Part shown: one piece after another, positions 1 to 64,000 of the stretch
Layout of the letters: each line of letters starts with the position of its first letter
Position numbering within the stretch: position 1 is the stretch's first letter
IMG/VR virus record: IMGVR_UViG_3300012944_000024
Coordinates: 34,408-98,407 of that record
Source of the DNA: a virus
DNA length: 64,000 bases
Direction: 5' to 3' (one strand)
Translations under genes and position numbers: made by a program
The notes under the pieces: generated by a model
What the model was told of the DNA's origin: nothing
Databases searched by the model: none
The model's input: only the letters and a program-made list of their open reading frames with translations

Positions 1-266
1 AGCGCGACGATCCTCGCCTGGTTCTCGCGCGCCTCGTCGCGCGCCCGACTCGCTTCTTCGTACGCCGCCCGCGCCGATGCCGCGCACTCGTCGCGCACGC
101 GAAGCGTCTGCGCGGCCATCCCGTCGAGCTGCAGCTGCAAGAGGCGACGCTCCGACGTGTAGGCGCTCCGACCGAGCCACGCCACGATGGTCGCCACGAT
201 CCCCGCGAGCGTCCCGAGTAGCCCGAGGACGGCCCCGAGGGAGATCTTGAGGTTCTCGAGGTCCAC
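1..266 (-). CDS. Membrane-anchored coiled-coil protein (holin/spanin-like), runs off the window edge
   Basis: Own translation from GTG at 266: MDLENLKISLGAVLGLLGTLAGIVATIVAWLGRSAY... (one TM helix) then charged heptad-like helix. Confidence 0.5.
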   Translation of the reverse strand, partial: MDLENLKISLGAVLGLLGTLAGIVATIVAWLGRSAYTSERRLLQLQLDGMAAQTLRVRDECAASARAAYEEASRARDEARENQARIVA

Positions 267-313
267 GCCAGGCCAGGGTGGACCGCAGGGGCGAAAAGCC
301 GCAAGCAACGATA

Positions 314-337
314 GGACTGGACAAGCTTGTCCAATCC
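314..337. promoter_or_regulatory. Operator-like palindrome family B (TGGACAAGCTTGTCCA, core 318-333)
   Basis: Perfect 16-bp inverted repeat between divergent genes; related copies at 45392 and 63159. Confidence 0.6.
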
Positions 338-390
338 GCTACCGTCGTGATCGTGGGTGCCGAGCGCGCCCCGAAAGGATCCTGGGGACC

Positions 391-945
391 ATGAGACGTA
401 TCGCCGCCCTCTTCGCCGCCCTCCTTCTGCCCGCCTGCGGGGGGCCGCCCTTCACCACCGCGGATCGGGCCGCCACGCCGCCCAGCGACGAGGCTGGGAA
501 CCCGGGTTCCCAGGTGCCGATCCCCGACCCCGTGGGCGACGCCGCCTCGGCTGGCAACCGGGACGACGCGGGGCTGCCAGACCCCCCCGCCCCCCTCCCC
601 ACCTCCCCCACCCCGCCTGGCAGCCCCGAGGCGGGCTCGCCGCCCGTCGACCCACCCGACGCCCCCCCGCCCGCGCGCGAGGCCACAGCGCCCTCGTGCG
701 GGCCCGGCAACTGCGCGGGCTGCTGCGACAGTACGGGTACGTGCCAGCGGGGAGGGTCCGACACCGCCTGCGGGGCGTCGGGCAACGCGTGCGGAGATTG
801 TGCCCCTTTGACGTGCCTCTCGGGCGCGTGCGTGGGGGCTACGTGCATGCCCGCGCTCTGCCCGGCGTGCAGCAATGGGCTGTCGTGCTGCGCGGCCGGT
901 GGGTGCGGGTGCGTCGGGGGCGCGGGGCTCTGCGTCGCGAACTAG
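391..945 (+). CDS. Cys-rich lipoprotein with Pro-rich linker
   Basis: MRRIAALFAALLLPA-C lipobox, P/D/S-rich linker, C-terminal CGPGNCAGCC...CG..C repeats. Confidence 0.75.
   Translation: MRRIAALFAALLLPACGGPPFTTADRAATPPSDEAGNPGSQVPIPDPVGDAASAGNRDDAGLPDPPAPLPTSPTPPGSPEAGSPPVDPPDAPPPAREATAPSCGPGNCAGCCDSTGTCQRGGSDTACGASGNACGDCAPLTCLSGACVGATCMPALCPACSNGLSCCAAGGCGCVGGAGLCVAN
496..511. repeat. Palindrome A, GGGAACCCGGGTTCCC (copy 1)
   Basis: Exact; extends to a 20-bp palindrome 494-513; inside the lipoprotein linker. Confidence 0.98.
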
Positions 946-2549
946 AGGTCCCAGCCCATCACGGCCACGTTCACGCTCCCCACGCCGCGCGACGACCCCG
1001 TGCTATCGACCTGCAGGCCGAATCCGAACAGGACTCCGGACGGCGGGATGGCAACCTTCACGCGGTAGCCGACCGCGAGCGCGTTGGCCGACACCGTCGG
1101 GTTTGGCAGGGAGTCGACGATCACCTCGGCGCGTGTGAGCACGTGCGTCAAGGTCGACTCGTACACGAGCACCGAGAGCTGCAGGAAGTCGATGAATCCC
1201 GACGGGACCGGTCCCGAGATGACCGTGAGGAGCAGGTGGAGCGCCTTGGCGTTCGCGGGGTAGTCGGTCACCGGCGCGTAGGTCCCGCTGGAGAACGAGC
1301 CCGACGTAGTGAGGGTCTTGGTGAAAAGACCCCCGGCGCCGGGGACGTTGGTCGTCTGCTTGACCCCATCGGTCACCACCGCGGCGACCGCCCCGCTGGT
1401 GGTCAGCCCGACCGCGATGCAGACGGCCTTCTGCGTCGCCCCCCCCAGCCCCGTCCCTGGGGGCAGGGCGAGAGGTGCGTTGGGGGCGCCCAAAAAGCTC
1501 GCAGGCGTCATCGAGAGCGACGGGATGCCGCGCGGGTTGCCCGGCGCGAGCAGGCCCCCTTGCAGCGTGTAGATCGCCCACCGAGGCAACCCAAACGGCT
1601 CGAGCAGATAGACGTACCCGACCCCCGCGCTGATCGCGCCGCTCTGGTTGGCCGCGAGATTGAGGTCGGTGGTGCCGCCGAGCTGGCCGCCCAGGCGGTA
1701 GAGGCACCCGCCCCCCGTCCCCAAAAAAACGAAGTTTGGATCGGTCGCGCTCGTGTCGACGTAGCCAGTGAGCAGCGCGTGGGTCGGCGAGCTCGCCGTG
1801 TCGATCTGGGTCCGATGGATCCGGGTGTGCGGATCGCGAGTGGCGAGGTTGAAGGGCGGGAAGAGCCGGTCGCCCACGAAGGGGCGCACATCCCAGAGGG
1901 TGCAGTTGGACGAGGTGATGGCGGTGAAGCCGGTGGGGGCGGAGATCACCGCGAGCGGCACCCACCCCACCGCCGTGCCGGGAAACCCGCCGCCCGACCC
2001 GCCCGCGCGCACGCGGTACTGCAGACGCCCGGAGATGACCTTGTTGACCGTCGAGGCGAGAAAGAGCCCCGTGACGGGATTGAAGATGTCGCGGTTGTCG
2101 GTCTCGAGGACCGAGAACCCACCCGCCACCCTCGCGCACTCGACCACGTAGATGATCGTCCCGCCCGACGTGTTGGCCGGGACGGCGAGGGCGCCGGCGA
2201 TGTTGATCCCCGGGTCGCGGATCACCTTGTACTGCGACTCGTCGGGGTTGATCGAAACATCAGGATCGTAGAGGCCGATCACCCCGGGATCGACCAGGAG
2301 GTTCAGGCTGCCGATCTGCGGGCGCACCACCAGCCCGTTGAAGACGGCCGCGCTCGGAGGGGAGGTGGCGATCGTCGACTGCAGGTCGAACGAGCTCGCC
2401 TGCGTGTCGTCGGTGCCGCAGTAGGTGTCGGCGAGCGCGCGGAGCAGCTCGTTCAGATCGAGCCCGCGGAATCGCTGCGCGCGGTTCTGGTCGTCCGAGA
2501 TCGCGCGCTCGCTCGCGTTGTAGACCAGTTCCTGCTCGCCATTGGCCAT
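942..2549 (-). CDS. Baseplate-attached/tail fibre protein
   Basis: About 535 aa, G/T/V-rich, directly downstream of the baseplate wedge genes. Confidence 0.6.
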   Translation of the reverse strand: MANGEQELVYNASERAISDDQNRAQRFRGLDLNELLRALADTYCGTDDTQASSFDLQSTIATSPPSAAVFNGLVVRPQIGSLNLLVDPGVIGLYDPDVSINPDESQYKVIRDPGINIAGALAVPANTSGGTIIYVVECARVAGGFSVLETDNRDIFNPVTGLFLASTVNKVISGRLQYRVRAGGSGGGFPGTAVGWVPLAVISAPTGFTAITSSNCTLWDVRPFVGDRLFPPFNLATRDPHTRIHRTQIDTASSPTHALLTGYVDTSATDPNFVFLGTGGGCLYRLGGQLGGTTDLNLAANQSGAISAGVGYVYLLEPFGLPRWAIYTLQGGLLAPGNPRGIPSLSMTPASFLGAPNAPLALPPGTGLGGATQKAVCIAVGLTTSGAVAAVVTDGVKQTTNVPGAGGLFTKTLTTSGSFSSGTYAPVTDYPANAKALHLLLTVISGPVPSGFIDFLQLSVLVYESTLTHVLTRAEVIVDSLPNPTVSANALAVGYRVKVAIPPSGVLFGFGLQVDSTGSSRGVGSVNVAVMGWDL

Positions 2550-2582
2550 GAGCGGCAATGTCCTACGAGTCGGGGTACCGCG

Positions 2583-4469
2583 TCACGGACACGGACCATC
2601 GTCCAGCAGCAATTCCCAGCCAACCCCACCCGCTCGGACCTTCTCGATCGCCGCGTAGACGGACTGGTAGGTGAGCGAAGAGAGGTAGGGGGAGCCGTCG
2701 AAGAAGTCGTCGTACGGCTCGGCGTCAAACGCGCCGGTCGGGTAGTCGTCAAAGGCGAAGCCGAACTCGCCGAACGAGAGGGTCGGGACGCCCACGTAGA
2801 AGTAGGCGCGCATCGTCAGGTAGGAGAAGAGGACGCGGAACCGGTTGGCATCCATCAGCCCCGCGGTCAGCCCGCTCGGCACCAGGACCGCCCCGCTCCT
2901 CAGCCCCACGATCGGATCCCCGATCGTGAACTTCCCGCGGATGCTGGCGAAGCCCGCGAAGCTCGTGAACGGGGCCGGGGGGCCGGGCACGAACGGGGCC
3001 GGGCCGACGGGATTGTAGACGACCGCGGTCGTCACGATCCCCGCCGCGCTGGTCTGCGAGACCTTCTCGCCGTCGAGAAAGACGCCGGTGAAGATGCCCG
3101 ATGCGACGACGAGGTCGTAGTCGAACGCGTCCCCCCCGGCCCCGTGCACGTCGACGGGCTTGTCGAAGAAGAAGCCCGGATAGCTGGGCTGCCCGGCTTC
3201 GCGAAAGCACCAGGGGATCCCGGGGATCGCGCGGTTGAGCGCGCGCCGGATCGCATTGGGCGAGACCACGTCGGCGAGCTGGGCGACGCGCACGCGGTAC
3301 TGGTCATCAGACTCGGCAGGCGCGCGGTCGATGTCCTTCTCGCGCCCGAGCGCGTCGAGCATCGCGGCCTTGCCGCCCGTAGGGCTCGCGGTGTTGGTCA
3401 CTCTGACCTGCCAGTCGATCACCCAATCCAGCACCCGCCACCCCGCCGTCTCGACCTCGGGGGTCAGGTCGAGGTTCTCGAGCTCCACGTCGATCGCAGC
3501 GGTCGCCCCGCTCACCATCCCGACCACGTCGGTCGCGGCGGCGCCGTTCTGCTTCTGAAACGTCAGCACGAGATCCGCGCCCGCCTGGAAGAGGCCGAGC
3601 AGCAACCCGTACCCCACCACGCTCGCCCCGTTCATCAACTCGAGCTTCTCGCCGATCTCGAACGTGCCGGTGAAGTCGCCCGCGAAGCTGCGCACCGACT
3701 GCTCGAGCGCGAGCTCGAGGGTCCCGCCCGTCTGCGGGGTGACGGAGAGGTTCGGGGGGAGCCACCCGATCGCCCGCGCCACCTTGCCCGTGTTGGTCCC
3801 GGCGGTGAAGGCGACATACTGCCCGACGTGCTGCGGGACGAACGCGTCGGCGACGTCGATCGCATCGAGAAAGACGCGAGCGAGCGAGGAGGTCGTCACC
3901 ACGCCGCCCGGGTAGTTCACCCCGCGCACCGTCGCCTCGACGTTGGTGAAGTTGGTGCCGGGCTGGTCGATCACGACCAGCGTGCCAGGCATGGGGTTGT
4001 TGTAGCCGGCGCCCGGACGCTCCGCGCGCGCCGCCACCGTGATGGGGCCCGTCTCGCCGGGCGCGAAGACCGCGTTGTCGGTCAGCACGTAGCGCCGGCC
4101 CGTCAGCACCCTCACCCCTTCCGGGTATCCCCAGTCGGTGATCTGCTCGTCCACCAGGGTCCCGGCGATCAAGACGAGCGGCAGGGAGAGGAGCCCCGAT
4201 CGGGTGAGGGTGAGGGTGACGGATGCGCGCGACGATCCGCTCGCGGGCTCGTCGGATTGCCCCGACCAGGGCAGCACGAACATCGCCTGGGTGGTGGTGT
4301 CGATCGCCTTGCTGACCCGCTCGCCCTGCGCCCACGCCTGCGTGTACGCCTCGAACCCGCCCCCCTCACCCGCCTGCTCGATCGGCTCGCGGAATCCCTT
4401 GTCGACCGCACGCTCCCAGACCTGCTGCAGCTCGGCCTTCGTGAGCGGCCCGACCTTGGGGGTGATCAC
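2583..4469 (-). CDS. Baseplate wedge protein (gpI/J-like)
   Basis: LDALGREKDIDRAPAESDDQYRVRV motif and C-terminal AIEKVRAGGV; follows baseplate J. Confidence 0.7.
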   Translation of the reverse strand: MITPKVGPLTKAELQQVWERAVDKGFREPIEQAGEGGGFEAYTQAWAQGERVSKAIDTTTQAMFVLPWSGQSDEPASGSSRASVTLTLTRSGLLSLPLVLIAGTLVDEQITDWGYPEGVRVLTGRRYVLTDNAVFAPGETGPITVAARAERPGAGYNNPMPGTLVVIDQPGTNFTNVEATVRGVNYPGGVVTTSSLARVFLDAIDVADAFVPQHVGQYVAFTAGTNTGKVARAIGWLPPNLSVTPQTGGTLELALEQSVRSFAGDFTGTFEIGEKLELMNGASVVGYGLLLGLFQAGADLVLTFQKQNGAAATDVVGMVSGATAAIDVELENLDLTPEVETAGWRVLDWVIDWQVRVTNTASPTGGKAAMLDALGREKDIDRAPAESDDQYRVRVAQLADVVSPNAIRRALNRAIPGIPWCFREAGQPSYPGFFFDKPVDVHGAGGDAFDYDLVVASGIFTGVFLDGEKVSQTSAAGIVTTAVVYNPVGPAPFVPGPPAPFTSFAGFASIRGKFTIGDPIVGLRSGAVLVPSGLTAGLMDANRFRVLFSYLTMRAYFYVGVPTLSFGEFGFAFDDYPTGAFDAEPYDDFFDGSPYLSSLTYQSVYAAIEKVRAGGVGWELLLDDGPCP

Positions 4470-5590
4470 GCCGCCAACCCGACCGTCACGAACGAAGGGG
4501 TCGTCCTGAGCGTCTGGCCGAGCGCGGGGACGAGGTCGCCCGCGGGAGCGACGATTGCCGACTGCTTCACCACCAGGCCTTGCGCGGCGTAGCGCTGTAG
4601 CACCGAGAAGAGCTGGCCCACGTAGAGCGGCCCGTTGACAGGCAGGGAGTTGACGAACCCCACCACCGCCGCCTGGATGATCTGCGAGAGCGCGACGGTG
4701 TCGACGTTGCCCGCGAAGGTGAGCGAGAGGACGACCGAGATGAGCTGCGGGATCGAGGTGAACACGAGCACTGTGATCCCACCCGCGCGGTAGTCGTCAA
4801 GAGAGCTCAGCACTTGGGAGGCGAGCGCGGCCGACGCGACCCCGCTCGAGTCGGCGATGTAGAGGTTCACCACGCGCGCGGGCTGGCCGAGCGTGTTGAT
4901 CGCCTCGACCGCCATCGCCGATGTCACCCCCGGGACCGCCTTGGCGCCGAACTCGATCGCCGAGAGCACCCCGCGGCGCGCGGTCAGCCAGAACCCGCGA
5001 ATGCGGTTTCGGAAGTCGTCATCCTCCTCGACGTCCTCGCCCCCCGCGGTGACGTCGTCGTTATTGACCTGGACGGTCGTGTCGAAGAGCACCTGCGCGT
5101 TCTGAAATCCCCGGATCTGGTTCTTGCCGACCTGGGTCGCCTTGCCCGCCTGGCTCGCGCGTACGTTCGCGAACACGAAGTCGGTCTGCCCGAGGTTGAA
5201 GGTCGCGGTCGTGGTGGTGACGTAGCTGATCCCCCCGATTGTGGTGAGGGTGGTGCCGGCGGGGATGGAGCCGGCCCCGAGCGCTGCGGATAGCCGGAAG
5301 AAGCGCACCGTCCCGAGCGCCGCCGAGGCTCCCTTGCGGGCAATCTGGTAGCGGTCGTAGGCGTAGCGGTCGAGGTCGTCCCCGCTCGCCCCGTCGAGCA
5401 AGAGCGACGAGATTCGGAAGCCGAGCTGCTTGACGATCGCGTAGTGGACGACGCTCTGCGAGCCGACGAAGAGGTTCACGTCGCTCCCGACGACGTCTAC
5501 CTGTCCGGGATCGATCCGCTTCGCCCGCGCGAGGACGTACGCGCGCCCTATGGAATAGAGGTCGACTCGGCTTGGCAAATCGAGCGGCAC
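4466..5590 (-). CDS. Baseplate J/gp47-like protein
   Basis: ASGDDLDRYAYDRY.I.RKGA, AGGEDVEEDDDFRNRI, AKAVPGV motifs typical of baseplate J. Confidence 0.9.
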   Translation of the reverse strand: MPLDLPSRVDLYSIGRAYVLARAKRIDPGQVDVVGSDVNLFVGSQSVVHYAIVKQLGFRISSLLLDGASGDDLDRYAYDRYQIARKGASAALGTVRFFRLSAALGAGSIPAGTTLTTIGGISYVTTTTATFNLGQTDFVFANVRASQAGKATQVGKNQIRGFQNAQVLFDTTVQVNNDDVTAGGEDVEEDDDFRNRIRGFWLTARRGVLSAIEFGAKAVPGVTSAMAVEAINTLGQPARVVNLYIADSSGVASAALASQVLSSLDDYRAGGITVLVFTSIPQLISVVLSLTFAGNVDTVALSQIIQAAVVGFVNSLPVNGPLYVGQLFSVLQRYAAQGLVVKQSAIVAPAGDLVPALGQTLRTTPSFVTVGLAA

Positions 5591-5600
5591 GGGGGCGAGC

Positions 5601-6482
5601 CTACTGCGTCGCGGCGGAGAGCTTGAACTTCGTCGCCCCCCCGCTCTTCATCCGCGCGGCGACGACGAACCAGCAGAGTCCGGGGGCGACGGGATCGGTC
5701 ATCGTCGTAACGGTCACCGCCGCCGTCTCCGGCTCCTGCTTGATCTGCGACTCCCAGTCGGCCGCCAGGGTGGCGCGCAGCTGCGCGGAGGCGAGCCGCT
5801 TGCCGTACGAGGGGATCCCGACCCCGTAGCCGGGCAGGTGGGCGAAGGCGTTCTTCTTGGTGATCCCGCGCCGCAGCACGCGCTTCTTGTACGCGACCAG
5901 GCCCTCGTCGAACGCGTAGTCGCCGGTGTCGTCGACCACGTAGGTCCCGTAGGCGATCGCGGCGGGCGAGAGGGGCGAGGTCCCCAGCAGCGAGGCGGGG
6001 GTCTGGGGGTTGGCGAAGTCTCTCGAGGGAACGGGCGACTCGAGCTGCGGGGGGACGATCCGCCGGTAGAGCCCGATGAAGCCGAGCGAGGCGGGCGTCG
6101 GCATGGGGGTGCGGGTCGCCGCATCCGCCACCCCCGTGACCGTCACGGTGTAGAGCGACGGGAAGGGGGTCATGGGGCGATCGAGGACGAGCTCGATCGT
6201 GTTGGGATCGGCGCCGACGCGCGCGAAGAGCACCGTCACGGCGCGCGCGGTGGTCCCGTCAATCCCCTGGGTGGTCGTGTCGGGCTCGATCGCATAGTGC
6301 GAGAGCAGCGAGGCGTCCTGCAGGTCGAGCAGGCCCGAGAAGTACGGAGCCTCGGAGAAGTAGAGGCGCACCAGATTCTCGGCGATCGCGACGGCTCCCT
6401 GAAACTCGAACCCGCCAAGCGACCCTCCCCACGGGTCTCGCCCCCACCCCTCCGCCCCCCAGCCGGTCGTGGGAGCCGTCAT
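5601..6482 (-). CDS. gp25/W-like baseplate wedge protein with N-terminal Ig-like extension
   Basis: C-terminal KKRVLRR.IT...HLPGYGVGI...IKQEPE resembles gp25-like domain; position before J. Confidence 0.65.
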   Translation of the reverse strand: MTAPTTGWGAEGWGRDPWGGSLGGFEFQGAVAIAENLVRLYFSEAPYFSGLLDLQDASLLSHYAIEPDTTTQGIDGTTARAVTVLFARVGADPNTIELVLDRPMTPFPSLYTVTVTGVADAATRTPMPTPASLGFIGLYRRIVPPQLESPVPSRDFANPQTPASLLGTSPLSPAAIAYGTYVVDDTGDYAFDEGLVAYKKRVLRRGITKKNAFAHLPGYGVGIPSYGKRLASAQLRATLAADWESQIKQEPETAAVTVTTMTDPVAPGLCWFVVAARMKSGGATKFKLSAATQ

Positions 6483-6895
6483 GGATCGAACTCCAGATCG
6501 GGATCCGGGTCGTACGCGGGAATGCGCCCGCCGCCGTAGGGGCCACGAAAAAACAAGGTGGCCGTCACGCTGATCGGGTTGTTGAGATTGCAGTTGAGAC
6601 CGAGCGACAAACCGAAGGTCGGGATCGCAGGTGGGTACGCGAGCGGCGGCAAGTGGAAGCCGAGCGCGGCACTGATAAACGGGATCTTGAATCCGCAGAG
6701 CTCTGCTGCGGGCAGCCCGGCGTCGAAGCTCACGCTCGCGCTGAGCAGGCCAGGCACGGGCGGTAGCTCGGGTAACTGCGGCAGCTCGGGTACCTGCGGG
6801 ACCGACGGGACGGGCGGGACCGATGGGATTGGGGGGATCGACGGGATCGACGGGATCGACGGGTTGGGTATGCCAGGTAGGGTCGGGTTCGGCAT
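6479..6895 (-). CDS. Small Pro-rich baseplate-associated protein
   Basis: (P-x-I/V/L)n tripeptide repeat at the N-terminus; between spike and gp25-like genes. Confidence 0.6.
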   Translation of the reverse strand: MPNPTLPGIPNPSIPSIPSIPPIPSVPPVPSVPQVPELPQLPELPPVPGLLSASVSFDAGLPAAELCGFKIPFISAALGFHLPPLAYPPAIPTFGLSLGLNCNLNNPISVTATLFFRGPYGGGRIPAYDPDPDLEFDP

Positions 6896-6908
6896 CTCGT
6901 CGCCGACG

Positions 6909-7868
6909 TTATCCGATCAGGAGTCCCGGAGCACCGATGCCAGGCGTCGTCCCAGGCACCATCGGTTGCGATAGAGCGGCTTGAATCATGGACAAGAATG
7001 GAGTGACAGGCATCACCGCCGCCGCTTGCAGAGCCCCGCCCGCTCCGAGAGCCGTGGTGATCGCAGCCGCCAGCGTCGCGCCCGTCAGGGGCGTGATCCC
7101 GCCCGTCGCAGCACCGACCGCGATGAAGAGAGCGTTGAGGACAGCCACGACCGATTCGATGCTGGTCGCGTGCCACGACGCCTTGTTGCCCGCGGTTCCA
7201 AACTGCAGGATGCCCTGCGTGTAGAGAAACGACAGAGCCTTGTCGAGAGTCATCTGAGCGCCGTTTGCGCCCATCGTCACTTGCTTCTTCTCGATGTCGA
7301 TCTGTACCAACGTGTCGGCATCCCCGTTTTGAAAACCGAGGAAGTCGGCCGTCAGCGCGAGAAACGCTGCGTCTGCATTGGAGAGAGTGATGTTGCCGAC
7401 CGCGTCGATGCTGAGAAACGCCTTCGTCATCGCGCTTCGCAGCAAGTACGACGCAGACGTTTCGAATATGTAGGGCACCCTCAATCGCCGAAACGCGAAG
7501 TTGTTCCCGTTCGTACTCTGCCCTGCAACCATGGTGGGGAACTTGTCGATCTCTTGATTCAGACGCCCGAGGATCACGCACCCAGCCTTCTCGTCGCCCT
7601 CTGGGATCCCTACGATCACCTCATCCCCACCCAGGAACGGAAACCACTCCCCCTCTCCGTTTCCCGCGACCTCGTGGGCCACGCGGCACACCACCGGGAC
7701 CCCGCTCGGGTGCAGCTTCACGTTCACCAGCGGGCCGTACTCCTTGGTAAACGTGACGCTCTTGGCGCCGGCCGTCTCGATCTCGACCGTCCCGTACGAG
7801 ATCCACTGGCGCGAATCACTCTCGCCACTCGCGGACTCGCGCATCATCGACGGGTCGAGGTAGCTCAC
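6909..7868 (-). CDS. Baseplate spike (gpV/gp5-like, OB-fold)
   Basis: AG.GEGEWFPF..GDEVIVGIPEGD...VILGRL OB-fold signature followed by beta-repeat. Confidence 0.85.
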   Translation of the reverse strand: MSYLDPSMMRESASGESDSRQWISYGTVEIETAGAKSVTFTKEYGPLVNVKLHPSGVPVVCRVAHEVAGNGEGEWFPFLGGDEVIVGIPEGDEKAGCVILGRLNQEIDKFPTMVAGQSTNGNNFAFRRLRVPYIFETSASYLLRSAMTKAFLSIDAVGNITLSNADAAFLALTADFLGFQNGDADTLVQIDIEKKQVTMGANGAQMTLDKALSFLYTQGILQFGTAGNKASWHATSIESVVAVLNALFIAVGAATGGITPLTGATLAAAITTALGAGGALQAAAVMPVTPFLSMIQAALSQPMVPGTTPGIGAPGLLIG

Positions 7869-9595
7869 GGCGATCCCTTGAACGGCTGGTCGACGCGGAT
7901 CTCGACGTAGTTCGCGCCATGCAAGTCGATGCTCACGCCCTCCTCGTCCCCGTCCCAGTCGACGCTCATCTGCCGCAGGCGGAAGGTCGTCTGAAACCCA
8001 CCGTCGACGTACGCCTTTGCGTACGCGGCGGCGAGCTGGTCGTCGAAGCCGAGATCTTGCATCAATTGCGAGGCGCTCGCGAGCAGCCGGTCCTCGAGCT
8101 CTCCCGAGGTGCCGAAATGGGTCTCGCGCGCGACCAGCAGCTCGAAGGTGTCGCCGACGCGCATGTCGAGGATGTCGGGATCGAGGTTGCCCGCCCCGAA
8201 GCTCGCCAGGTTCTTCGTCTTGAGGTCGAGGGTGATCTCGTTACGCCCGACGCTCTGGTAGACGTTCTGCGCGATCATCTTCAGCGTCGCTTCGTCCTCG
8301 ATCCCGCGGATGCGAAAGACCGTCCACTTCTGATCGGTCGTCGCGTCGCCCGGCCGGAATGTCGAGACGAGCTTGTTCGCCGCGCCCTTCGGGTCGGGAA
8401 AGCGCGCGACGAGCGTCTTCTTGCGCCTGGTGCTGTAGCAGCGGCACTCCACGTTGGTCGGCGTGCTCTTGGCGTACTTGCGCGCGATCTTCATCTTGCC
8501 AAGGTTGCGACCCCAGATGAGCCTTCGGTACTGGAAGCTCACCCCGTCGACGGTGCGGCCCTGGAAGGGGTCGTCGACACGCCGCGCGGTCTGGTTGGAG
8601 AGAAGCGTCTGGACCTGCTGGATCAGGATGGTGGTCGCGTCGACGCGGATGATGTGGCCGATCGCGCCCGTCACGTCGGTCAGGTAGTCCCAGACGGAGA
8701 GCTTCTCCGCCGCCGCCCCGCCCTTGCTTGGAGGCGGGCCGAGCTGCGGCTGGAACGCCGTCCCCGCCAGCGCGGCGCCGAGCTGCGGGGGGGTGGTGGA
8801 GGCGGGCAGGTACTGCACCGCGAGCCCGGAGAAGTTCGGGAAGTTGGAGAGGTAGTCGGCGATCGCCTCGTCGATCGGTTTCTTCGGCGAGATGACCAGG
8901 CCCGCCGGCGCCTCCACGTCGATGAGCAAGCGGGTGTTGTCGCAGCACTCGAGCGTGAGGGTCGGTTCGCCGTCGTCGTCCCAGTCGTCGGCGAGGTCGT
9001 CGACGAATCCCTGAAAGCGCAGGTTGGATCGCGTCACCCCTTGATCGTCCTGGTAGGAGTCGGGGATCACGTTGAGCGGCTCGCGGTAGTTGACCTGCCC
9101 GGTCGAGCCGGTGCGGGTCTGGCCCGCCACCCCCGCGGCGTAGTCGGCCGCCTTGACGGTCCCGCCGTACACCTCGACCCCCATCGAACGGATCGTGCGC
9201 GGGTCGAGCGGGCAGTCGATCGTCTTGATCTTCACCGTCGCGGTGTCGGCCGCGCGGATGCCGTTCTGGTTCCACGTGACGCGCTTGGGGATGATGCCCG
9301 CGATCACGTGGGTCAGGTTGTCCACGCTGCTCACCTGCCCCTGCGGGCCGCCCGGCGGGGGCTGCTGGCCCGCCGGCGCGAGGGTGAAGCGGCGCGTCCC
9401 GGGGACGGAGGTGTCCGGGGTGGCGACGAGCGGGGCGCGCTGATCCTTGGTCCCCTTGAGCACCGTGGTCGGCTTGGGGGGCGCGGTCCGCTGCAGCTCG
9501 GTCGAGCCGAACTCCTCGAAGCGCACGATCAGGCGGACCTTGAACGAGGGCCAGTACGTGCCATCGATCTGGGCGCTCGAGACGTTCGTCGCCAT
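7865..9595 (-). CDS. Baseplate hub protein (gp27/gpD-like)
   Basis: LRFQGFVD, TLTLECCDNT motifs; position between LysM gene and spike. Confidence 0.7.
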   Translation of the reverse strand: MATNVSSAQIDGTYWPSFKVRLIVRFEEFGSTELQRTAPPKPTTVLKGTKDQRAPLVATPDTSVPGTRRFTLAPAGQQPPPGGPQGQVSSVDNLTHVIAGIIPKRVTWNQNGIRAADTATVKIKTIDCPLDPRTIRSMGVEVYGGTVKAADYAAGVAGQTRTGSTGQVNYREPLNVIPDSYQDDQGVTRSNLRFQGFVDDLADDWDDDGEPTLTLECCDNTRLLIDVEAPAGLVISPKKPIDEAIADYLSNFPNFSGLAVQYLPASTTPPQLGAALAGTAFQPQLGPPPSKGGAAAEKLSVWDYLTDVTGAIGHIIRVDATTILIQQVQTLLSNQTARRVDDPFQGRTVDGVSFQYRRLIWGRNLGKMKIARKYAKSTPTNVECRCYSTRRKKTLVARFPDPKGAANKLVSTFRPGDATTDQKWTVFRIRGIEDEATLKMIAQNVYQSVGRNEITLDLKTKNLASFGAGNLDPDILDMRVGDTFELLVARETHFGTSGELEDRLLASASQLMQDLGFDDQLAAAYAKAYVDGGFQTTFRLRQMSVDWDGDEEGVSIDLHGANYVEIRVDQPFKGSP

Positions 9596-10833
9596 CACGG
9601 CCCCTTGGTCGCGTTGACCACGGGGATCACCAGCAGGGATCCGGGCGTGAGCGAGACCTGGTGCCACGGCAGGTGGTTGGCGCGAAGGATGTCGATGTCG
9701 TGGTCGATGCTGCCGTAGTAGAGCTGCGAGACCGACTGCGGGGTGTCGCCCTGCTTGACCACCCGGATCCCCAGGATCATCCCTTGCCGCGTCCCCTGCA
9801 GGGTGTTGGAGCCGATCTCCCCGCCGCCCGGGTGGCGTGAGAACTGGTCGCGCATCTGCTGCTGGGCGATCTGGCCGGCGAGCGCGCAGCTCTGCGCTTC
9901 GTCGTCGACGGCGGCGAAGTAGGTGAAGGATCGCATCAGGTCCCCGACATTCTCGGAGACGCTCGCCTGCTCGAACGGAATGTCGCCGAGGTTATCGGAG
10001 AACTGCAGGGCCTGATCGGTGGCGTCCTTGGCGAAGTCGATCACCGTGTTGGCGATGCTGAAGGGCAGGGTGGCGACGTCGATCGCGATGGCGCCGATCT
10101 GCGAGAGCCCCGTGGTGATGCGCGTGAGGTTCTGCACGAGCGACTGGACGATCGCGAGCGGCGCGTTCGCGAGGGTCTCGAGCTGCCCGAGCGTGAAGAA
10201 GGACGCGCTGCTGAGGATGTTCTTGTTCTGCGAGACGATCTTCGCGTTCGCCGCGGCGATCGTGGCCGCCATCGAGGAGACGAGCGCGGAGCTCGCGCTC
10301 TCCACGTCCGCCTCGCGCGCCGCCACCGCGCGCTGCTGCGTCGCGCCGCGCGAGACCCACGAGAACGTGACCGACCACTCGACGTCGACGGATCTCGAGG
10401 GCTTGAAGTCCCAGTGCGAGACCCGCCCCTCCCGCACCACCGTGCGGGAGATGACCCCGTCGGTCGAGCTCGCGATCGCCCAGGTCACGCGCAGCCTCTG
10501 CCCCTTGCGGGCCAGGTCTTCAAAGATGTCCCAGAGCGAGCCGGGCGAGCTGACGTCGATCTCCCCGCTCCCGTCGTTCCACGAGCACGGCGCGCGGTTG
10601 ATCACCGTCAACCGCCACTCGCCCGTCCATGTGGTCGGGATCTCCTTGGCCACCAGCACCTGCTGGGTCGCCTCGGTCGGGTTGCCCGGGTACCAGGTGG
10701 TCGGAAGGACGTTCTCCCCGCCCCAGTTGGCCCCCCCCATCCTGGGGAGCCCGCCCCCGCGCAGCGAGAGGGTCCGCGTCGGGTTGCGGTAGGCGTCGAG
10801 CTCGACGATCCCGATGGCGGAGGAATAACTCAA
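9595..10833 (-). CDS. Tail tube initiator with C-terminal LysM-like domain
   Basis: VVKQGDTPQSVSQLYYG...ILRANHL...LTPGSLLVIP; downstream of tape measure. Confidence 0.75.
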   Translation of the reverse strand: MSYSSAIGIVELDAYRNPTRTLSLRGGGLPRMGGANWGGENVLPTTWYPGNPTEATQQVLVAKEIPTTWTGEWRLTVINRAPCSWNDGSGEIDVSSPGSLWDIFEDLARKGQRLRVTWAIASSTDGVISRTVVREGRVSHWDFKPSRSVDVEWSVTFSWVSRGATQQRAVAAREADVESASSALVSSMAATIAAANAKIVSQNKNILSSASFFTLGQLETLANAPLAIVQSLVQNLTRITTGLSQIGAIAIDVATLPFSIANTVIDFAKDATDQALQFSDNLGDIPFEQASVSENVGDLMRSFTYFAAVDDEAQSCALAGQIAQQQMRDQFSRHPGGGEIGSNTLQGTRQGMILGIRVVKQGDTPQSVSQLYYGSIDHDIDILRANHLPWHQVSLTPGSLLVIPVVNATKGP

Positions 10834-10864
10834 GGGGGTCCCAGCTCCCGGCGTGAGCCGGCGC

Positions 10865-11194
10865 TCAGACCGCCTTCTTGTTTCGTCCCACCCACTTCGC
10901 CAGAGGGTTGGCCGCGCCCTTCGGCTTCGCCATCGGCTGCGTCGCCGGGGAGGCCGACGCCACCACGCTCGAGGCCGTCGAAGATCCCTGCGTCGAGCTC
11001 GACGAGCCCGGCGACGAGGTCGAGGCGGTCGGGTCGTTGGAGGCGCCGCTCGACGCTGCCGGCGGGGCGGAGGAGGCCGGCTGGGTCGACGCGGGGGGCG
11101 CGGAGGAGCTCGGCGCCGGGGCAGGGGGCTTGGGGGGGCCCTTCTTCTTCGCAGCGCCCGCCGCGACGAACTTCGAGAGTTTCGGAAAGGCCAT
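10865..11194 (-). CDS. Small disordered S/A/P/K-rich protein
   Basis: Fills the gap between TMP and LysM genes; terminal LSKFV/LAKWV motifs. Confidence 0.6.
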   Translation of the reverse strand: MAFPKLSKFVAAGAAKKKGPPKPPAPAPSSSAPPASTQPASSAPPAASSGASNDPTASTSSPGSSSSTQGSSTASSVVASASPATQPMAKPKGAANPLAKWVGRNKKAV

Positions 11195-11250
11195 CGGGAT
11201 CTCCGAGATGAGACCTACCAGGGGGCCGAGAGCCGCCGCAAACTCCGGCC

Positions 11251-11266
11251 GGGAACCCGGGTTCCC
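11251..11266. repeat. Palindrome A (copy 2)
   Basis: Exact; 9 nt after the tape measure stop. Confidence 0.98.
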
Positions 11267-11275
11267 GGCGGGGGA

Positions 11276-13243
11276 TCAGAATCCAAAGGTCTGTGAAAAG
11301 CGACTCGTGATCCGATTGGTCGCGGAGCGCGCGATGTCCTTCCGGAAGATAAGTGCGATCTTGTCCGGGTCGGCGTTCCGGAAGTCCTGGTGGATGTGCA
11401 TCGTGGTCGGCCCGAAGTTGATCGGCGGCAGCTTCGTCTCCGGTCCCTCCGCGCCGCCCGATGCGAGCCCGTGGAGCTTCTTGAGCGCGTCCTCCACGCT
11501 CCCCGTCGCCCCCGCGAGCGCGATGCGCAGGGCGTTGTTGGCGGAGAGGATCCGCCGCGCGCTCGCGTCGGCCTCCTTGGCGTTGACCTCGGTGGCGGTC
11601 TTGAACGCGCTGGTGATCTTCCCCATCCCGAGGCCCACCGCGATCCCCTGGGCGCCCATCACGTTCGCGCTCGCCGCCTCGAACCCGCCCATCGCGTTCG
11701 CGAGCTTGGCGTGGCCCTCGGCCTGCGCGTTGGCCTGGGCGAGCACCTTGCGGTAGGCGTCCTCGGTCATGTCGCCCGCCTCGACCGCCGCGGCGCCAGA
11801 GCGCTCGAGCGACTCGATGTAGTGCTGCATGTCCTGGTCGGTCGCCTCGACCTTCTGCGCGTCCTCGCCGATCTTGCGCACCACCGCGTTGATGTTGGCG
11901 AGCCGGTCGGCCGCCGCGTCGACGCTCTCGGTGAAGGGGTTCATGTGCTCGATGAGCCGCCCGAAGCTCATCCCGCTCTCCTGCTCGAGCTTGCCCATCT
12001 GATCGGACGCGAGCGTCCACGACCCCACCGCCGCGACCAGCGCGCCCGCCCCCAGCGCCGCCCCCGCCCCGCCCGTCCCCCCCAGCCCCCCCGCGCCCCG
12101 CGCCTTGCCCGCCGCCGCCCCCAGGCCCGGCAGCGCCCCCGCCCCCTGGGTCAGCATCCCCAGGGCCGGCTTGCCCACGTACTGCGCCGCCGCGAGCCCG
12201 AGGAGCAGATCGCGGTGCTCGGCGAGGAAGGAGACGGCCCCCTTGATCGCCCCCGCCCCGTCCTCGAGCGCCTTGCTGATCTCGTCCGCGTGGGTCTCGA
12301 GGTACTCGAATGCCTCCTTGATCTCGGCGCCGGCGATCTTCACCCACTCGCCAACCTTGTCCCCCATCGTGTGGGCGAGCCGCTCGATCTCCTCGCGGTG
12401 CTCGGCGAGGTAGACCTTCAGGTGCTCGAGCTGCGGGCCGACCGCGGCGATCATCGGGGCCCCCATCGTCTCGAAGAACGCCTCGCGCGTGCCGCTCAGC
12501 GAGGTGAGCAGCTGGTCGAACGAGAGCGGCGCGTCCTTCATGCGCTTGGCCATCCGGTCGACCGCGGTCTCGGCGAGCTTGAAGACGTCCTCTTGCTTGC
12601 CCCCCTGCATCATCGCGTTGAGCGCCTTGGCGACCTTCTTGGCCCCGCCCTCGACAACGCCCGTCTGCCGCATCAGCTGCACGAGCGCGTTCTTGGGCCT
12701 CACGATCCCCATCTCGAGGTCGCGCCACGCCGCGCTCATCGCCTCGAGCCCGCCGGGCAGGTTCTTCGACGCGACGGCCATCTTGTCGACCATCCCGGAG
12801 ACCTCCTCGCTCGAGCGGGTCGAGCGAGAGGCGATCATCTCGAACGCGTCGAGCATCGATTCCTTCGTGTTGCCTGTAGTGATCCCGAGCTGCTCGAAGT
12901 GCTCGTTCAACTTCTCGGCCTTCTCGGAGAGCTCGTCGAAGCTGCTCTCGCCCTTCTCGACCATGCTGATCGCCCCGGCGAGCTCCTTCTTCTGCTCGGC
13001 CAGGTGGGCGGCGGAGTGGAAGACCTCCTCACCGAACTCCTTGACCGTCTCGACCGCCCCCGAGAGCTGGAACCCGATCGCCACCGCGGCGGCCTGCTTG
13101 GCCATCCCCATCATCTCGTGGCCCACCTCGTGGACCTTCTCTCGCAGGCCCTCGAAGTTCTCCTTGAGCTTGTGCAGCGCCTCGTGCGCCTGATCGTCAA
13201 GAGTCAGCTTGGTGGAGACTTCCGCTTGCTCGTGTTCGCTCAT
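11276..13243 (-). CDS. Tape measure protein
   Basis: 655 aa Ala/Glu-rich helical protein with hydrophobic segments, directly after the tail chaperones. Confidence 0.85.
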   Translation of the reverse strand: MSEHEQAEVSTKLTLDDQAHEALHKLKENFEGLREKVHEVGHEMMGMAKQAAAVAIGFQLSGAVETVKEFGEEVFHSAAHLAEQKKELAGAISMVEKGESSFDELSEKAEKLNEHFEQLGITTGNTKESMLDAFEMIASRSTRSSEEVSGMVDKMAVASKNLPGGLEAMSAAWRDLEMGIVRPKNALVQLMRQTGVVEGGAKKVAKALNAMMQGGKQEDVFKLAETAVDRMAKRMKDAPLSFDQLLTSLSGTREAFFETMGAPMIAAVGPQLEHLKVYLAEHREEIERLAHTMGDKVGEWVKIAGAEIKEAFEYLETHADEISKALEDGAGAIKGAVSFLAEHRDLLLGLAAAQYVGKPALGMLTQGAGALPGLGAAAGKARGAGGLGGTGGAGAALGAGALVAAVGSWTLASDQMGKLEQESGMSFGRLIEHMNPFTESVDAAADRLANINAVVRKIGEDAQKVEATDQDMQHYIESLERSGAAAVEAGDMTEDAYRKVLAQANAQAEGHAKLANAMGGFEAASANVMGAQGIAVGLGMGKITSAFKTATEVNAKEADASARRILSANNALRIALAGATGSVEDALKKLHGLASGGAEGPETKLPPINFGPTTMHIHQDFRNADPDKIALIFRKDIARSATNRITSRFSQTFGF

Positions 13244-13244
13244 C

Positions 13245-13559
13245 TCAGGCGTCCTCGGGGCTACCGCCCTCGTTCTTCAAGATCTCCACCACCACCTCGA
13301 ACGCGTCGCGCATCTCGCCGACGTCGCGATGCTCCCACGAGAACGGGTCGACGCGCGCGTAGCGGGCGAGCACCATCTTCATCCACAACCGGTCGCGAAT
13401 GACCCGGGCCGGGTCCTTGCTGTAGAGGAGCGAGGCGTCAAACCCAACGCTCACGCAGAGGCGCGCGAGGACGTCGTCAACCCAGTCGGGGTCGGGCGGG
13501 AAGGTGGACCGCCGCCCGCTTAGCCGACCGTCCGCGGCGCCACGCAGTGCTCGAAAAAA
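13245..13559 (-). CDS. Tail assembly chaperone, -1 frameshift extension (G-T type)
   Basis: Open -1 frame from slippery T-TTT-TTC (13553-13559) to a stop just before TMP. Confidence 0.7.
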   Translation of the reverse strand, partial: FFRALRGAADGRLSGRRSTFPPDPDWVDDVLARLCVSVGFDASLLYSKDPARVIRDRLWMKMVLARYARVDPFSWEHRDVGEMRDAFEVVVEILKNEGGSPEDA

Positions 13560-14077
13560 TCGGCGTTCTCCGAAGCGTCCATCACGTGCGTCTTGAGGTA
13601 GATCCCCTTGAGCTGCTGGCGGCACTTGCCGCCGATCTCGTTCCAGAAGGCGGCGACGCTCGCGAATCCATCCCCGTCCGCCGGGTGGGTCGGGGCCAGC
13701 GAGATCTTCTTGCCATCGACGCTGCGGATCATCGCCTTGGCCATCTCGTCGATGATCCGGATCCCGTCGCCGCGCGCGAGCTTGCTCGCCCGCTTCTCAT
13801 CGGACTCCGAGAGGTTCCAGAGGATGCAGGTGCGGTCCTCGCCCTTGGGCATGTTCGTCATCGGCGCGCGGAAGCGGACGAACCAGATCGTCCAGCCCGG
13901 AGGAAACGAGAACCCCGCGGGCACCTTCGCCCATGCGGGGGTGGCCTGATCGGTGTCGGTGGGGACGACGTCGTCCTCGTCGTCGAGATCCACCACCGCG
14001 GGGGCCGGGGCCCCGCCCCCCTCGCCCTTCGCCTCGGCGATGAGCTTCTCCATGTCATCGGCTTCGATCTTCGGCAT
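13520..14077 (-). CDS. Tail assembly chaperone (G-like)
   Basis: Position upstream of TMP; slippery heptamer near the 3' end. Confidence 0.75.
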   Translation of the reverse strand: MPKIEADDMEKLIAEAKGEGGGAPAPAVVDLDDEDDVVPTDTDQATPAWAKVPAGFSFPPGWTIWFVRFRAPMTNMPKGEDRTCILWNLSESDEKRASKLARGDGIRIIDEMAKAMIRSVDGKKISLAPTHPADGDGFASVAAFWNEIGGKCRQQLKGIYLKTHVMDASENADFFEHCVAPRTVG

Positions 14078-14102
14078 GCGTCGGTTTCCTCCGCGGGCGA
14101 GC

Positions 14103-14630
14103 TTACTCGTGGATCTTCTCGATCTCCCGCTTCACCTCCTCCTCGAGGATGGCGGGGATCCGGCGGCGCGCCTTGGCCATGATCCTTAGCCCCTTGCCCT
14201 CGCCCCCGAAGATCCCCTTCTTCTTCATGCTCTGCGCGATCGCCCAGGCGATCTGCCGGCCCGCTGCGCCGCGCTCTTCCTTCTTCGCCGCACCGACAAG
14301 CCCCTTGCGCACCACCCACTCGGCCAGGGCGTCGATCATGCGCTTGCCGATCTTGATGTTCTCCGCCCGCGCGCCGTCCTCGATGATCCCCGCGTGCGGG
14401 GTGGCGTTGTAGACGAGCGCGCCGTTCTCGACCGCCCGCGCCCGCCAGCCCGCGCGGTAAACCCCCCGGTCCACCGGGACACGCGGCTCGCGCGGAATGA
14501 TCTCGGTCACGATCACCCCCACGACCCGATGGGCCGCCGCAAGCAGCCCGCGCAGCGCCGCCTTGCGCCTCTTGCCCTCGAGCTCCACCACCCACGCGGG
14601 CGCCTGCTCGATCGTCATCTTCCGGCCCAT
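14103..14630 (-). CDS. Neck/tail completion protein (HK97 gp10-like)
   Basis: VPVDRGVYRAGW...NATPHAGIIEDG motif. Confidence 0.75.
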   Translation of the reverse strand: MGRKMTIEQAPAWVVELEGKRRKAALRGLLAAAHRVVGVIVTEIIPREPRVPVDRGVYRAGWRARAVENGALVYNATPHAGIIEDGARAENIKIGKRMIDALAEWVVRKGLVGAAKKEERGAAGRQIAWAIAQSMKKKGIFGGEGKGLRIMAKARRRIPAILEEEVKREIEKIHE

Positions 14631-14883
14631 GGGACCGGATCATGGCATAGGTGGGGGCGAGGCGAGCGAGATGACCGTGCCCCCCCGCGGCTCTCCTCGC
14701 CTCTCTTTTTTCAACCCGCCGGCATAGGAGAGTCGAGCTGGAGCGGTGGGCCCTCCCCCCATCGCGATCTAGCTCCTCTTAGGTGGGCGCCCGGGGCGGC
14801 GTGGACACGGGGCTGGAGAGGGACGACGCAGACCCTTGGGACCCCGAGAACGCGCCACCCCGGAACTCCCGTACGCCCGCCCC

Positions 14884-14899
14884 GGGAACCCGGGTTCCC
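14884..14899. repeat. Palindrome A (copy 3)
   Basis: Exact; 8 nt after the HNH gene stop. Confidence 0.98.
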
Positions 14900-14907
14900 A
14901 GCGCGGT

Positions 14908-15567
14908 TCATGCCGACCGTTTTCGCAGAGGCGGGGTCGTGAACGCGATCTCTTTGGACCACCCGAGCTTGCCGATGCGATCGCGCAGCGTTCGAGCGTG
15001 GATCCCAAGTCGCCCCGCCCACTCGTCGATCGTCAGGGATTCACCCTGGTACTCGATCAGCTTGGTCGCCCTGCGGTTGCGCGACTGCTCCTTGCGCGTC
15101 GCCCACCGCACGTTACCCGGCTCGTAGTTCCCGTCGTTGTCGATGCGCTCGATCGTGTGAGTAGGCGTTGGGCGCAGACCCATATACGCAAAGAATGCCG
15201 CAAAGTCGTCGACCCAGTCGGGGTGCAACCCGATCCCGCGCCCGCCGTAATCCTTGAAGTCCTTCGCATGTGGGTTGAGGCAACGCTTCTTCATCGACTG
15301 CCAAGACCCATACTCACCTAGCTTGCGACCCGCATGGGTAGCCCCATGCGTCGTCGCTGCAGCCGACGTGCGCTCGCGGTGCAGGCACCCGCACGATTGC
15401 GTCCTCCCATCGAGGAGCGGACCGCTGAAGGCGTCCTTCGTCCCCCCGCAGTCGCACACGCATCGCCAGCGGTTTGCGCTCCCGCCGCCTGGGTAGACCA
15501 CCCTCTCCCCGGGCCCCGTCACCACCAACCTGCCGAACCTGCGCCCCGTGAGGTCGTTCTTCTTCAC
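14908..15567 (-). CDS. Phage HNH-type homing endonuclease
   Basis: DLTGRRFGRL..., WRCVCDCG, SCGC, YGGRGI, TIERIDNDGNYEPGNVRWAT, C-terminal HTH. Confidence 0.9.
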   Translation of the reverse strand: MKKNDLTGRRFGRLVVTGPGERVVYPGGGSANRWRCVCDCGGTKDAFSGPLLDGRTQSCGCLHRERTSAAATTHGATHAGRKLGEYGSWQSMKKRCLNPHAKDFKDYGGRGIGLHPDWVDDFAAFFAYMGLRPTPTHTIERIDNDGNYEPGNVRWATRKEQSRNRRATKLIEYQGESLTIDEWAGRLGIHARTLRDRIGKLGWSKEIAFTTPPLRKRSA

Positions 15568-15598
15568 GACCCGGAGACTAATACAATCTAATAACTAA

Positions 15599-16036
15599 TC
15601 AAGAGAGCTGCAATGAGAAGTCATCAGCCTCTCCGCTCAGTTTCTTATTTGCGTAGTCGGTCCGGCTCGGCGTGCTCACCGCCTGCGGTCCGAACTTCGC
15701 GTCGGGGATGTAGATCGAAGGCTCGTCGCCGTTCGGGTAGAACAGCACGGCCCCGATGTTGATGACGAGGTTGGGGGTGTTGCGCTTCTGCCGGTCGTGG
15801 ATGGCGATGATGAGGCGCAGCCAGTCCTGCGAGTGCGTGTGCATCTCGAAGTCGAACTTGACCCCGTTGTAGACGTCGTCCTTCCGGTTGGTCTTCTCGC
15901 CGAGGTAGCCCTGACTCTTGATCTCGCTCTCAAACTCCACGTTGAAGTTATGGATATCCGTGAGGGTATCTTGCAGGACCCCTCCAGAGGTGATCACGAG
16001 CTCAATCTCCTGCCCCTTCAGCCTTTGGGCTACCAC
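15599..16036 (-). CDS. Tail tube protein
   Basis: 145 aa beta-rich protein directly downstream of the sheath. Confidence 0.75.
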   Translation of the reverse strand: MVAQRLKGQEIELVITSGGVLQDTLTDIHNFNVEFESEIKSQGYLGEKTNRKDDVYNGVKFDFEMHTHSQDWLRLIIAIHDRQKRNTPNLVINIGAVLFYPNGDEPSIYIPDAKFGPQAVSTPSRTDYANKKLSGEADDFSLQLS

Positions 16037-16071
16037 TAGACCCTTTTCCTTCTTGTGCTGGCATCCGGTCC

Positions 16072-16359
16072 ATGGGCTGCACAGACCTCATGGGGCGCGT
16101 TTTTGGTAGATGGACCGTCGTCAGTCTCGCACCTCGCGTCAGGAAACGAACCTTCTGGAACTGCGTCTGCACCTGCGGAGTAATGCGAGTCGTCCACGCG
16201 GGAGCGCTCATCGCGGGCAGCACGAACTCGTGCGGGTGTTTGCGCGTCGAGATCGGCCGTGCGCAACGGGGTACGTTCTACCACCGCATCGCGCGCGGCT
16301 TCTCCGAAGAAGAGGCCATCACCACCCCCCCTCTCAAGAAGAACGGACTCCCTCGCTAG
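16072..16359 (+). pseudogene. Internally deleted HNH endonuclease homolog (N-terminal Cys domain and C-terminal tail only)
   Basis: DLMGRVFGRW...WNCVCTCG...SCGC fused to RIARGFSEEEAITTPPLKK; lacks the nuclease core present in 14908-15567. Confidence 0.75.
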
Positions 16360-16384
16360 CGCCACGGTCACTTGGGGTTCCCTT

Positions 16385-18967
16385 TCACGCCGCTTGCGGC
16401 AAGAGCTCCGCCACCACCACCGTCTCACCGATCGTGGTCTGCAGCACGATCGAGTCGAGCGAGGCGAGCAGCCGGACCACCACGATGATCCGGAAGAGCC
16501 CCTGCCCGAGCGTCACCACGTCGTTGCCGCTCTTGGTGTCGACCCCGAAGGAATCGATGCGCTGCGCGTCGGGGTTGTTGGGGTTGCCCTGGCTCGCGCT
16601 GCTCCCCCCGCCCGCCAGCCCGTTCAAGAACTGGAAGATCTCCGTCCGGATCGCGTTGCGACGCTTGGAGGTCGAGAGCTTCTTGCCGAACTCCTTGAGC
16701 GAGATGGCCATTGAGTCCTGGAGGAAGTCGGCCATCCGGCGGCGTTTGATGTTCACGATCGACGGGTTGGCGAGCGGGTCCACGCTCGTCACGCCGCTCT
16801 GGAAGGCTGCGACCCCATCGTCGATGATGAGCGCGCAGATCCCCGCCGCCTTGAAGGCTTGGTAGGTCGTGATGTCGAAGTTCTGGACGTTCGAGCCCGT
16901 CTCGATCGCGTTGACCCCGTCGGCGAAGTCGGTGTCCTGGCCGGGGTTCTCCTCCGGGTTGAGGTTGCTCATCACCGAGGCGAGAAACCCATCGGCGCCC
17001 ACGTCGACGTTGCCGCTCGCGTTGAACCCCTCGCCCCCGCCGGGCCCGACGAGCGCGATGATCGGCACAAACGTGTTCGCCTGCGGGTAGCAGTAGATGA
17101 CCCGATCGGATCGGTACGCCCCGACCCCCGGGGTCGCGGTCGTCGAGAGCGCGGTCTGCACGGGCGTATTGAGCGGGGTGCGGATGCAGGCGACGCGGCC
17201 GAAGCACCCGCTCGCGCTCGCGCTGATCGCGTTGTTCCGCAGGGCGGTGCGGATCGCGTTGCTCTGCCGGGCCGCGAAGATGATGTTGGTCGTCTTGGCG
17301 ACCGTGTTGACGCGCGCGGTCGCGGCGATCGAGATCGCGTACTGCGCGTCGATCTGGTTCTCGGTGAGCGCGGCGGTGATGACCTGCGGGTTGACGACCG
17401 AGAAGGCCCCGATCGCGGGAGGCGAGAGGATCTGGCTCACCGACCCCGCCCCCGTCCCCGCGCCCGTCCCGTCGTCGAGGGCGTGGCGGATCTTCACGCT
17501 CCAGCTCGTCGCCCCCGCGGCTTGCTGGACCCCGGCGATCGTGACCCCCGAGAGCGCGAAGAGGACGCCCTGCATGGTGACGAACTGCGCGCCGCCCGGT
17601 ACCTGCACGACCGTGCCGGCCGGGAAGGAGCCAGCGGGAGGGGGGGTGCCGAGGGTCTGCCCCACCACCAGCCCCAGCTCGGTCAGCACCGCCCCCGCGC
17701 TCGCCCCCACCACGCTCACCACGCCGCCCGGCTTGGTCCCCACGACATAGAACCGGCTCGCCCCGTCGCTCGTCACCGGGGCCCCCTGGGCCGCCGCGGT
17801 GAAGGCAGCATTGAGCTTGGTGACGGTAGCGGCGAGGGTGTCGCCCGACGCGACCGTCGTGGTCACCGACGGCAGGGAGGCGTCGAGCTGCAGGGTGATG
17901 GTCCCGGAGGTCCCGAGGTTGTACGTCCCGGCCCCGCTCACCAGGATGGGCAGACCGGTCGCGGTCGCCTCGGTGCCGGCGAGGAAGCCGAGCGCGGTCG
18001 CGGTCGTGCCCGACCCGACCACGAGGAAGCCCGTTGCACTCGTGTTGGAGATGCGGAGAGCGCCGTTCGGGTCGCTCTCCACCTTCGTGTTGGCGATCGC
18101 GGCCTGCACGATGAGGGCGATCTCGTTGGGCGCGACCGCCGCGATGTTCGCCACGTTTCCCGCCCCGCTCGTGACCCCCGCGGTCAGGCCGAGCTGCGCG
18201 AGCACGCCCGTCGACCCGCCGACGACGCTGACCTGCCCGCCCGTGCCGCCCTGCTGGCCCGTCAGGGTCAGCTGGCCGCCCGAGGTGCCGGCCAGCGCGA
18301 ACCCCGCGTACTGGTTGATCCGCGCCACCACCTGCGCGAGCGACTGGTCGGCCGCGAGGAAGGTGACGATGAAGGAGGTGCCCTGGTCGTACGCGAGCGT
18401 GAGGGTGTTGCCGCCCGCAAAGGTGGTCGGGTAGGTCCCCCCGATCGCCGTGACCGTCGCGGCCGTCCCGGTGAAGGTGGCGGAGGTCGGGCCGGCGCCG
18501 ACGTCGAGCTGCAGCACCTGCCCGGTCTGCAGCGCGTAGCGGAAGGCGGCGTTGCCGGTGAGGAAGGCGAGCCGCGTGATCGTGACCGCCCCGACGGAGG
18601 TGTCGACGCGGCAGAGCAGCAGGGTCGAGAAGGTCTTCTGATTGAGCTGGACGACCCCGTTGCCGTTCCAGAACTCGGCCGCCAGCGCCCCGTCGGCGAA
18701 GCGCTGGCGCGCGCACGGGTTCTGCCCCGGCAGGCTGCCGTACTGGTACCCCAGGCTCCCCCAGGTGGTCTGAAAATCCGTCGTCGAGATCACCTGCTGC
18801 GGGGCGTTGAAGGGGCCGTCCTCGAACTCCCCCACGCACATCGTCGTGCCCGACCCGATCCCCGCGATCGCGCCAGGCGGGGTCAGGTCGATCACGTTGA
18901 TCGACTCCACATTCAAAAGGACCGTATTGCCTGGGTCCTGAAGAAATCGACGGGTGAACATCCCCAT
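16385..18967 (-). CDS. Tail sheath protein
   Basis: 860 aa from ATG 18967; VGEFEDGP N-terminus and NIKRRRMADFLQDS C-terminal sheath motif. Confidence 0.9.
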   Translation of the reverse strand: MGMFTRRFLQDPGNTVLLNVESINVIDLTPPGAIAGIGSGTTMCVGEFEDGPFNAPQQVISTTDFQTTWGSLGYQYGSLPGQNPCARQRFADGALAAEFWNGNGVVQLNQKTFSTLLLCRVDTSVGAVTITRLAFLTGNAAFRYALQTGQVLQLDVGAGPTSATFTGTAATVTAIGGTYPTTFAGGNTLTLAYDQGTSFIVTFLAADQSLAQVVARINQYAGFALAGTSGGQLTLTGQQGGTGGQVSVVGGSTGVLAQLGLTAGVTSGAGNVANIAAVAPNEIALIVQAAIANTKVESDPNGALRISNTSATGFLVVGSGTTATALGFLAGTEATATGLPILVSGAGTYNLGTSGTITLQLDASLPSVTTTVASGDTLAATVTKLNAAFTAAAQGAPVTSDGASRFYVVGTKPGGVVSVVGASAGAVLTELGLVVGQTLGTPPPAGSFPAGTVVQVPGGAQFVTMQGVLFALSGVTIAGVQQAAGATSWSVKIRHALDDGTGAGTGAGSVSQILSPPAIGAFSVVNPQVITAALTENQIDAQYAISIAATARVNTVAKTTNIIFAARQSNAIRTALRNNAISASASGCFGRVACIRTPLNTPVQTALSTTATPGVGAYRSDRVIYCYPQANTFVPIIALVGPGGGEGFNASGNVDVGADGFLASVMSNLNPEENPGQDTDFADGVNAIETGSNVQNFDITTYQAFKAAGICALIIDDGVAAFQSGVTSVDPLANPSIVNIKRRRMADFLQDSMAISLKEFGKKLSTSKRRNAIRTEIFQFLNGLAGGGSSASQGNPNNPDAQRIDSFGVDTKSGNDVVTLGQGLFRIIVVVRLLASLDSIVLQTTIGETVVVAELLPQAA

Positions 18968-19059
18968 TACGCAGCCATCCTCTCGGAATGAAGAACGGTT
19001 CCACGACGACCAGACCACTCGTCGAGCGTCTTGTCCTTCTTCGGCTTCGGTTGCGTCAT
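18967..19059 (-). CDS. 30-aa basic peptide coupled to the sheath start
   Basis: MTQPKPKKDKTLDEWSGRRGTVLHSERMAA; TAATG overlap with sheath ATG. Confidence 0.4.
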   Translation of the reverse strand: MTQPKPKKDKTLDEWSGRRGTVLHSERMAA

Positions 19060-19109
19060 CGCCCGCCGAATCTACGGGGTGGGGAGGCGGCGCGTCAGCT
19101 TTCGACCTC

Positions 19110-19820
19110 TCACGTCGGCGGACGACGCGGGAAGGCGGCAAGCGCGCTCTCGTAGCTCGGGTCGCTCTTCTCGTAGGTGGCGACCTCGGCGCGCGGGGCG
19201 ATCTCCACCACCCTCCGCAGCGTGACGAGGTCGAAGCGCATCTCGAAGACCATCTCCGTCCGGCGCCGCCTCCGCCCACTGTCCTCGTCGTCGATGTTCT
19301 GCCCCTCGAGCGCCAGGAAGTGCGCGGTCTGCCCGTAGTAGGCGGGGACGCGCAGCCGCACCCCGGCCATCTCCTCGACCGGGTGGCACGCCCACTCCAC
19401 GCCCGCGAGGATGGCGCGCCGCTGCGCGCGCGTGCTCGCCCAGATGACCAGCACGACGCGCTCGACGTACTCGTCGCTGCACACCAGGACCGTCCCGGGA
19501 CCATGCTCGTCTCTCGATCCCTCGTCGGCCGCGGGGGTCAGGCCCTTGGGGTCGAGGGTGTAGCGGCCCGGCTCGAACACGATGGTCGGGAACTTCATCG
19601 GCTGCACGTCGTCGTCGGGGTACTCGACGAGGAAGCGCTCGCGCGGGATCTGGTAGTCCTCGGGCGGGCCGGGCGGGTTGAGCTTTCGAAAGACGATGCA
19701 GTGCAGGTAGTCGGCGAATCGCTCGAGCACCGCGGTGCGCCCGTCGACCGCGGCGATCGGGATGGCGGGTCGCGGGGGGAAGACCGAACCCCAGCGGGTC
19801 CCGTCGAGCAGCTTAGTCAT
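19110..19820 (-). CDS. Tail terminator/neck protein
   Basis: FPTIVFEPG motif; position upstream of the sheath. Confidence 0.55.
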   Translation of the reverse strand: MTKLLDGTRWGSVFPPRPAIPIAAVDGRTAVLERFADYLHCIVFRKLNPPGPPEDYQIPRERFLVEYPDDDVQPMKFPTIVFEPGRYTLDPKGLTPAADEGSRDEHGPGTVLVCSDEYVERVVLVIWASTRAQRRAILAGVEWACHPVEEMAGVRLRVPAYYGQTAHFLALEGQNIDDEDSGRRRRRTEMVFEMRFDLVTLRRVVEIAPRAEVATYEKSDPSYESALAAFPRRPPT

Positions 19821-20101
19821 TGCGGCATCGTACCCCACGACCCCGGACGGGGGGATCGCTAGGCCCGAATCCTAAGCACCCTGAAAACCAATCGGGCAGG
19901 GAGCAATGGGTGCCCGTCCGGAGTCACCAATGCTCACGAGTCACTTCGCAGACGAGACGATCGAGGTCGGGTGCGAGCGCGAGCGCGAGCGATGCGCGAT
20001 CCAGCTCCCGTGGGACGACCCCTTCCAGGGTCTCGCCGCGTACATCGAAGCGCGCCATCTGACAGTTCGTCTCCACCTCGAGCGCGAACGTCTTCGAGAC
20101 G

Positions 20102-20716
20102 CTAGGGGTCGTACCCGCTAGTGCTCGAGCCATCGCGGAGCGCGTCGACACTCACCCGCTCGATCAGCGCCTGCCACTCCACCCCGCCCGCGTGCCGGTG
20201 CGGGACCGCCATGAGCCGGAACTTCATCCGCTCGGCCGGGTCGTCCCCGCGCCCGTCCTCCTGGACCTCCCAGTAGAAGTCGAGCGGCTCGGGCAGCCCC
20301 TTGGCGTCCAGGCGCGCGGGCAGGCAGTGTGCGCTCGAGGGGCGCGGGGGATCGTGGTCCCACGCGAACTCGGCCGAAGGGATCGCGATCCCCCGAAGCT
20401 GATCGGAGGTGAAGAGGGCGGAGATCTCCGTCACCCGCATCGACCCCACCGGCAGGACCCCGCCGGAGAAGAACCGATAGGAGACGTTGTCCAGGCTCAC
20501 CACCTTGGGGGTGGGGAGGATCTCCAGCCGCGCGACCTGCCTCTCCCGCCCCTCGCCGCGCTCCTCGCCCGCCCAGCGCGTCCACACCAGCCAGACCCGA
20601 TAACTCCTAACCCCAAACCTTGTGGCGAATTGTCGAAGACGGTCGACGCGCGGGGCGAGCCGGTGGGCGAGCGTGTTGGACGCCTGGCGCGGGGTGAGGG
20701 GCCGGGGGCGCGGCAT
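20102..20716 (-). CDS. Head closure/neck protein
   Basis: Synteny after the head-tail adaptor; beta-rich. Confidence 0.5.
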   Translation of the reverse strand: MPRPRPLTPRQASNTLAHRLAPRVDRLRQFATRFGVRSYRVWLVWTRWAGEERGEGRERQVARLEILPTPKVVSLDNVSYRFFSGGVLPVGSMRVTEISALFTSDQLRGIAIPSAEFAWDHDPPRPSSAHCLPARLDAKGLPEPLDFYWEVQEDGRGDDPAERMKFRLMAVPHRHAGGVEWQALIERVSVDALRDGSSTSGYDP

Positions 20717-20717
20717 C

Positions 20718-20993
20718 TCAGTGGCAGCTCGCCGCCGCCTTCTCCTCGCCGACCTTCTTCGCCACGCTCTGCGCGAGCGCCTGGACCGCGCCCTGCTTGT
20801 CGGCACCAATGTGGCAGTCCGAGAGGATCTGCATCACCGGCTCGCCGTAGTGCTCGACCACGCACGCCGCCTCCACCACCGTGAGGACCGCGACGGGCGC
20901 GACCTGCGCGGCGAGCGGACAGCCCGCCTGCACCACCACGATCCCCGCGCACGCGACGACCAGCGCCAAGTTCATCATCAGGCTGTGCTTCAT
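20718..20993 (-). CDS. Small lipoprotein
   Basis: Hydrophobic N-terminus with VQAG-C lipobox-like motif. Confidence 0.6.
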   Translation of the reverse strand: MKHSLMMNLALVVACAGIVVVQAGCPLAAQVAPVAVLTVVEAACVVEHYGEPVMQILSDCHIGADKQGAVQALAQSVAKKVGEEKAAASCH

Positions 20994-21003
20994 GGTCCGT
21001 CTC

Positions 21004-21417
21004 CTATCCGTGCGAGCGGCGCGCGTTGACCCCGCCGGTCTGCATATAAAATCGCTGGTCGTACGGGTTGGGGATGATACCGAAGAGGTTCGCGAGGCTC
21101 GCGCGCCACCGCATGTACCCCGCGTTGCCCCAGAGCTGCCGGTGCTCGTCCTTGTTGATCTCGATCTCGTCGATCTTCGTGACCGCCATCAGCTCGTAAT
21201 CCTCGACCCCCTGGCACTCGATGCGCTCGAGGATCTCCAGGTGCCGCCGCACCTCCGGGGCCGCGGCGGGCAAGAGCTTGTCCATCGACACCTCGATCGG
21301 GAACTGCGACTGCACCGACGCGGGCACCCCGAGGGCGAAGGTGTAGGTGAGCTGGCCTTGTTGGTACCCGAGATGGTGCCTGATCTTCACTTTCTCTTCG
21401 TCGGTGAAGATCGTCAC
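21004..21417 (-). CDS. Head-tail adaptor-like protein
   Basis: FTDEEKVKIRHHLGY N-terminus; helical; two genes after the capsid. Confidence 0.6.
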   Translation of the reverse strand: MTIFTDEEKVKIRHHLGYQQGQLTYTFALGVPASVQSQFPIEVSMDKLLPAAAPEVRRHLEILERIECQGVEDYELMAVTKIDEIEINKDEHRQLWGNAGYMRWRASLANLFGIIPNPYDQRFYMQTGGVNARRSHG

Positions 21418-21421
21418 CGGC

Positions 21422-21793
21422 CTAGCCCGCCGTGGTCGGAACCGGGTCGGGCGCGAACGTCTCCTCGGGCTCCTCGCTCTCGTCGGCGATGAGCTCGAGT
21501 TTGATGCCCTGCTTCTTCAGGCCCGCGATGTCGTAGCAAAGCTCGCTGACCTCCTTGCCCGCGCGCAGCGCGGTGCGCGCGTTGTTGAACATCACCATCC
21601 CGCCGTTCAAGACCCGGTAGCGTTTCGCCTTCGGGCCCACCCCGCGCCCCAGAAAAGGCGTGGGGGTCGGGGGGACGATCTGACCCTGCGGGGACGGCAT
21701 CCCGCTCGCCCCGCCCGGCATCTTCGCCAGAGCCCCTTCCGTACCCACCGCGTTCGGCTTGTTTCGCATCGTCGTCGTGCCTCCGGGGCCCAA
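21422..21793 (-). CDS. Hypothetical head-associated protein
   Basis: ORF directly after the major capsid gene. Confidence 0.55.
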   Translation of the reverse strand: MGPGGTTTMRNKPNAVGTEGALAKMPGGASGMPSPQGQIVPPTPTPFLGRGVGPKAKRYRVLNGGMVMFNNARTALRAGKEVSELCYDIAGLKKQGIKLELIADESEEPEETFAPDPVPTTAG

Positions 21794-21801
21794 GATACAC
21801 G

Positions 21802-21836
21802 AAGGCCCGGTCGCCCTTGAAAGAACACCGGGCCTT
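21802..21836. terminator. Hairpin downstream of the capsid gene
   Basis: AAGGCCCGGT-N15-ACCGGGCCTT; no clear U-tract. Confidence 0.4.
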
Positions 21837-21858
21837 GCGCGTCGTAGGTGTAGTGGCT

Positions 21859-21874
21859 GGGAACCCGGGTTCCC
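21859..21874. repeat. Palindrome A (copy 4)
   Basis: Exact; 10 nt after the capsid stop. Confidence 0.98.
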
Positions 21875-21884
21875 AGCACTCAGA

Positions 21885-23294
21885 TCACATGGCGTGTTCC
21901 ACGACCAGGGCGCGTTTGAACCTCTCCGGCCCCGACGGGCCGGTCACGTCGCTCGGCACCGGGAAGCAGGTCGTGATGCTCCACGTGCTCGAGACGACCT
22001 GCTGCAGCCGGTCGAGCGGGGCGCGCAGGATCAGGCGGATGCGCTCGGTGAGGATCTTGATCCCGTTGTTGACAACGTCGAATGTCCCCGTCTTGCCCGT
22101 CAGGCCCGCCTCGGTCACGAAGTCGGACTCGTCGAGGTAGCGCTCGTAGAGCGCCCCCTTGCCGGTCACGATGACGCGGTCGATGTCGACGCCCTGGTCG
22201 TTCGTCGTCTCGGCGCCGATCTCGGCCGAGTACTGCGCGAAGTTCGGGCCCGTGAAGACCCTCGGTCCCCCGTTGCTCGCGTTGAACGGGTCGGGCGACT
22301 CGTTGTTCATGAAGAACATGATCCCCGAGATGTGGCCGATGAAGCCGCTCGAGTACATCGCCCCTTCGGGCAGCGCGGTGTTGAGGCGCTGCAGCACCGG
22401 GTCGGTGAAGATCTGCGCGTTCGCGAGCGGCGAGATGTGCGCGTGGTAGTAGCCGTCCTCGTGGGGCATCACGTTGCCGCGCCGAAGCAGCGCGACCGCG
22501 TTGATGCAGTCCTGCAGGGTGACGGTGTCGCCCGAGCCGATCGCGTCGATCGTCGCCCCCCCGCCGCTGCGCACGATGCGCGGCGCGTAGGTGCTCTTGA
22601 GGCTCGTGCGGGCCGCGAACACCGCCCCCACCGCCGCGGCGAGCGTCAGGGTGCCGGGGCCGAACGGATCGGTCGGGTCGTCGGGAACGAACCCGGTGAC
22701 CTGCACCGTGATGGTGCCGGCGACACCGACGACGCCGAGCGTCGCGGAGAGGGGCGAGGCCGGCGAGACCGGCTTGGGGGCCACGTTGACGCCAGGCACG
22801 ATCACGTCGGTGAACCCGTTGAGGCTCGCGACGTGCACCTGCGTGTCGGTCGTGAGGGTCGCGACGTTGATGACCGTGTTGCCCGACAGGTACGCCAGGA
22901 AGAGTGAGTTTCGGGCGACGCGGTTGATGCTCTGCCCCGCCCCGATGCCCAGCTGCTGGATGTTGCGCATCAGCAGCGAGGCCGCCGCCGTCACGCTCGT
23001 CGGCATGTTCGTGTCGACCGTGTCGGAGTACTGCTGGATCACGCTCGTCCACTGCTCGTAGATCACCGTCGAGGGCTGAGGGTCCTGGCCCGGCACGAGC
23101 GGCTTGGTCTTGGGGGTGAGGAGACCGGGGCGCGTCTGGTTCAGCGTCTCGCCCGTGTTGGCCTGGACCTGCTCGGCGAGCGCCTCGGCGCGGTACGCGA
23201 AGTTGGGGACGAGCCCATCGTGGAAGGCGCGCTCGAGCGCGCCTTGCTGGTGGAGCTCCTGCATGTACGGGGGGACGAGGAGGATGACGGACAT
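21885..23294 (-). CDS. Major capsid protein
   Basis: 469 aa from ATG 23294; follows the scaffold; C-terminal RAPLDRLQQVVSSTWS and a central insertion. Confidence 0.8.
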   Translation of the reverse strand: MSVILLVPPYMQELHQQGALERAFHDGLVPNFAYRAEALAEQVQANTGETLNQTRPGLLTPKTKPLVPGQDPQPSTVIYEQWTSVIQQYSDTVDTNMPTSVTAAASLLMRNIQQLGIGAGQSINRVARNSLFLAYLSGNTVINVATLTTDTQVHVASLNGFTDVIVPGVNVAPKPVSPASPLSATLGVVGVAGTITVQVTGFVPDDPTDPFGPGTLTLAAAVGAVFAARTSLKSTYAPRIVRSGGGATIDAIGSGDTVTLQDCINAVALLRRGNVMPHEDGYYHAHISPLANAQIFTDPVLQRLNTALPEGAMYSSGFIGHISGIMFFMNNESPDPFNASNGGPRVFTGPNFAQYSAEIGAETTNDQGVDIDRVIVTGKGALYERYLDESDFVTEAGLTGKTGTFDVVNNGIKILTERIRLILRAPLDRLQQVVSSTWSITTCFPVPSDVTGPSGPERFKRALVVEHAM

Positions 23295-23490
23295 GGGAAT
23301 CTTTCGTGGGGAGGGTGGAGGATCGCGCCCGCACGCCTTCCCTGCCGATCCGACGCCCTCGTCCCCGATCCGCCTGTTGACCGCCGGCGTGCGCGTTGGG
23401 GATTCTTCGTCGCTCTCGCAGGGCCTGGCCGCGGCGGCCTGAAACCTGATCTCCAGGCGAGCGTCCCCGATCGCCGATCGCGAGCGCAAG

Positions 23491-23527
23491 AAAAACGAAG
23501 GGCCGGGACCCTCGCGGATCCCGGCCC
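23491..23527 (-). terminator. Intrinsic terminator between scaffold and capsid genes
   Basis: Minus strand GGGCCGGGA...TCCCGGCCC stem followed by TTCGTTTTT. Confidence 0.7.
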
Positions 23528-23585
23528 CGGTGCGTGGGTGCACCCACCTGGCAGGAGCCTATCCCCGCCACTCTGGCTGGTTAGT

Positions 23586-24452
23586 TCAGGTGTAGCCGTT
23601 GGCCTTCTTCCACTCGCGGACCTCGACGGCGTTCATCGAGTTGGGCTGGCCCGGCTTGAGCGTCTTGCCCTGAAACTTCCCCGTCGTGATGACCGGCGCG
23701 GGCTTGTTGTCCCCACCGCCCTGCGGGTTGGCCCCGCCCGTCACGAGCGGGACCCGCTCCGTCTGGGTCGTGGGGGCGGGCGCTTCCTTCTTCGCAAACT
23801 CGGGGTTTTCTTTCACGTACTCAGCTAGGAAGTCGCGGATCTCCTTCTCTGAGTCCTTCTCGCTCATCGCGTCGAGCTGCTCGACGGTGAACTTACCGGC
23901 CAAGTGGGTGGAGAGCTCGCCCTTCACGTACCGCCAGTGCTTGGGGGCGATGTACTCGACCGCCACCGCCTTCACCTCTTCGCCCGCCTGGGCGACGATC
24001 GCGTTCTCCTCGATCTCCAGGACCCGCTCCTCGGCCGCGCTCGCGCGCTCCTTGGCGATCCGGGCCTCCTCCTTCGCGCGCTCGATCTCCCCGAGCCCCG
24101 CGAGCCGGGCCGCCTCGGCCTTCTCCTCGAGCTGCTTGCGCTTCGTCTCGTTGCCCTTGATCGTCTCGGCGTCGTCGGTGCCGAGCAGCTCCTTGAGCTT
24201 CGCGGACGTGTTCTTCTTGCTCGCCCGGTCGATGCGGTCGGCGAGCTGCTTGCTCGTCAGGACGATCTTCTCGCCCGGCCTCGGCTCCTCCTCGTCGCCG
24301 ATCTCGCGCGGCGCCGCGGGGGCCTGGGTGGCGCCCGCCGGAGCTGGGGGAGGGGGTGGCGGAGAAGGCGGGGCGCCCGCCCCAGGCGCGGCTCCGCCCG
24401 CGGGCGGCTGGCCACCAGCGGGCGGGGGATTCGGATCGGTTGTGGTCGTCAT
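23586..24452 (-). CDS. Capsid scaffolding protein
   Basis: P/A-rich N-terminus, E/K coiled coil, flexible C-terminus; directly before the capsid gene. Confidence 0.8.
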   Translation of the reverse strand: MTTTTDPNPPPAGGQPPAGGAAPGAGAPPSPPPPPPAPAGATQAPAAPREIGDEEEPRPGEKIVLTSKQLADRIDRASKKNTSAKLKELLGTDDAETIKGNETKRKQLEEKAEAARLAGLGEIERAKEEARIAKERASAAEERVLEIEENAIVAQAGEEVKAVAVEYIAPKHWRYVKGELSTHLAGKFTVEQLDAMSEKDSEKEIRDFLAEYVKENPEFAKKEAPAPTTQTERVPLVTGGANPQGGGDNKPAPVITTGKFQGKTLKPGQPNSMNAVEVREWKKANGYT

Positions 24453-24526
24453 GCGTCGATTCCTCCAGGGTTCTCGCGTCGCGTACCCCCGCGCGCGTCT
24501 GCGCGGGGGCTTGTCCTGTCTGGGCT

Positions 24527-24542
24527 GGGAACCCGGGTTCCC
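24527..24542. repeat. Palindrome A (copy 5)
   Basis: Exact; 11 nt after the stop of 24554-25348. Confidence 0.98.
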
Positions 24543-24553
24543 AGGTCGCCCGA

Positions 24554-25348
24554 TCAGAAGTTCGGGCTGGGCGCCTCGAGCACCGCGTTCAGGTCGACGC
24601 CGCCCGATCCGGCGGGCGCGCCGCCGTTGCTATTCGGGATCGAGCCCGACGCGATCCCGAGCTTCACGCGCACCTGCGTGACCACGTCGGCGATGCGAAA
24701 CTGCAGCTGCATCTTGTTGGCCGAGAGGTTCGCGTTGAGCGTCGTGGCCGGCGCGCCGCCCGGCACCAGCACCGCGCACTTGCCCACGTTGGTGCCGGCG
24801 AGGATCTCCGCCTCGAGCATCGAGACCACCCCAGGGGCCGCGTTCGCGCCCGGGGCCGCCGCGCCCGCGTACTTCGCGGGGATCAGCCCGACCCCGGTGC
24901 CCGGCACGACGCTGAGCGTGAGCTCGACCACGTCCTGCTTCTGCACCGCGTAGTCGAGATCCACGTCGTTGTAGGCGTCGGTCGTCAGGAACATCAGGTC
25001 GCCGCTCGGCGAGATCCCCACCGTCCCGGTCGTCGGGGTCGTCCCGTAGGGGGTCTTGGCGGTCAGCTCCCCGAGCGTGCCCGTCGAGGTCGATGCGTCC
25101 TGGGCGCGCGCGTAGACGCGCGAGATGCTCCTCGCCTTCGCGTCGTCGGGCAGGGTGATGACCTTGCAGGTCGCCACCCCCACGTACGGGTTGGCGGCGC
25201 CGCCGAATGCGTTCTGCCGGCGCAAGCCGACTTCGCTCTGGCGGAGGAAGGTGCCGAACCCGACCAGCCGCAGCATGTCGGCGAGCGTGTTCGCGCCGGC
25301 CGCGTTCAATCGCGCGACGAGTCCCTGAGCTGCGGTCGAGATGGTCAT
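24554..25348 (-). CDS. Putative head decoration/virion protein
   Basis: G/A/T/V-rich 264 aa in the head module. Confidence 0.55.
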   Translation of the reverse strand: MTISTAAQGLVARLNAAGANTLADMLRLVGFGTFLRQSEVGLRRQNAFGGAANPYVGVATCKVITLPDDAKARSISRVYARAQDASTSTGTLGELTAKTPYGTTPTTGTVGISPSGDLMFLTTDAYNDVDLDYAVQKQDVVELTLSVVPGTGVGLIPAKYAGAAAPGANAAPGVVSMLEAEILAGTNVGKCAVLVPGGAPATTLNANLSANKMQLQFRIADVVTQVRVKLGIASGSIPNSNGGAPAGSGGVDLNAVLEAPSPNF

Positions 25349-25422
25349 TCGAATCGTCTCCTGGTCGTTGTGACGCGAGGCTAGACCTCAGAGCTGGCGC
25401 TGCGCGAAAAAGCCGTCAGCCT

Positions 25423-25851
25423 TCACAGCTGACCCGACGCAAAATACTCGATCTGCCCCGATCCCTGGACCTCGAGCAGCGTGATCCAGAAGCCGTCCGG
25501 CGCGTCCGCCTCGTGGAGGAAGATCCCATTGCTCGGCAGGACCGCGACGATCGACCCGCCCGCGGGGTTGCGGTAGGTAATGCGGAACTGGAAGAGCCCC
25601 GCCTTGACCCGCATGTAGACCGTGTCGGCCTGGGTGACATCGTCGGTCGCCCCGACCCCGCTGAGCGCGACGAACGCGCTCGGCGAGTTGACGTTGCGCG
25701 TCTTGGCCCCCGTCGAGACGGGCGAGGGCTTTGGGCACGGGGCGCCGAGCTGCCCGAACGGCACGCTCGTCGTCGCGCTCGGGAAGCCGGGCGCCTCGCA
25801 CCCCGCGGGGGGCGCCTCGGTGAGCGTGCCGGAGATCTGGACCGTCCCCAC
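25423..25851 (-). CDS. Putative virion beta-sandwich protein
   Basis: Beta-rich 142 aa ending QIEYFASGQL. Confidence 0.55.
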   Translation of the reverse strand: MGTVQISGTLTEAPPAGCEAPGFPSATTSVPFGQLGAPCPKPSPVSTGAKTRNVNSPSAFVALSGVGATDDVTQADTVYMRVKAGLFQFRITYRNPAGGSIVAVLPSNGIFLHEADAPDGFWITLLEVQGSGQIEYFASGQL

Positions 25852-25855
25852 GCGC

Positions 25856-26209
25856 TCACTCGCTCGTGTCGGCGGTCGGCTCGTTGGGGATGTCGCCCAC
25901 CGGGCCCCCGTCCTCGACGTCGGAGTTTTTCGCGGGCGCGGCGGTGGAGCCGCCGAGCTTGAAGGGCTTGTGCTTCTGGCCCGCCGGGGTCGTGCCGATC
26001 ATGCCGCCGCGATCGCTGGGAGGATCCATGTGCAGGGTCCGGCCGCCGTCGGCAACGCTGTCCGCGTTGAAGTCGGGCGGCCCTGACTTCTGGGGGCGGT
26101 CGGGGCCGCGCTGGTTGGTCATCCCCGCGCTCTTGCCCGCGTCGGAGTTGCCGACCGCGCCGCTCTTGCCGTCGGGGGAAAATGGGTTGGACTTGCCGTC
26201 TGCGTTCAT
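25856..26209 (-). CDS. Small disordered protein (KPFK motif)
   Basis: MNADGKSNPFSP...KHKPFKL. Confidence 0.55.
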   Translation of the reverse strand: MNADGKSNPFSPDGKSGAVGNSDAGKSAGMTNQRGPDRPQKSGPPDFNADSVADGGRTLHMDPPSDRGGMIGTTPAGQKHKPFKLGGSTAAPAKNSDVEDGGPVGDIPNEPTADTSE

Positions 26210-26237
26210 GGGGGTGCTCCTCGAACTCGAGTCTACC

Positions 26238-26253
26238 GGGAACCCGGGTTCCC
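26238..26253. repeat. Palindrome A (copy 6)
   Basis: Exact; 5 nt after the stop of 26259-26528. Confidence 0.98.
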
Positions 26254-26258
26254 AGGCA

Positions 26259-26528
26259 TCAGACCTTGAACGGCTTGTGTCCGTTCTTCGCAGCGGGCCA
26301 GGGGATCGCGGGCTTGTAGACCGGCCGGCCCCCATCGTCGGTGGGCGAGCTCGCCAGCCCCCCGACCTCCCCGTCCGCAGTCATCACCTCCGCGCCGGCC
26401 TCGGCGAGCGTGACGCCCTCGTCGTCGGCCCGCTCCTGCGCGGCCCCGGCGCTCTGCGGCTTCTGCGCAGGCGCCTCGCCGACGTTGCGCCCCGCGGGCG
26501 CGGAGAGGTTGAACGGCTTGCGGGGCAT
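26259..26528 (-). CDS. Small disordered protein (KPF motifs)
   Basis: MPRKPFNL...GHKPFKV. Confidence 0.55.
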   Translation of the reverse strand: MPRKPFNLSAPAGRNVGEAPAQKPQSAGAAQERADDEGVTLAEAGAEVMTADGEVGGLASSPTDDGGRPVYKPAIPWPAAKNGHKPFKV

Positions 26529-26533
26529 CGCGC

Positions 26534-27175
26534 TTACGGGTGCTCCGTAACCGAGAGCCCCGCGGCCGCGCCCGTCGAGCCCGTCCCGAGCGTCGCGGTC
26601 GCGTCCCCCGCGGTCGTGACGAGCGAGAAGGTCGCGGCGGTCCCCGGGACCAGACCGGTCACCTCGAGCGAGATGGAGCCGTTGAAGGGCGGGGCGCCGG
26701 CCGCGCCCGTGTAGGTCCCCAGAGCCGCGATGACGGTCGCGCCCTGCTTGAGCAGCACCCGGATCGTCCCCGAGGCGAGCGGGGCGAACGAGAAGAACGA
26801 CTTGACCGTCGCGTTGGGGGAGCTCTTCGGGGTGTAGGCGACGTTCGGGGTGATGGCGGCAGCCGCCACGACCGTCCCGCCCGCGACCGCCTGGGACGAG
26901 GCGACGTTGCCCCCCTCGTTGCTCGAGGAGGCCGCCACCGCGGCGATCATGATCGCATCGATCTCGGTCGGCTGGGCGCCCTGCTTCTTCTTCTTGGTCG
27001 CGATCACTGCGCCGGCGGCGGCCGCCGCGTTCGTCGAAGGGACGAGCTGGCCGCCCGCCGAGAGGATGGGGGCGGTGGGGGTGAGGGCGTCGTTGATCAG
27101 CTCCCCGGCCGAGAGGACGGTCGCGCCGTTCGGGCCCTTCATGCGGGTCGTATTCAGCAGGTACCAGCTCGCCAT
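26534..27175 (-). CDS. Putative virion protein; N-terminal domain paralogous to 43710-44321
   Basis: Shared L.AG...D....IL.AGG.LVP...ATK pattern. Confidence 0.65.
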   Translation of the reverse strand: MASWYLLNTTRMKGPNGATVLSAGELINDALTPTAPILSAGGQLVPSTNAAAAAGAVIATKKKKQGAQPTEIDAIMIAAVAASSSNEGGNVASSQAVAGGTVVAAAAITPNVAYTPKSSPNATVKSFFSFAPLASGTIRVLLKQGATVIAALGTYTGAAGAPPFNGSISLEVTGLVPGTAATFSLVTTAGDATATLGTGSTGAAAGLSVTEHP

Positions 27176-27238
27176 TGGGTAGCTCCCTCGAGCACGAGAG
27201 GTACCAGCGCGCCGCCCGTGGCAGCAAGAAGCGGCCCG

Positions 27239-27418
27239 CTAAAGCCAGCCTGGGAGAGCCCTTCGGATCAACCCTTCGAAGACATCGTCCTGCCCGCCGC
27301 TTGCCTCATCGGTGGCTTTCCAGAGCCGGTCAAATTCCACCTTGGTCCACCGACCCTCGGCGATCAGTCGGTCGGCCTCCTCTGCGATCGCGTTGAGTGC
27401 GTCTGCGTCGAACCCCAT
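27239..27418 (-). CDS. Small acidic protein, candidate immunity protein of the MuF toxin
   Basis: 59 aa MGFDADALNAIAEEADRL...; TGATG overlap with the MuF stop. Confidence 0.55.
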   Translation of the reverse strand: MGFDADALNAIAEEADRLIAEGRWTKVEFDRLWKATDEASGGQDDVFEGLIRRALPGWL

Positions 27419-29121
27419 CAACGTTTGCCTATGCCGAGCTTCTTGAAGACGTCCTGGACCATCTGATGCCCAATGGGATCGAACGAGGCAAGCAGGTTGG
27501 GCTTGCGCATGTGCGCGGCGAACGACTCGGCGAAGTACTCGTCCTTGTGAACGCTGCCGTACCGGGTCAGGTGCGATTTGTCTGACTTCGCTTTCTGGAA
27601 CGCGGTCTGCACGATCGCGTTCACCTCCGACCCTCCCGATAGGTGCACGTGGTGCCCGATCTCGTGCGCGAGCGTCAGGGCGATCGCCTCCTCGGCCGAC
27701 TTGCCGAGCGAACTGATGCTCCACGACACCCCAGGCTCGTACGGGTTTGCATCGACTACGCGGTGCGCACGAATGTCGATCCGCGTCTTGAGCACTCGTC
27801 TCTCACCCTCAGCGTTGGTCGTGTAGTGCTGCGTGTGGAGCCCATTGGGACGTTTGCCTCGCTGCTTTATCTCCGGGACCGCGACGAGCTCGTCGATCGG
27901 ATTCGTCTCGAGATGGTCGAGCACACCGCGGTGCGGAAGGGCGGTGTCGAAGACGGTCGAGACGTCCACGTCTCCGCCCCCGCGCGGAAGGCGCTTCTGC
28001 GTGAAATTCTTGAAGTGAACTCCGGGGAGCAGGTGGTCAGGGCGTTCCTCGAGTGCAGCCGGCACCACCGCGGCTGCCGCCTTCGGTTCCTCCTTGCCCT
28101 TGCCGAACTGCTCGAGCGGGATGGTCGTCATCTTCGGGCGCGGCGGGACCGCGCCCTTGCGCCCGTCGTACTTCCAGCGCGCCGCCACCTCCCCGTCCGT
28201 CTTCCACGCCAGCGCGGGAGGGATGGGCCAAGAGATCCGGTGCGGGACAACAACACCGCGATCGTTCGGTCGGTCGGGAGGATGCTGCATGAGACCGTAC
28301 CAGCTCTGAAACGGCTCCTGCGGGCGCCGGATCTGGCCGTGCGTCGCGTAGCTGTCGGCGGCAGTGCGGTCGTCGAAGTGCGCGGACAGGATCTTCACCA
28401 TGTCGCCGAGCTCGTCGTCGGCCGCGCGCGTAACCTCGTAGCCTGCGCGGTTCATAGCCGACATCGTTTCCGAACGTACAATTCTCTCAGCCCAAAATGC
28501 GGGGGACGCCTGGAGGAAGGGAGACTGCTCGGTCAGCTCGTCACGAACCTCCCCCCAGGGCTTGCGCGTCAGGAATCCCTTCTGCAGCACGCGCTCGAAG
28601 TGCCCGATCGTCTCCGCCCCGTACCGCTCCAGCACCCCCGGCTTCGCCGGATGCGCCTGCTCGTCCGCCCCCTCGATCGCCTCCCCGCTCGACGCGAGCC
28701 GGCGCAGGATGGACGCCTTCACCCCGCTCTGCGCCTGGTCGACGATCCCCGCCTCCTCGAGCTGCAGGGGGGCGGCGACGCCGCGGAAGTCCCGCTCGGC
28801 CGCCCGCAGGTACTCGAGCGTCCCGCGCGCCCCCGCCTCCGCCGCCTCCGCGCCCGTCTCCACCACCGTCTTGGCGATCCCGCGCTGCGCCACCTTGGTC
28901 GCCTCGCGCACCTGCGCGAGCGTGGCGCGCATCTGCGTAATCGTGAAGGTCGAGTCGTCGAGCCCGCGCAGGTGGACCGCTTCGAGGATGCGCCGCTCGA
29001 GATCCGCCGCCGCGGCCGCGAGCACCTTGCGCACGCGCTCGATCCCGACCTTCTGGGTCAGCTCGAGCGCCTGGCGGTGGTCCTCGGCGAGCGCCTCGCG
29101 CGGGGTCAGGTTGGCCGCCAT
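27418..29121 (-). CDS. MuF (SPP1 gp7-like) head morphogenesis protein with C-terminal zincin metallopeptidase
   Basis: WAERIVRSE, DDRT, HPPDRPNDR MuF motifs; C-terminal HEIGH...TRYG...EYFAESF. Confidence 0.85.
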   Translation of the reverse strand: MAANLTPREALAEDHRQALELTQKVGIERVRKVLAAAAADLERRILEAVHLRGLDDSTFTITQMRATLAQVREATKVAQRGIAKTVVETGAEAAEAGARGTLEYLRAAERDFRGVAAPLQLEEAGIVDQAQSGVKASILRRLASSGEAIEGADEQAHPAKPGVLERYGAETIGHFERVLQKGFLTRKPWGEVRDELTEQSPFLQASPAFWAERIVRSETMSAMNRAGYEVTRAADDELGDMVKILSAHFDDRTAADSYATHGQIRRPQEPFQSWYGLMQHPPDRPNDRGVVVPHRISWPIPPALAWKTDGEVAARWKYDGRKGAVPPRPKMTTIPLEQFGKGKEEPKAAAAVVPAALEERPDHLLPGVHFKNFTQKRLPRGGGDVDVSTVFDTALPHRGVLDHLETNPIDELVAVPEIKQRGKRPNGLHTQHYTTNAEGERRVLKTRIDIRAHRVVDANPYEPGVSWSISSLGKSAEEAIALTLAHEIGHHVHLSGGSEVNAIVQTAFQKAKSDKSHLTRYGSVHKDEYFAESFAAHMRKPNLLASFDPIGHQMVQDVFKKLGIGKR

Positions 29122-29136
29122 CGCGCAATCCCGCGA

Positions 29137-29463
29137 CTACTTCGTCTCTTCCTTCAGCTGCACTGCGCTCACGTCGAGCCGGTAGGACGCGGAGCCGATC
29201 TTCGGCGGCGACCCCATCGTGGAGTGGGACCCGCCGGCCTGCACGCGGATCGCGTTGGCCCGAAAGTCCGCCCGTCCCCAGGCTGCATTGTACGCGTCGA
29301 GGTCGATCTGCTCCGCGTAGAACTTCGCACGATCGAGCACCGACGCCATGTCCTCGGTCTCGGTCGGTAGCTGCGCCAGCAGCGGGGTCAAGCGGACCTT
29401 CTCCGCCTCGAGCTCCGCTGCGATCGTCTCCTTCGTGGCCGTGATGTCGATTCCCCAGCTCAT
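29137..29463 (-). CDS. Hypothetical protein
   Basis: 108-aa ORF between portal and MuF. Confidence 0.6.
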   Translation of the reverse strand: MSWGIDITATKETIAAELEAEKVRLTPLLAQLPTETEDMASVLDRAKFYAEQIDLDAYNAAWGRADFRANAIRVQAGGSHSTMGSPPKIGSASYRLDVSAVQLKEETK

Positions 29464-29486
29464 GTTCGATTCTCCTTTTCGTTCGC

Positions 29487-31379
29487 CTACGTGCCCGGCC
29501 CGCTATCGCTCGCCGTCTTGCCGTCCTCCTCGCCCCCACCCCCGAAGGGGGGCTTGCTCGCACCGAACTTCGGCGGCGCAGCGCCGGGCGGCTTCGGAGC
29601 CCCCGGGGTACCCGGCTTGCCCCCCGCCGACGCAGCAGCCGCGTCGGCGGCGTCCTTGTTGGCCTGCTGCTGCTTGGCGTCGTCGTCGGAGCCGTCCTTC
29701 TGCACTCGCTCCCACTCGTCGCCCCCCTCGATCCCGTAGAGCAGCGAGGCCTGCTCGACGCTCGTCTGCTGCGAGAGGACCGCCTTGCCCCCGTTGGCGG
29801 TGGTCAGGGCGGTGATCCCCTGGGACTGGTCCATCGGGGTCGGGGGGAAGTAGTTGGGCCAGTCGAGCTCGACGTCGCCGCCCTGCCCGACCGCCTGGTC
29901 GACGCGCGTGACCGTCTGAACCGGCTTGCCCTGCTCGTCGACAGCAGGCTTCTCCAGCCCCGTCTCCGGATCGGTCTCCTTCTGGGCCGTCTTGACGATC
30001 TTCTGCGGCAGGTTGACGAAGAGCTGGATCGTCTTGGGGACGTCGATCGTCTTGTCCGGGTCGTCGGGGTCGGGCTGCTTGACGTAGATCGTCACCGGCG
30101 CGCCCGTCTTGAGCTGCGCGACCTCGATCATCTGCTCGAGGATGCGCTGCAGCACGCCGCCGTACTGGGCGCGGAGGATCTCACACCGCCCCAGCATGGG
30201 CTGGAAGATCGTCTTGAGCGCCACGGAGCTCACGCCCTGCGCGGCGATCTCGCTGGGGTCGGGCACCACGCACTGCGCGACCTCGAGCGCGCTGCGGCGC
30301 TTCTCGTTGAAGAGCTTCACCCCCGCGTCGAGCGACTGGCCCGTGAGTTCGAGGTACTCCGCCGCGCCCGCCTCGCCGACGTTGAGGGTGTGGTCGCTCC
30401 CGGTCCCGATGGCGCCGAAGATCTCCGCGTCCGTCTTGAGCACCAGGGTGGGGTCGAGGTTCAAGACCGCGCCCTTGGAGATGACGCTGAGCAGGATGTC
30501 GAGCACGTCGAAGTTCTCGTAGAGCCCCTCGTAGTCGGGCAGCCCGTCAATCCCCTCGGCGGGGATGTTCTGCACCCAGTTGCAGTGGCAGAAGCCGTCC
30601 TCGTGGGTGATCGATTTGCTCGGATCGGGGATCCACGCGGGCTCGACGTTCGCGCGATAGAGCTGCGGGACGAAGAGGACGTCGTCGTCCTCGGTCCAGT
30701 CGCGCCGGTGCCAGTACCAGTTGCGGACAAACCGGCGCGCCACCCCGTCCCACTCGTCCTGCGGGTAGAGGTAGACCTCCGAGATGTGCCGCGCGACCAG
30801 CTCCTCACGATCGTCCCACTCGTGCACGAAGAGATACTTGCCGTTGTGGACCTCGACGCGCGGGCGCCCCTTGCGGTCGTAGCACCAGCTGATCCCCACC
30901 GTCCCCACGCTGCCGCCGAGGTTGCGCGCCCGGATCATCTTCGTCTCGAGGTTGCTCGCCTTGATCAGCGCGGCGGCGAAAGCCTGCGTGTCCCCGTCGC
31001 CCTCGACCCGGATGGACGGGAAGCGCTGCGACCCGAAGACCATGTTGGTGAAGGAGCCGACGATCACCTTCGCGAGTCGGTAGGGAGCGGAGGGGCGGCG
31101 CGCCCGCAAGGGCACCATGAAGGGGGCAACCTCCTGGGTGATGAGGGGCTGGGAGACGAGCGCGCCCGGCCCGCTGATCTGCAAGACGCGACCGTCGAAG
31201 TCGTAGTTCTTGCCGTCGTGCTGGCAGCAGGTCTCGTAGCTTTGCCGCCGGTCGAGCTCCTGGTAGCGCGGGCTCGAGAGCAGCGAGGAGGCTCGAAACC
31301 CCGTCGGCATCCCCGTGGATTGCAGCCGCTTGCCGAACGCGGCTCCGTTGAACGGCTGCGAGGTCTCGCCGGGGGGCAT
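29487..31379 (-). CDS. Portal protein
   Basis: 630 aa; AAQGVSSVALK, VELDWPNYFPPT, LSQQTSVE motifs; upstream of MuF/scaffold/capsid. Confidence 0.8.
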   Translation of the reverse strand: MPPGETSQPFNGAAFGKRLQSTGMPTGFRASSLLSSPRYQELDRRQSYETCCQHDGKNYDFDGRVLQISGPGALVSQPLITQEVAPFMVPLRARRPSAPYRLAKVIVGSFTNMVFGSQRFPSIRVEGDGDTQAFAAALIKASNLETKMIRARNLGGSVGTVGISWCYDRKGRPRVEVHNGKYLFVHEWDDREELVARHISEVYLYPQDEWDGVARRFVRNWYWHRRDWTEDDDVLFVPQLYRANVEPAWIPDPSKSITHEDGFCHCNWVQNIPAEGIDGLPDYEGLYENFDVLDILLSVISKGAVLNLDPTLVLKTDAEIFGAIGTGSDHTLNVGEAGAAEYLELTGQSLDAGVKLFNEKRRSALEVAQCVVPDPSEIAAQGVSSVALKTIFQPMLGRCEILRAQYGGVLQRILEQMIEVAQLKTGAPVTIYVKQPDPDDPDKTIDVPKTIQLFVNLPQKIVKTAQKETDPETGLEKPAVDEQGKPVQTVTRVDQAVGQGGDVELDWPNYFPPTPMDQSQGITALTTANGGKAVLSQQTSVEQASLLYGIEGGDEWERVQKDGSDDDAKQQQANKDAADAAAASAGGKPGTPGAPKPPGAAPPKFGASKPPFGGGGEEDGKTASDSGPGT

Positions 31380-31385
31380 CGCGCG

Positions 31386-31631
31386 TCAGCTTCGCACGCC
31401 AGCCCGCGCGCGCGCGATCCGGTCCTCCCACGATCCCTCAAGCGGTGGGGTCGGGGGTGGGGGAGGGGGGCGGGGGGATGGGCCGCGCAGGGCCATCCCC
31501 CCGCCCTCCGCAGTGAGCGAGAAGACCATCTCGAACTCCGGCTCGGGCGCTGGGAACCCGGCCTGCCGGCGCGGCTCGATCCGCTCTCCGATCTCCTTGA
31601 ACACGCGACCGATGCGATCTCGCAGCCCCAT
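31386..31631 (-). CDS. Hypothetical protein
   Basis: Coupled to the fibre gene stop; contains a degenerate palindrome A (31552-31567, 3 mismatches). Confidence 0.5.
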   Translation of the reverse strand: MGLRDRIGRVFKEIGERIEPRRQAGFPAPEPEFEMVFSLTAEGGGMALRGPSPRPPPPPPTPPLEGSWEDRIARARAGVRS

Positions 31632-34240
31632 CAGTTGATCACGATCTCGCCCCACACCGTCGCGTCGGTGGCGGCCCCGATCGAGCCCCCCACGTTCGGA
31701 ACGAGCGCGGAGACGCACCCGGGGGTGGTCGAGTTGTTGAAGCTCACGATGCTGGTCGACGTGTTGAACACCGTGTCAGACGACTCGGTGAGGATGGTGG
31801 GGATGGCCACCGTGGAGACCACCCCGCCGACGTTCTTCACCGTCGTGATCGTCTCCTCGTAATACGTGTCGCCCACGTTGGCCGATCCCGCCGCGGTCAC
31901 GACGCGCGCGAGAAAGTGGCAGTGCACCTCCGCGTTCGACCCCGTGGGGAGCGTGAAGCGCGAGACCGCGGTGAGGGACCCGAAGCTGCCGCTCATCCTC
32001 CCGTACTGGGCGAACTGGTCCTCGTTGGCGACCTGCGTGTTGCGCGCCCCGCTGCCGGTGCGCACGACCGTGTAGGCACTGTTGGTGCCCGAGTGCCCGG
32101 TGACCAGGCTCGGGAAGACGGTGATGTTCGTCGTGCTGTCGCCGGAGTAGAGGCTCAGGCTCCCGCCGTTCGCGGCGGTGGTCCCGAGCCCGGGGAGGAT
32201 CAGCAGGTTGCCCCCCGTCACGTGGGTGGTGGCGCTCCCGAACGCGTCCGCTCCCTTGAGCGTGAGGGTCCCGGTCGTCGAGTCGCTCGTCGCCGCGTCG
32301 ATCCCGAAGATGTGGGAGTTGGTGTCGGGCTGGAAGGTGATCTTCTGGCTCGTCGAGAGCAGCCCGGTCGGCAGGAGAAAGAGCTGGCGCGCCCCGTCGC
32401 CCGTCTCGAGCTCCACCGTCCCGGTCGTCCCCGCGCCCGTCGCCGCGCCGCCCGCGAGGATCACGCCGCCGCCGTTGGTGGTGCCGGTGCCGCCCTGCTG
32501 GGCCTGCACCACGATGTTCGCGCCGCTCACCCCCGCGCCCGCTCGGTCCTCGGTGATCGTCGGGCTCGTGACGGTGGAGGCCCAGTCGAGCTCCCCCGCC
32601 TTGATCGCCACCACGCTGCCCGACCCCGTGAGGGTCGAGACCACGTTCGCGTTGATCGCCCCCACCGCGTCGCCCGCGAGGCTGGGGAGGTTGGCGACCG
32701 GCAGGGTCCCGGTCACCCACCCCGAGCCGCCCGCGAGGTTGAGGGCCGAGTAGGTGAGCGCGCTCGCGCCCGAGACGTACGGCCCGTTGCCAGTAACGAG
32801 CGAGCCCGCCGCCGGGACGCTCGCGCCGTTGATCTTCGTGTTGGTGACCGTCCCCGCCCCATTGACGCTCGCGTCGCCCGTGAAGCTGTTCCAGAGCGCG
32901 ACCCCCCCGTTGCTCTGCAGCACCTGCCCATTCGCGCCCGCCGTCAACCGCGCGAGGGCGAGCGAGCCCGTCGCGCTCGCGAGAGGGGCGGCGACCGTCA
33001 CGCTCGACGCGGCGGTGATGAGCCCCTTGCCGTTGACCGAGAAGACCGGAATGGTCGACGAGGTCCCGAACGAGCCGGTCGTGGCGTTCACGGTCGCGAG
33101 CGTCAGGGCCCCCGTCGCCCCGAGCGTCGCGTCCCCCGAGACCGTCTCGGCCGCTGGATCCGCGGCCGTCTGGCCGACGAGGATCTGCGTGTTGCCGAGC
33201 ACCACGCCCGCCACGTTGCTCGTCCCCTCGCCGATCACGACCCCGTGGGCGGTGAGGGTGGTGAGGCCGGTCCCGCCCTTGGCGGGCGTCAGGACGCCCG
33301 TCGCCGATCCGAGCGCCGCGGCGACCGTGTTGGTGGTGACGGCGGTGATGAGACCCTTGGCGTTGACCGTGAAGGACGGGATGAGGGTCGCGGATCCGAA
33401 CGTCCCGACGTTGCCGTTCACCGTCGCAAGCGTCAGGGGCAGGGAGCTACCCGATAGCGCCCCGATCGTCGCGTCCCCGTTCACCCCGACCGCGGCCGCG
33501 TTGAGCGAGCCTGTGGCCGAGTACCAGAGGCCCGTCCCGGTCACGCTGGTCCCCGAGACCGCCGCGGTAGTGACGGCGGTGACCAAGCCCTTGGCGTTGA
33601 CCGTGACGACCGGGATGGTGGTGGTGTTGCCGAACGTCCCCGTCGTCGCGTTGACCGTCGCGAGCGTCAAGGGGAGGTTCGAGCCGCTGAGCGCCCCCAG
33701 CGTCCCATCCCCCGAGAGCGAGACCGCCGCGCCATTGAGGGTCCCGCCGGCCGAGTACCAGATCCCGGTCCCGGTCACGCTGCTCCCCCCGCCCCCGCCG
33801 CACGTCCCCCACGAGTAGATCCCGCCGGTCGCGGTGAGGCACCCATTGGTGGTGGCGACCCCGGTGAGGGTGGGGATCGTGATCGCTGCGAGCCCCGCGT
33901 CGACGTAGCCCTTGATCGCGAAGTCGTTCGCCCCGACCGGCGCGAGCCCGCGCACGTTCACGAACGCGGAGAGCGCGGCGTTGCGAGCCTCGATCACGCC
34001 CGCGTTGTTCGAGAGCTGCGGGCCCGTGGGGGCCGCGAGCTGCCACGTCGCCGAGGTCGTCCCGTTGCTCGAGGTGAAGCTAGGCGCCGCCGCGATCCCC
34101 CAGTGCGAGAGGAGCGAACCGTTGGTGCTGACGAACCGCGGCGCGCCAGACACCTCGCCCCACGTGACCGTCTGGGCGAAGAGCTGCGCGGACCAGCAGA
34201 GGACCAGCAGCGTGGAGAGCAGGGCGACGAGCTTCTTCAT
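31631..34240 (-). CDS. Fibre-like protein with N-terminal signal peptide
   Basis: MKKLVALLSTLLVLCWSAQLFA-Q; three LTLATVN...G.FG....IP...VN.KGL.TA repeats; GDA/GDV fibre repeats. Confidence 0.75.
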   Translation of the reverse strand: MKKLVALLSTLLVLCWSAQLFAQTVTWGEVSGAPRFVSTNGSLLSHWGIAAAPSFTSSNGTTSATWQLAAPTGPQLSNNAGVIEARNAALSAFVNVRGLAPVGANDFAIKGYVDAGLAAITIPTLTGVATTNGCLTATGGIYSWGTCGGGGGSSVTGTGIWYSAGGTLNGAAVSLSGDGTLGALSGSNLPLTLATVNATTGTFGNTTTIPVVTVNAKGLVTAVTTAAVSGTSVTGTGLWYSATGSLNAAAVGVNGDATIGALSGSSLPLTLATVNGNVGTFGSATLIPSFTVNAKGLITAVTTNTVAAALGSATGVLTPAKGGTGLTTLTAHGVVIGEGTSNVAGVVLGNTQILVGQTAADPAAETVSGDATLGATGALTLATVNATTGSFGTSSTIPVFSVNGKGLITAASSVTVAAPLASATGSLALARLTAGANGQVLQSNGGVALWNSFTGDASVNGAGTVTNTKINGASVPAAGSLVTGNGPYVSGASALTYSALNLAGGSGWVTGTLPVANLPSLAGDAVGAINANVVSTLTGSGSVVAIKAGELDWASTVTSPTITEDRAGAGVSGANIVVQAQQGGTGTTNGGGVILAGGAATGAGTTGTVELETGDGARQLFLLPTGLLSTSQKITFQPDTNSHIFGIDAATSDSTTGTLTLKGADAFGSATTHVTGGNLLILPGLGTTAANGGSLSLYSGDSTTNITVFPSLVTGHSGTNSAYTVVRTGSGARNTQVANEDQFAQYGRMSGSFGSLTAVSRFTLPTGSNAEVHCHFLARVVTAAGSANVGDTYYEETITTVKNVGGVVSTVAIPTILTESSDTVFNTSTSIVSFNNSTTPGCVSALVPNVGGSIGAATDATVWGEIVIN

Positions 34241-34638
34241 GGGACAGGCACCGCGTAGATGGCGAGGATCTTGAGCGACCCCGACGTCGCCCCGGCGACG
34301 GTCGCGAGGAAGAACGACCAGACGACCGACGTGTCGTTGCCGCCGCCGGCCACCAGGGCGAGCGTGTCGAGGTAGTCGAGCCACGCCTCCATCAGCACCG
34401 CCCAGGTGCTGCTGCCGCCCGATTGCTTCACGCCCGGCGAGATGGTGCTGCTGGGCGGATCGTCGATGACGGCGAACGTGACGGTCGAGGCCGAGGTGAT
34501 GATCCCCTTGCCGTTGACGGAGAAGACGGGGATGGTCGACGTCGTGCCAAACGTGACGGGTGCGGCCTGCGCGAGCAGCTGCGCCGGCCAGCAGAGGACC
34601 AGTAGGGCGGTGGTGAGCGCGAGCAGGTTCTTCTTCAT
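34237..34638 (-). CDS. Chimeric miniature of the two flanking genes
   Basis: Segments match 31631-34240 (signal peptide, FG..STIPVFSVNGKG) and 34635-35429 (VID.PPSS, WAV.MEAWL.YLD, YAVPVP). Confidence 0.7.
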   Translation of the reverse strand: MKKNLLALTTALLVLCWPAQLLAQAAPVTFGTTSTIPVFSVNGKGIITSASTVTFAVIDDPPSSTISPGVKQSGGSSTWAVLMEAWLDYLDTLALVAGGGNDTSVVWSFFLATVAGATSGSLKILAIYAVPVP

Positions 34639-35429
34639 GGGACAGGCACCGCGTAGGAGATGAGCACCGTGAGCGAGCCCAAGGTCGCGCCCACCACGGT
34701 CGCGCGGACGGGCGCGTTGACCAGGGCGACGAAGTCGTCGGGGTCGAGATCGTAGACCGTACCGGCCGCGCACGAGACCACGTCGATCGCGGGGGGCGGG
34801 CCCGCGCCGGTCGCCGGGAGCAGGATGGGACCACTAGCCTGGTCAAGCTTGAGCGTCCCCGCATCGAACGGGGTATCGACGCGCACCTTGCCGCCCTTGA
34901 AGACCGCCCCCGCCGGCACGCTCGACGCGCTCGACGTGGTCGTGTGCGAGACGACGAACTTGATCGTCGTGTCCGTCCCCCCCCCTCCCCCGCCACCCGT
35001 GAGCGAGTCGAGGTAGTTGAGCCACGCCTCCATGATGACCGCCCAGCCGCGGCGCTGGCCGAGGAAGGTGAGGGCCGCGGCCACGGCGGTGAAGGCGGGG
35101 ATGATCCGTCCGCTCGCGCGATTCACCCCGAAGCAGAGCGAGTGGGTCGCGGTCTGCTCGCCCGACACGTCGAAGACGTCGAGACGGATCTCGACCATGT
35201 CGGTCGTGTCGGGCACCCACGTCCACGTCGGGGTCGCGCCGCTCTGCACCACCCCCGGGCCGAGCGCACTCGAAGGCGGCGCGTCGATGACCGTGAAGAC
35301 CCACTTCGCGACGTTCGCGTCGTCGTCGTTGGAGACGACCACGGGCGTCCCGGTGACCCCGTAGAGGGCCTGGCCGGGCACGCCGACGTTGGCCCCTTGG
35401 ACGAACTGGATGAGCGCTGCGACCGTCAC
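34635..35429 (-). CDS. Putative virion protein (Ig/PKD-like N-terminus)
   Basis: WVFTVIDAPPSS...TWTWVPD...IRLDV beta-strands, Gly linker, second beta domain. Confidence 0.6.
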   Translation of the reverse strand: MTVAALIQFVQGANVGVPGQALYGVTGTPVVVSNDDDANVAKWVFTVIDAPPSSALGPGVVQSGATPTWTWVPDTTDMVEIRLDVFDVSGEQTATHSLCFGVNRASGRIIPAFTAVAAALTFLGQRRGWAVIMEAWLNYLDSLTGGGGGGGTDTTIKFVVSHTTTSSASSVPAGAVFKGGKVRVDTPFDAGTLKLDQASGPILLPATGAGPPPAIDVVSCAAGTVYDLDPDDFVALVNAPVRATVVGATLGSLTVLISYAVPVP

Positions 35430-35444
35430 CGCGGGCCGCCCCGC

Positions 35445-35927
35445 TCAGGTCCCGACCGTCGTGAGGTCGGGGCCCATCCCGATGTTGTACGTCCCAGCGA
35501 CCGCAGCGCCCGGATCGGTCATCACCAGCATCACGTCGATCGAGTCGCTCGCCGCGCCCGGCGGGTTGGACGCGTTGCCCAGGACGTTCGCCGCGTTGCT
35601 CACCGGCTCGATGAGCGCGGCGATGTCGAAGAAGGCGAGCTGGTTGGGTTTGATGGAGAGGGCAGTGTCGTTGACCTTGAACCAGTGCTTCAGCCGTTTC
35701 TCCCAGACGTAGAGATCGCCGTTGAGCGCGACCGGCGAGCCTGCCGTGGTGGTCCACCCGACCACGATCCGCTGCACCGGCCACCCGACGATGTCGCGGA
35801 TCTTGCACGACATCACGTTGTCCGCGGTGGCGCTGGGGGCGGTCGTGGTGGGGACGGCGTCGCCCCCCAGCACGGGGGGCGGGGCGGAGCCGCCCTTCTG
35901 ACGAGAGAACGTCTTGTGGAAGCGCAC
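35445..35927 (-). CDS. Hypothetical virion protein
   Basis: 160-aa ORF with good codon pattern. Confidence 0.55.
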   Translation of the reverse strand: MRFHKTFSRQKGGSAPPPVLGGDAVPTTTAPSATADNVMSCKIRDIVGWPVQRIVVGWTTTAGSPVALNGDLYVWEKRLKHWFKVNDTALSIKPNQLAFFDIAALIEPVSNAANVLGNASNPPGAASDSIDVMLVMTDPGAAVAGTYNIGMGPDLTTVGT

Positions 35928-35971
35928 GCGCCCACGCTACGCGGGCGTGGCGAGCACGCGCACCCTTCTCG

Positions 35972-36544
35972 CTACCCGCTCTGGCTCACCGCGCACCAGG
36001 CGACCCGAAGCCCCGCGGCGGCGCCGTAGAGGGCGCACGAGAAGAACCCCTCGCCCGGCACGTTCAGGTGGCCGCCCGCGTAGACCGTCCAGCCGCCCTC
36101 CTCATCCATCGGGCCGAGCTGGGCGACGTCGACGCGGGTGTCCTCGGCCGGGGCGAAGCCGCCCGAGTGCGCGCCCGGCTGGCCCGACTCGGCGGCGATC
36201 TGGATCGCGCCCGAGAGCTTGCCGCCCGAGAGCAGGAAGGGGAGCACCTCGATATCGGGGACGAGGCGCACCGCCACGTTGAGCCGACCGGAGCCGGGAA
36301 CGTACGAGGGGGAGGCGAAGAGGATGATCGGGCAGTGCATCTTCGGCAGCGACGCGGAGAGCGGCCACCCCGACCCCCACGCGCGCCGGTAGTAGCCGCC
36401 CACCGCGCTTCGATGCAGGTGCTCGGGTTCGATCGGCAGCGTGATCGCCTTGCGCGCGCGGATCAAGTGCGCGACCTCGGGCTCGATCAACGCCCCCTCC
36501 CAGTACTCGTCCTTCGGGTCGTAGATGACGACGTGTTTGCTCAT
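35972..36544 (-). CDS. Hypothetical protein
   Basis: MSKHVVIYDPKDEYWEG...; ATGA overlap with the upstream gene. Confidence 0.55.
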   Translation of the reverse strand: MSKHVVIYDPKDEYWEGALIEPEVAHLIRARKAITLPIEPEHLHRSAVGGYYRRAWGSGWPLSASLPKMHCPIILFASPSYVPGSGRLNVAVRLVPDIEVLPFLLSGGKLSGAIQIAAESGQPGAHSGGFAPAEDTRVDVAQLGPMDEEGGWTVYAGGHLNVPGEGFFSCALYGAAAGLRVAWCAVSQSG

Positions 36545-37344
36545 CGGGTCGTTTCCTCCGCCGCCAGCATGCCGGGGAATGGGTGGGCGCGGTAGTAGGC
36601 GAGGGCGCGGTCCTCGCGCGCACGCGCCGCCGAGGCCGGCCCGCTCCACTCGCCGGTGTAGTTTCGCAGGCTGCCGGTCTGACGGATCGAGGCGCGCGCC
36701 ATGTGCAGCGCGACCGCCGCGGCGATGAAGTCGTCCTCCTGCACCCACCCGTCGGTGTAGGCGATCTCGTCGTCGCGCATCCCAACGAAGGGAGCGCGGA
36801 TGTTGACCTCCCGCCACTCGCGACCCGGCTCCCATCCGAGCACCACCCCCGTGCCGAGATGCATCTGCCAGAGCGTCGAGGCGCGCCCGCTGTCGCACGA
36901 GCCGAACCGGAGCAGCCTCTTGCCCTCCAGGCTCGACCGCCACGCCTTGTCGGTGCAGTGGGCGACGTAGCCGCGGAAGCGCGACTCGTGGAAGGCGAGG
37001 CTCATCACCAGCAGGCCCGCGCGCGCCTTGGTGGGATCGTCCGCGTAGGGCGAGGGCTCGTCGTTGCGGTAGGCGGAGCCGTCCGGCTTGGGGACGGGGA
37101 AGCCGGTCGTGAGCAGCTCGGCCACGTCCCCGGCGACGACGCGCACGCGGTCCGCCACCGCCCCCTCCCCCTCCCCCTCCTGCGCCTCGAAGGCTGCGCA
37201 GCGGGCCCGCTCGGCGCCGCAATCGGGCAGCGCGAGCCAGGTGAGCCCAGCCCTCTCGAGGTAGTCGGCAAGCGGCTGGGAACCCGGGTTCCCAGAAGCG
37301 CCCGAGAGCAGCGCGGCGACGACGAATCCGAACGGCAGCCACAT
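36541..37344 (-). CDS. Lysozyme/lytic transglycosylase-like protein with N-terminal hydrophobic anchor
   Basis: SLAFHESRF (catalytic Glu-Ser motif) and STLWQMH; hydrophobic N-terminus. Confidence 0.55.
   Translation of the reverse strand: MWLPFGFVVAALLSGASGNPGSQPLADYLERAGLTWLALPDCGAERARCAAFEAQEGEGEGAVADRVRVVAGDVAELLTTGFPVPKPDGSAYRNDEPSPYADDPTKARAGLLVMSLAFHESRFRGYVAHCTDKAWRSSLEGKRLLRFGSCDSGRASTLWQMHLGTGVVLGWEPGREWREVNIRAPFVGMRDDEIAYTDGWVQEDDFIAAAVALHMARASIRQTGSLRNYTGEWSGPASAARAREDRALAYYRAHPFPGMLAAEETTR
37278..37293. repeat. Palindrome A (copy 7)
   Basis: Exact; in coding sequence just after the signal segment (SGNPGSQ). Confidence 0.98.
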
Positions 37345-37383
37345 GGATCACCTCCTTGGCCCGCGATGGCGGGGGGCTCGAGG

Positions 37384-38103
37384 TTATGCCGCGGCGGCGA
37401 GCGAGGCGACGTAGGGGAGCGAGCCGAGCGCGTCGGCCCGCATGGTGGCGGTGTCGAATCCGACCCCGGCGATCACGACGTTGTACCTCGTCTGCAGGTA
37501 CGAGGTCCCGCGGGTCGCGACGCGCCGGTCGCCGAGGTCGCTCGCGTAGCAATCGAAACCCGGCAGGTCGTAGAGGTCGAGCGCGTGGAGCGGGACCTGA
37601 AAGCCCACGTACAGCATCGCCCGCCACCCCGCCGCCCTCACCGTCGCCTGCCAGTCGATCGCGAACTTCGTCGCCGCCTGCGGGGTGTCGTCGATGTTCT
37701 CGAAGTCGAGGACGATGTGAGAGCCCTGCGGGTAGCCCACCATGAGCGCGTGGTCCACCGCGGCCTCGGCGTCCTCGACCCCCGAGTGGTGCGAGGGGCG
37801 CCACCCCGTGAATCCCGGCTCGGGCGAACGGACGTGCTGGAAAAGCAGGCACTGCCCGACGAGGTCGCAGATCCGCGCAAGCTCCTCGGCCCCGATGTCG
37901 CCCGCGCTGCGGTTGCGAGGCAATGGGACGTACCGCCCGACCCCGACCTTGCCCTCCGCGCGCAGCGCCGAGAGCACCGCGGCCGAGCAGCCCTGGTTGG
38001 TGTCGATCCATTCGCCGGGCGTGGCGAGCCGCGCCTCAAGCGTCACGATGCGCCTGCGCTTCGCGGTCGGGGTCTCGGGGCGCGTGATGTCGTCATCTCC
38101 CAC
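37384..38103 (-). CDS. Endolysin, DUF1906/GH25-like glycoside hydrolase
   Basis: VGRYV, IVLDFE, AGWRAMLY TIM-barrel motifs. Confidence 0.75.
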   Translation of the reverse strand: MGDDDITRPETPTAKRRRIVTLEARLATPGEWIDTNQGCSAAVLSALRAEGKVGVGRYVPLPRNRSAGDIGAEELARICDLVGQCLLFQHVRSPEPGFTGWRPSHHSGVEDAEAAVDHALMVGYPQGSHIVLDFENIDDTPQAATKFAIDWQATVRAAGWRAMLYVGFQVPLHALDLYDLPGFDCYASDLGDRRVATRGTSYLQTRYNVVIAGVGFDTATMRADALGSLPYVASLAAAA

Positions 38104-38105
38104 TC

Positions 38106-38276
38106 CTACTTCTTAGACGGATCCGCATCACTCGCCGTCCTTTCCACCCAGAGCGAGAAAGGTCTCCGCTCCGTCGGCTTCTTCGAAGCGTCCGGCTCAG
38201 CCGCGACGAACCCCTTCGCGCCCGGCCTCGCTTTGAATCGGCCCTCCCGCTTGCGGTGCTGATCTCGCCAGTCCAC
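38106..38276 (-). CDS. 56-aa basic protein
   Basis: Own translation MDWRDQHRKREGRFKARPGAKGFVAAE...PFSLWVER; fills the gap exactly. Confidence 0.45.
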   Translation of the reverse strand: MDWRDQHRKREGRFKARPGAKGFVAAEPDASKKPTERRPFSLWVERTASDADPSKK

Positions 38277-38279
38277 CGC

Positions 38280-38549
38280 TCAAGGCTGGCACGTCACGTT
38301 GCACGCCGCCAAGCCCGCGAGGTTCGCGGCGCCGAGCACGCAGGTCGGATCGGCCCGGAACTTGGTCGGCAGCGAGAAGGCTGAGGCGCAATTCGGATCG
38401 CTGCCGAGCGGGCAGCCGAGATCGCGCAGGTGCTGGCACGCCATCTGCGCGGCGGGCAGCGGGGCCGCGTCGCTCGCGTCGATCGGGACCGGCACGATCG
38501 CCGGCGGGGTGCAGCCGGCGACGAGGGCGAGCAGCAAAAGGATGCGCAT
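38280..38549 (-). CDS. Small Cys-rich lipoprotein (o-spanin candidate)
   Basis: MRILLLLALVAG-C lipobox; within the lysis cluster. Confidence 0.65.
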   Translation of the reverse strand: MRILLLLALVAGCTPPAIVPVPIDASDAAPLPAAQMACQHLRDLGCPLGSDPNCASAFSLPTKFRADPTCVLGAANLAGLAACNVTCQP

Positions 38550-39457
38550 CAGGAGACCTCTTGCTCGGGCAGGGGGTTGAGCAGATCGCGGTGCGCGGCG
38601 GAGAGCGAGAAGTCCGGCGCGATGGTGACGACGAGGAAGTCCGACGAGCCGAACTTGCCGCTCGCGGTGATGACGGAGTCGTCGAGCCACACGTACCCGC
38701 CGAAGCCGAACGAGACCCCCCACGACCCCGCGTTGAGCCACTGGCGCCGGCCCGCGACGGTCCGGAACCCCACGAGCGTGATGTCGTGGCCCCCGTAGCT
38801 CTTGCCGTTGGCGGGAATGGCGACGACGGGCGTCTCGGAGCTGCAGCTCTCGTACGCGTCGCCCACCGCGATCGCCATCGAGATGGCGTGGTTGGCGAGG
38901 AGGGCGGAGGCGCAGTCGTCGCTCCTCTGTTGGCCCTCGGAATCGATCTGGTACGCGCCCGTCACCTTCATCGCGATCGCGCGCGCGATCACGTCGACCG
39001 GCAGGGGGGTGTTGATCTTCCCGTCGTCGGCAGGCCAATCGCGCTCGAGCGGCACGCCGATGTCGTTGGTGAGGGCGCGCAGCGCCAAGCCCGGCACGCT
39101 GCCCTCGTCGAAGAGGACGCCCGTTCCCTCTTCCTCGCGCGCCAAGGCGTAGATCCCCTCCTCGCTCGGGTAGGGCATCGGGCCCGGGTTGGGCCGACCG
39201 TACTTCTGCACCTGCGCCTGCACGTGGCAGATGCGCGCGAGGCTCATCCCCACGCACTTGGAGGTCTGGCCCTGGTCGCGGATGCGGTCGACGTAGCCCG
39301 AGAGGTCGGCCGCCTGCGCGAGCCGCACCCGCGTGGCGCCGAAGAGGTGGCGCGTCGAGAAGACGTTCGGAGGCAGGGGGCCGACCTTGTGGCCCATCGA
39401 GTAGCCCCGGTTCGGCGTCACGAGCAGCGGGGCGGGGAGGATGATCTCAGCCGTCAT
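38549..39457 (-). CDS. Papain-family (C1) cysteine peptidase
   Basis: IRDQGQTSKC, GGHDITLVGF, SWG..FG..GYVWL. Confidence 0.85.
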   Translation of the reverse strand: MTAEIILPAPLLVTPNRGYSMGHKVGPLPPNVFSTRHLFGATRVRLAQAADLSGYVDRIRDQGQTSKCVGMSLARICHVQAQVQKYGRPNPGPMPYPSEEGIYALAREEEGTGVLFDEGSVPGLALRALTNDIGVPLERDWPADDGKINTPLPVDVIARAIAMKVTGAYQIDSEGQQRSDDCASALLANHAISMAIAVGDAYESCSSETPVVAIPANGKSYGGHDITLVGFRTVAGRRQWLNAGSWGVSFGFGGYVWLDDSVITASGKFGSSDFLVVTIAPDFSLSAAHRDLLNPLPEQEVS

Positions 39458-39498
39458 GGTGGCGCGATCCTACGGGCGCGGGGGCGCGGCTCGCAACC

Positions 39499-40974
39499 TC
39501 AGTTGCAGAGCACCGCCCCGCTCGTCTGCTGCAGGCACCCGATGGTCGCACCGAAGGCGGTGTCGAGGTTGGCGGGGGTCGCCACCACCGGCGTGGTGAA
39601 GTTCTGGTAGCCCGTCGTGGTCGTCGTGTTGCCGACCCAGAAGAGCGTCCCGCTCTTCTGCAGGAACGTCGCCGCCGCCTTGCCCGCGCCGTTCTTGTAC
39701 ACCACCACCCCGTTGGGCAGGATCCCCAGGCTCCCGTTGCCCCAGAGGACCGGCTGGTTGGCGTTGTAGAGGCTCTGCAGCAGGTACAGGTTCGACCCCG
39801 GGTAGACGAGGATCCCTTCTGCCCTATCCAGGTAAATCTGACCCCAGAAGTTGTTGATCGAGCCTGGATACAAGCCAGGGGTCTGGCCGAAGATGGTATC
39901 GCCGTCGACCTGGCATCCGCCGCACGCGAGCGTGTTCTGCGCGCCCGTCGTCGGCTCTCCGAAGAGTCCGCCGAGCACATAGTTCTGCTGGCCACCGAAG
40001 CCCGCCGTCGAGTTGTTGAAGTCGACGCCCGCATGGGGTGCGCTGATGTTGTCGAGCACGGAGATCCCGTTGCTGCCCGGCACGATCTGCAGGTTGGAGA
40101 CGATCGCGTCCTCGACGAACGAGATTCCGTTGTTGGCGTTGACGCTGTCGGCGACGTTGTTGCCGATGGTGCAGTTGCGGATGAAGGTATTAGGGGCCGG
40201 GGAGTTGCCCCCTACGGTCGCGTAGACGTAGTCGTGCGCCTTGTTGAGCAGGATCGTCGGCGGCTGGTAGACCGTCACGGTGTCGCCAGACGCGATCACA
40301 ACCTCCGCGGCCGGGAAGGTGGTGGGCACGACGCCCAGTAGCGGCTGGGAGAAGGCCCACACGTCCCCGCTGCCCGGAGCGGCCCCGCTCGTCGTGACGT
40401 CGTAGTAGGGCCAGAAGTAGCTCGCGTGGGTGGTGTCGAAGATCAGCTCGTTGTAGGCGAGCGTCGTACCGATGGCGGCCTGATTCAGGCCGCTCGCGAA
40501 GACTCCGGAGCTGACTCCCGATCTTCCCGACCCAGTGAGCCCCGCGGTGAAGCTGCTCAGCGTCCCGGTGAAGACCGTGTTGGAGGTCCCCAGGATGCAG
40601 TTGATCAGGACGCCCGTCACCCCCGGGCCCGTCGACCACGCGAAGTCCATCGTCTCGTCGACGTCGGAGCTGAGGATGGAGATCGTCGCGTTGGCGAAGC
40701 CGTTGCCGGTGGCGAACCGCGGGCACGTCCCCCCCGCCCCGCACCCCCAACGATTCACGTAGAGCTCACTCCAGTTCTTGAGCGGTCCGTGCCTCGACCC
40801 CCCGCCCGCGCATCCGCAGATGTTGCCGTCATTGGCGTCGCTCGCGCACCCGCTCACGTTGCCGTGGTCGATGCAGTAGGCGACGCGGTACCAGTTCGGG
40901 TTGCGCGCCTCGGCCCCGAGAAACGACAGGCACGCGATGCAGAGGAGGACAGCGAGGCTCGTCTTTTTCATCAT
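39499..40974 (-). CDS. Secreted-type beta-helix/fibre protein
   Basis: MMKKTSLAVLLCIACLSFLGAEA signal peptide; ASDANDG...PLKNWSEL motif; N/G-rich beta repeats. Confidence 0.65.
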   Translation of the reverse strand: MMKKTSLAVLLCIACLSFLGAEARNPNWYRVAYCIDHGNVSGCASDANDGNICGCAGGGSRHGPLKNWSELYVNRWGCGAGGTCPRFATGNGFANATISILSSDVDETMDFAWSTGPGVTGVLINCILGTSNTVFTGTLSSFTAGLTGSGRSGVSSGVFASGLNQAAIGTTLAYNELIFDTTHASYFWPYYDVTTSGAAPGSGDVWAFSQPLLGVVPTTFPAAEVVIASGDTVTVYQPPTILLNKAHDYVYATVGGNSPAPNTFIRNCTIGNNVADSVNANNGISFVEDAIVSNLQIVPGSNGISVLDNISAPHAGVDFNNSTAGFGGQQNYVLGGLFGEPTTGAQNTLACGGCQVDGDTIFGQTPGLYPGSINNFWGQIYLDRAEGILVYPGSNLYLLQSLYNANQPVLWGNGSLGILPNGVVVYKNGAGKAAATFLQKSGTLFWVGNTTTTTGYQNFTTPVVATPANLDTAFGATIGCLQQTSGAVLCN

Positions 40975-41702
40975 GGTCCAACCCAGTAGTCCGCGGCCAC
41001 CGTGACGTTGATCGGGTGGGTGTCGTTGTTGCCGTTGCCATCGACGACCGCCACCACGTTGGTCCCCGAGGGCGCGTCCTGCACCGACAGGGCGAGCTGG
41101 CCCACCGCGCCCATCGCGGGCGCCCCCAGCGGGTCGCCATCGGGGTAGGCGACCGCGGTGATCGTGACAACCCCGCTGATGTTCTTCGCCGCCACCACCA
41201 TCACCTGCGACCAGTCGTCGCCGACCGCCAACCCCCCCTGCGCCGCCGTGCACCGGGCCGACGCGGTCACGCGGAAGCGGTAGCCGCGGTTGGCGGTCGC
41301 GCACGGCAGGTTGTAGGCGAACTGGTCGCCCGCCAGGTGCAGCGTCCCGCTCGCCGGAGCCACGCCGAGCGAGCCCGATGGGCCCGCGCCGGTCGGTCCC
41401 GCGGGGATGGCGGCGATGATGTCCGCTTCGAACTGCGCGAGCGCCCCCGCCGTCAGCGACTGGTAGACGAGCGCGTTGACCGCGTGGGATGCCGCGCTCG
41501 TCGCCTCCTGCGCGCGCGTGACCGTCACGGTCGGGCCCGTGCGGGCGGTCGCGATCATGATCTCCGAGTCGATGAGGAGCCGGAAGGTCCCGGTCGACGG
41601 CAGCCCCGCGTACCCGCCCGCGAGCACCACGGTCGCGTCGCCCATCCCGCAAGGCGCCGCGAGCACCAGGGGGCTCTGTTGGTTCGCGAATTGTTCCGTC
41701 AT
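40971..41702 (-). CDS. Putative fibre/virion protein
   Basis: IDSEIM...TVTRAQEATSAASH motif; C-terminal domain shared with the two large fibres. Confidence 0.65.
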   Translation of the reverse strand: MTEQFANQQSPLVLAAPCGMGDATVVLAGGYAGLPSTGTFRLLIDSEIMIATARTGPTVTVTRAQEATSAASHAVNALVYQSLTAGALAQFEADIIAAIPAGPTGAGPSGSLGVAPASGTLHLAGDQFAYNLPCATANRGYRFRVTASARCTAAQGGLAVGDDWSQVMVVAAKNISGVVTITAVAYPDGDPLGAPAMGAVGQLALSVQDAPSGTNVVAVVDGNGNNDTHPINVTVAADYWVGP

Positions 41703-41756
41703 CGCTCGCCCCTCATGACGCGGAGCCTACACGCGCTCGACCCCTGCCGATTACTT

Positions 41757-41972
41757 CTAGCCGCCTCGTCGACGCAGCTCGCGCAGCGCGGCGAGGGAGG
41801 GATGGGAGCTGCCAAGCTCCTCCTTCGTGAGCAAGACGGTCTGGGCGATCGCGCCTTGCGCGCCGGGCGTGAAGGGAAAGGGGACCGGAGGCGCAGGGGT
41901 GGTGTCGACGAACCCCAGGACCATCGAGAGCCCGAGCGTGCTGGTGGGGGTGGCGAGTGTGGATCCGACCAT
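41757..41972 (-). CDS. Small hypothetical protein
   Basis: TGATG overlap with the upstream fibre gene. Confidence 0.45.
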   Translation of the reverse strand: MVGSTLATPTSTLGLSMVLGFVDTTPAPPVPFPFTPGAQGAIAQTVLLTKEELGSSHPSLAALRELRRRGG

Positions 41973-43729
41973 CAGTTCACCACCACGTGGAACTCGGTCA
42001 GGCAGTCGACGGTGGCCGAGGCCACGTTGGCCACCTGGATGAGCAGGCTGGCCCCGCTGCTGGTCGCCGTCACCGCCGTCCCGCTCATGCTCGTGTCGGT
42101 GTCGGTGTCGAGCGCGGTCAGGGTGCCGACGATCGTGATGGTCCCGCCGATGTTGCGGTAGCTCGCGGTGCGCTTGCTCGCCCACGTGTCGCCGATCGCC
42201 CCCGCGGTCGGGGCGGTGATCGCGCGGCACGTCGTGTCGGCTGAGAAGTGACCGCTCGTCGCGGTCGCGGTCGCGTACGAGTAGACCGTCGTCGGGGTGG
42301 CGTCGGAGACGGTGCGCAGGGCGCCAGTGTCGGTGAGGACGAGGCCCGCCTGGCTGTTGACCGTCCCGGTCCCCACGGCGGCGAACTGGGTCGTCGCCCC
42401 CCCGCTCCCGCGCCACCTCGCCGCACCGGCGGACGAATAAAGGATCGCACCGCTGGCCGGGTTGGTGGTGGGGGCGGTGGTCGCGTCGTGGATCCCGATG
42501 ACCCCCGACCCCCCTCCGATCGAGAAGGTTCCCGACACCCCGCCGAAGAACTCCGCGTTGTGCGTGGACCCGTTCACCCCGAATTCGCGAATACCCGCGG
42601 CGGGCGCGAGGTAGTTGATGGCGGCGACCTTGCCGAAGTCGACCACGCCGGTGCCGGCAAAGAACTCCGCGACCGTGGTCGTATCCACCGCGATGTTGGT
42701 CGGACCGAGCCAAAACCCCCAGGTGGCCGCGCTAGTTCCTGTGAAGGCTCCGATCGCGGCGAGCCGCGTCGAGCTCGCGCGCGACAGGACGAACTGCGCT
42801 TCGGCCCCGGTCGACACCGGCGCGGCGAGCGCCACGACGAGCGAGCCCGGGGTGCCGGTCGCGGTAGAGGCGGCCCCGGCCCCGGGGGCCTGCGGGGTGA
42901 GGGTGAAACTACTCGGGTTGCTGCCGTTGGCCTGCTGCACCTGCGAGAGGCTGGGCGCCGCCCCCTGCACCCACTGCAGGTTGTTGGGGGTGACCGGGAT
43001 CGGCGAGGTCCCGCCGATCGCCCCGACCGTGTAGGCCCCCGGGGTGGAGGTCGAGCACGACACGTCCCCGCTGCACGAGGTCCACGCGCTGCCCGTCGCG
43101 CCCGAGTTTTCGACGAGCAGCTGCCCCGCCGTAGGAGTCGTCGCGCTGACCGCGTTGCCCTGGACCTTCGCGACCACGGCCGCCCCGGTCGTGCCGGTCA
43201 CGTCCCCGCCCATCGCCTGCGCGGCCTGGTTGCCCGTGGGCAGGGTGCCGGTGATCGATCCAGCTCCCCCCGCGAGGTTCACCGCCCCGGGCGCCCACGA
43301 GCTCCCGCCCCAGAGGACCGCGTTGCCCGTGCTGGGCGCGGTCGAGAGCAGCGAGCGCCCCTGCAGCCCGACGACCGTCTGCGAGGACGAGGTGCCCGAG
43401 AGGTCGCCCGCCGCGGTGAACCCGCTCGACGCCGCGCTCCACGAGTACGCCGAGCCCGACCACTGCAGGTTCGTGTTGGTCCCCGTCGGCCCGGGCACCG
43501 CGTGCCCCTGCAGCCCCGTGACGGTCGGGGCCGGGTAGGAGCCGCCGAGGTCGCCCGTCGCCGTCCCGACCGGGTAGGCGAATGGGTAGGAGGCCCCGAG
43601 CCTCGCGCCCGCATCGGAGAGCCCCGCGTCGACCGGCGCCCCGCCCCCCTTGCACCCACCCGCCGCGACCAGCGCGACGGTGAGCGCGACGGCCAGCGCG
43701 GAGATCCGTTTACTCGAGTAGGTAGCCAC
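41972..43729 (-). CDS. Fibre-like protein with lipoprotein signal peptide
   Basis: KRISALAVALTVALVAAGG-C; GDLGGSYPAPTV/GDLSGT/GDVTGT fibre repeats. Confidence 0.75.
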   Translation of the reverse strand: MATYSSKRISALAVALTVALVAAGGCKGGGAPVDAGLSDAGARLGASYPFAYPVGTATGDLGGSYPAPTVTGLQGHAVPGPTGTNTNLQWSGSAYSWSAASSGFTAAGDLSGTSSSQTVVGLQGRSLLSTAPSTGNAVLWGGSSWAPGAVNLAGGAGSITGTLPTGNQAAQAMGGDVTGTTGAAVVAKVQGNAVSATTPTAGQLLVENSGATGSAWTSCSGDVSCSTSTPGAYTVGAIGGTSPIPVTPNNLQWVQGAAPSLSQVQQANGSNPSSFTLTPQAPGAGAASTATGTPGSLVVALAAPVSTGAEAQFVLSRASSTRLAAIGAFTGTSAATWGFWLGPTNIAVDTTTVAEFFAGTGVVDFGKVAAINYLAPAAGIREFGVNGSTHNAEFFGGVSGTFSIGGGSGVIGIHDATTAPTTNPASGAILYSSAGAARWRGSGGATTQFAAVGTGTVNSQAGLVLTDTGALRTVSDATPTTVYSYATATATSGHFSADTTCRAITAPTAGAIGDTWASKRTASYRNIGGTITIVGTLTALDTDTDTSMSGTAVTATSSGASLLIQVANVASATVDCLTEFHVVVN

Positions 43730-44321
43730 CGGCGCTCCCTCCGTTGATCCAGGTCAGCGAGACCCCGGCGCTCTGCGCCCCGGCGATCACGTAGTTCGCG
43801 GCAAACGCCGCGTTGTTCGGGGCGGGCTGCTCGAGCTGCACCCCAGCCGGACCGTTGGTGGTGATGGTGTGCGAGGCGAGTGAGGTGGAGGCGTCGTGCT
43901 GGACCGTGCACGCCTGCCCTGACGCGAGGACCGGGAGGTTGACGACCACGTTGCCCGGCCCCGTGTCGCACACGACCGTCTCGCCCGCGTTGGCGTTGTA
44001 GGGGGACGCGTGCGCCCCTCCCGTCCCATCCGCGTTCACTCGCACCACCACCGCGACCGCCGGGCCCGGGACGACCGGGACGGGGATCTGCACGATCGCG
44101 CGCGCCTGATCGAGCGGCAGGCCCTGGCCGCGCAAGCGCTGCTTGGTCGCCGCGGCGGCCTGCGCGACCGCCGCGCCCGCGTAGGGGACCAGGACCCCAC
44201 CCGCCGCGAGGATCCGCGCGATGTTCTGGTTCAGATCGTCGACCACCTTGCCCGCGGGCAGGCGGACCATCTGCCCACCCTGCGACATCGAGACCTCGTT
44301 GCTCAGGACGTACTTGGCCAC
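43710..44321 (-). CDS. Putative virion protein; N-terminal domain paralogous to 26534-27175
   Basis: Shared N-terminal domain; C-terminal YNANAGETVVCDT...VVNLP fibre-tip-like motif. Confidence 0.65.
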   Translation of the reverse strand: MAKYVLSNEVSMSQGGQMVRLPAGKVVDDLNQNIARILAAGGVLVPYAGAAVAQAAAATKQRLRGQGLPLDQARAIVQIPVPVVPGPAVAVVVRVNADGTGGAHASPYNANAGETVVCDTGPGNVVVNLPVLASGQACTVQHDASTSLASHTITTNGPAGVQLEQPAPNNAAFAANYVIAGAQSAGVSLTWINGGSAGGYLLE

Positions 44322-44322
44322 G

Positions 44323-44793
44323 TCATCCCCCTATCGAATTGGTGACGTCGGGCTCGACCTCGATCTCCCCGACCTCGACGGTGAAGATGTTCCCCGCCCC
44401 ATCCTTGCCCTGCACGTCGTAGACGAGGCGCACGCGCCCATCCGGGAACCCGCGCGTCGCGATCGGCGGGATCGAGACCTGCGCCTGCCCGGCGGTCGCG
44501 ACCAGCAGGGCGAGCGACCCGCCCGCCGGCACGCTCGAGGGCGCGGTCGTGACCTGCGCGACCGCCAGCGGGTCGGGGTCGGAGACGGTCCGCTTGATCG
44601 TGCACCAGAGAAACCAGCCCGTGAGGTCCTGCGGGGCCATCGAGCCCCCCGGGGTCGTCTTGACCACCTGGACCGGGAAGATGAGCGAGTCGCCTCGGCG
44701 CATCCGGCGCCGGCGCGGACCGAAGCGCCGGCAGCACGGGTCTCGCCCGTCCTCCTCTTCCTCGAACCCGTCGTCTCGGTCCAGGCACCTCAC
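44323..44793 (-). CDS. BppU N-terminal-like (Ig-fold) virion protein
   Basis: RRGDS...DLTGW...VSIPP..T...VYDVQ...TVEVGEIEVEPDVT. Confidence 0.65.
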   Translation of the reverse strand: MRCLDRDDGFEEEEDGRDPCCRRFGPRRRRMRRGDSLIFPVQVVKTTPGGSMAPQDLTGWFLWCTIKRTVSDPDPLAVAQVTTAPSSVPAGGSLALLVATAGQAQVSIPPIATRGFPDGRVRLVYDVQGKDGAGNIFTVEVGEIEVEPDVTNSIGG

Positions 44794-45047
44794 CCCGCCA
44801 TCTTGCCCGCCCCACCCCCCTCAGCGCGAAGAACACGGCGCGGTGGCGTACGCGGGGGCATGGGTGAGAGACGTTTCGACCTGGTGGGCGGGGGCGGGAG
44901 ACGTAGCGATTCGCGTCGGCATGCACGGAACCGTCGTCTGGGTCGAAAGGTTCGGGTAGGGGGCGGTGCGGTACGAGGTCTCCATCGCGGGTGATCGCGA
45001 TCCTACCCCGCGATCGCGCCCCCGCGCGCGATCGATCTACCGAGGCT

Positions 45048-45063
45048 GGGAACCCGGGTTCTC
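45048..45063. repeat. Palindrome A (copy 8, one mismatch: GGGAACCCGGGTTCTC)
   Basis: 15/16 match in a long intergenic region. Confidence 0.9.
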
Positions 45064-45388
45064 AGGCCCCACCGTCCGCACCCCAGAGGGCGGTGGGGCC
45101 TGCGGGCGCGCGGGGGGCTGGTCGCTGCTCCACCGATGCGGCTCCCACGGGACGCGCACGGGCTCGCAGGGAGCGGGAGGGGGCGGGATGGCGTGGCGGC
45201 TCACGCGCGCCGCTCGACTTCCACCTCGACCACCCACCCGCGGGCGCGCAGATCGCGCACCGCCACAAACGCCGCCGCGTGCCCCACCGTGCGCACGATC
45301 TTGTACTCGAGCCCTCGCTCCGCCAGCAGCAGGTAGTGATCCATCGACCCTCCGGGGGCGCGCTCGGCGCCCACTGCCAGGCTAGCTA

Positions 45389-45410
45389 GACTGGACATTC
45401 TTGTCTAGTC
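45389..45410. promoter_or_regulatory. Operator-like palindrome family B
   Basis: GACTGGACATTCTTGTCTAGTC in an AT-richer patch at a gene boundary. Confidence 0.55.
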
Positions 45411-45747
45411 CTTCAGGCTATCAACCTCGACACCCCTTTCCCTAGCGGGGCGTACTCCCACGGGCCCGCCGGGACCCCCTTGGCGTCGAGCGCGCGCCAC
45501 CGCAAGACGCCGGCCCGCTCGCTCGCCTCGGCGTGCGTGGTGGTCTCGCGCTCGAGACGGATCGGCGCCCCGCACTCCTCGCACTCGAGCGCCGCGGTGA
45601 GGACCTCCTCCTCGCGCCGGAACGAGAGGGTCACGCGCGCGCACTTGAGCGACTTGGTCACGTGGACGTGCTCGCCCACGACCACGACGCCCAGGTCGCG
45701 CACCGCCGGATCGCGGCGCGGGCCCTTCTCGCGGATCGTCCTCGCTC

Positions 45748-46092
45748 TCAATTCGCCGCCCGCACCTCGGGCTCCTCGAGCCCTGGAAACTGCCGGCGAA
45801 ACTCGACGAGCTTGATCGCCCAGGGGTGGTCGGGGCCGTAGACGCGCTGGATGATCCTGAGCAGATGGGCGGAGTCGATCATCACGTAGAGCGTGTTGGG
45901 CGTCGGGCCGCTCAAGGCGACCAGCGCGGCGACCAGGTGGTTCATCCCATCGTCGACCAGCGCGGCGACCAGGTGGTTCATCCCATCGCGGTAGGTGCGG
46001 TGATCGCGCTGCAGGGTCGCGATGAGCGCGAGCTCCTTGACCGCCCCCTTGAAGAAGAGGCGCAAGCGCAAGCGCAGCGCAAGCGCCGTCAT
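45748..46092 (-). CDS. Hypothetical protein with a tandem 12-aa duplication
   Basis: DGMNHLVAALV twice. Confidence 0.55.
   Translation of the reverse strand: MTALALRLRLRLFFKGAVKELALIATLQRDHRTYRDGMNHLVAALVDDGMNHLVAALVALSGPTPNTLYVMIDSAHLLRIIQRVYGPDHPWAIKLVEFRRQFPGLEEPEVRAAN
45918..45988. repeat. 36-bp tandem duplication
   Basis: CGACCAGCGCGGCGACCAGGTGGTTCATCCCATCG repeated at a 36-nt period. Confidence 0.95.
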
Positions 46093-46520
46093 GGGCGGAG
46101 ATCGCTCGGCTTCGGTTTGTGCGGCTCGACCGTGATGACCCCTTCTGGTTCACCGACCATAGATGGAGCAATCGTGTAAGCGAGCTCGCACGCCTGGGGA
46201 CCATCGATGTTGATGATCGTCCGCTTGTGGGTCGTGTTCCCCGTGAAGATGGTGTCGCACAGATCGGGAGTCGGCTTGATCGGAGCCGCGGTCAGGGTGC
46301 CGTCGCCGGCCCAGACCAGGGTGGCTTTCGAAGTGGGATCCTTGGCGCGTAGTTGCTCGATGATCGCCTCCTGCTTGTAGAGGGTTGCGAGCAGCGGGCG
46401 CGTCTCGGTGAAGTAGCCGGCAACGGCACCTACGATCGTGCAGACGAGTCCCACCCACGCCGTCACCCAAGCGTCGACCTTGTGCGTGACCACGTGCTCG
46501 GTGTCCCGATACTCGTTCAT
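46089..46520 (-). CDS. Single-TM membrane protein
   Basis: AWVTAWVGLVCTIVGAVAGYF TM helix. Confidence 0.6.
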   Translation of the reverse strand: MNEYRDTEHVVTHKVDAWVTAWVGLVCTIVGAVAGYFTETRPLLATLYKQEAIIEQLRAKDPTSKATLVWAGDGTLTAAPIKPTPDLCDTIFTGNTTHKRTIINIDGPQACELAYTIAPSMVGEPEGVITVEPHKPKPSDLRP

Positions 46521-46861
46521 CGCGAGCTCATCACAGGCTGGTAGCCGGTCCGCAGGTTGGGCTCGTTCTCCGTGGGGCGCATCTCACGTAGGTATCTCGC
46601 CCTCTGCTCGAGGCACGCGGCGCACATCGCGGGATGGTCGAGCGTCGCGACGACCTGGACAAATCCTCGACCCAGCGCGGCGTCGCAGATCCCCACGCCC
46701 TCGCGCTGCGACGTGGTCAGGTGGATCGTGTGCGTCCGCGCGAGGGCGTGCTCCTCGCGCGTTGCCTGATCCGCCGCCACGCCCTGCGCGGCGTTGTGGG
46801 CATCCGCCGCCACCAGCACGGGGTTGGGAACCCGGGTTCCCAGCGTCTTCGTTCTTGCCAT
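46517..46861 (-). CDS. Hypothetical protein (Cys motifs)
   Basis: Coupled ORF with a CAAC motif. Confidence 0.55.
   Translation of the reverse strand: MARTKTLGTRVPNPVLVAADAHNAAQGVAADQATREEHALARTHTIHLTTSQREGVGICDAALGRGFVQVVATLDHPAMCAACLEQRARYLREMRPTENEPNLRTGYQPVMSSR
46826..46841. repeat. Palindrome A (copy 9)
   Basis: Exact; 19 nt after the stop of 46861-47085. Confidence 0.98.
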
Positions 46862-47085
46862 CAGAACACCTCGCCCCTCTGGACAGATTCGCCCGGGATG
46901 AAGGTCGCGTCGGCAAACGCCTTGCGTGCCGCCTGCAGCTTCTTCTTCGTGTCCTCCAGCTCATTGAAGGCGCGGATCTGAGAGCTGCGCGTCTCGCTCT
47001 CCCTCTCGACGGCTTCGTCGTACGTGCGCTTCGCGGTGATGACCGCTTGCGCGAGCACCTCGAGCTTCGGTTTCTCTTTCTCCAT
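46861..47085 (-). CDS. Small coiled-coil protein
   Basis: 74 aa, E/K-rich helix. Confidence 0.6.
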   Translation of the reverse strand: MEKEKPKLEVLAQAVITAKRTYDEAVERESETRSSQIRAFNELEDTKKKLQAARKAFADATFIPGESVQRGEVF

Positions 47086-47112
47086 GAGCGTTCGCTATGC
47101 CGGCGGATCCGC

Positions 47113-47751
47113 TCACCCAGCTTTGGCTTCGGGCTCCTCGACGCTCGCCCCATCGATCGCGCGCACCCCGCTCGCGCGGTCCGCGTCGCTCACCGGCTCC
47201 TCGTCGATCTCGAAGAGATCGTCGGGCACCTCGAGCAGCGCGGCGGTCTCGTGCCCCACGCTCTTGCGCAGGCGGCGGTCCGCCTCGCCCGGCAGCATCA
47301 GGGGGGCCCGGCCGGTGCGGTGGAAGTCGTCAGTCTCGCCCAGCGCGGCGGCGACGGCGGGGTCCTCGCGCAGCTTGCGCTTGAACTTCTCCTCCATCTG
47401 CCGGATGCGCTCGCGCGTCACGTTCATCAGCGCGCCCACCTCCTCGAGCGTCACCCCATCGCCGTCGCCATCCTTGCCGCCCGCCACGTCGAGCGCACAG
47501 GATTGCTCCATCGCCTCGAGGTTGGCGACGAGCCCGTCCAAGTCGGCGGCGGGGAAGTTGAGCTTCAGGCTCCCCGCCTTCGTGACGTCGAGGAACAGGT
47601 TCATCTTGCAGCTGACGAATGGGCAAGGGCGCGGCCCGTGGACGCAATCGGCTCGCGTCTCGGGCCGCGCGATCCCGCGCGGGTAGCTCGCCCCATCCTC
47701 CGACGCGATCGGCAGGCGTAGCGAGATCGTCCGGGGCCGCAAGATGGCCAC
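47113..47751 (-). CDS. Sigma-70 region 4 HTH protein with Cys-rich N-terminus
   Basis: TLEEVGALMNVTRERIRQME; RPETRADC..GPRPCPFVSC...SCALDVA. Confidence 0.85.
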   Translation of the reverse strand: MAILRPRTISLRLPIASEDGASYPRGIARPETRADCVHGPRPCPFVSCKMNLFLDVTKAGSLKLNFPAADLDGLVANLEAMEQSCALDVAGGKDGDGDGVTLEEVGALMNVTRERIRQMEEKFKRKLREDPAVAAALGETDDFHRTGRAPLMLPGEADRRLRKSVGHETAALLEVPDDLFEIDEEPVSDADRASGVRAIDGASVEEPEAKAG

Positions 47752-47834
47752 ACCCTGTCACTCGCAGAGTCCGCCGTCACTGGGCATTTTTGCGCGTCCT
47801 GGTTTCGGTGCGATGGGAACCTACGTTTGAGGGA

Positions 47835-48077
47835 TCAAAAGGTGAGACGTCGGCTGCTGAATAGCCCAGCAAGTTCGAGCAGCAAGACGCACGCGATGAG
47901 CACGACCACGATCTGCACGAGCCCCTTGATCACGGGGATCGGGCCCGGGGGGTTGGGGACCGGGAGGGTCCCGACGACCCAGTAGACGCAGTAGGCGACG
48001 ATGCAGACGACGAGGATCTGGGCGAGCAGGAGCATGGACGAGCGCAGCGAGCACGCGCCGTGCCGTTCAGACTGCAT
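47835..48077 (-). CDS. Small two-TM membrane protein
   Basis: Two hydrophobic helices separated by LPVPNPPGP. Confidence 0.6.
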   Translation of the reverse strand: MQSERHGACSLRSSMLLLAQILVVCIVAYCVYWVVGTLPVPNPPGPIPVIKGLVQIVVVLIACVLLLELAGLFSSRRLTF

Positions 48078-48354
48078 TGCACTCCGCGCCTGGGTTCAGG
48101 TGGAGGCGACATCGCAGCGGCAGCGAGGGGGACTGCTTGAACTCCTCGAACGTCATGTCCCCCTTGTCGACGTTGCAATCGCCGCACGCGATCGTGAGGT
48201 TCTCGTGGTTGTTCTTGCCCCCTCGGCTCAGCGGGTTCTTGTGGTCGACGGTGGCGAGGTCTCGCGTGAGCAGCTTGCCGCAGTAGCGACACGGGAGCTG
48301 CGGCTTCGTGCCGAATCGGTTCGCCTTGTAACGCTTGACGCTGTAGGCGGTCAT
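48067..48354 (-). CDS. HNH endonuclease
   Basis: CRYCG...TVDHKNPLSRGG.N..ENLTIACGDCN..K. Confidence 0.9.
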   Translation of the reverse strand: MTAYSVKRYKANRFGTKPQLPCRYCGKLLTRDLATVDHKNPLSRGGKNNHENLTIACGDCNVDKGDMTFEEFKQSPSLPLRCRLHLNPGAECNAV

Positions 48355-48770
48355 TCGAACAGCTCGTCGGGTGGGAAGACAGACGACGATCGCATGACGC
48401 GGTGGTAACAACTTGCACATCGACCACGACGCATCGGTTTGAATGGACGATCACAATCAATGCAGTTCCGGATCGGATGCAGCACTACCCCTCGCTTCGC
48501 ACGGCCCGTCTCCCGAAACCTCTCGAGACGACCGTCGATCTGCATGTGACACCGACGGCATAGAACCACGACGTTCTCCGGGGAGTTGTTCCCCGTGTCG
48601 TTGTCACGATGATGACGATCACGACCGGGCTTACCGCAAACCGCGCACGGGGTGAGCGGGTAGAGACGTTGTGCCCGTTTGCGCTTCGTCTCAGTCCTGG
48701 CCGCGTCGCCCTTCCACTGGTGGTGAACAGGTCCCGTAACGAAACCACCTCGACCATCAGAACGGCGCAT
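48351..48770 (-). CDS. HNH endonuclease
   Basis: WKGD...CAVCG...HHRDNDTGNNSPENVVVLCRRCH. Confidence 0.85.
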   Translation of the reverse strand: MRRSDGRGGFVTGPVHHQWKGDAARTETKRKRAQRLYPLTPCAVCGKPGRDRHHRDNDTGNNSPENVVVLCRRCHMQIDGRLERFRETGRAKRGVVLHPIRNCIDCDRPFKPMRRGRCASCYHRVMRSSSVFPPDELFE

Positions 48771-49400
48771 TCAATCCTCAAACAGCTCGTCCGGAGGATA
48801 TGCCGCATCCTCGAGCTCAAAGAGCTCGGGCGAGGGGAACGTGTCCTTTCGCAGCTCTGCACGACGTTTGCGATTGGCCGCTGTCTTCACGCGGTGACAC
48901 CACAAACATAAAGTCGCGAGGTTCGAAAGGGTGCACGACCCGCCCCCATCGATCACCTCGAGCACGTGGTCGGCCTCCCAGAGCGTCTTGCCGGGCGTCC
49001 ACGTCTCGAGCTCCGCATCGCGCTTTCTCCCCGCGAGCCAGTCGAGCCGCTTGCGTACGTCAGGGGGGAGGTGCTCGGTCGGCCCGGAGAAGATCCGCCG
49101 CGTCAGCTTGAGGCGCCCGAGCTCCTCGTCGAGCTGGCTGGGGTTCTCGTAGAGCAGCTTGAGCAGTGCGGCCTCGAGCGCGTGGCAGTCGCGCCCGCAG
49201 GCGTTGCAGACCCCGCGGTCGCGCGCGAACACCTTCTGCCGGCGAAACTTCCCATCGGTCTGCAGCTTCCACTCGTCCACGCACGCGTCCGAGCAGAAGG
49301 TTCGCCGGGGCGGGGCGACCGGCCCGAGGCAGAAGCGGCACCGGCCCTTCTCGTAGGCCGCGACCAGCGCGGGGTCGGGGCCGGTGCGGACGCGGCTCAT
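48771..49400 (-). CDS. HNH endonuclease
   Basis: CRFC..FCSDAC; VFARDRGVC..C; WEADHV...GGG...NLATLCLWCH..KT. Confidence 0.85.
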   Translation of the reverse strand: MSRVRTGPDPALVAAYEKGRCRFCLGPVAPPRRTFCSDACVDEWKLQTDGKFRRQKVFARDRGVCNACGRDCHALEAALLKLLYENPSQLDEELGRLKLTRRIFSGPTEHLPPDVRKRLDWLAGRKRDAELETWTPGKTLWEADHVLEVIDGGGSCTLSNLATLCLWCHRVKTAANRKRRAELRKDTFPSPELFELEDAAYPPDELFED

Positions 49401-49484
49401 CGCAGGATGTGGATCGCGATGCCGAGACAGCGGGGCAGAAAGAGCAGCGCGTCCACCGCCCACCGCGCCCACGAGAACGCGCCT

Positions 49485-49500
49485 GGGAACCCGGGTTCCC
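49485..49500. repeat. Palindrome A (copy 10)
   Basis: Exact; 8 nt after the stop of 49509-49823. Confidence 0.98.
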
Positions 49501-49508
49501 AAACCATC

Positions 49509-49823
49509 TCAGTCCGCGTCGATCCCCGCATCGGGCTGGATCTGCCGGTGCGCCCCGAGCCCGCGGATGTTGCAGCACGCACCTGCGGGACACCCAACCG
49601 AATAGAGCGAACCGCCGCACGTCTCGCCCTCGTAGCAGCACATCCCGCTCGGCCGGCCCTGCATGTCGAGGCACACGACCCCGATGTTGCCGCAGGGGTT
49701 GTCGGGGGTGGGGGCGATGGCGCGCGGGTCGACCCGATCCCACCCCGCGCCCCCGTGGGCGCACGCGCCGATCGTGAGCCAAGCGAGCATGGAGGCGGCG
49801 AAGCAAAGCAACAGGGGTCTCAT
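49509..49823 (-). CDS. Cys-rich lipoprotein
   Basis: ...LTIGA-C lipobox-like motif, 8 further Cys. Confidence 0.65.
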   Translation of the reverse strand: MRPLLLCFAASMLAWLTIGACAHGGAGWDRVDPRAIAPTPDNPCGNIGVVCLDMQGRPSGMCCYEGETCGGSLYSVGCPAGACCNIRGLGAHRQIQPDAGIDAD

Positions 49824-49837
49824 GGCTTGCTCGATGC

Positions 49838-50353
49838 CTACTTGAGCGCCCCACCCATCGAGTCGTGCGATTCCGCCTTGGCCTGGTGGAAGAGCTGCTC
49901 ACGGTCGCAGCCGGCCAGCTTGTACGCGTCGGCGGCCCGCTTGTGCGCCGCGCTGGCGTCCTGGTGGAGCTGCTTCTCGCTGCGCGGGTCGGCCTGCGGG
50001 GACGAGTCCTTGCCGAAGCCCGCCATCTCCGCCTTCTTCGAGATCGCGTCCGCGTTGCGCGCCTGCCCGTCGGCGAAACTCTTGGCCTGGTAGCCCTGGT
50101 CGGCCTTCTCCTCGTGCACGTTGGCCTGGGCGCGGTGCCAGTTGGCCTTGTCCCCGTTGCCTGCGTCCTGGTGCTTCCACGCCGCCTCGCGGTGCGCGCT
50201 GGCGGCGCGCTGGTGCGACTCGTGGTCGCCCTCCTTGGTCGACGCGCTCGCCCCCTTGGCCGCGATGGAGGCGTCGTTGGCGCTCTTGCCCTTGGCCGCG
50301 TTGCTCTGGCCCGAGAACCCACCCATCACCGGGCCCGGCACTTCTGCTCTCAT
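49838..50353 (-). CDS. His/Ala-rich helical repeat protein
   Basis: H..AA.AH..AA repeats; start may instead be 50326. Confidence 0.6.
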   Translation of the reverse strand: MRAEVPGPVMGGFSGQSNAAKGKSANDASIAAKGASASTKEGDHESHQRAASAHREAAWKHQDAGNGDKANWHRAQANVHEEKADQGYQAKSFADGQARNADAISKKAEMAGFGKDSSPQADPRSEKQLHQDASAAHKRAADAYKLAGCDREQLFHQAKAESHDSMGGALK

Positions 50354-50473
50354 CCCCACATCATCACCGGGAAGTCGGGCTGCCGTCAGCGAAACAGCTC
50401 CCCCGGCCACCTGGCCAGGTCATTCGAGGGGCGACCTCTAGCCAGGGGAGCTGCTTCGCGGATGGGGTTTCAA

Positions 50474-50728
50474 TTACTCGGGCGGGACCTGGATCCCGAA
50501 GTTGGGCGTCCCGTCGCAGTAGCCGAGCTGCAAGGGGCCGGCGCCTTGCAGGATCACCCCGCAGCGATCCCCCACCGGGCAGCCCTCGACGCAGCGGAGG
50601 ATCTCGCGCCGCCCGAGGTCGACGTAGAAGCTCCCCTCGCACGGGTAGACGACCTGATCGACCCGGCAGCCCGCGGGATCGGGAGGGCTGGAGCACGCAA
50701 GCAGGGCGAGCAGCAGGAGGGACTTCAC
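50474..50728 (-). CDS. Small Cys-rich lipoprotein
   Basis: MKSLLLLALLA-C lipobox. Confidence 0.6.
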   Translation of the reverse strand: MKSLLLLALLACSSPPDPAGCRVDQVVYPCEGSFYVDLGRREILRCVEGCPVGDRCGVILQGAGPLQLGYCDGTPNFGIQVPPE

Positions 50729-51459
50729 GGCGGGTTGTGCACGGGGCACCAAGCCGTCTCCCCGCAGAGACACCCATCCGACTCACGCCGCCCGCAGAAG
50801 ACCACGCACGCGAGCGCGAGGAGAAAGAGCCACGTCTCCACGTCCACCCTCACACCTCTAGCCCTTCCCCGCACGCCCGGCAGGCCGCGCAGTCGTCGGG
50901 ATGCACGGCAGGGAGCCTGCCAGGCCTCCCGGTGTGCAGGGTAAAGTCCAGTTGCACCATCGCCGGACCCATGTCCACCCCGCACCTCGGTGGGCGGATG
51001 ATGTCGAACCCAGGGTGGTCGGGCGACGGCTCCTCGATCACAAGGTGTCGCTTTCCGTCGGGCCCGAGCGCCATGGAGAGCTTCATGCCTAGTCCGATGC
51101 CGGCTACGGACCGCCGCCATCCGCGACCGCTGCGTCCTCGGAGGCCTCGGCCATCCCGTGCGCGACGCGGAATCGGTTGTAGGCGATGAGGAGGTAGGCG
51201 CTCTTGCGGCGCTCGGCCTCGAGCTCGTCGTCGATGGAGGGAGGGGGCGGAGCTTTCGTCTTCGTCATCCCCCCACCCTACCCCCCGCGCCGGCCCGCCA
51301 CGAAGCGCGCGAAGGTGAGCTCGCCCAGCGTCTTCTCGAGCTGCGCGATCTCCAGCTCGAGCTCCTCGGCCTCCCCACCCCGCGCCCTCTCGAGCTGCTC
51401 CTGGCGCCGCGCGAGCTTGGCGCGCACGTGCTCGACCGCGTCCCGCTCGGGGTCGGGCT

Positions 51460-51756
51460 TCACGCAAACCGTCCGTGGGAATCGCGCGGTTGGCCGCCCG
51501 CGATAGCGGTGTGCTCGTTCGCGGCGGCAATGTGCTCGTTTGCCTTCTCGTGATTGCCGGCGCTGAGGTTGGCGCGCGCGGCCTTCAGATGCGCATCGGC
51601 CGCCTTGCCGTGCGCGTACGGATCCTTGCCCCAGTACGCCTTGACCGACGCGGATGCATTCTCTGCCACCTTCGTGGCCGCGCGCGCCTTCGCGCCCAGC
51701 TTCGCATCGGTGGCGCCGTTCTGGTTGGCGGCGACGAACTTCCCGAGGTTTTTCAC
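51460..51756 (-). CDS. His/Ala-rich helical protein with C-terminal PRDxxGRF motif
   Basis: AHGKAADAHLKAA...QPRDSHGRFA. Confidence 0.6.
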   Translation of the reverse strand: MKNLGKFVAANQNGATDAKLGAKARAATKVAENASASVKAYWGKDPYAHGKAADAHLKAARANLSAGNHEKANEHIAAANEHTAIAGGQPRDSHGRFA

Positions 51757-52217
51757 GGCATCTGCTCCGGCGGTTCAGCGTCGAGGTCGACGTAGCGAGC
51801 GCGTATCGTCCGCATCCCCCGCAGCTTCGCCGCCACGACCCGGTGATGACCATCAAAGGCGTAATTCGTCCCCTTGCACCGCACCACGATGGGCGTGTCC
51901 ACGACGCCCCCGTGATCGGCGTGCTTGGTGCCAGCGCGGACCTTGCCGCCGTTTTCGATGTAGTGCTCGACGCGCTTGCGGTCGACGGTGTGCTGGATCG
52001 CGACGAGCGAGGCGATCGGGACGCTCTGGATGGGGGCTTGATCGATGCGGGCGTTCATCTCCCGGTGCCCGATCACCTCCTGGTAGCCCTCGCGCGAGAT
52101 GTACCGGAGCGGAACAGGAAGCGTCGCGCCCGCCCCGGGCATCGCGTGCAGCAGGGCGAGCGCCTGCTCGGGGGAGCGGGCGCTGCCCTCGTTGACCCAC
52201 TTGCCTAGCCTCGCCAC
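51753..52217 (-). CDS. ParB/Srx N-terminal-domain protein
   Basis: PIVV...FDGHHRVVAAK motif; no HTH visible. Confidence 0.8.
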   Translation of the reverse strand: MARLGKWVNEGSARSPEQALALLHAMPGAGATLPVPLRYISREGYQEVIGHREMNARIDQAPIQSVPIASLVAIQHTVDRKRVEHYIENGGKVRAGTKHADHGGVVDTPIVVRCKGTNYAFDGHHRVVAAKLRGMRTIRARYVDLDAEPPEQMP

Positions 52218-52230
52218 CCCGCGAGACTAC

Positions 52231-52779
52231 TCACCCCGCTTTGGGATCGCGAAGCTGCACCACTCGTGGGTCCTCGGCCCCGTCGATCGCAGCGCCTAGG
52301 CGATCTGGCCCACGCCCCTCCAGGCGCGCCGCCTTCAGCTCCTCGGCCCACGCGGCCGCGACGATTGTGAACGCGGTCAGGGCGAATCGATCGAAGGTCT
52401 CGAACCCCGCAGCGCCTTGGTCGATCCCCGCGACGAGCTCCTTGTGCTCCTCCTGCACGAGCACGACGAGCGCCAGGATGGGCAGCTCGGTCAACTCGAC
52501 GACCAGCGAGGCGGCGAGGTTCTGCGCCGTCTTCCAGCTGCGCTGCTCGACCGCCCGCCTCATCGCGTCGCGTAGCTCGTGGCACCGCCCGAGCACGCGC
52601 TCAAGGTCGCGGATCCTCTGCTCACGCTGCAGCGCGGCGAGCGCGTCGAAGAGATTGCGCGCGTCCTGGGCGTGGTTGAGCGGGTCGTTCGTCTCGAAGT
52701 CCGGGTCGGAAGAATGCCCCAGGAACTTCTCGCACAGCGTCGGGAGCATCTCGCCGACCAGGTCTCTCGCCTTCGTCAT
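52231..52779 (-). CDS. Hypothetical helical protein
   Basis: ATG 52779 with upstream GGAG. Confidence 0.6.
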   Translation of the reverse strand: MTKARDLVGEMLPTLCEKFLGHSSDPDFETNDPLNHAQDARNLFDALAALQREQRIRDLERVLGRCHELRDAMRRAVEQRSWKTAQNLAASLVVELTELPILALVVLVQEEHKELVAGIDQGAAGFETFDRFALTAFTIVAAAWAEELKAARLEGRGPDRLGAAIDGAEDPRVVQLRDPKAG

Positions 52780-52812
52780 TCGCTCGTCTCCTTGTCGATT
52801 CGCGACCCCTTC

Positions 52813-52828
52813 GGGAACCCGGGTTCCC
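52813..52828. repeat. Palindrome A (copy 11)
   Basis: Exact; intergenic, downstream of the terminase. Confidence 0.98.
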
Positions 52829-52980
52829 AGACCCCCCCCCCTACCATGCCGATTCGTGGCTCTCGCCGGGCGTGGCGTCGAAGAGCCAAAGCACCCCGTA
52901 GCCGGCCCAGAGGGCGAAGGCGACGAGCAGCAAGGACAGCCACGGGAATCGCGTCTCACGGCGGATCTGGCGGGCAGTCT

Positions 52981-55659
52981 TCATCGCACCAGCATCGAGG
53001 CCGTCGCGCGCCTCGGCCCCTTCCCACCGGGTAGGGGGGTTTTGCGGATCGCCCCGAACCGGCGCGCCGTCTCGAGAGCAAAAAAACTACTCATCAATAA
53101 ATCTCCTGTGTGCGCGCTCGGCACGTAGTGCAGGCACTGGTCGATCCACTTCTTGAGCGGCCCCTCCGCGGGTCGCCCCTCGTTGGGGATCGCCCACGCC
53201 CCGTTCGCCATCTCCCCGAAGATGCTCGGCACGCCGTTCTGGATGCTGTTCTTGCTCGCGTCGGTGCGGTGCTCCTTGAGGATCAAGCTCTTGTTGCTCG
53301 TGACCATCAGGCGCCTCACCCCCTCCTGGGCGCCGTTGTTCTCGAACCCAAACGGCAGGTGGTCGAAGCGCTCGTCGATCCACTCGAGCTTCTTCGCGAG
53401 CTCGTCGGTCCCCCACTTGCCGCTCTCGAGCCACATGGGCACGCGGATCTGCATCTTGCCGTTGTCGTCGGGGAAGACGCCCAGTACGAAGATGGCCGTC
53501 TCGTCGGCCGCCGCGCTCTGGGAGAAGGCGAGATCCACCCCCCCGTAGATCCAGTTCTTGAGCCCCCCGCGCGGCGCGCCGTTGTACTTGAGAAACTCCT
53601 CCGCGCTCGAGGCGATGCGCTTGAAACCCATCTTGCGGCCGAGCGCGAGCGCCTTGTCGACGTACTCCTGCTTGCAGAGGGCGGTGGAGTCGTCGCGGCA
53701 GACGTTGTTGTAGTTTCTCTCGAACTCGACCGGATGCATCTCGCCGCGTCGCTCCTCGAGCAGCTCCCTCGGCCACCGCTCCGGCCAGAGGGTGCGCTCG
53801 CCCTCGGGCAGGTGGTCGTGGGCGACGAGCCGGTAGGTCGCCAAGGGGTTGGAGGGGTCGAGATCGTCGTCGGGGCGGATGAGATCCGAGTCGAAGCGCG
53901 GGCAGTTGCGAAGGAGGATGGTGCCATTGGAGCGCATGATCATCCCGGGCCAGCCCGGCCCCCCCTCGGCCTGGCTCATCATCAGGCGGTGGGTGGTGTC
54001 GTCCTGGTGGAGCGCCACGCACGTCACCACCACCTTGCCGCGCCGGCTGTCCATGCGCGTGAAGAGGGTGGAGGAGAGCCATCGATAGAGCGCCTCGCGC
54101 GCTTCGGGGGTGTGGGTGTTCTCTTCGTTGGACAGGTCGTCGACGTGGCAGAAGCCCCACCGGCTCCCGCGGATCTGCTTGGAATCTTGCCCGCGCGCCA
54201 CCAGGCTCGGGTCCTTGGAGCCGGGGGGGCGGTCGACGATGAGCTCCGTCGTCGTCCACGAGTCGCCCATGCGCGAGGACCGCCGCAGGGTGGGGAAGAC
54301 GAACTGCAGCTCCGGCGAGCTCTCGATGTACTGCCGGATCATCGAGAAGGGTTTCTTCGCCTGGCCCTCCGAGGCGCTCACCACGGCCGCCTTGAGCAGG
54401 GGGTCGTGGCCGATCTTCCAGAGCGTGTAGCCGGCGAGCGAGAACGTGTTGTGCGTGACGGTGAAGTCGCCGAGCAGGTAGCGCCCGTCCCCGCCGATCG
54501 TGACCCCGAAAAACTCATCGACCCCGATCGGCTCGACTTTGAAGTGCGTCCAGAGTGCGCGGCGCACCTTCGTCGCCGGCGTGACGCGCTTGCGCGCCAG
54601 CCGGATGGGGATGTCGGCGAACGCGTCGCCGGCGATCGTGAGGCGCCGGTAGGTACCGTACTCTGGATGCTCGAACGACCCCTCGCAGACGCGCAGGCCG
54701 AGCGACCTGGCGATGAAGGCGATGTCTCGCGCCCAGTCGGCGTTCTTTTGGGTGATCCATATGCACCCATCCTTCGCGCACCCGTCCGCGTCGATGAAGC
54801 CCGCGAGAAACTCGGCACGATCCGCCCACGGGGCCGTCTTGGCCCACGTCATCGTCAGCGAGTCGCCCTCGACGGCCTCGCGGATCTTCTCCATCAGCGG
54901 GTTGGGCCTGCGCCCCTGCCCCTTGCCCGCTCCCTTCCCGCCGGGCCGCGAGAGCCCGAACGACTGCTCGTCGAGCGGTACGACGTGCAGCCCGTGCGCG
55001 TGGGCGATCTCCATGCACATCGACCGAACCTCGGGGTCGATGCTCGTCAGGCGCACCCCGTGCCGGACCGAGTGGAGTCCGTCGCCGAACCAGACGCCGA
55101 GGAAGTAGGGGTCGACCGGCAGGGGTCGTTCGCCGTGGAATCGCCGCACCGACGCGCGCACCAGACTCGAGGTCGAGCGCTTCCACTTCGACCAGCCGAG
55201 CCAGTCTCGGATCGTGACGTCGTCGATCCTCCCCGTCTCAGAGTCGACGATCGTCAGGAGGTGGTCCTCGTTGCAAACGAACGGGTTACCCCCTCGCTTC
55301 GGCGTGACCCGGTAGAGCATCCCACGCCCCCCGCCGGTCGTGTTGAGCACCCGCGTGGGCGCCCGATAGCCCATGATCCAGTCGCCCTTGCGGACGTCCT
55401 CGACCGCACGCGTCGTCCCGTCCGCCATCAGGATCGGCGTCCCCCGCCCGTGGCACTTCGTGTGCTCGACGGGGATCATGAGCACGCTGTTGCGGTGCGC
55501 CTCGACGAACTCGAAGATCAGCCGCTGCAGCGGGATGACCCGGATGGGCGCGGCCGTCCCTTCCTCGCGCAAGACGAACTCGAAGAACTTCGCGACGTCC
55601 TCGCGCGCCTCCTCCGCCTCGAGCAAGAGCTCGGCGATCACCTCCTCGTCGTCGCTCAT
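52981..55659 (-). CDS. terL: Terminase large subunit (intein-containing)
   Basis: P..H.K/T Walker A, IRGSRW..HVDD Walker B, GGVDLA, GFENNGAQ and GDLLMS nuclease motifs. Confidence 0.92.
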   Translation of the reverse strand: MSDDEEVIAELLLEAEEAREDVAKFFEFVLREEGTAAPIRVIPLQRLIFEFVEAHRNSVLMIPVEHTKCHGRGTPILMADGTTRAVEDVRKGDWIMGYRAPTRVLNTTGGGRGMLYRVTPKRGGNPFVCNEDHLLTIVDSETGRIDDVTIRDWLGWSKWKRSTSSLVRASVRRFHGERPLPVDPYFLGVWFGDGLHSVRHGVRLTSIDPEVRSMCMEIAHAHGLHVVPLDEQSFGLSRPGGKGAGKGQGRRPNPLMEKIREAVEGDSLTMTWAKTAPWADRAEFLAGFIDADGCAKDGCIWITQKNADWARDIAFIARSLGLRVCEGSFEHPEYGTYRRLTIAGDAFADIPIRLARKRVTPATKVRRALWTHFKVEPIGVDEFFGVTIGGDGRYLLGDFTVTHNTFSLAGYTLWKIGHDPLLKAAVVSASEGQAKKPFSMIRQYIESSPELQFVFPTLRRSSRMGDSWTTTELIVDRPPGSKDPSLVARGQDSKQIRGSRWGFCHVDDLSNEENTHTPEAREALYRWLSSTLFTRMDSRRGKVVVTCVALHQDDTTHRLMMSQAEGGPGWPGMIMRSNGTILLRNCPRFDSDLIRPDDDLDPSNPLATYRLVAHDHLPEGERTLWPERWPRELLEERRGEMHPVEFERNYNNVCRDDSTALCKQEYVDKALALGRKMGFKRIASSAEEFLKYNGAPRGGLKNWIYGGVDLAFSQSAAADETAIFVLGVFPDDNGKMQIRVPMWLESGKWGTDELAKKLEWIDERFDHLPFGFENNGAQEGVRRLMVTSNKSLILKEHRTDASKNSIQNGVPSIFGEMANGAWAIPNEGRPAEGPLKKWIDQCLHYVPSAHTGDLLMSSFFALETARRFGAIRKTPLPGGKGPRRATASMLVR
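54448..55455 (-). mobile_element. Intein with LAGLIDADG homing endonuclease (336 aa)
   Basis: Starts CHGRGTPILMADG, ends FTVTHN before +1 Thr; YFLGVWFGDG and FLAGFIDADG motifs. Confidence 0.95.
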
Positions 55660-56081
55660 TCGCGTGGATAGGAGATTGGATCCTGCCCGGGGGCGATCGG
55701 CTTCGTGTTCGGGTCGCGCAGATCACGAGCGGCCAGCCGGAGCAAGCGCCGCAGCTCGTCCATCCCATGACGTGCGCCGTCGAGGTCGATGCTTCCCGCG
55801 TAGGTCTTCGTCGCCACCCACGTGAGCGACCCCGCCATCCACCTCGGGGGTAGCTGCTGGAGGCGGTCGAGGCGGTCGAAGATCGGCAGACGGAGCACGA
55901 CGTCGAACGAGCCGATTCCGTTGTGGGCGTGGTCATCCCAGACGGAATCGAGCACCCGTCGCACCTCACTACTCGCTCGCATCCCGGACGGATCGCGGCC
56001 GAATGGGTTGACCCCTTCCCACGTGAGCGCCTCGCGCAGCACTTCTGGGCCGTGCTGGGACAGCCGGACGTAGCTACTCAC
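55656..56081 (-). CDS. Hypothetical protein
   Basis: Coupled to the terL start (ATGA). Confidence 0.6.
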   Translation of the reverse strand: MSSYVRLSQHGPEVLREALTWEGVNPFGRDPSGMRASSEVRRVLDSVWDDHAHNGIGSFDVVLRLPIFDRLDRLQQLPPRWMAGSLTWVATKTYAGSIDLDGARHGMDELRRLLRLAARDLRDPNTKPIAPGQDPISYPRE

Positions 56082-56503
56082 GACGCGGCCGCGGCGATGA
56101 CGGCGAACTGACTTTGCACGAGCGCGCGGAACGCGGCCTCGGTGATCGTCGGGTCGACGGTGAAGGTGAGCGCGAGGGGGGAGGAGGAGATCGAGAGCAG
56201 CACGCGCACGTGCGCGATCGTGTCCTTGCCGGCGCCGCGCAGCAGCGGGCCGGGGGCGAGCTGGCCCGTCACGCGCCAGAACGGCAGCGTGGGCTCGGGC
56301 TGGTTGAAGCTAGGCGCGCCGGTCGGGTAGGTGGCGTCCACGATCGCCTTGAGCGCAGCGAGCCTAGCCTGGTCGGTGATTGATTGCTGGAGCGGGACCT
56401 CCCCCTGCACGAACGGGTACACCCCGTTGGGGGTGCCTGAGAGCCAGTAGCGCATCACGCGCAGCCGGTCGGCGTTGTCGGGCGCGCCTGTGGTCGGGTC
56501 CAT
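56078..56503 (-). CDS. Hypothetical protein
   Basis: ATG 56503 with AAGGACGAG upstream; alternative start 56557. Confidence 0.6.
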   Translation of the reverse strand: MDPTTGAPDNADRLRVMRYWLSGTPNGVYPFVQGEVPLQQSITDQARLAALKAIVDATYPTGAPSFNQPEPTLPFWRVTGQLAPGPLLRGAGKDTIAHVRVLLSISSSPLALTFTVDPTITEAAFRALVQSQFAVIAAAAS

Positions 56504-56518
56504 CTCACTCGTCCTTCT

Positions 56519-56534
56519 GGGAACCCGGGTTCCC
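56519..56534. repeat. Palindrome A (copy 12)
   Basis: Exact; 19 nt after the stop of 56554-57198. Confidence 0.98.
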
Positions 56535-56553
56535 AACGTCGTGGATCGGGTCG

Positions 56554-57198
56554 TCACTCACCGGCCATCTCCACCACCTGCGATGCCGCGGCGAGCCGCT
56601 TGCGCTCCCTCGCGCGCTCGAGCAGCCCCTGCGTCCGCTCGGGCGTCAGCGTCGAGAGGACCGCCATCAGCGATTCCTTGAGCGCGTGCTCGACGATCAC
56701 TTTTTGCGGGGCCCGTGTGCCCTCGATGTCTGCGAGCAGCTCCTCACACCGCACGTACTGGGGAGGGGGGAGGAGCTCCTCCACCACTTCCTTCTCGACC
56801 ATCGTGCCCGTGTTTGGATCGCGTACGCGACGCTTGACCGTCTTGTAGCGCGGGGTCTTGAACTTCTCGATCGCGTCGTGCAGACGCGCGATCGTCACCG
56901 CCCGCGCGTAGGGCTTGCGCGCGTCCGCCTCCGTCTTGAGCGACTCGTGCACCTTGGCGATGAGGCTGCGCGTCGCGATCGCCCCGATCCCCAGCTCCCC
57001 GCGCGCGATGCGCACGATGAGCGCGTCGGTGTAGCCGCGCGTCAATAGACGGAAGACCTCGGCGAGCCGGTTCTCGTCCTCGGTCGGGGTGAGGTCGATC
57101 TGCGCGATCACGGCGCGCTCCTCGGGCGTCACGGGGCGGGTGATCCTGGCGGGGACGCCTACTTTCGGAGGGAACGAGCCGCTGCGTCGGCGAGCCAT
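56554..57198 (-). CDS. Possible terminase small subunit
   Basis: HTH-like N-terminal half, helical core, near terL; inferred from position. Confidence 0.4.
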   Translation of the reverse strand: MARRRSGSFPPKVGVPARITRPVTPEERAVIAQIDLTPTEDENRLAEVFRLLTRGYTDALIVRIARGELGIGAIATRSLIAKVHESLKTEADARKPYARAVTIARLHDAIEKFKTPRYKTVKRRVRDPNTGTMVEKEVVEELLPPPQYVRCEELLADIEGTRAPQKVIVEHALKESLMAVLSTLTPERTQGLLERARERKRLAAASQVVEMAGE

Positions 57199-57206
57199 TG
57201 GATGCC

Positions 57207-57473
57207 TCAACGTAGGCCATCTGGATGGGTCGTTGTCAAACCGCCGGAGCAACTGGCGGCGAGCGGGATGAGACACTCGGCGAAGGCCAGCGGGGTGCGT
57301 GACGCTTCTCGCTTGCCAAGGGTGGGCCTTACGCGGTCAAACCATCCACACTGATGTGTGCCCGGTTCGCGGGCGTCGCGTGCCTTGTCCCAGCAGTCGG
57401 CCAGCAGCTTCTGGTACGGCCCGCGCGGGTCGACGTAGAGCGCGCTTACGTCGGTGCGTAGAGGCGATCTCAT
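57207..57473 (-). pseudogene. Probable internally deleted phage methyltransferase-like gene
   Basis: Retains VSALYV...DCWD..RDAR and ...TPLAFAE.L..LA termini that I recall from a longer phage family; the central HPPC region is absent. Confidence 0.4.
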
Positions 57474-57476
57474 GGG

Positions 57477-57872
57477 TCAATCCGGCAGCGCCTCGTACGC
57501 GTCGAGGATGGCCTGGGCGACCGCCTCCCGCTTGCTGCCGTCGCGCTCGACCAGGGCGTCCAGGCACCGCGCCTCGGTCGCGTCGAGGTAGACCTGGACC
57601 AGCACGCGCCCGGCCGCCCGCTGCTGCGCGTGCGACCGGGACGGCCCGCTCGGTCCGCTCCGCCCCTCCTCGAGCACGTGGAGGCGCACCCCGGCCCACT
57701 CGATCAGTCGGTGGCGCGAGGAGATGCGCTCGACGAGCTTGGTGCGCCCGACCCCGAGGCCGTAGACCCTCTGCGCCGCCTTGCGGATCGCGGCGCCCAC
57801 GGTCACGGCCCGGACGTCGATCGCGCCCCTCTCGGTGTCGCCGTCGCGGTAGACGCGGATGGTGGCGGTCAC
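57477..57872 (-). CDS. Protein with C-terminal ribbon-helix-helix-like DNA-binding motif
   Basis: VLVQVYLD.....LDAL...GSKREAV..AI. Confidence 0.5.
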   Translation of the reverse strand: MTATIRVYRDGDTERGAIDVRAVTVGAAIRKAAQRVYGLGVGRTKLVERISSRHRLIEWAGVRLHVLEEGRSGPSGPSRSHAQQRAAGRVLVQVYLDATEARCLDALVERDGSKREAVAQAILDAYEALPD

Positions 57873-58394
57873 GCGTCTTCTCGCGGCCTGAGCGGACAGG
57901 CTCGCTGGTGGTCTCGGGTCGTCCCGTCGCACCATGAGCAGGGGCGGGCCACAAACAGGCCGGGTGGACCCTCCCCCTTTTTGGCGCGACGGAGCTCGAC
58001 CTGGACCATCCCCGTCGTGAGCAGCACGGCAACGACGCCGACAGGCACCATGGCTTGTGCTTCACCTCCGCGGCTGGGGCGGACGGAAACTGCTGCGTCG
58101 GGACCGGAACGAACGTGGCCGTGTTGGGCTCTGGCTGGACTGAGTCGGGTTTGGTCATGCTCGCATTTCCTGTCGCTGGGTCACGTTCATCCCGTTGCAC
58201 TGGTGACAGAAGAGGGCGTCGTGGTGCGAGCACACGCATCCGGCCTCGACGAACGCCAGCGCGTCCTTCTTGCGCTGGAATCGCCAACGCTCTCCGCTAA
58301 GCGTGTTGACGTACCACGTCGGGGTCGTGGATAGACGACCGCGTCGGATGTGACTGGGCTCGTACACCTTCTCGATGGGTCCAACGGCGGCCAT

Positions 58395-59648
58395 CTATGT
58401 CTTCTCCTTCTTCCCCGCCTCGTCGGCGCTTGGCCCATGCAGAGGGCACTCGTCGCTGTAGCCGCCGAGCATGCACTGGCAGCCCGGCGCGCCTACGCCA
58501 AGCACCGTCGCGGTCGTCTGCTTGTCGGCCGGCGGATTCAGGCGTGCGCATTCCGCTGGTGAGTCACATGCGTGCAACGGGTTCTTAGCCTTGGAGCACC
58601 AAGGAGCGTGCCTCCACTCCAACGGCTTGCGCCGCGGACAGCCCCGGAAGTGGCGCGCGTGGTCCGCCGCTTGGATGGCGGCGCAGGTGCAGGCTAGCTC
58701 TGAAACGACGGCCGCGACGACGAAGTCCGGCACATACCCGGCATTGGCGAGCGCTATCTCCAGGTCCGTCGCAAACTCCGAGTCCACCGCACGCCGTCGC
58801 TGCGCATAGGTCCAGAGCAGGTCTTGAGCGGTTGGGTCCTTCACTGATAGCGGGACCTTGCCGCGTGGCGTCGTCGGGTATTTGTCTGACTGGAACTGGC
58901 CGTCTATGAGATGCGGATGCTGCGCCTTCTCCCTCGGCGTATCCGCGACGGGCTTGCAGTTGCACTTACCAGGTCCACCACGTTCGCGCTTCGTGAGGCA
59001 CCAGCCCTGATGGTATTCGCCAACGAATCGAATCTCGGCTCCTGGGCACTCGTCGTTCGCATCCTGCACGAGCGGCTCCTGAGCGACGGGCGGTGATGCG
59101 GCGAGGGCCCGAATGCGGGACGCGAGTTCGTCCGCGGTCTCGCACGCGTACTCCTGCGAGAGCCGATCGCCTTCGCGCCCGTAGTCGTCGCAGACCTTGG
59201 CCGCTTGCTCGTACGCGTCCCACACCTTCACCTCGGCGGCGGCAAGGGCGGCGTGGAGATCGTCGCCACCTTCGATCATGCAGGCCATGTCCACCTGGAG
59301 TTGGGCCACGTGCGCTTCGGCGGCGGCAAGGGCGGCGCGAAGCTCATCGACCGTCGTCGCCCAATGCCTCGTCGCCGCGCGCTCGACACGGTGGCGAATC
59401 TCGGACGACTCCAGCGCGGCGCGGAAGTCGCGAATCGTGAGGTCGCGCGCGGACACCATCGACGAGCATGTGGTGTCGAGTTCGTCGTTCGTCTCGCGCA
59501 GTGCCTCCAGCTCCGCCTTGGCCGCCGCGAGGTCGGCGCGGAGGGTTCGTATCGTCGCGGCGAATTCGACCGAAGCCTCTTCGTGCCCCAGCGTCTTGCG
59601 CTCGTGTTCGTAGCAGGGCATCTGGCCGCATTGCGTGCAGTGGCTCAT
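58395..59648 (-). CDS. Mosaic coiled-coil/Cys-rich hypothetical protein
   Basis: Repeated LRAALAAAE helices and several short Cys/His modules. Confidence 0.6.
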   Translation of the reverse strand: MSHCTQCGQMPCYEHERKTLGHEEASVEFAATIRTLRADLAAAKAELEALRETNDELDTTCSSMVSARDLTIRDFRAALESSEIRHRVERAATRHWATTVDELRAALAAAEAHVAQLQVDMACMIEGGDDLHAALAAAEVKVWDAYEQAAKVCDDYGREGDRLSQEYACETADELASRIRALAASPPVAQEPLVQDANDECPGAEIRFVGEYHQGWCLTKRERGGPGKCNCKPVADTPREKAQHPHLIDGQFQSDKYPTTPRGKVPLSVKDPTAQDLLWTYAQRRRAVDSEFATDLEIALANAGYVPDFVVAAVVSELACTCAAIQAADHARHFRGCPRRKPLEWRHAPWCSKAKNPLHACDSPAECARLNPPADKQTTATVLGVGAPGCQCMLGGYSDECPLHGPSADEAGKKEKT

Positions 59649-59943
59649 GACTTCCACATCGGGCACCGCGTCATCCTGTAGTGATGCATGGCGCCGCAGA
59701 TCCAGCAGCGCCAGTACTCGTCGCTTCTCATGGCTTCTTCTCCTGGCTCCTCGCGCGCAATAGGACATAACGCGTCGCTCATGACTTCGACCTCTTCTTT
59801 CGCCGCGAGCCGCGTGTGACGCCCGCAGAGCTTTCGCTTCTTGGCGCCCATTCCCTCGGCAGCACCGAGGATGAGCCCAAAGACGAGGGCGTTCCCGGGG
59901 GACTCCTTCCTCTCGTCGGCAATGCAGGCAGGGCATCGGGCTC

Positions 59944-60129
59944 TCACGTTTTCTTCTCCTGCCCGCCATCATCCGCGGCGAGGGCCAACCTGGCATCGCG
60001 AATGCGAAGAATGTGGTAGCCGTCCGCATGAGTGAGGCAGGCCCAGCCGACCCATGCTCCACACGTTGGGCATTCGACGGACGTTGCGTCAATCCCTTCG
60101 GGGCTCGGTACGAGCTTCGCCAGCGTCAC
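59944..60129 (-). CDS. Small zinc-finger protein
   Basis: CPTCGA..G.AC...H..R. Confidence 0.6.
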   Translation of the reverse strand: MTLAKLVPSPEGIDATSVECPTCGAWVGWACLTHADGYHILRIRDARLALAADDGGQEKKT

Positions 60130-60502
60130 GTCTTCTTCTCCAATTCATCCGCGGCGAGGGCTGCGCGGGCGGCCTCGTAGCCCTTGCCCTCGCGACCAAT
60201 ATCGCCGAGGGCAGCGACGAGCGGTTAGATGTCGCGGCTCCAGTTCACGCCCTGCGAGCCGATGATGTTGTCCCGGATACCATCGACCTTCGCGGCGAAC
60301 ACCTCCAGCTTCGCCACCCGCGCCTGCGCAGCAGCGAGCGCCGCGAGCAAGACGGGGATGTCGGTGCGAGCTTCGACCTCCGGCCAGTTGCGTCCAGAGA
60401 GAACCTCGGACACGAGCTTCTGGTCTATCTCGAACAGGCGAGCGATGCGGCCCTGGGGAATCGACTTCGCTGCAAGGTAGCGAATCTCAGCGACCTGCTG
60501 TT
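60126..60502 (-). pseudogene. Decayed gene: HTH fragment plus coiled coil, with in-frame TAA at 60225-60227
   Basis: One frame reads EQQVAEIRYL...SGRNW-PEVEARTDIP...NWSRDI*PLVAAL...ELEKKT. Confidence 0.6.
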
Positions 60503-60754
60503 CTCCGGCTTGAGGTCGCGGTGGACGATCCCCACGGCGTGCGCGCGCGAGAGGCCGCGTGCGACGTGGTCGTTGATGGCCGCGTGGGTCTTGGCGGTAC
60601 GCCGATCCCCCTCCTGCTCCTCCACCACCGTGCGCAGCTCGTCGGCTAGGTCGTCGAGGAGCATGGCGAGATCATCATCGCCAACCTCACGCAGCCGCTG
60701 CGACTTGTGGTTGGCGAGCTTGGCGAGCTTGTAGCGCTGCTTGGTATTTCTCAT
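60425..60754 (-). CDS. Small protein containing a Ser/Thr kinase catalytic-loop fragment
   Basis: VARGLSRAHAVGIVHRDLKPEN; no other kinase subdomains. Confidence 0.55.
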   Translation of the reverse strand: MRNTKQRYKLAKLANHKSQRLREVGDDDLAMLLDDLADELRTVVEEQEGDRRTAKTHAAINDHVARGLSRAHAVGIVHRDLKPENSRSLRFATLQRSRFPRAASLACSR

Positions 60755-60828
60755 GATCCCTTCCCTTGCTCCCAAGAGAGCCACAGGGCGGCCTTCGTAT
60801 ACGCCCACCCCATCAACGAGCCACAGCC

Positions 60829-61068
60829 TCATGGCTTCACGTGGGCCCAGTTGGGCTCCCAGACCGCCTCGGCGACGAAGCGCGGCGGCAGGGTCGGGTA
60901 GCGCGGATTCTCAAACACGCGGATCGAGATCTCCCGACCTGGCTGGGGGACCGAGGGGCCCGCGTCAGAGCCGCGCTGCTCGTAGAGGTCGAGGGCGAGC
61001 TGCTTGAGCGCGTGCCAGGGGGTCTCGCCGCCCGCCAGGAGCTGCCGCGTGTCTCGCCTGCCCATCAC
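60829..61068 (-). CDS. Hypothetical protein
   Basis: Coupled small ORF. Confidence 0.5.
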   Translation of the reverse strand: MMGRRDTRQLLAGGETPWHALKQLALDLYEQRGSDAGPSVPQPGREISIRVFENPRYPTLPPRFVAEAVWEPNWAHVKP

Positions 61069-61469
61069 CCCATCCCCTCTCTCGCCACCATGCCGCGCAG
61101 CACCTCGCCCGCCACCGCCGCCTGCAGCGATGCGGTACGGGGCACGATGGTGACTTGGCTCTCACCCGAGGCGTGCGCGCGCAGCACCACCACCGCATCG
61201 GGCTCGAGGCTCGTCCACTGCCGCCACGCCCGCTCGCCGTGCTTGACGAGTTCGGTGAGCTTGGGGTGCACGCTCTCATCCTCGTCGAGCATGTCGAGCG
61301 ACACAAACCCCGCCATCCACCCCTTCGTCTTGAGCGCGCTGTCGGCGAAGACAAGCTTCGGCCGGCGCCCGTGCTTGACGATGAAGGCCAAGCACATCAT
61401 CTCCATGCGATCGTGAAACGTCTTGACGCTCTCGAGCAGCATGGCCTCCACGGTCGGGTCGAGGCTCAT
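61065..61469 (-). CDS. Hypothetical protein
   Basis: Coupled ORF. Confidence 0.6.
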   Translation of the reverse strand: MSLDPTVEAMLLESVKTFHDRMEMMCLAFIVKHGRRPKLVFADSALKTKGWMAGFVSLDMLDEDESVHPKLTELVKHGERAWRQWTSLEPDAVVVLRAHASGESQVTIVPRTASLQAAVAGEVLRGMVAREGMG

Positions 61470-62194
61470 TGGGAACCCGGGTTCCCAGCCGCGTGGATCG
61501 CGAGCCGCACCGCCTCGGTTTCATCGAGCTGCCTCGCGCAGAGCCGCCGCACCTGCTCGGCCAGTGAGCCCTCGAACCCCCGGCACACGTCGACGAGCTC
61601 GCGGAAGACGCCCTGGTAGTGGCGGAGCATCTTGAGCGCGGCGAGCTCACGAGCACGGCGCCTCGCGCTCTTGCCCTCCGCCTTGTTTAGCTTGTCCTGC
61701 ACCTCATCGAGCAGGGCGTCGCACGACTTGACGATCTCCTCCTGCTTCTTGCCCGCTTGCGCGAGCGCGGTCTGGTAGCGCTGCTCGAGCGCCTTCGTAC
61801 CCGCCTGGTAGTGCTCGATGAGCTGCGAGCGCACGAGTTCCACCTTCCCCATCTCCTCGAGCTTCGCGGCGAACTCGACCTCCTGCTCGGAGGTGAAGGT
61901 CGGGTGCTCGAACTGCGCGAGCTGCGCGCGAAACGCTTCAAGCTGCGCGGAGGCCACCTCGAACGGCACCACCGGGAAGGACACGCATGCGCGATCGAGC
62001 GCCGAGGCGGCGCCGAAGAGCTGCGGGACCCGCTTGAGCGCGAGCAGCATGGTCGACGTCTTGGCCGCATGCGTCTTGGCCTGCCGCTCGAGCACCACGA
62101 TGCGCCCCTTGAGCGCCGTGTTCTCGTTCTTCGTGCGACGGTAGTCATCGGCGGCGCGCTCGTCGAACTCTCGCGTCTCATCGCGGGGCATCAC
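61466..62194 (-). CDS. Coiled-coil hypothetical protein
   Basis: E/K/Q-rich helices; ends in palindrome A (AGNPGSQ*). Confidence 0.65.
   Translation of the reverse strand: MMPRDETREFDERAADDYRRTKNENTALKGRIVVLERQAKTHAAKTSTMLLALKRVPQLFGAASALDRACVSFPVVPFEVASAQLEAFRAQLAQFEHPTFTSEQEVEFAAKLEEMGKVELVRSQLIEHYQAGTKALEQRYQTALAQAGKKQEEIVKSCDALLDEVQDKLNKAEGKSARRRARELAALKMLRHYQGVFRELVDVCRGFEGSLAEQVRRLCARQLDETEAVRLAIHAAGNPGSQ
61471..61486. repeat. Palindrome A (copy 13)
   Basis: Exact; in the last codons of 61466-62194, immediately before the next ATG. Confidence 0.98.
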
Positions 62195-62462
62195 GCCCCC
62201 CGCTATGCCTGCTGACCTTCACGCCCATGAAGAAGACGCTCTCGCAGCGCGGCAGGACCGAGCGGGTAATCGAGAAGCGCGCCGAGGGGGCGAGGCCGAG
62301 CTGCTTGATCCCGTTGGGGTCGAGCGACAGGACCCCTTCGGTGAGGATGTCGAAGACCTTGTCGTCGAGGGTGATCTCGCTCGGCCGCCTCCCCACCTCG
62401 CGCTCGAGCGCGTGGATGAACTCCAGCACGCACCGGATCGCCGCGTTGCCCGACGCGCTCAT
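62178..62462 (-). CDS. Hypothetical protein
   Basis: Coupled ORF. Confidence 0.55.
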   Translation of the reverse strand: MSASGNAAIRCVLEFIHALEREVGRRPSEITLDDKVFDILTEGVLSLDPNGIKQLGLAPSARFSITRSVLPRCESVFFMGVKVSRHSGGRDAPR

Positions 62463-62700
62463 CGCCGTCGCCTCGCCTTCTTCTTGGTCGCCTTCTTCTC
62501 GCGAAGCTCCGCCATGATGACGCGCTGGCAGATCCAGGTCGCCACGTCCGATAGGTTGAGCGCGTAGGTGCGGCGGCGCCGCAGCGGCCTCACCTCGATG
62601 ATCCCGCTCGCCCGGTCCACCACCACCGTCCCCTCGCGATACCCGCCCGCGCCGTCGAGCCGGCCGAGCACGCGGAAGCGCGAGACGCTCAACGCGACCC
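62459..62700 (-). CDS. Small basic hypothetical protein (start approximate)
   Basis: SRFRV.GRLDGA...EVRPLRRRRTY. Confidence 0.5.
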
Positions 62701-62705
62701 CGCGT

Positions 62706-62912
62706 TCACGAACCACCTCGCGTCTCGGAGCTCCGGAAGTCGTCCTCGGTGACGTGCAGGATCGCCTGCACCACATCGTCGAGCTCGTGAGCCCCGCAGC
62801 TCAAGTCGCCAAGCGCCTCGCGCAAGAGCTCCGCGTTCTGCCGGAGGATCTTCGCCGCCGCCTCGAGCAGCTCCCTGCGGATCACTCGCACTCCCGGGGG
62901 CGCGCCCATCAC
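62706..62912 (-). CDS. Hypothetical protein
   Basis: Coupled ORF. Confidence 0.5.
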   Translation of the reverse strand: MMGAPPGVRVIRRELLEAAAKILRQNAELLREALGDLSCGAHELDDVVQAILHVTEDDFRSSETRGGS

Positions 62913-63136
62913 GCCACCTGCCCATCGAGCACATCGATCACGGTGGCGATCGCGCCTCGCAGATCGCGTCGGCTGAGCGCTTGGCGCGCGTCGCGCAGTT
63001 GCGCGAGCGCCTCGCGATGCGCCCGCTCCGTCGCCAGCTCAGGGTACTGCGCCGCGAGCCGGTCGTTGAAGGCCCGGTAACTCGCCAGATTGAACGTCGC
63101 CGCCATCCTCGCATCCTCCTCGGGTGCGCTCGGCAC
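62909..63136 (-). CDS. Hypothetical protein
   Basis: GGAGG SD-like sequence before the internal ATG (MAATF), the likely true start. Confidence 0.55.
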   Translation of the reverse strand: MPSAPEEDARMAATFNLASYRAFNDRLAAQYPELATERAHREALAQLRDARQALSRRDLRGAIATVIDVLDGQVA

Positions 63137-63153
63137 CCAAAGCCCACCCTACC

Positions 63154-63179
63154 TAAACCGGACATGCTTGTCCAGTTTA
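63154..63179. promoter_or_regulatory. Operator-like palindrome family B
   Basis: TAAACCGGACATGCTTGTCCAGTTTA in an AT-rich patch upstream of 62909-63136. Confidence 0.6.
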
Positions 63180-63290
63180 TTTGTTCTCAGCAGCGCGCCA
63201 GCAGGAAGCCGACCACCCCGCACCCCATTGCCGTCGCGACCCCGGCGAACCACCCCACCATCGCCGCCTTCCACTCGCCGCGGGTGAGCC

Positions 63291-63848
63291 TCACGGGTGC
63301 TCCTCGCCCCCCTCCAGCTCAAGACCATACGAAACCCATCCCTCGCGGTGCGTGCGCGCGAACAGCTCACACCGCGGGCCCGGGTAGATGCGCTCGACCA
63401 GGTCGTAGAAGGCGTCGGGCTTCTCGGAGTGCTTGCCGACTGGCGCGATCAGGACGGTGCGGATTGTCTTGTCAAGCACGTGCGGGGCGTATCGACCGCG
63501 CGCCGCGACCAAGCAGGTCTCGTGAGCGCCGCGCAGGATCCTCCCCATCCCGAAGTGCAGCTTCCCCCCGCTCGTCGTCTTGACCCAGGCGATCTGGGTC
63601 TTCACCTCGAACCCCCACGCGCGGACGACGTCGAGCGCGCTCTGGGGCTTGGCGGAGACCTGCCAGAAGAAGAGCAGTGCGTCGGCAGCGATCGGTGGGA
63701 GCGGGTAGCGCGCCAGCGCAAGATCGCCAAGCGTCGCGTACTGCCTCACCGCCCCTCGCGTCCCTCCAGGCAACGAGTCGCCGAAGTCCCACGGACAATC
63801 TGCCACAATCACGCGAAAGGGTTCGGTCGGTTTTCTCGTTCGAGCCAT
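63291..63848 (-). CDS. MT-A70 family adenine methyltransferase
   Basis: VIVADCPW, AWGFE.KT..AWVK, HSEKPD, ELFAR..REGW..YG. Confidence 0.9.
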   Translation of the reverse strand: MARTRKPTEPFRVIVADCPWDFGDSLPGGTRGAVRQYATLGDLALARYPLPPIAADALLFFWQVSAKPQSALDVVRAWGFEVKTQIAWVKTTSGGKLHFGMGRILRGAHETCLVAARGRYAPHVLDKTIRTVLIAPVGKHSEKPDAFYDLVERIYPGPRCELFARTHREGWVSYGLELEGGEEHP

Positions 63849-63929
63849 TCGGCGATCCAGTGGAGGGATGGGAGTTTGGCCTGGCACCGGACCGTGCCAG
63901 AACTTGTACGACGTTCGTGCTTTCGGCAG

Positions 63930-64000
63930 TTACCCCGACCCCGACCCCGACCCCGACCGCGACCGCGACCCCGACCGCGACCGCGACCGCGACCCCGACC
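63930..64000 (-). repeat. Hexamer repeat encoding the (SG/SR)n C-terminus of a gene entering from beyond the window
   Basis: CCCCGA/CCGCGA units; minus frame reads SGSRSRSRSGSRSRSGSGSGSG*. Confidence 0.8.

Follow-up and report, generated by a model that had tools for sequence, protein, structure and literature searches.

A dispersed 16-bp palindrome in an uncultured 98-kb phage, with a candidate ParB/KorB-type reader in its clade

The stretch of DNA analysed here (the window, 64,000 nucleotides) corresponds to bases 34408–98407 of a virus genome of 98,407 bp, in which the genes are all transcribed in one direction and are separated by short gaps. Within the window we identified 12 exact copies of the 16-bp perfect palindrome GGGAACCCGGGTTCCC and one copy with a single mismatch. 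In 100 dinucleotide-preserving shuffles, matches with up to two mismatches averaged 0.04 and never exceeded one. A degenerate copy with three mismatches was also located, and the whole genome was found to contain 20 exact copies, or about one per 5 kb, most of them in the short gaps between genes. The arms extend to CTGGGAAC...GTTCCCAG in seven copies and to TGGGAAC...GTTCCCA in 12. Based on our own codon-bias gene calls, the copies are placed as follows (window coordinates; the copies are palindromic and are given without strand, whereas the strand of neighbouring genes is indicated).

496–511, exact copy between called genes
11251–11266, exact copy, 9 nt after the stop of the minus-strand gene 11276–13243
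14884–14899, exact copy, 8 nt after the stop of the minus-strand gene starting at 14908
21859–21874, exact copy, 10 nt after the stop of the minus-strand major capsid gene 21885–23294
24527–24542, exact copy, 11 nt after the stop of the minus-strand gene 24554–25348
26238–26253, exact copy, 5 nt after the stop of the minus-strand gene 26259–26528, followed on the mRNA strand by GGTAGACT, a -10-like box
31552–31567, degenerate copy with three mismatches, all in one arm, probably decayed
37278–37293, exact copy, 90 nt after the stop of the minus-strand gene 37384–38103, inside or just before the called start of gene 36541–37344
45048–45063, intergenic copy with one mismatch (GAGAAC arm on the mRNA strand); the same variant occurs five times in the relative G001
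46826–46841, exact copy, 19 nt after the stop of the minus-strand gene 46861–47085
49485–49500, exact copy, 8 nt after the stop of the minus-strand gene 49509–49790
52813–52828, exact intergenic copy, 33 nt before the start of the minus-strand gene 52231–52779
56519–56534, exact copy, 19 nt after the stop of the minus-strand gene 56554–57132 and 15 nt before the next start; a site follows the orthologue of this gene in six related genomes, each with its own word
61471–61486, exact copy on a stop/start junction, in the last codons of gene 61466–62191 and 1 nt from the start of gene 61065–61469

The observation made in the earlier note, of a palindrome repeated just downstream of stop codons, was confirmed: six copies lie 5–11 nt and two lie 19 nt after a minus-strand stop, and one sits on a stop/start junction. 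The genes concerned include the major capsid gene and, in the reading of the earlier note, a putative tape measure gene. We also examined two alternatives that would have counted against the array, namely an assembly artefact and an abundant host repeat. The motif is not an assembly artefact, because an independent metagenome fragment, 99.35% identical to genome bases 31628–33937, carries both sites of that stretch. A scan of all genomes returned single copies per stretch in diverse phyla, and the motif appeared as an abundant repeat in only two of the bacterial genomes checked. Both are Chloroflexota MAGs with about 90–106 degenerate, REP-like copies each, roughly one per 50 kb in comparison with one per 5 kb in the phage.

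The motif is one case of a clade-wide system, and about 30 related phage contigs each repeat a palindrome of their own. Each of 10 related phages retrieved whole (35–100 kb), and most of 31 polB loci, repeats its own perfect palindrome of 16–24 bp, with 13–26 copies per complete genome and about 20 different words overall. In the earlier note, an invariant sequence was named as what would support protein-DNA recognition, whereas the word in fact differs from phage to phage. Every one of these words is palindromic through its four central bases, and the centre is CG in all but one. Canonical parS and Noc sites are likewise even-length palindromes with a CG centre. Of 194 sites in 12 genomes, 127 are intergenic against 24 expected (fivefold enrichment), and 81 lie from -8 to +25 nt of a stop codon against eight expected (10-fold). 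About a third lie inside genes, in variable linkers that are read in different frames. Some positions persist while the word changes, for example in the PolB C-terminal linker. Across 12 genomes we counted 170 exact sites, 19 with one mismatch (14 of them at the two outermost positions) and six with two mismatches, none of which is compensatory. The closest relatives have similar words: GGGAACCC, CGGAACCC and TGGAACTC form one group, and CGAAAGTC and CGAAAAGC form another, as would be given by in-lineage co-evolution with a phage-encoded reader.

The same 16-mer was also identified in a known ParB context. It occurs in one to four clustered copies in and around a DnaA_N-protein/ParA/ParB operon in a metagenome contig and in at least nine Chloroflexota genomes whose ParB proteins are 49–97% identical; this word is therefore of the kind that ParB-type domains read.

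None of the three candidate factors named in the earlier note is clade-wide. The sigma-r4 HTH protein (window position 47113) occurs in only three of 12 related genomes and the RHH-like protein (57477) only in this genome. The ParB-like nuclease-domain protein (51753) was missed in two complete palindrome-bearing genomes and is present in the one relative that has no palindromes (G011). The best candidate lies outside the window, at genome bases 20263–21366 on the minus strand, directly upstream of polB. This conserved protein (fam34) has an N-terminal helical domain, a Zn-ribbon, a predicted ParB/KorB-type helix-turn-helix DNA-binding domain and a C-terminal beta domain, with no recognisable ParB CTPase domain. 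It is present in all nine complete or near-complete palindrome-bearing genomes and sits immediately upstream of polB in 31 IMG/VR loci, of which about 25 show a palindrome repeated at least twice within roughly 22 kb. Five clade members that lack it next to polB, and more than 40 distant PolB loci, show no repeated palindrome. A site lies just upstream of fam34 in about 8–10 of 23 loci and between fam34 and polB in five of 23.

Residues 135–270 of fam34 (pLDDT 80–88) match Spo0J/ParB (PDB 1vz0; Z 9.4, 107 aligned, rmsd 3.5), the ParB DBD-parS complex (6s6h; Z 8.6), the KorB DBD-operator complex (1r71; Z 7.2) and KorB (8qa8; Z 6.3), whereas SopB, P1 ParB and VirB score Z 4.6–4.7. Z values of 7–9 for a helical domain are, however, within the range that can be generic, and Rubisco factor Raf1 chains appear among the top hits. 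The top Foldseek hit is Noc (7ng0; probability 0.95, E 0.25). A predicted symmetric homodimer of residues 135–367 scores ipSAE 0.68 against a best control of 0.00, with partner pLDDT of at least 73 and agreement between runs in at least 90% of contacts. That mark was reached by 20 of 30 proteins solved as pairs of one chain and by one of 23 solved as single chains, although these counts hold only roughly because our own alignment was used.

Based on this, we suggest with moderate confidence that the palindrome is a double-stranded DNA site, of the operator or parS-like kind, for a homodimeric protein encoded by the phage, with fam34 as the most likely reader. In this view, each phage lineage has its own word, which drifts together on both arms at all sites. 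The sites, their symmetry and placement, their clade-wide co-occurrence with the candidate gene, and the predicted fold and dimer are results of the analysis; that fam34 binds these sites, and what such binding does, are inferred. The interpretation in the earlier note was partly supported. Its view that the array is selected at the nucleic-acid level holds, and its analogy with ParB, sopC and KorB was a good lead. It had left open whether the palindrome is a protein-DNA site or an RNA hairpin, and the evidence leans to the former: a homodimer on duplex DNA explains self-complementary central bases, whereas an RNA hairpin would leave them unpaired.

Several results do not favour fam34 as the reader. 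Its recognition-helix residues differ widely among phages that share one word; for GGAAACCC the four helices read TPTNAYQL, SHTLAYNL, SRTYAERM and LPNQAFDV. Whole-protein similarity of fam34 does not track word similarity better than that of nine other families. In a column-by-position mutual-information test fam34 has the highest value (0.93, permutation p about 0.007), but fam32 (another family), RecA-like and f21525 also reach p<0.05, and the test does not single it out. Profile comparison of fam34 with the Chloroflexota ParB was not significant. As fam34 has no ParB CTPase domain and a single BLAST query found no ParA, a clamp or partition mechanism is not supported. A second clade-wide DNA-binding candidate is represented by small HTH proteins at genome bases 24972–25193 and 25209–25688.

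The strongest alternative, which remains possible but tentative, is that the palindromes act as hairpins in the mRNA or in transiently single-stranded DNA. They would be REP-like intercistronic elements that end, pause or protect transcripts at gene boundaries, with the uniform sequence arising from a sequence-specific RNA-binding or processing factor or from copy-and-spread. The 10-fold excess of sites just after stop codons is consistent with this, as are stems of 6–10 bp that fold at -14 to -21 kcal/mol and the roughly 100 REP-like long hairpins built on the same core in each of two Chloroflexota genomes. In the relative G005, several intergenic sites sit inside much longer perfect hairpins of up to 38 bp whose outer stems covary, as an RNA or DNA structural role predicts; seven of 17 intergenic sites extend 2–9 bp beyond the conserved flank with different, complementary sequences, and two are followed by T-tracts. 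Against this reading, the central four bases would form the loop, yet they are self-complementary in all of the about 20 word variants, and no compensatory double variants occur in the core. The palindromes are not ordinary terminators: in the phage studied here there is no extension beyond 20 bp and no T-tract, whereas a canonical hairpin-plus-T-tract terminator exists elsewhere, at 23528–23499 on the minus strand. Predicted RNA hairpins are only modestly more stable than shuffles (z from -0.5 to -3), and sites persist inside long ORFs such as polB, where a terminator would truncate the message. In phage variants with one mismatch, the commonest change puts an A-C mismatch in the mRNA-sense stem.

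It is less likely that the sites mimic a host site and are read by a host protein such as the host's own ParB, to titrate it or to borrow host DNA segregation or condensation, in which case the word would reflect the host rather than the phage lineage. The shared 16-mer in the Chloroflexota ParA-ParB operon would fit, as would the finding that across the clade word identity does not follow phage phylogeny (Mantel p 0.30) and that GGAAACCC recurs in four distant phages. However, no phage-like capsid gene was found in five motif-bearing Chloroflexota genomes, and a second phage word, GGAAACCCGGGTTTCC, showed no parS-like cluster in 400 sampled Chloroflexota genomes. The bacterial site is conserved between ParB proteins only 49% identical, whereas phage words differ between much closer phages. 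The graded words of the closest relatives and the co-occurrence with a phage-encoded protein of predicted ParB fold also argue against this reading.

We consider it doubtful that the palindromes are tiny selfish or recombination-related elements, inserted or homogenised by a phage enzyme or cut by a sequence-specific nuclease that starts recombination-dependent replication. Copies within a genome are exactly identical whereas genomes are only 35–50% identical in protein, a concerted-evolution signature; site positions turn over between relatives; and SbcC/SbcD-like and RecA-like genes, which this phage also encodes, are clade-wide. However, flanks are unrelated, no target-site duplications, shared flanking sequence or transposase were seen, and among the genomes analysed no pair was close enough to show an empty site. 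Several positions are conserved while the word changes, which fits in-place co-evolution better than insertion. A HIP1-like relation, in which the word would be a by-product or target of a phage CCCGGG-specific DNA methyltransferase, putatively encoded at genome bases 19337–20149 and suggested by the CCCGGG centre of this phage's word, is very unlikely and already largely refuted as the sole cause, because 54 of the 75 CCCGGG hexamers lie outside the motif, the hexamer is at its Markov expectation (75 observed, 72.8 expected), relatives have other centres in the same kind of array (such as CTCGAG, AGCGCT, GGCGCC, ATCGAT and AACGTT), homologues of that gene were found in only five of the nine complete or near-complete palindrome-bearing genomes and also in G011, and a 6-bp specificity does not explain 16–24 conserved bases.

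The closest published analogues are KorB with its OB operators on IncP plasmid RK2 and the unexplained 17-bp dyad repeats of Cluster O mycobacteriophages. In the former, one short palindromic word is dispersed over a mobile genome and read by a dimeric protein with a ParB-family HTH domain that controls transcription. KorB has a CTPase N-domain and works as a sliding clamp with KorA, and the quoted OB core is a 13-bp palindrome with one central base (PMC11790492), whereas the phage words are 16–24 bp with an even centre, private to each lineage, on a genome of about 100 kb with one transcription direction. KorB also works with IncC/ParA. The Cluster O repeats (TGTTCGGNNNCCGAACA; Cresawn et al, 2015, PMC4351075) comprise more than 30 invariant-arm dyads spread over a phage genome, many intergenic and about a third in genes, and are absent from the host genome. 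Their arms are separated by a variable 3-bp spacer, whereas the palindromes described here are perfect through the centre, and the five Cluster O phages are close relatives that share one word, whereas here the word diversifies across a deep clade. A capsid protein search of phage records returned no close relative of this clade (best 33% identity, to a Streptomyces phage) and no mycobacteriophage.

Chromosomal or plasmid parS centromeres, including the Chloroflexota operon above, share the 16-bp perfect palindrome with a CG centre, and in that operon the very same 16-mer, but cluster at the par locus (one to four per genome in this case) rather than being dispersed. The linear plasmid-prophage N15 has inverted-repeat centromere sites IR1–4 read by the ParB-family protein SopB (PMC7205306, citing Ravin and Lane, 1999). 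These are scattered over the N15 genome. N15 has only four sites and a complete SopAB partition system and lives as a plasmid prophage, whereas the 20-site phage showed no sign of a plasmid or lysogenic lifestyle in an analysis that did not specifically target integrase or partition genes. Stoperators of Cluster A mycobacteriophages are likewise many copies of one short word, largely at gene boundaries, bound by a phage protein that blocks transcription (PMC4351075). They are asymmetric, oriented with transcription and belong to an immunity repressor of temperate phages, whereas the sites here are fully symmetric. REP/BIME-type repeats are similarly placed just after stop codons and are uniform within a genome but different between genomes. 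The REP-like copies of the two Chloroflexota genomes are degenerate, with only about a dozen of about 91 exact in one of them, and classical REPs are imperfect palindromes spread by RAYT transposases; the phage copies are exact and symmetric through the centre.

If the sites are read by a phage-encoded homodimer, we infer that the bound dimers would punctuate or regulate transcription at gene boundaries, as repressors or roadblocks and, in some relatives, as promoter-proximal operators, with genome organisation as a second possibility.

Within the window we identified 12 exact copies of GGGAACCCGGGTTCCC, at the coordinates stated in the earlier note, and one copy with a single mismatch at 45048, whereas dinucleotide-preserving shuffles gave 0.04 matches at up to 2 mismatches. 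The copy with three mismatches at 31552 was also present. The complete IMG/VR virus record (98,407 bp, 68% GC, CheckV 100%), of which the window represents bases 34408-98407, contains 20 exact copies, spread over 98 kb at a mean spacing of about 4.7 kb. Our codon-bias gene calls identified about 125 genes, all but one or two of which are on the minus strand. Relative to these genes, the positions claimed in the earlier note hold: six copies lie 5-11 nt after a stop codon, two copies lie 19 nt after a stop, one copy sits on a stop/start junction, and the rest lie inside genes or in longer gaps. One of the six follows the major capsid gene, which we identified by tblastn to annotated capsid genes. 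A 2.3-kb fragment from a different metagenome assembly is 99.35% identical to the genome and retains both sites of that stretch, so the motif is not an assembly artefact. The observation on which the earlier note was based is therefore confirmed. The features of this genome referred to below, besides the palindromes, are as follows.

Genome 4842-5456: a protein with a ParB_N domain.
Genome 16392-19169 (locus L022), minus strand, outside the window: PolB.
Genome 20263-21366, minus strand, outside the window: fam34, a 367-aa protein encoded directly upstream of polB.
Genome 24972-25193 and 25209-25688 (locus L023:4972-5688), minus strand, outside the window: small HTH proteins.
Window 23499-23528, minus strand: a canonical intrinsic terminator, with a 13-bp GC-rich stem followed by TCGTTTTTCT, between gene 23586-24452 and the major capsid gene.
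Window 43710-44321, 26534-27175 and 21422-21769, minus strand: proteins that share an N-terminal segment of about 60 aa.
Window 52981-55659, minus strand: an 892-aa protein that carries an intein.
Window 56554-57132: a gene whose orthologue is followed by a palindrome in six genomes.

An exact scan of IMG/VR identified only one other contig with many copies of the motif, namely G001 (88.8 kb), with 7 exact and 9 one-mismatch copies. This contig is a distant relative, which shares about 40 syntenic proteins at 25-57% identity and has almost no nucleotide similarity to our phage. The commonest one-mismatch variant (GAGAAC in the arm upstream on the mRNA strand), found at window 45048 and at G001 sites 967, 10040, 12470, 67742 and 73417, has the same orientation relative to transcription in 6 of 6 cases, which hints at some functional asymmetry of an otherwise symmetric site. 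A search with the capsid protein brought in 15 relatives, of which ten were analysed in full. All but one of these repeat their own perfect palindrome, and the seven that are at least 83% complete carry 13-26 exact copies. The words are TGGAACTCGAGTTCCA (24 copies), TTCGAAAAGCGCTTTTCGAA (13 copies), TTGGAAACCCGGGTTTCCAA (18 copies), ACCGCACGGCGCCGTGCGGT (25 copies), GGAAACCCGGGTTTCC (16 copies), ACGCCGGATCGATCCGGCGT (15-17 copies) and GTCGGTGATCGATCACCGAC (15-17 copies), with two more words in partial genomes; CGGAACCCGGGTTCCG is also among the words of relatives. The exception is a 77%-complete relative, G011, which has none. No pair of close genomes suitable for comparing filled with empty sites exists among these relatives, as the only pair at 99.8% identity is the same phage.

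A second search, with PolB, widened this picture. In 31 loci the gene encoding fam34 sits directly upstream of polB, and about 25 of these show a 16-mer palindrome repeated at least twice within the roughly 22 kb examined, which gives about 20 different words. Clade members without fam34 at this position, and more than 40 distant low-GC PolB loci, show no such repeat. Every word is symmetric through its centre and the central dinucleotide is CG in all but one.

Across 12 genomes there are 194 sites with at most 1 mismatch. Of these, 127 are intergenic against 24 expected, and 81 lie from -8 to +25 nt of a stop codon against 8 expected. The distance to the next start codon peaks at 13-25 nt. 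Because the gaps are short, a site that leaves room for a ribosome-binding site must abut the preceding stop, and this placement therefore does not by itself separate DNA from RNA models. Some positions are kept while the word changes. A site follows the orthologue of window gene 56554-57132 in six genomes, and a site lies in the C-terminal part of PolB in six of nine genomes, with five different words. The PolB alignment places this site in a variable linker after a conserved KTRPxK motif. PolB exists in the clade in two forms, a short form ending after KTRPxK and a long form with an extra C-terminal domain of about 100 aa; in the former the palindrome follows the stop, whereas in the latter it is read through as linker. 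The palindrome marks the junction, which looks like a gene fusion or fission point. Other positions turn over freely between relatives.

Four observations favour a duplex-DNA site read by a symmetric dimer over an RNA hairpin. First, the central four bases would form the loop of any RNA hairpin, yet they are self-complementary in all ~20 words. Second, sites are either perfect or nearly gone, with 170 exact sites, 19 with one mismatch (14 of these at the two outermost positions) and 6 with two mismatches, none of which is compensatory. Third, in this phage nothing beyond the 20-mer CTGGGAACCCGGGTTCCCAG is complementary and none of the window's sites is followed by a T-tract. A terminator scan of window positions 10000-29999 listed none of the four palindromes in that range but did identify the canonical hairpin-plus-T-tract terminator at 23528-23499 on the minus strand, upstream of the capsid gene, showing that the phage uses ordinary terminators as well. 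Fourth, predicted RNA hairpins (-14 to -21 kcal/mol) are only 0.5-3 sd better than shuffles of the same GC-rich sequence.

In contrast, in relative G005 seven intergenic sites sit in much longer perfect hairpins (up to 38 bp), whose outer stems differ in sequence but stay complementary, and two of these have T-tracts. Two palindrome sites of this genome (loci L057-L061, oriented positions 24977 and 50877) also share about 60 nt of identical flank (AAGTCCAC...GTGGACTTTTTCGTATGAGAATCCCTCACGAAAAA), representing a duplicated terminator-like module. At least in this relative a structural role is likely added. The hairpin reading is retained as the main alternative, although we consider it unlikely.

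With regard to the kind of protein site, the metagenome scan with the 20-mer identified an unrelated 45%-GC contig, L209, which holds four copies of the same word in 3 kb. These copies lie in and just after three consecutive genes (L209:2669-6877) encoding a DnaA_N-domain protein, ParA and a 550-aa ParB with ParB_N and HTH_ParB domains. The same operon with the same word recurs in at least nine Chloroflexota genomes whose ParB proteins are 49-97% identical, at 1-3 copies per genome; loci with this operon include L105, L131, L132, L166, L193 and L200. This is the signature of a parS centromere, and the 16-mer is thus a word of the kind that ParB-type domains read. The apparent parS of this operon is GGGAACCCGGGTTCCC rather than the canonical TGTTNCACGTGAAACA, and it may be a lineage-specific centromere. 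The match could still be coincidence among many natural parS variants, and we count it as support for the type of site, not as proof. A search for a second phage word, GGAAACCCGGGTTTCC, in 400 Chloroflexota genomes identified no parS-like clusters.

A host repeat is not supported as the explanation of the motif, as the scan of all genomes gave mostly single chance copies. Two other Chloroflexota MAGs (L118:539-1862, L145:3577-3744 [Chloroflexaceae MAG] and L130) carry about 90-106 degenerate copies each as REP-like long hairpins (for example GGGGGGATGGGGAACCCGGGTTCCCCCATCCCCC) in tandem clusters of 60-69-bp period. This is a different use of a similar core, at about a tenth of the phage density. 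A search with the capsid protein found nothing in 5 motif-bearing Chloroflexota genomes, and among isolated phages the best capsid match was 33% identity, to a Streptomyces phage.

To identify candidate readers of the palindrome, we carried out iterative profile searches over 17 phage genomes and contigs, comprising the query, the 11 relatives analysed whole and 5 short contigs. The three candidates within the window proposed in the earlier note, a sigma-r4 protein, an RHH-like protein and a ParB-nuclease protein, are not clade-wide and are not supported. The ParB_N protein at genome 4842-5456 was likewise rejected, as it is missing from the complete genome of relative G002, even in a six-frame search, and is present in the palindrome-free G011. 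The clade-wide non-structural proteins are the replication and recombination set (PolB, primase, a DnaB-like helicase, a RecA-like protein and SbcC/SbcD-like proteins), two unknown proteins, a small HTH family and fam34. A PHROGs search gave no hits for 10 clade-wide unknown proteins. A shared N-terminal segment of about 60 aa (consensus around ...L.AGK.V.D......L...G..L.P) heads many otherwise unrelated proteins in all genomes, including fibre-like proteins up to 646 aa, and may be a common attachment or adaptor module. In the 892-aa intein-bearing protein, Pfam identified a Hint domain plus LAGLIDADG homing endonuclease domains; orthologues in the relatives are shorter, for example 564 aa in G001.

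Our best candidate is fam34, for which Pfam, PHROGs and a PDB sequence profile identified only a Zn-ribbon. An AlphaFold2 model based on eight orthologues has pLDDT 64 overall and 80-88 over residues 140-265, and its N-terminus is predicted to form a small helical domain plus the Zn-ribbon. A Foldseek-independent structural search with residues 135-270 placed ParB-family DNA-binding domains at the top, namely Spo0J 1vz0 (Z 9.4), the ParB-parS complex 6s6h (Z 8.6), the KorB-operator complex 1r71 (Z 7.2) and KorB 8qa8 (Z 6.3), followed by SopB, P1 ParB and VirB at Z 4.6-4.7, with Rubisco factor Raf1 chains interspersed. The two best Foldseek matches are Noc, at probabilities 0.95 and 0.75 with weak E-values. 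At the sequence level profile matches were not significant, including an hhalign comparison with the Chloroflexota ParB. Two copies of residues 135-367 are predicted to form a symmetric dimer, with ipSAE 0.68 against a best control of 0.00, partner pLDDT at least 73 and contacts agreeing in at least 90% between runs. This mark was reached by 20 of 30 solved homodimers and by 1 of 23 solved monomers, although these counts hold only roughly because our own alignment was used. Palindrome sites also often flank the fam34 gene.

Our analysis did not show that fam34 co-varies with the word. Recognition-helix residues differ among phages with the same word, and a whole-protein residual similarity test gave no informative signal. 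In a mutual-information test with permutations fam34 has the top value, but three unrelated families also pass p<0.05. The tree is star-like, at about 40% PolB identity, and only the few close groups show graded words, namely GGGAACCC, CGGAACCC and TGGAACTC in one and CGAAAGTC and CGAAAAGC in another. This pattern fits slow co-evolution with a phage-encoded reader better than words set by the host. The small HTH family represents a second candidate reader. It is present in all nine complete or near-complete palindrome-bearing genomes, and its 159-aa paralogue has two HTH repeats in one chain. In relative G007 a palindrome plus a -10-like box lies 16 nt upstream of the orthologue, whereas in relatives G003 and G008 the orthologue carries a palindrome at its 3' end.

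We also examined the context of the sites relative to downstream genes. Where the next start codon is 10-45 nt away, 24 of 76 sites are followed by a -10-like box and a start without Shine-Dalgarno sequence, against 48 of 830 loosely defined controls. This effect is strongest in relatives G007, G008 and G010, but is seen at only 1 of 6 such sites in this phage. In this phage only a few sites show such a box, GGCATAG or GGTAGACT, after the sites at genome 506 and 6007 and at window 26238.

Taken together, the interpretation offered in the earlier note is partly supported. The analysis establishes that the array is real and clade-wide, and the sites are most likely protein-DNA sites of the ParB/KorB type; that fam34 or any other phage protein binds them, and what such binding would do, are inferences. 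As such an inference, we favour transcription control at gene boundaries, with the palindrome acting as an operator or a roadblock, and genome organisation as the alternative. A partition or clamp mechanism is not supported. No CTPase domain was seen in fam34, which has no ParB_N match in Pfam, and BLASTP and phmmer searches with the Chloroflexota ParA, a single query rather than a family-level search, gave no hit better than E 0.5 among all proteins called in the 17 phage genomes and contigs. The sites are dispersed rather than clustered at or near a par locus as in ParABS systems, although they share with these a perfect 16-bp palindrome with a CG centre. Restriction avoidance or a methyltransferase as the cause was rejected, as CCCGGG is at its expected frequency and occurs mostly outside the motif.

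The nearest published phenomenon is the unexplained set of more than 30 17-bp dyad repeats of Cluster O mycobacteriophages, for which the authors predicted a dimeric binder and noted a ParB-like protein in the genome (PMC4351075). Both arrays have invariant inverted arms, are dispersed and have about one third of their sites inside genes. However, the Cluster O repeats have 7-bp arms separated by a variable 3-bp spacer and the word TGTTCGG/CCGAACA, whereas here there is no spacer, the centre is CG and the words are different. The nearest understood mechanism is KorB with its OB operators on the IncP plasmid RK2 (PMC11790492), which likewise involves many dispersed identical palindromic operators on one replicon. 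N15 has four SopB centromere sites, IR1-4 (PMC7205306). Cluster A stoperators are asymmetric and oriented with transcription, whereas all words of this clade are perfect palindromes. A full-text literature search for the exact 16-mer found no paper.

We tentatively hypothesise that a deep clade of ~100-kb uncultured phages uses a genome-wide "private word" system, in which each lineage writes its own perfect 16-24-bp parS-like palindrome about every 5 kb, at gene and domain boundaries, and reads it with a CTPase-less ParB/KorB-fold homodimer encoded next to polB, such that word and reader drift together. If so, this would be a phage-borne, clamp-independent offshoot of ParB-type site recognition, used for genome-wide transcription control or DNA organisation.

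If this reading holds, a whole clade of large environmental phages carries a simple, experimentally tractable system of one protein and one private 16-bp word, written about 20 times per genome. It offers a possible explanation for the long-unexplained dyad repeats of Cluster O mycobacteriophages, and the words are also easy genomic markers for recognising members and sub-lineages of this clade in metagenomes. The system would provide a natural series of about 20 orthogonal protein-site pairs for studying how ParB/KorB-type domains change specificity. It would also be a new example of selection on DNA words overriding protein sequence, as the words are written into linkers of PolB and other genes.
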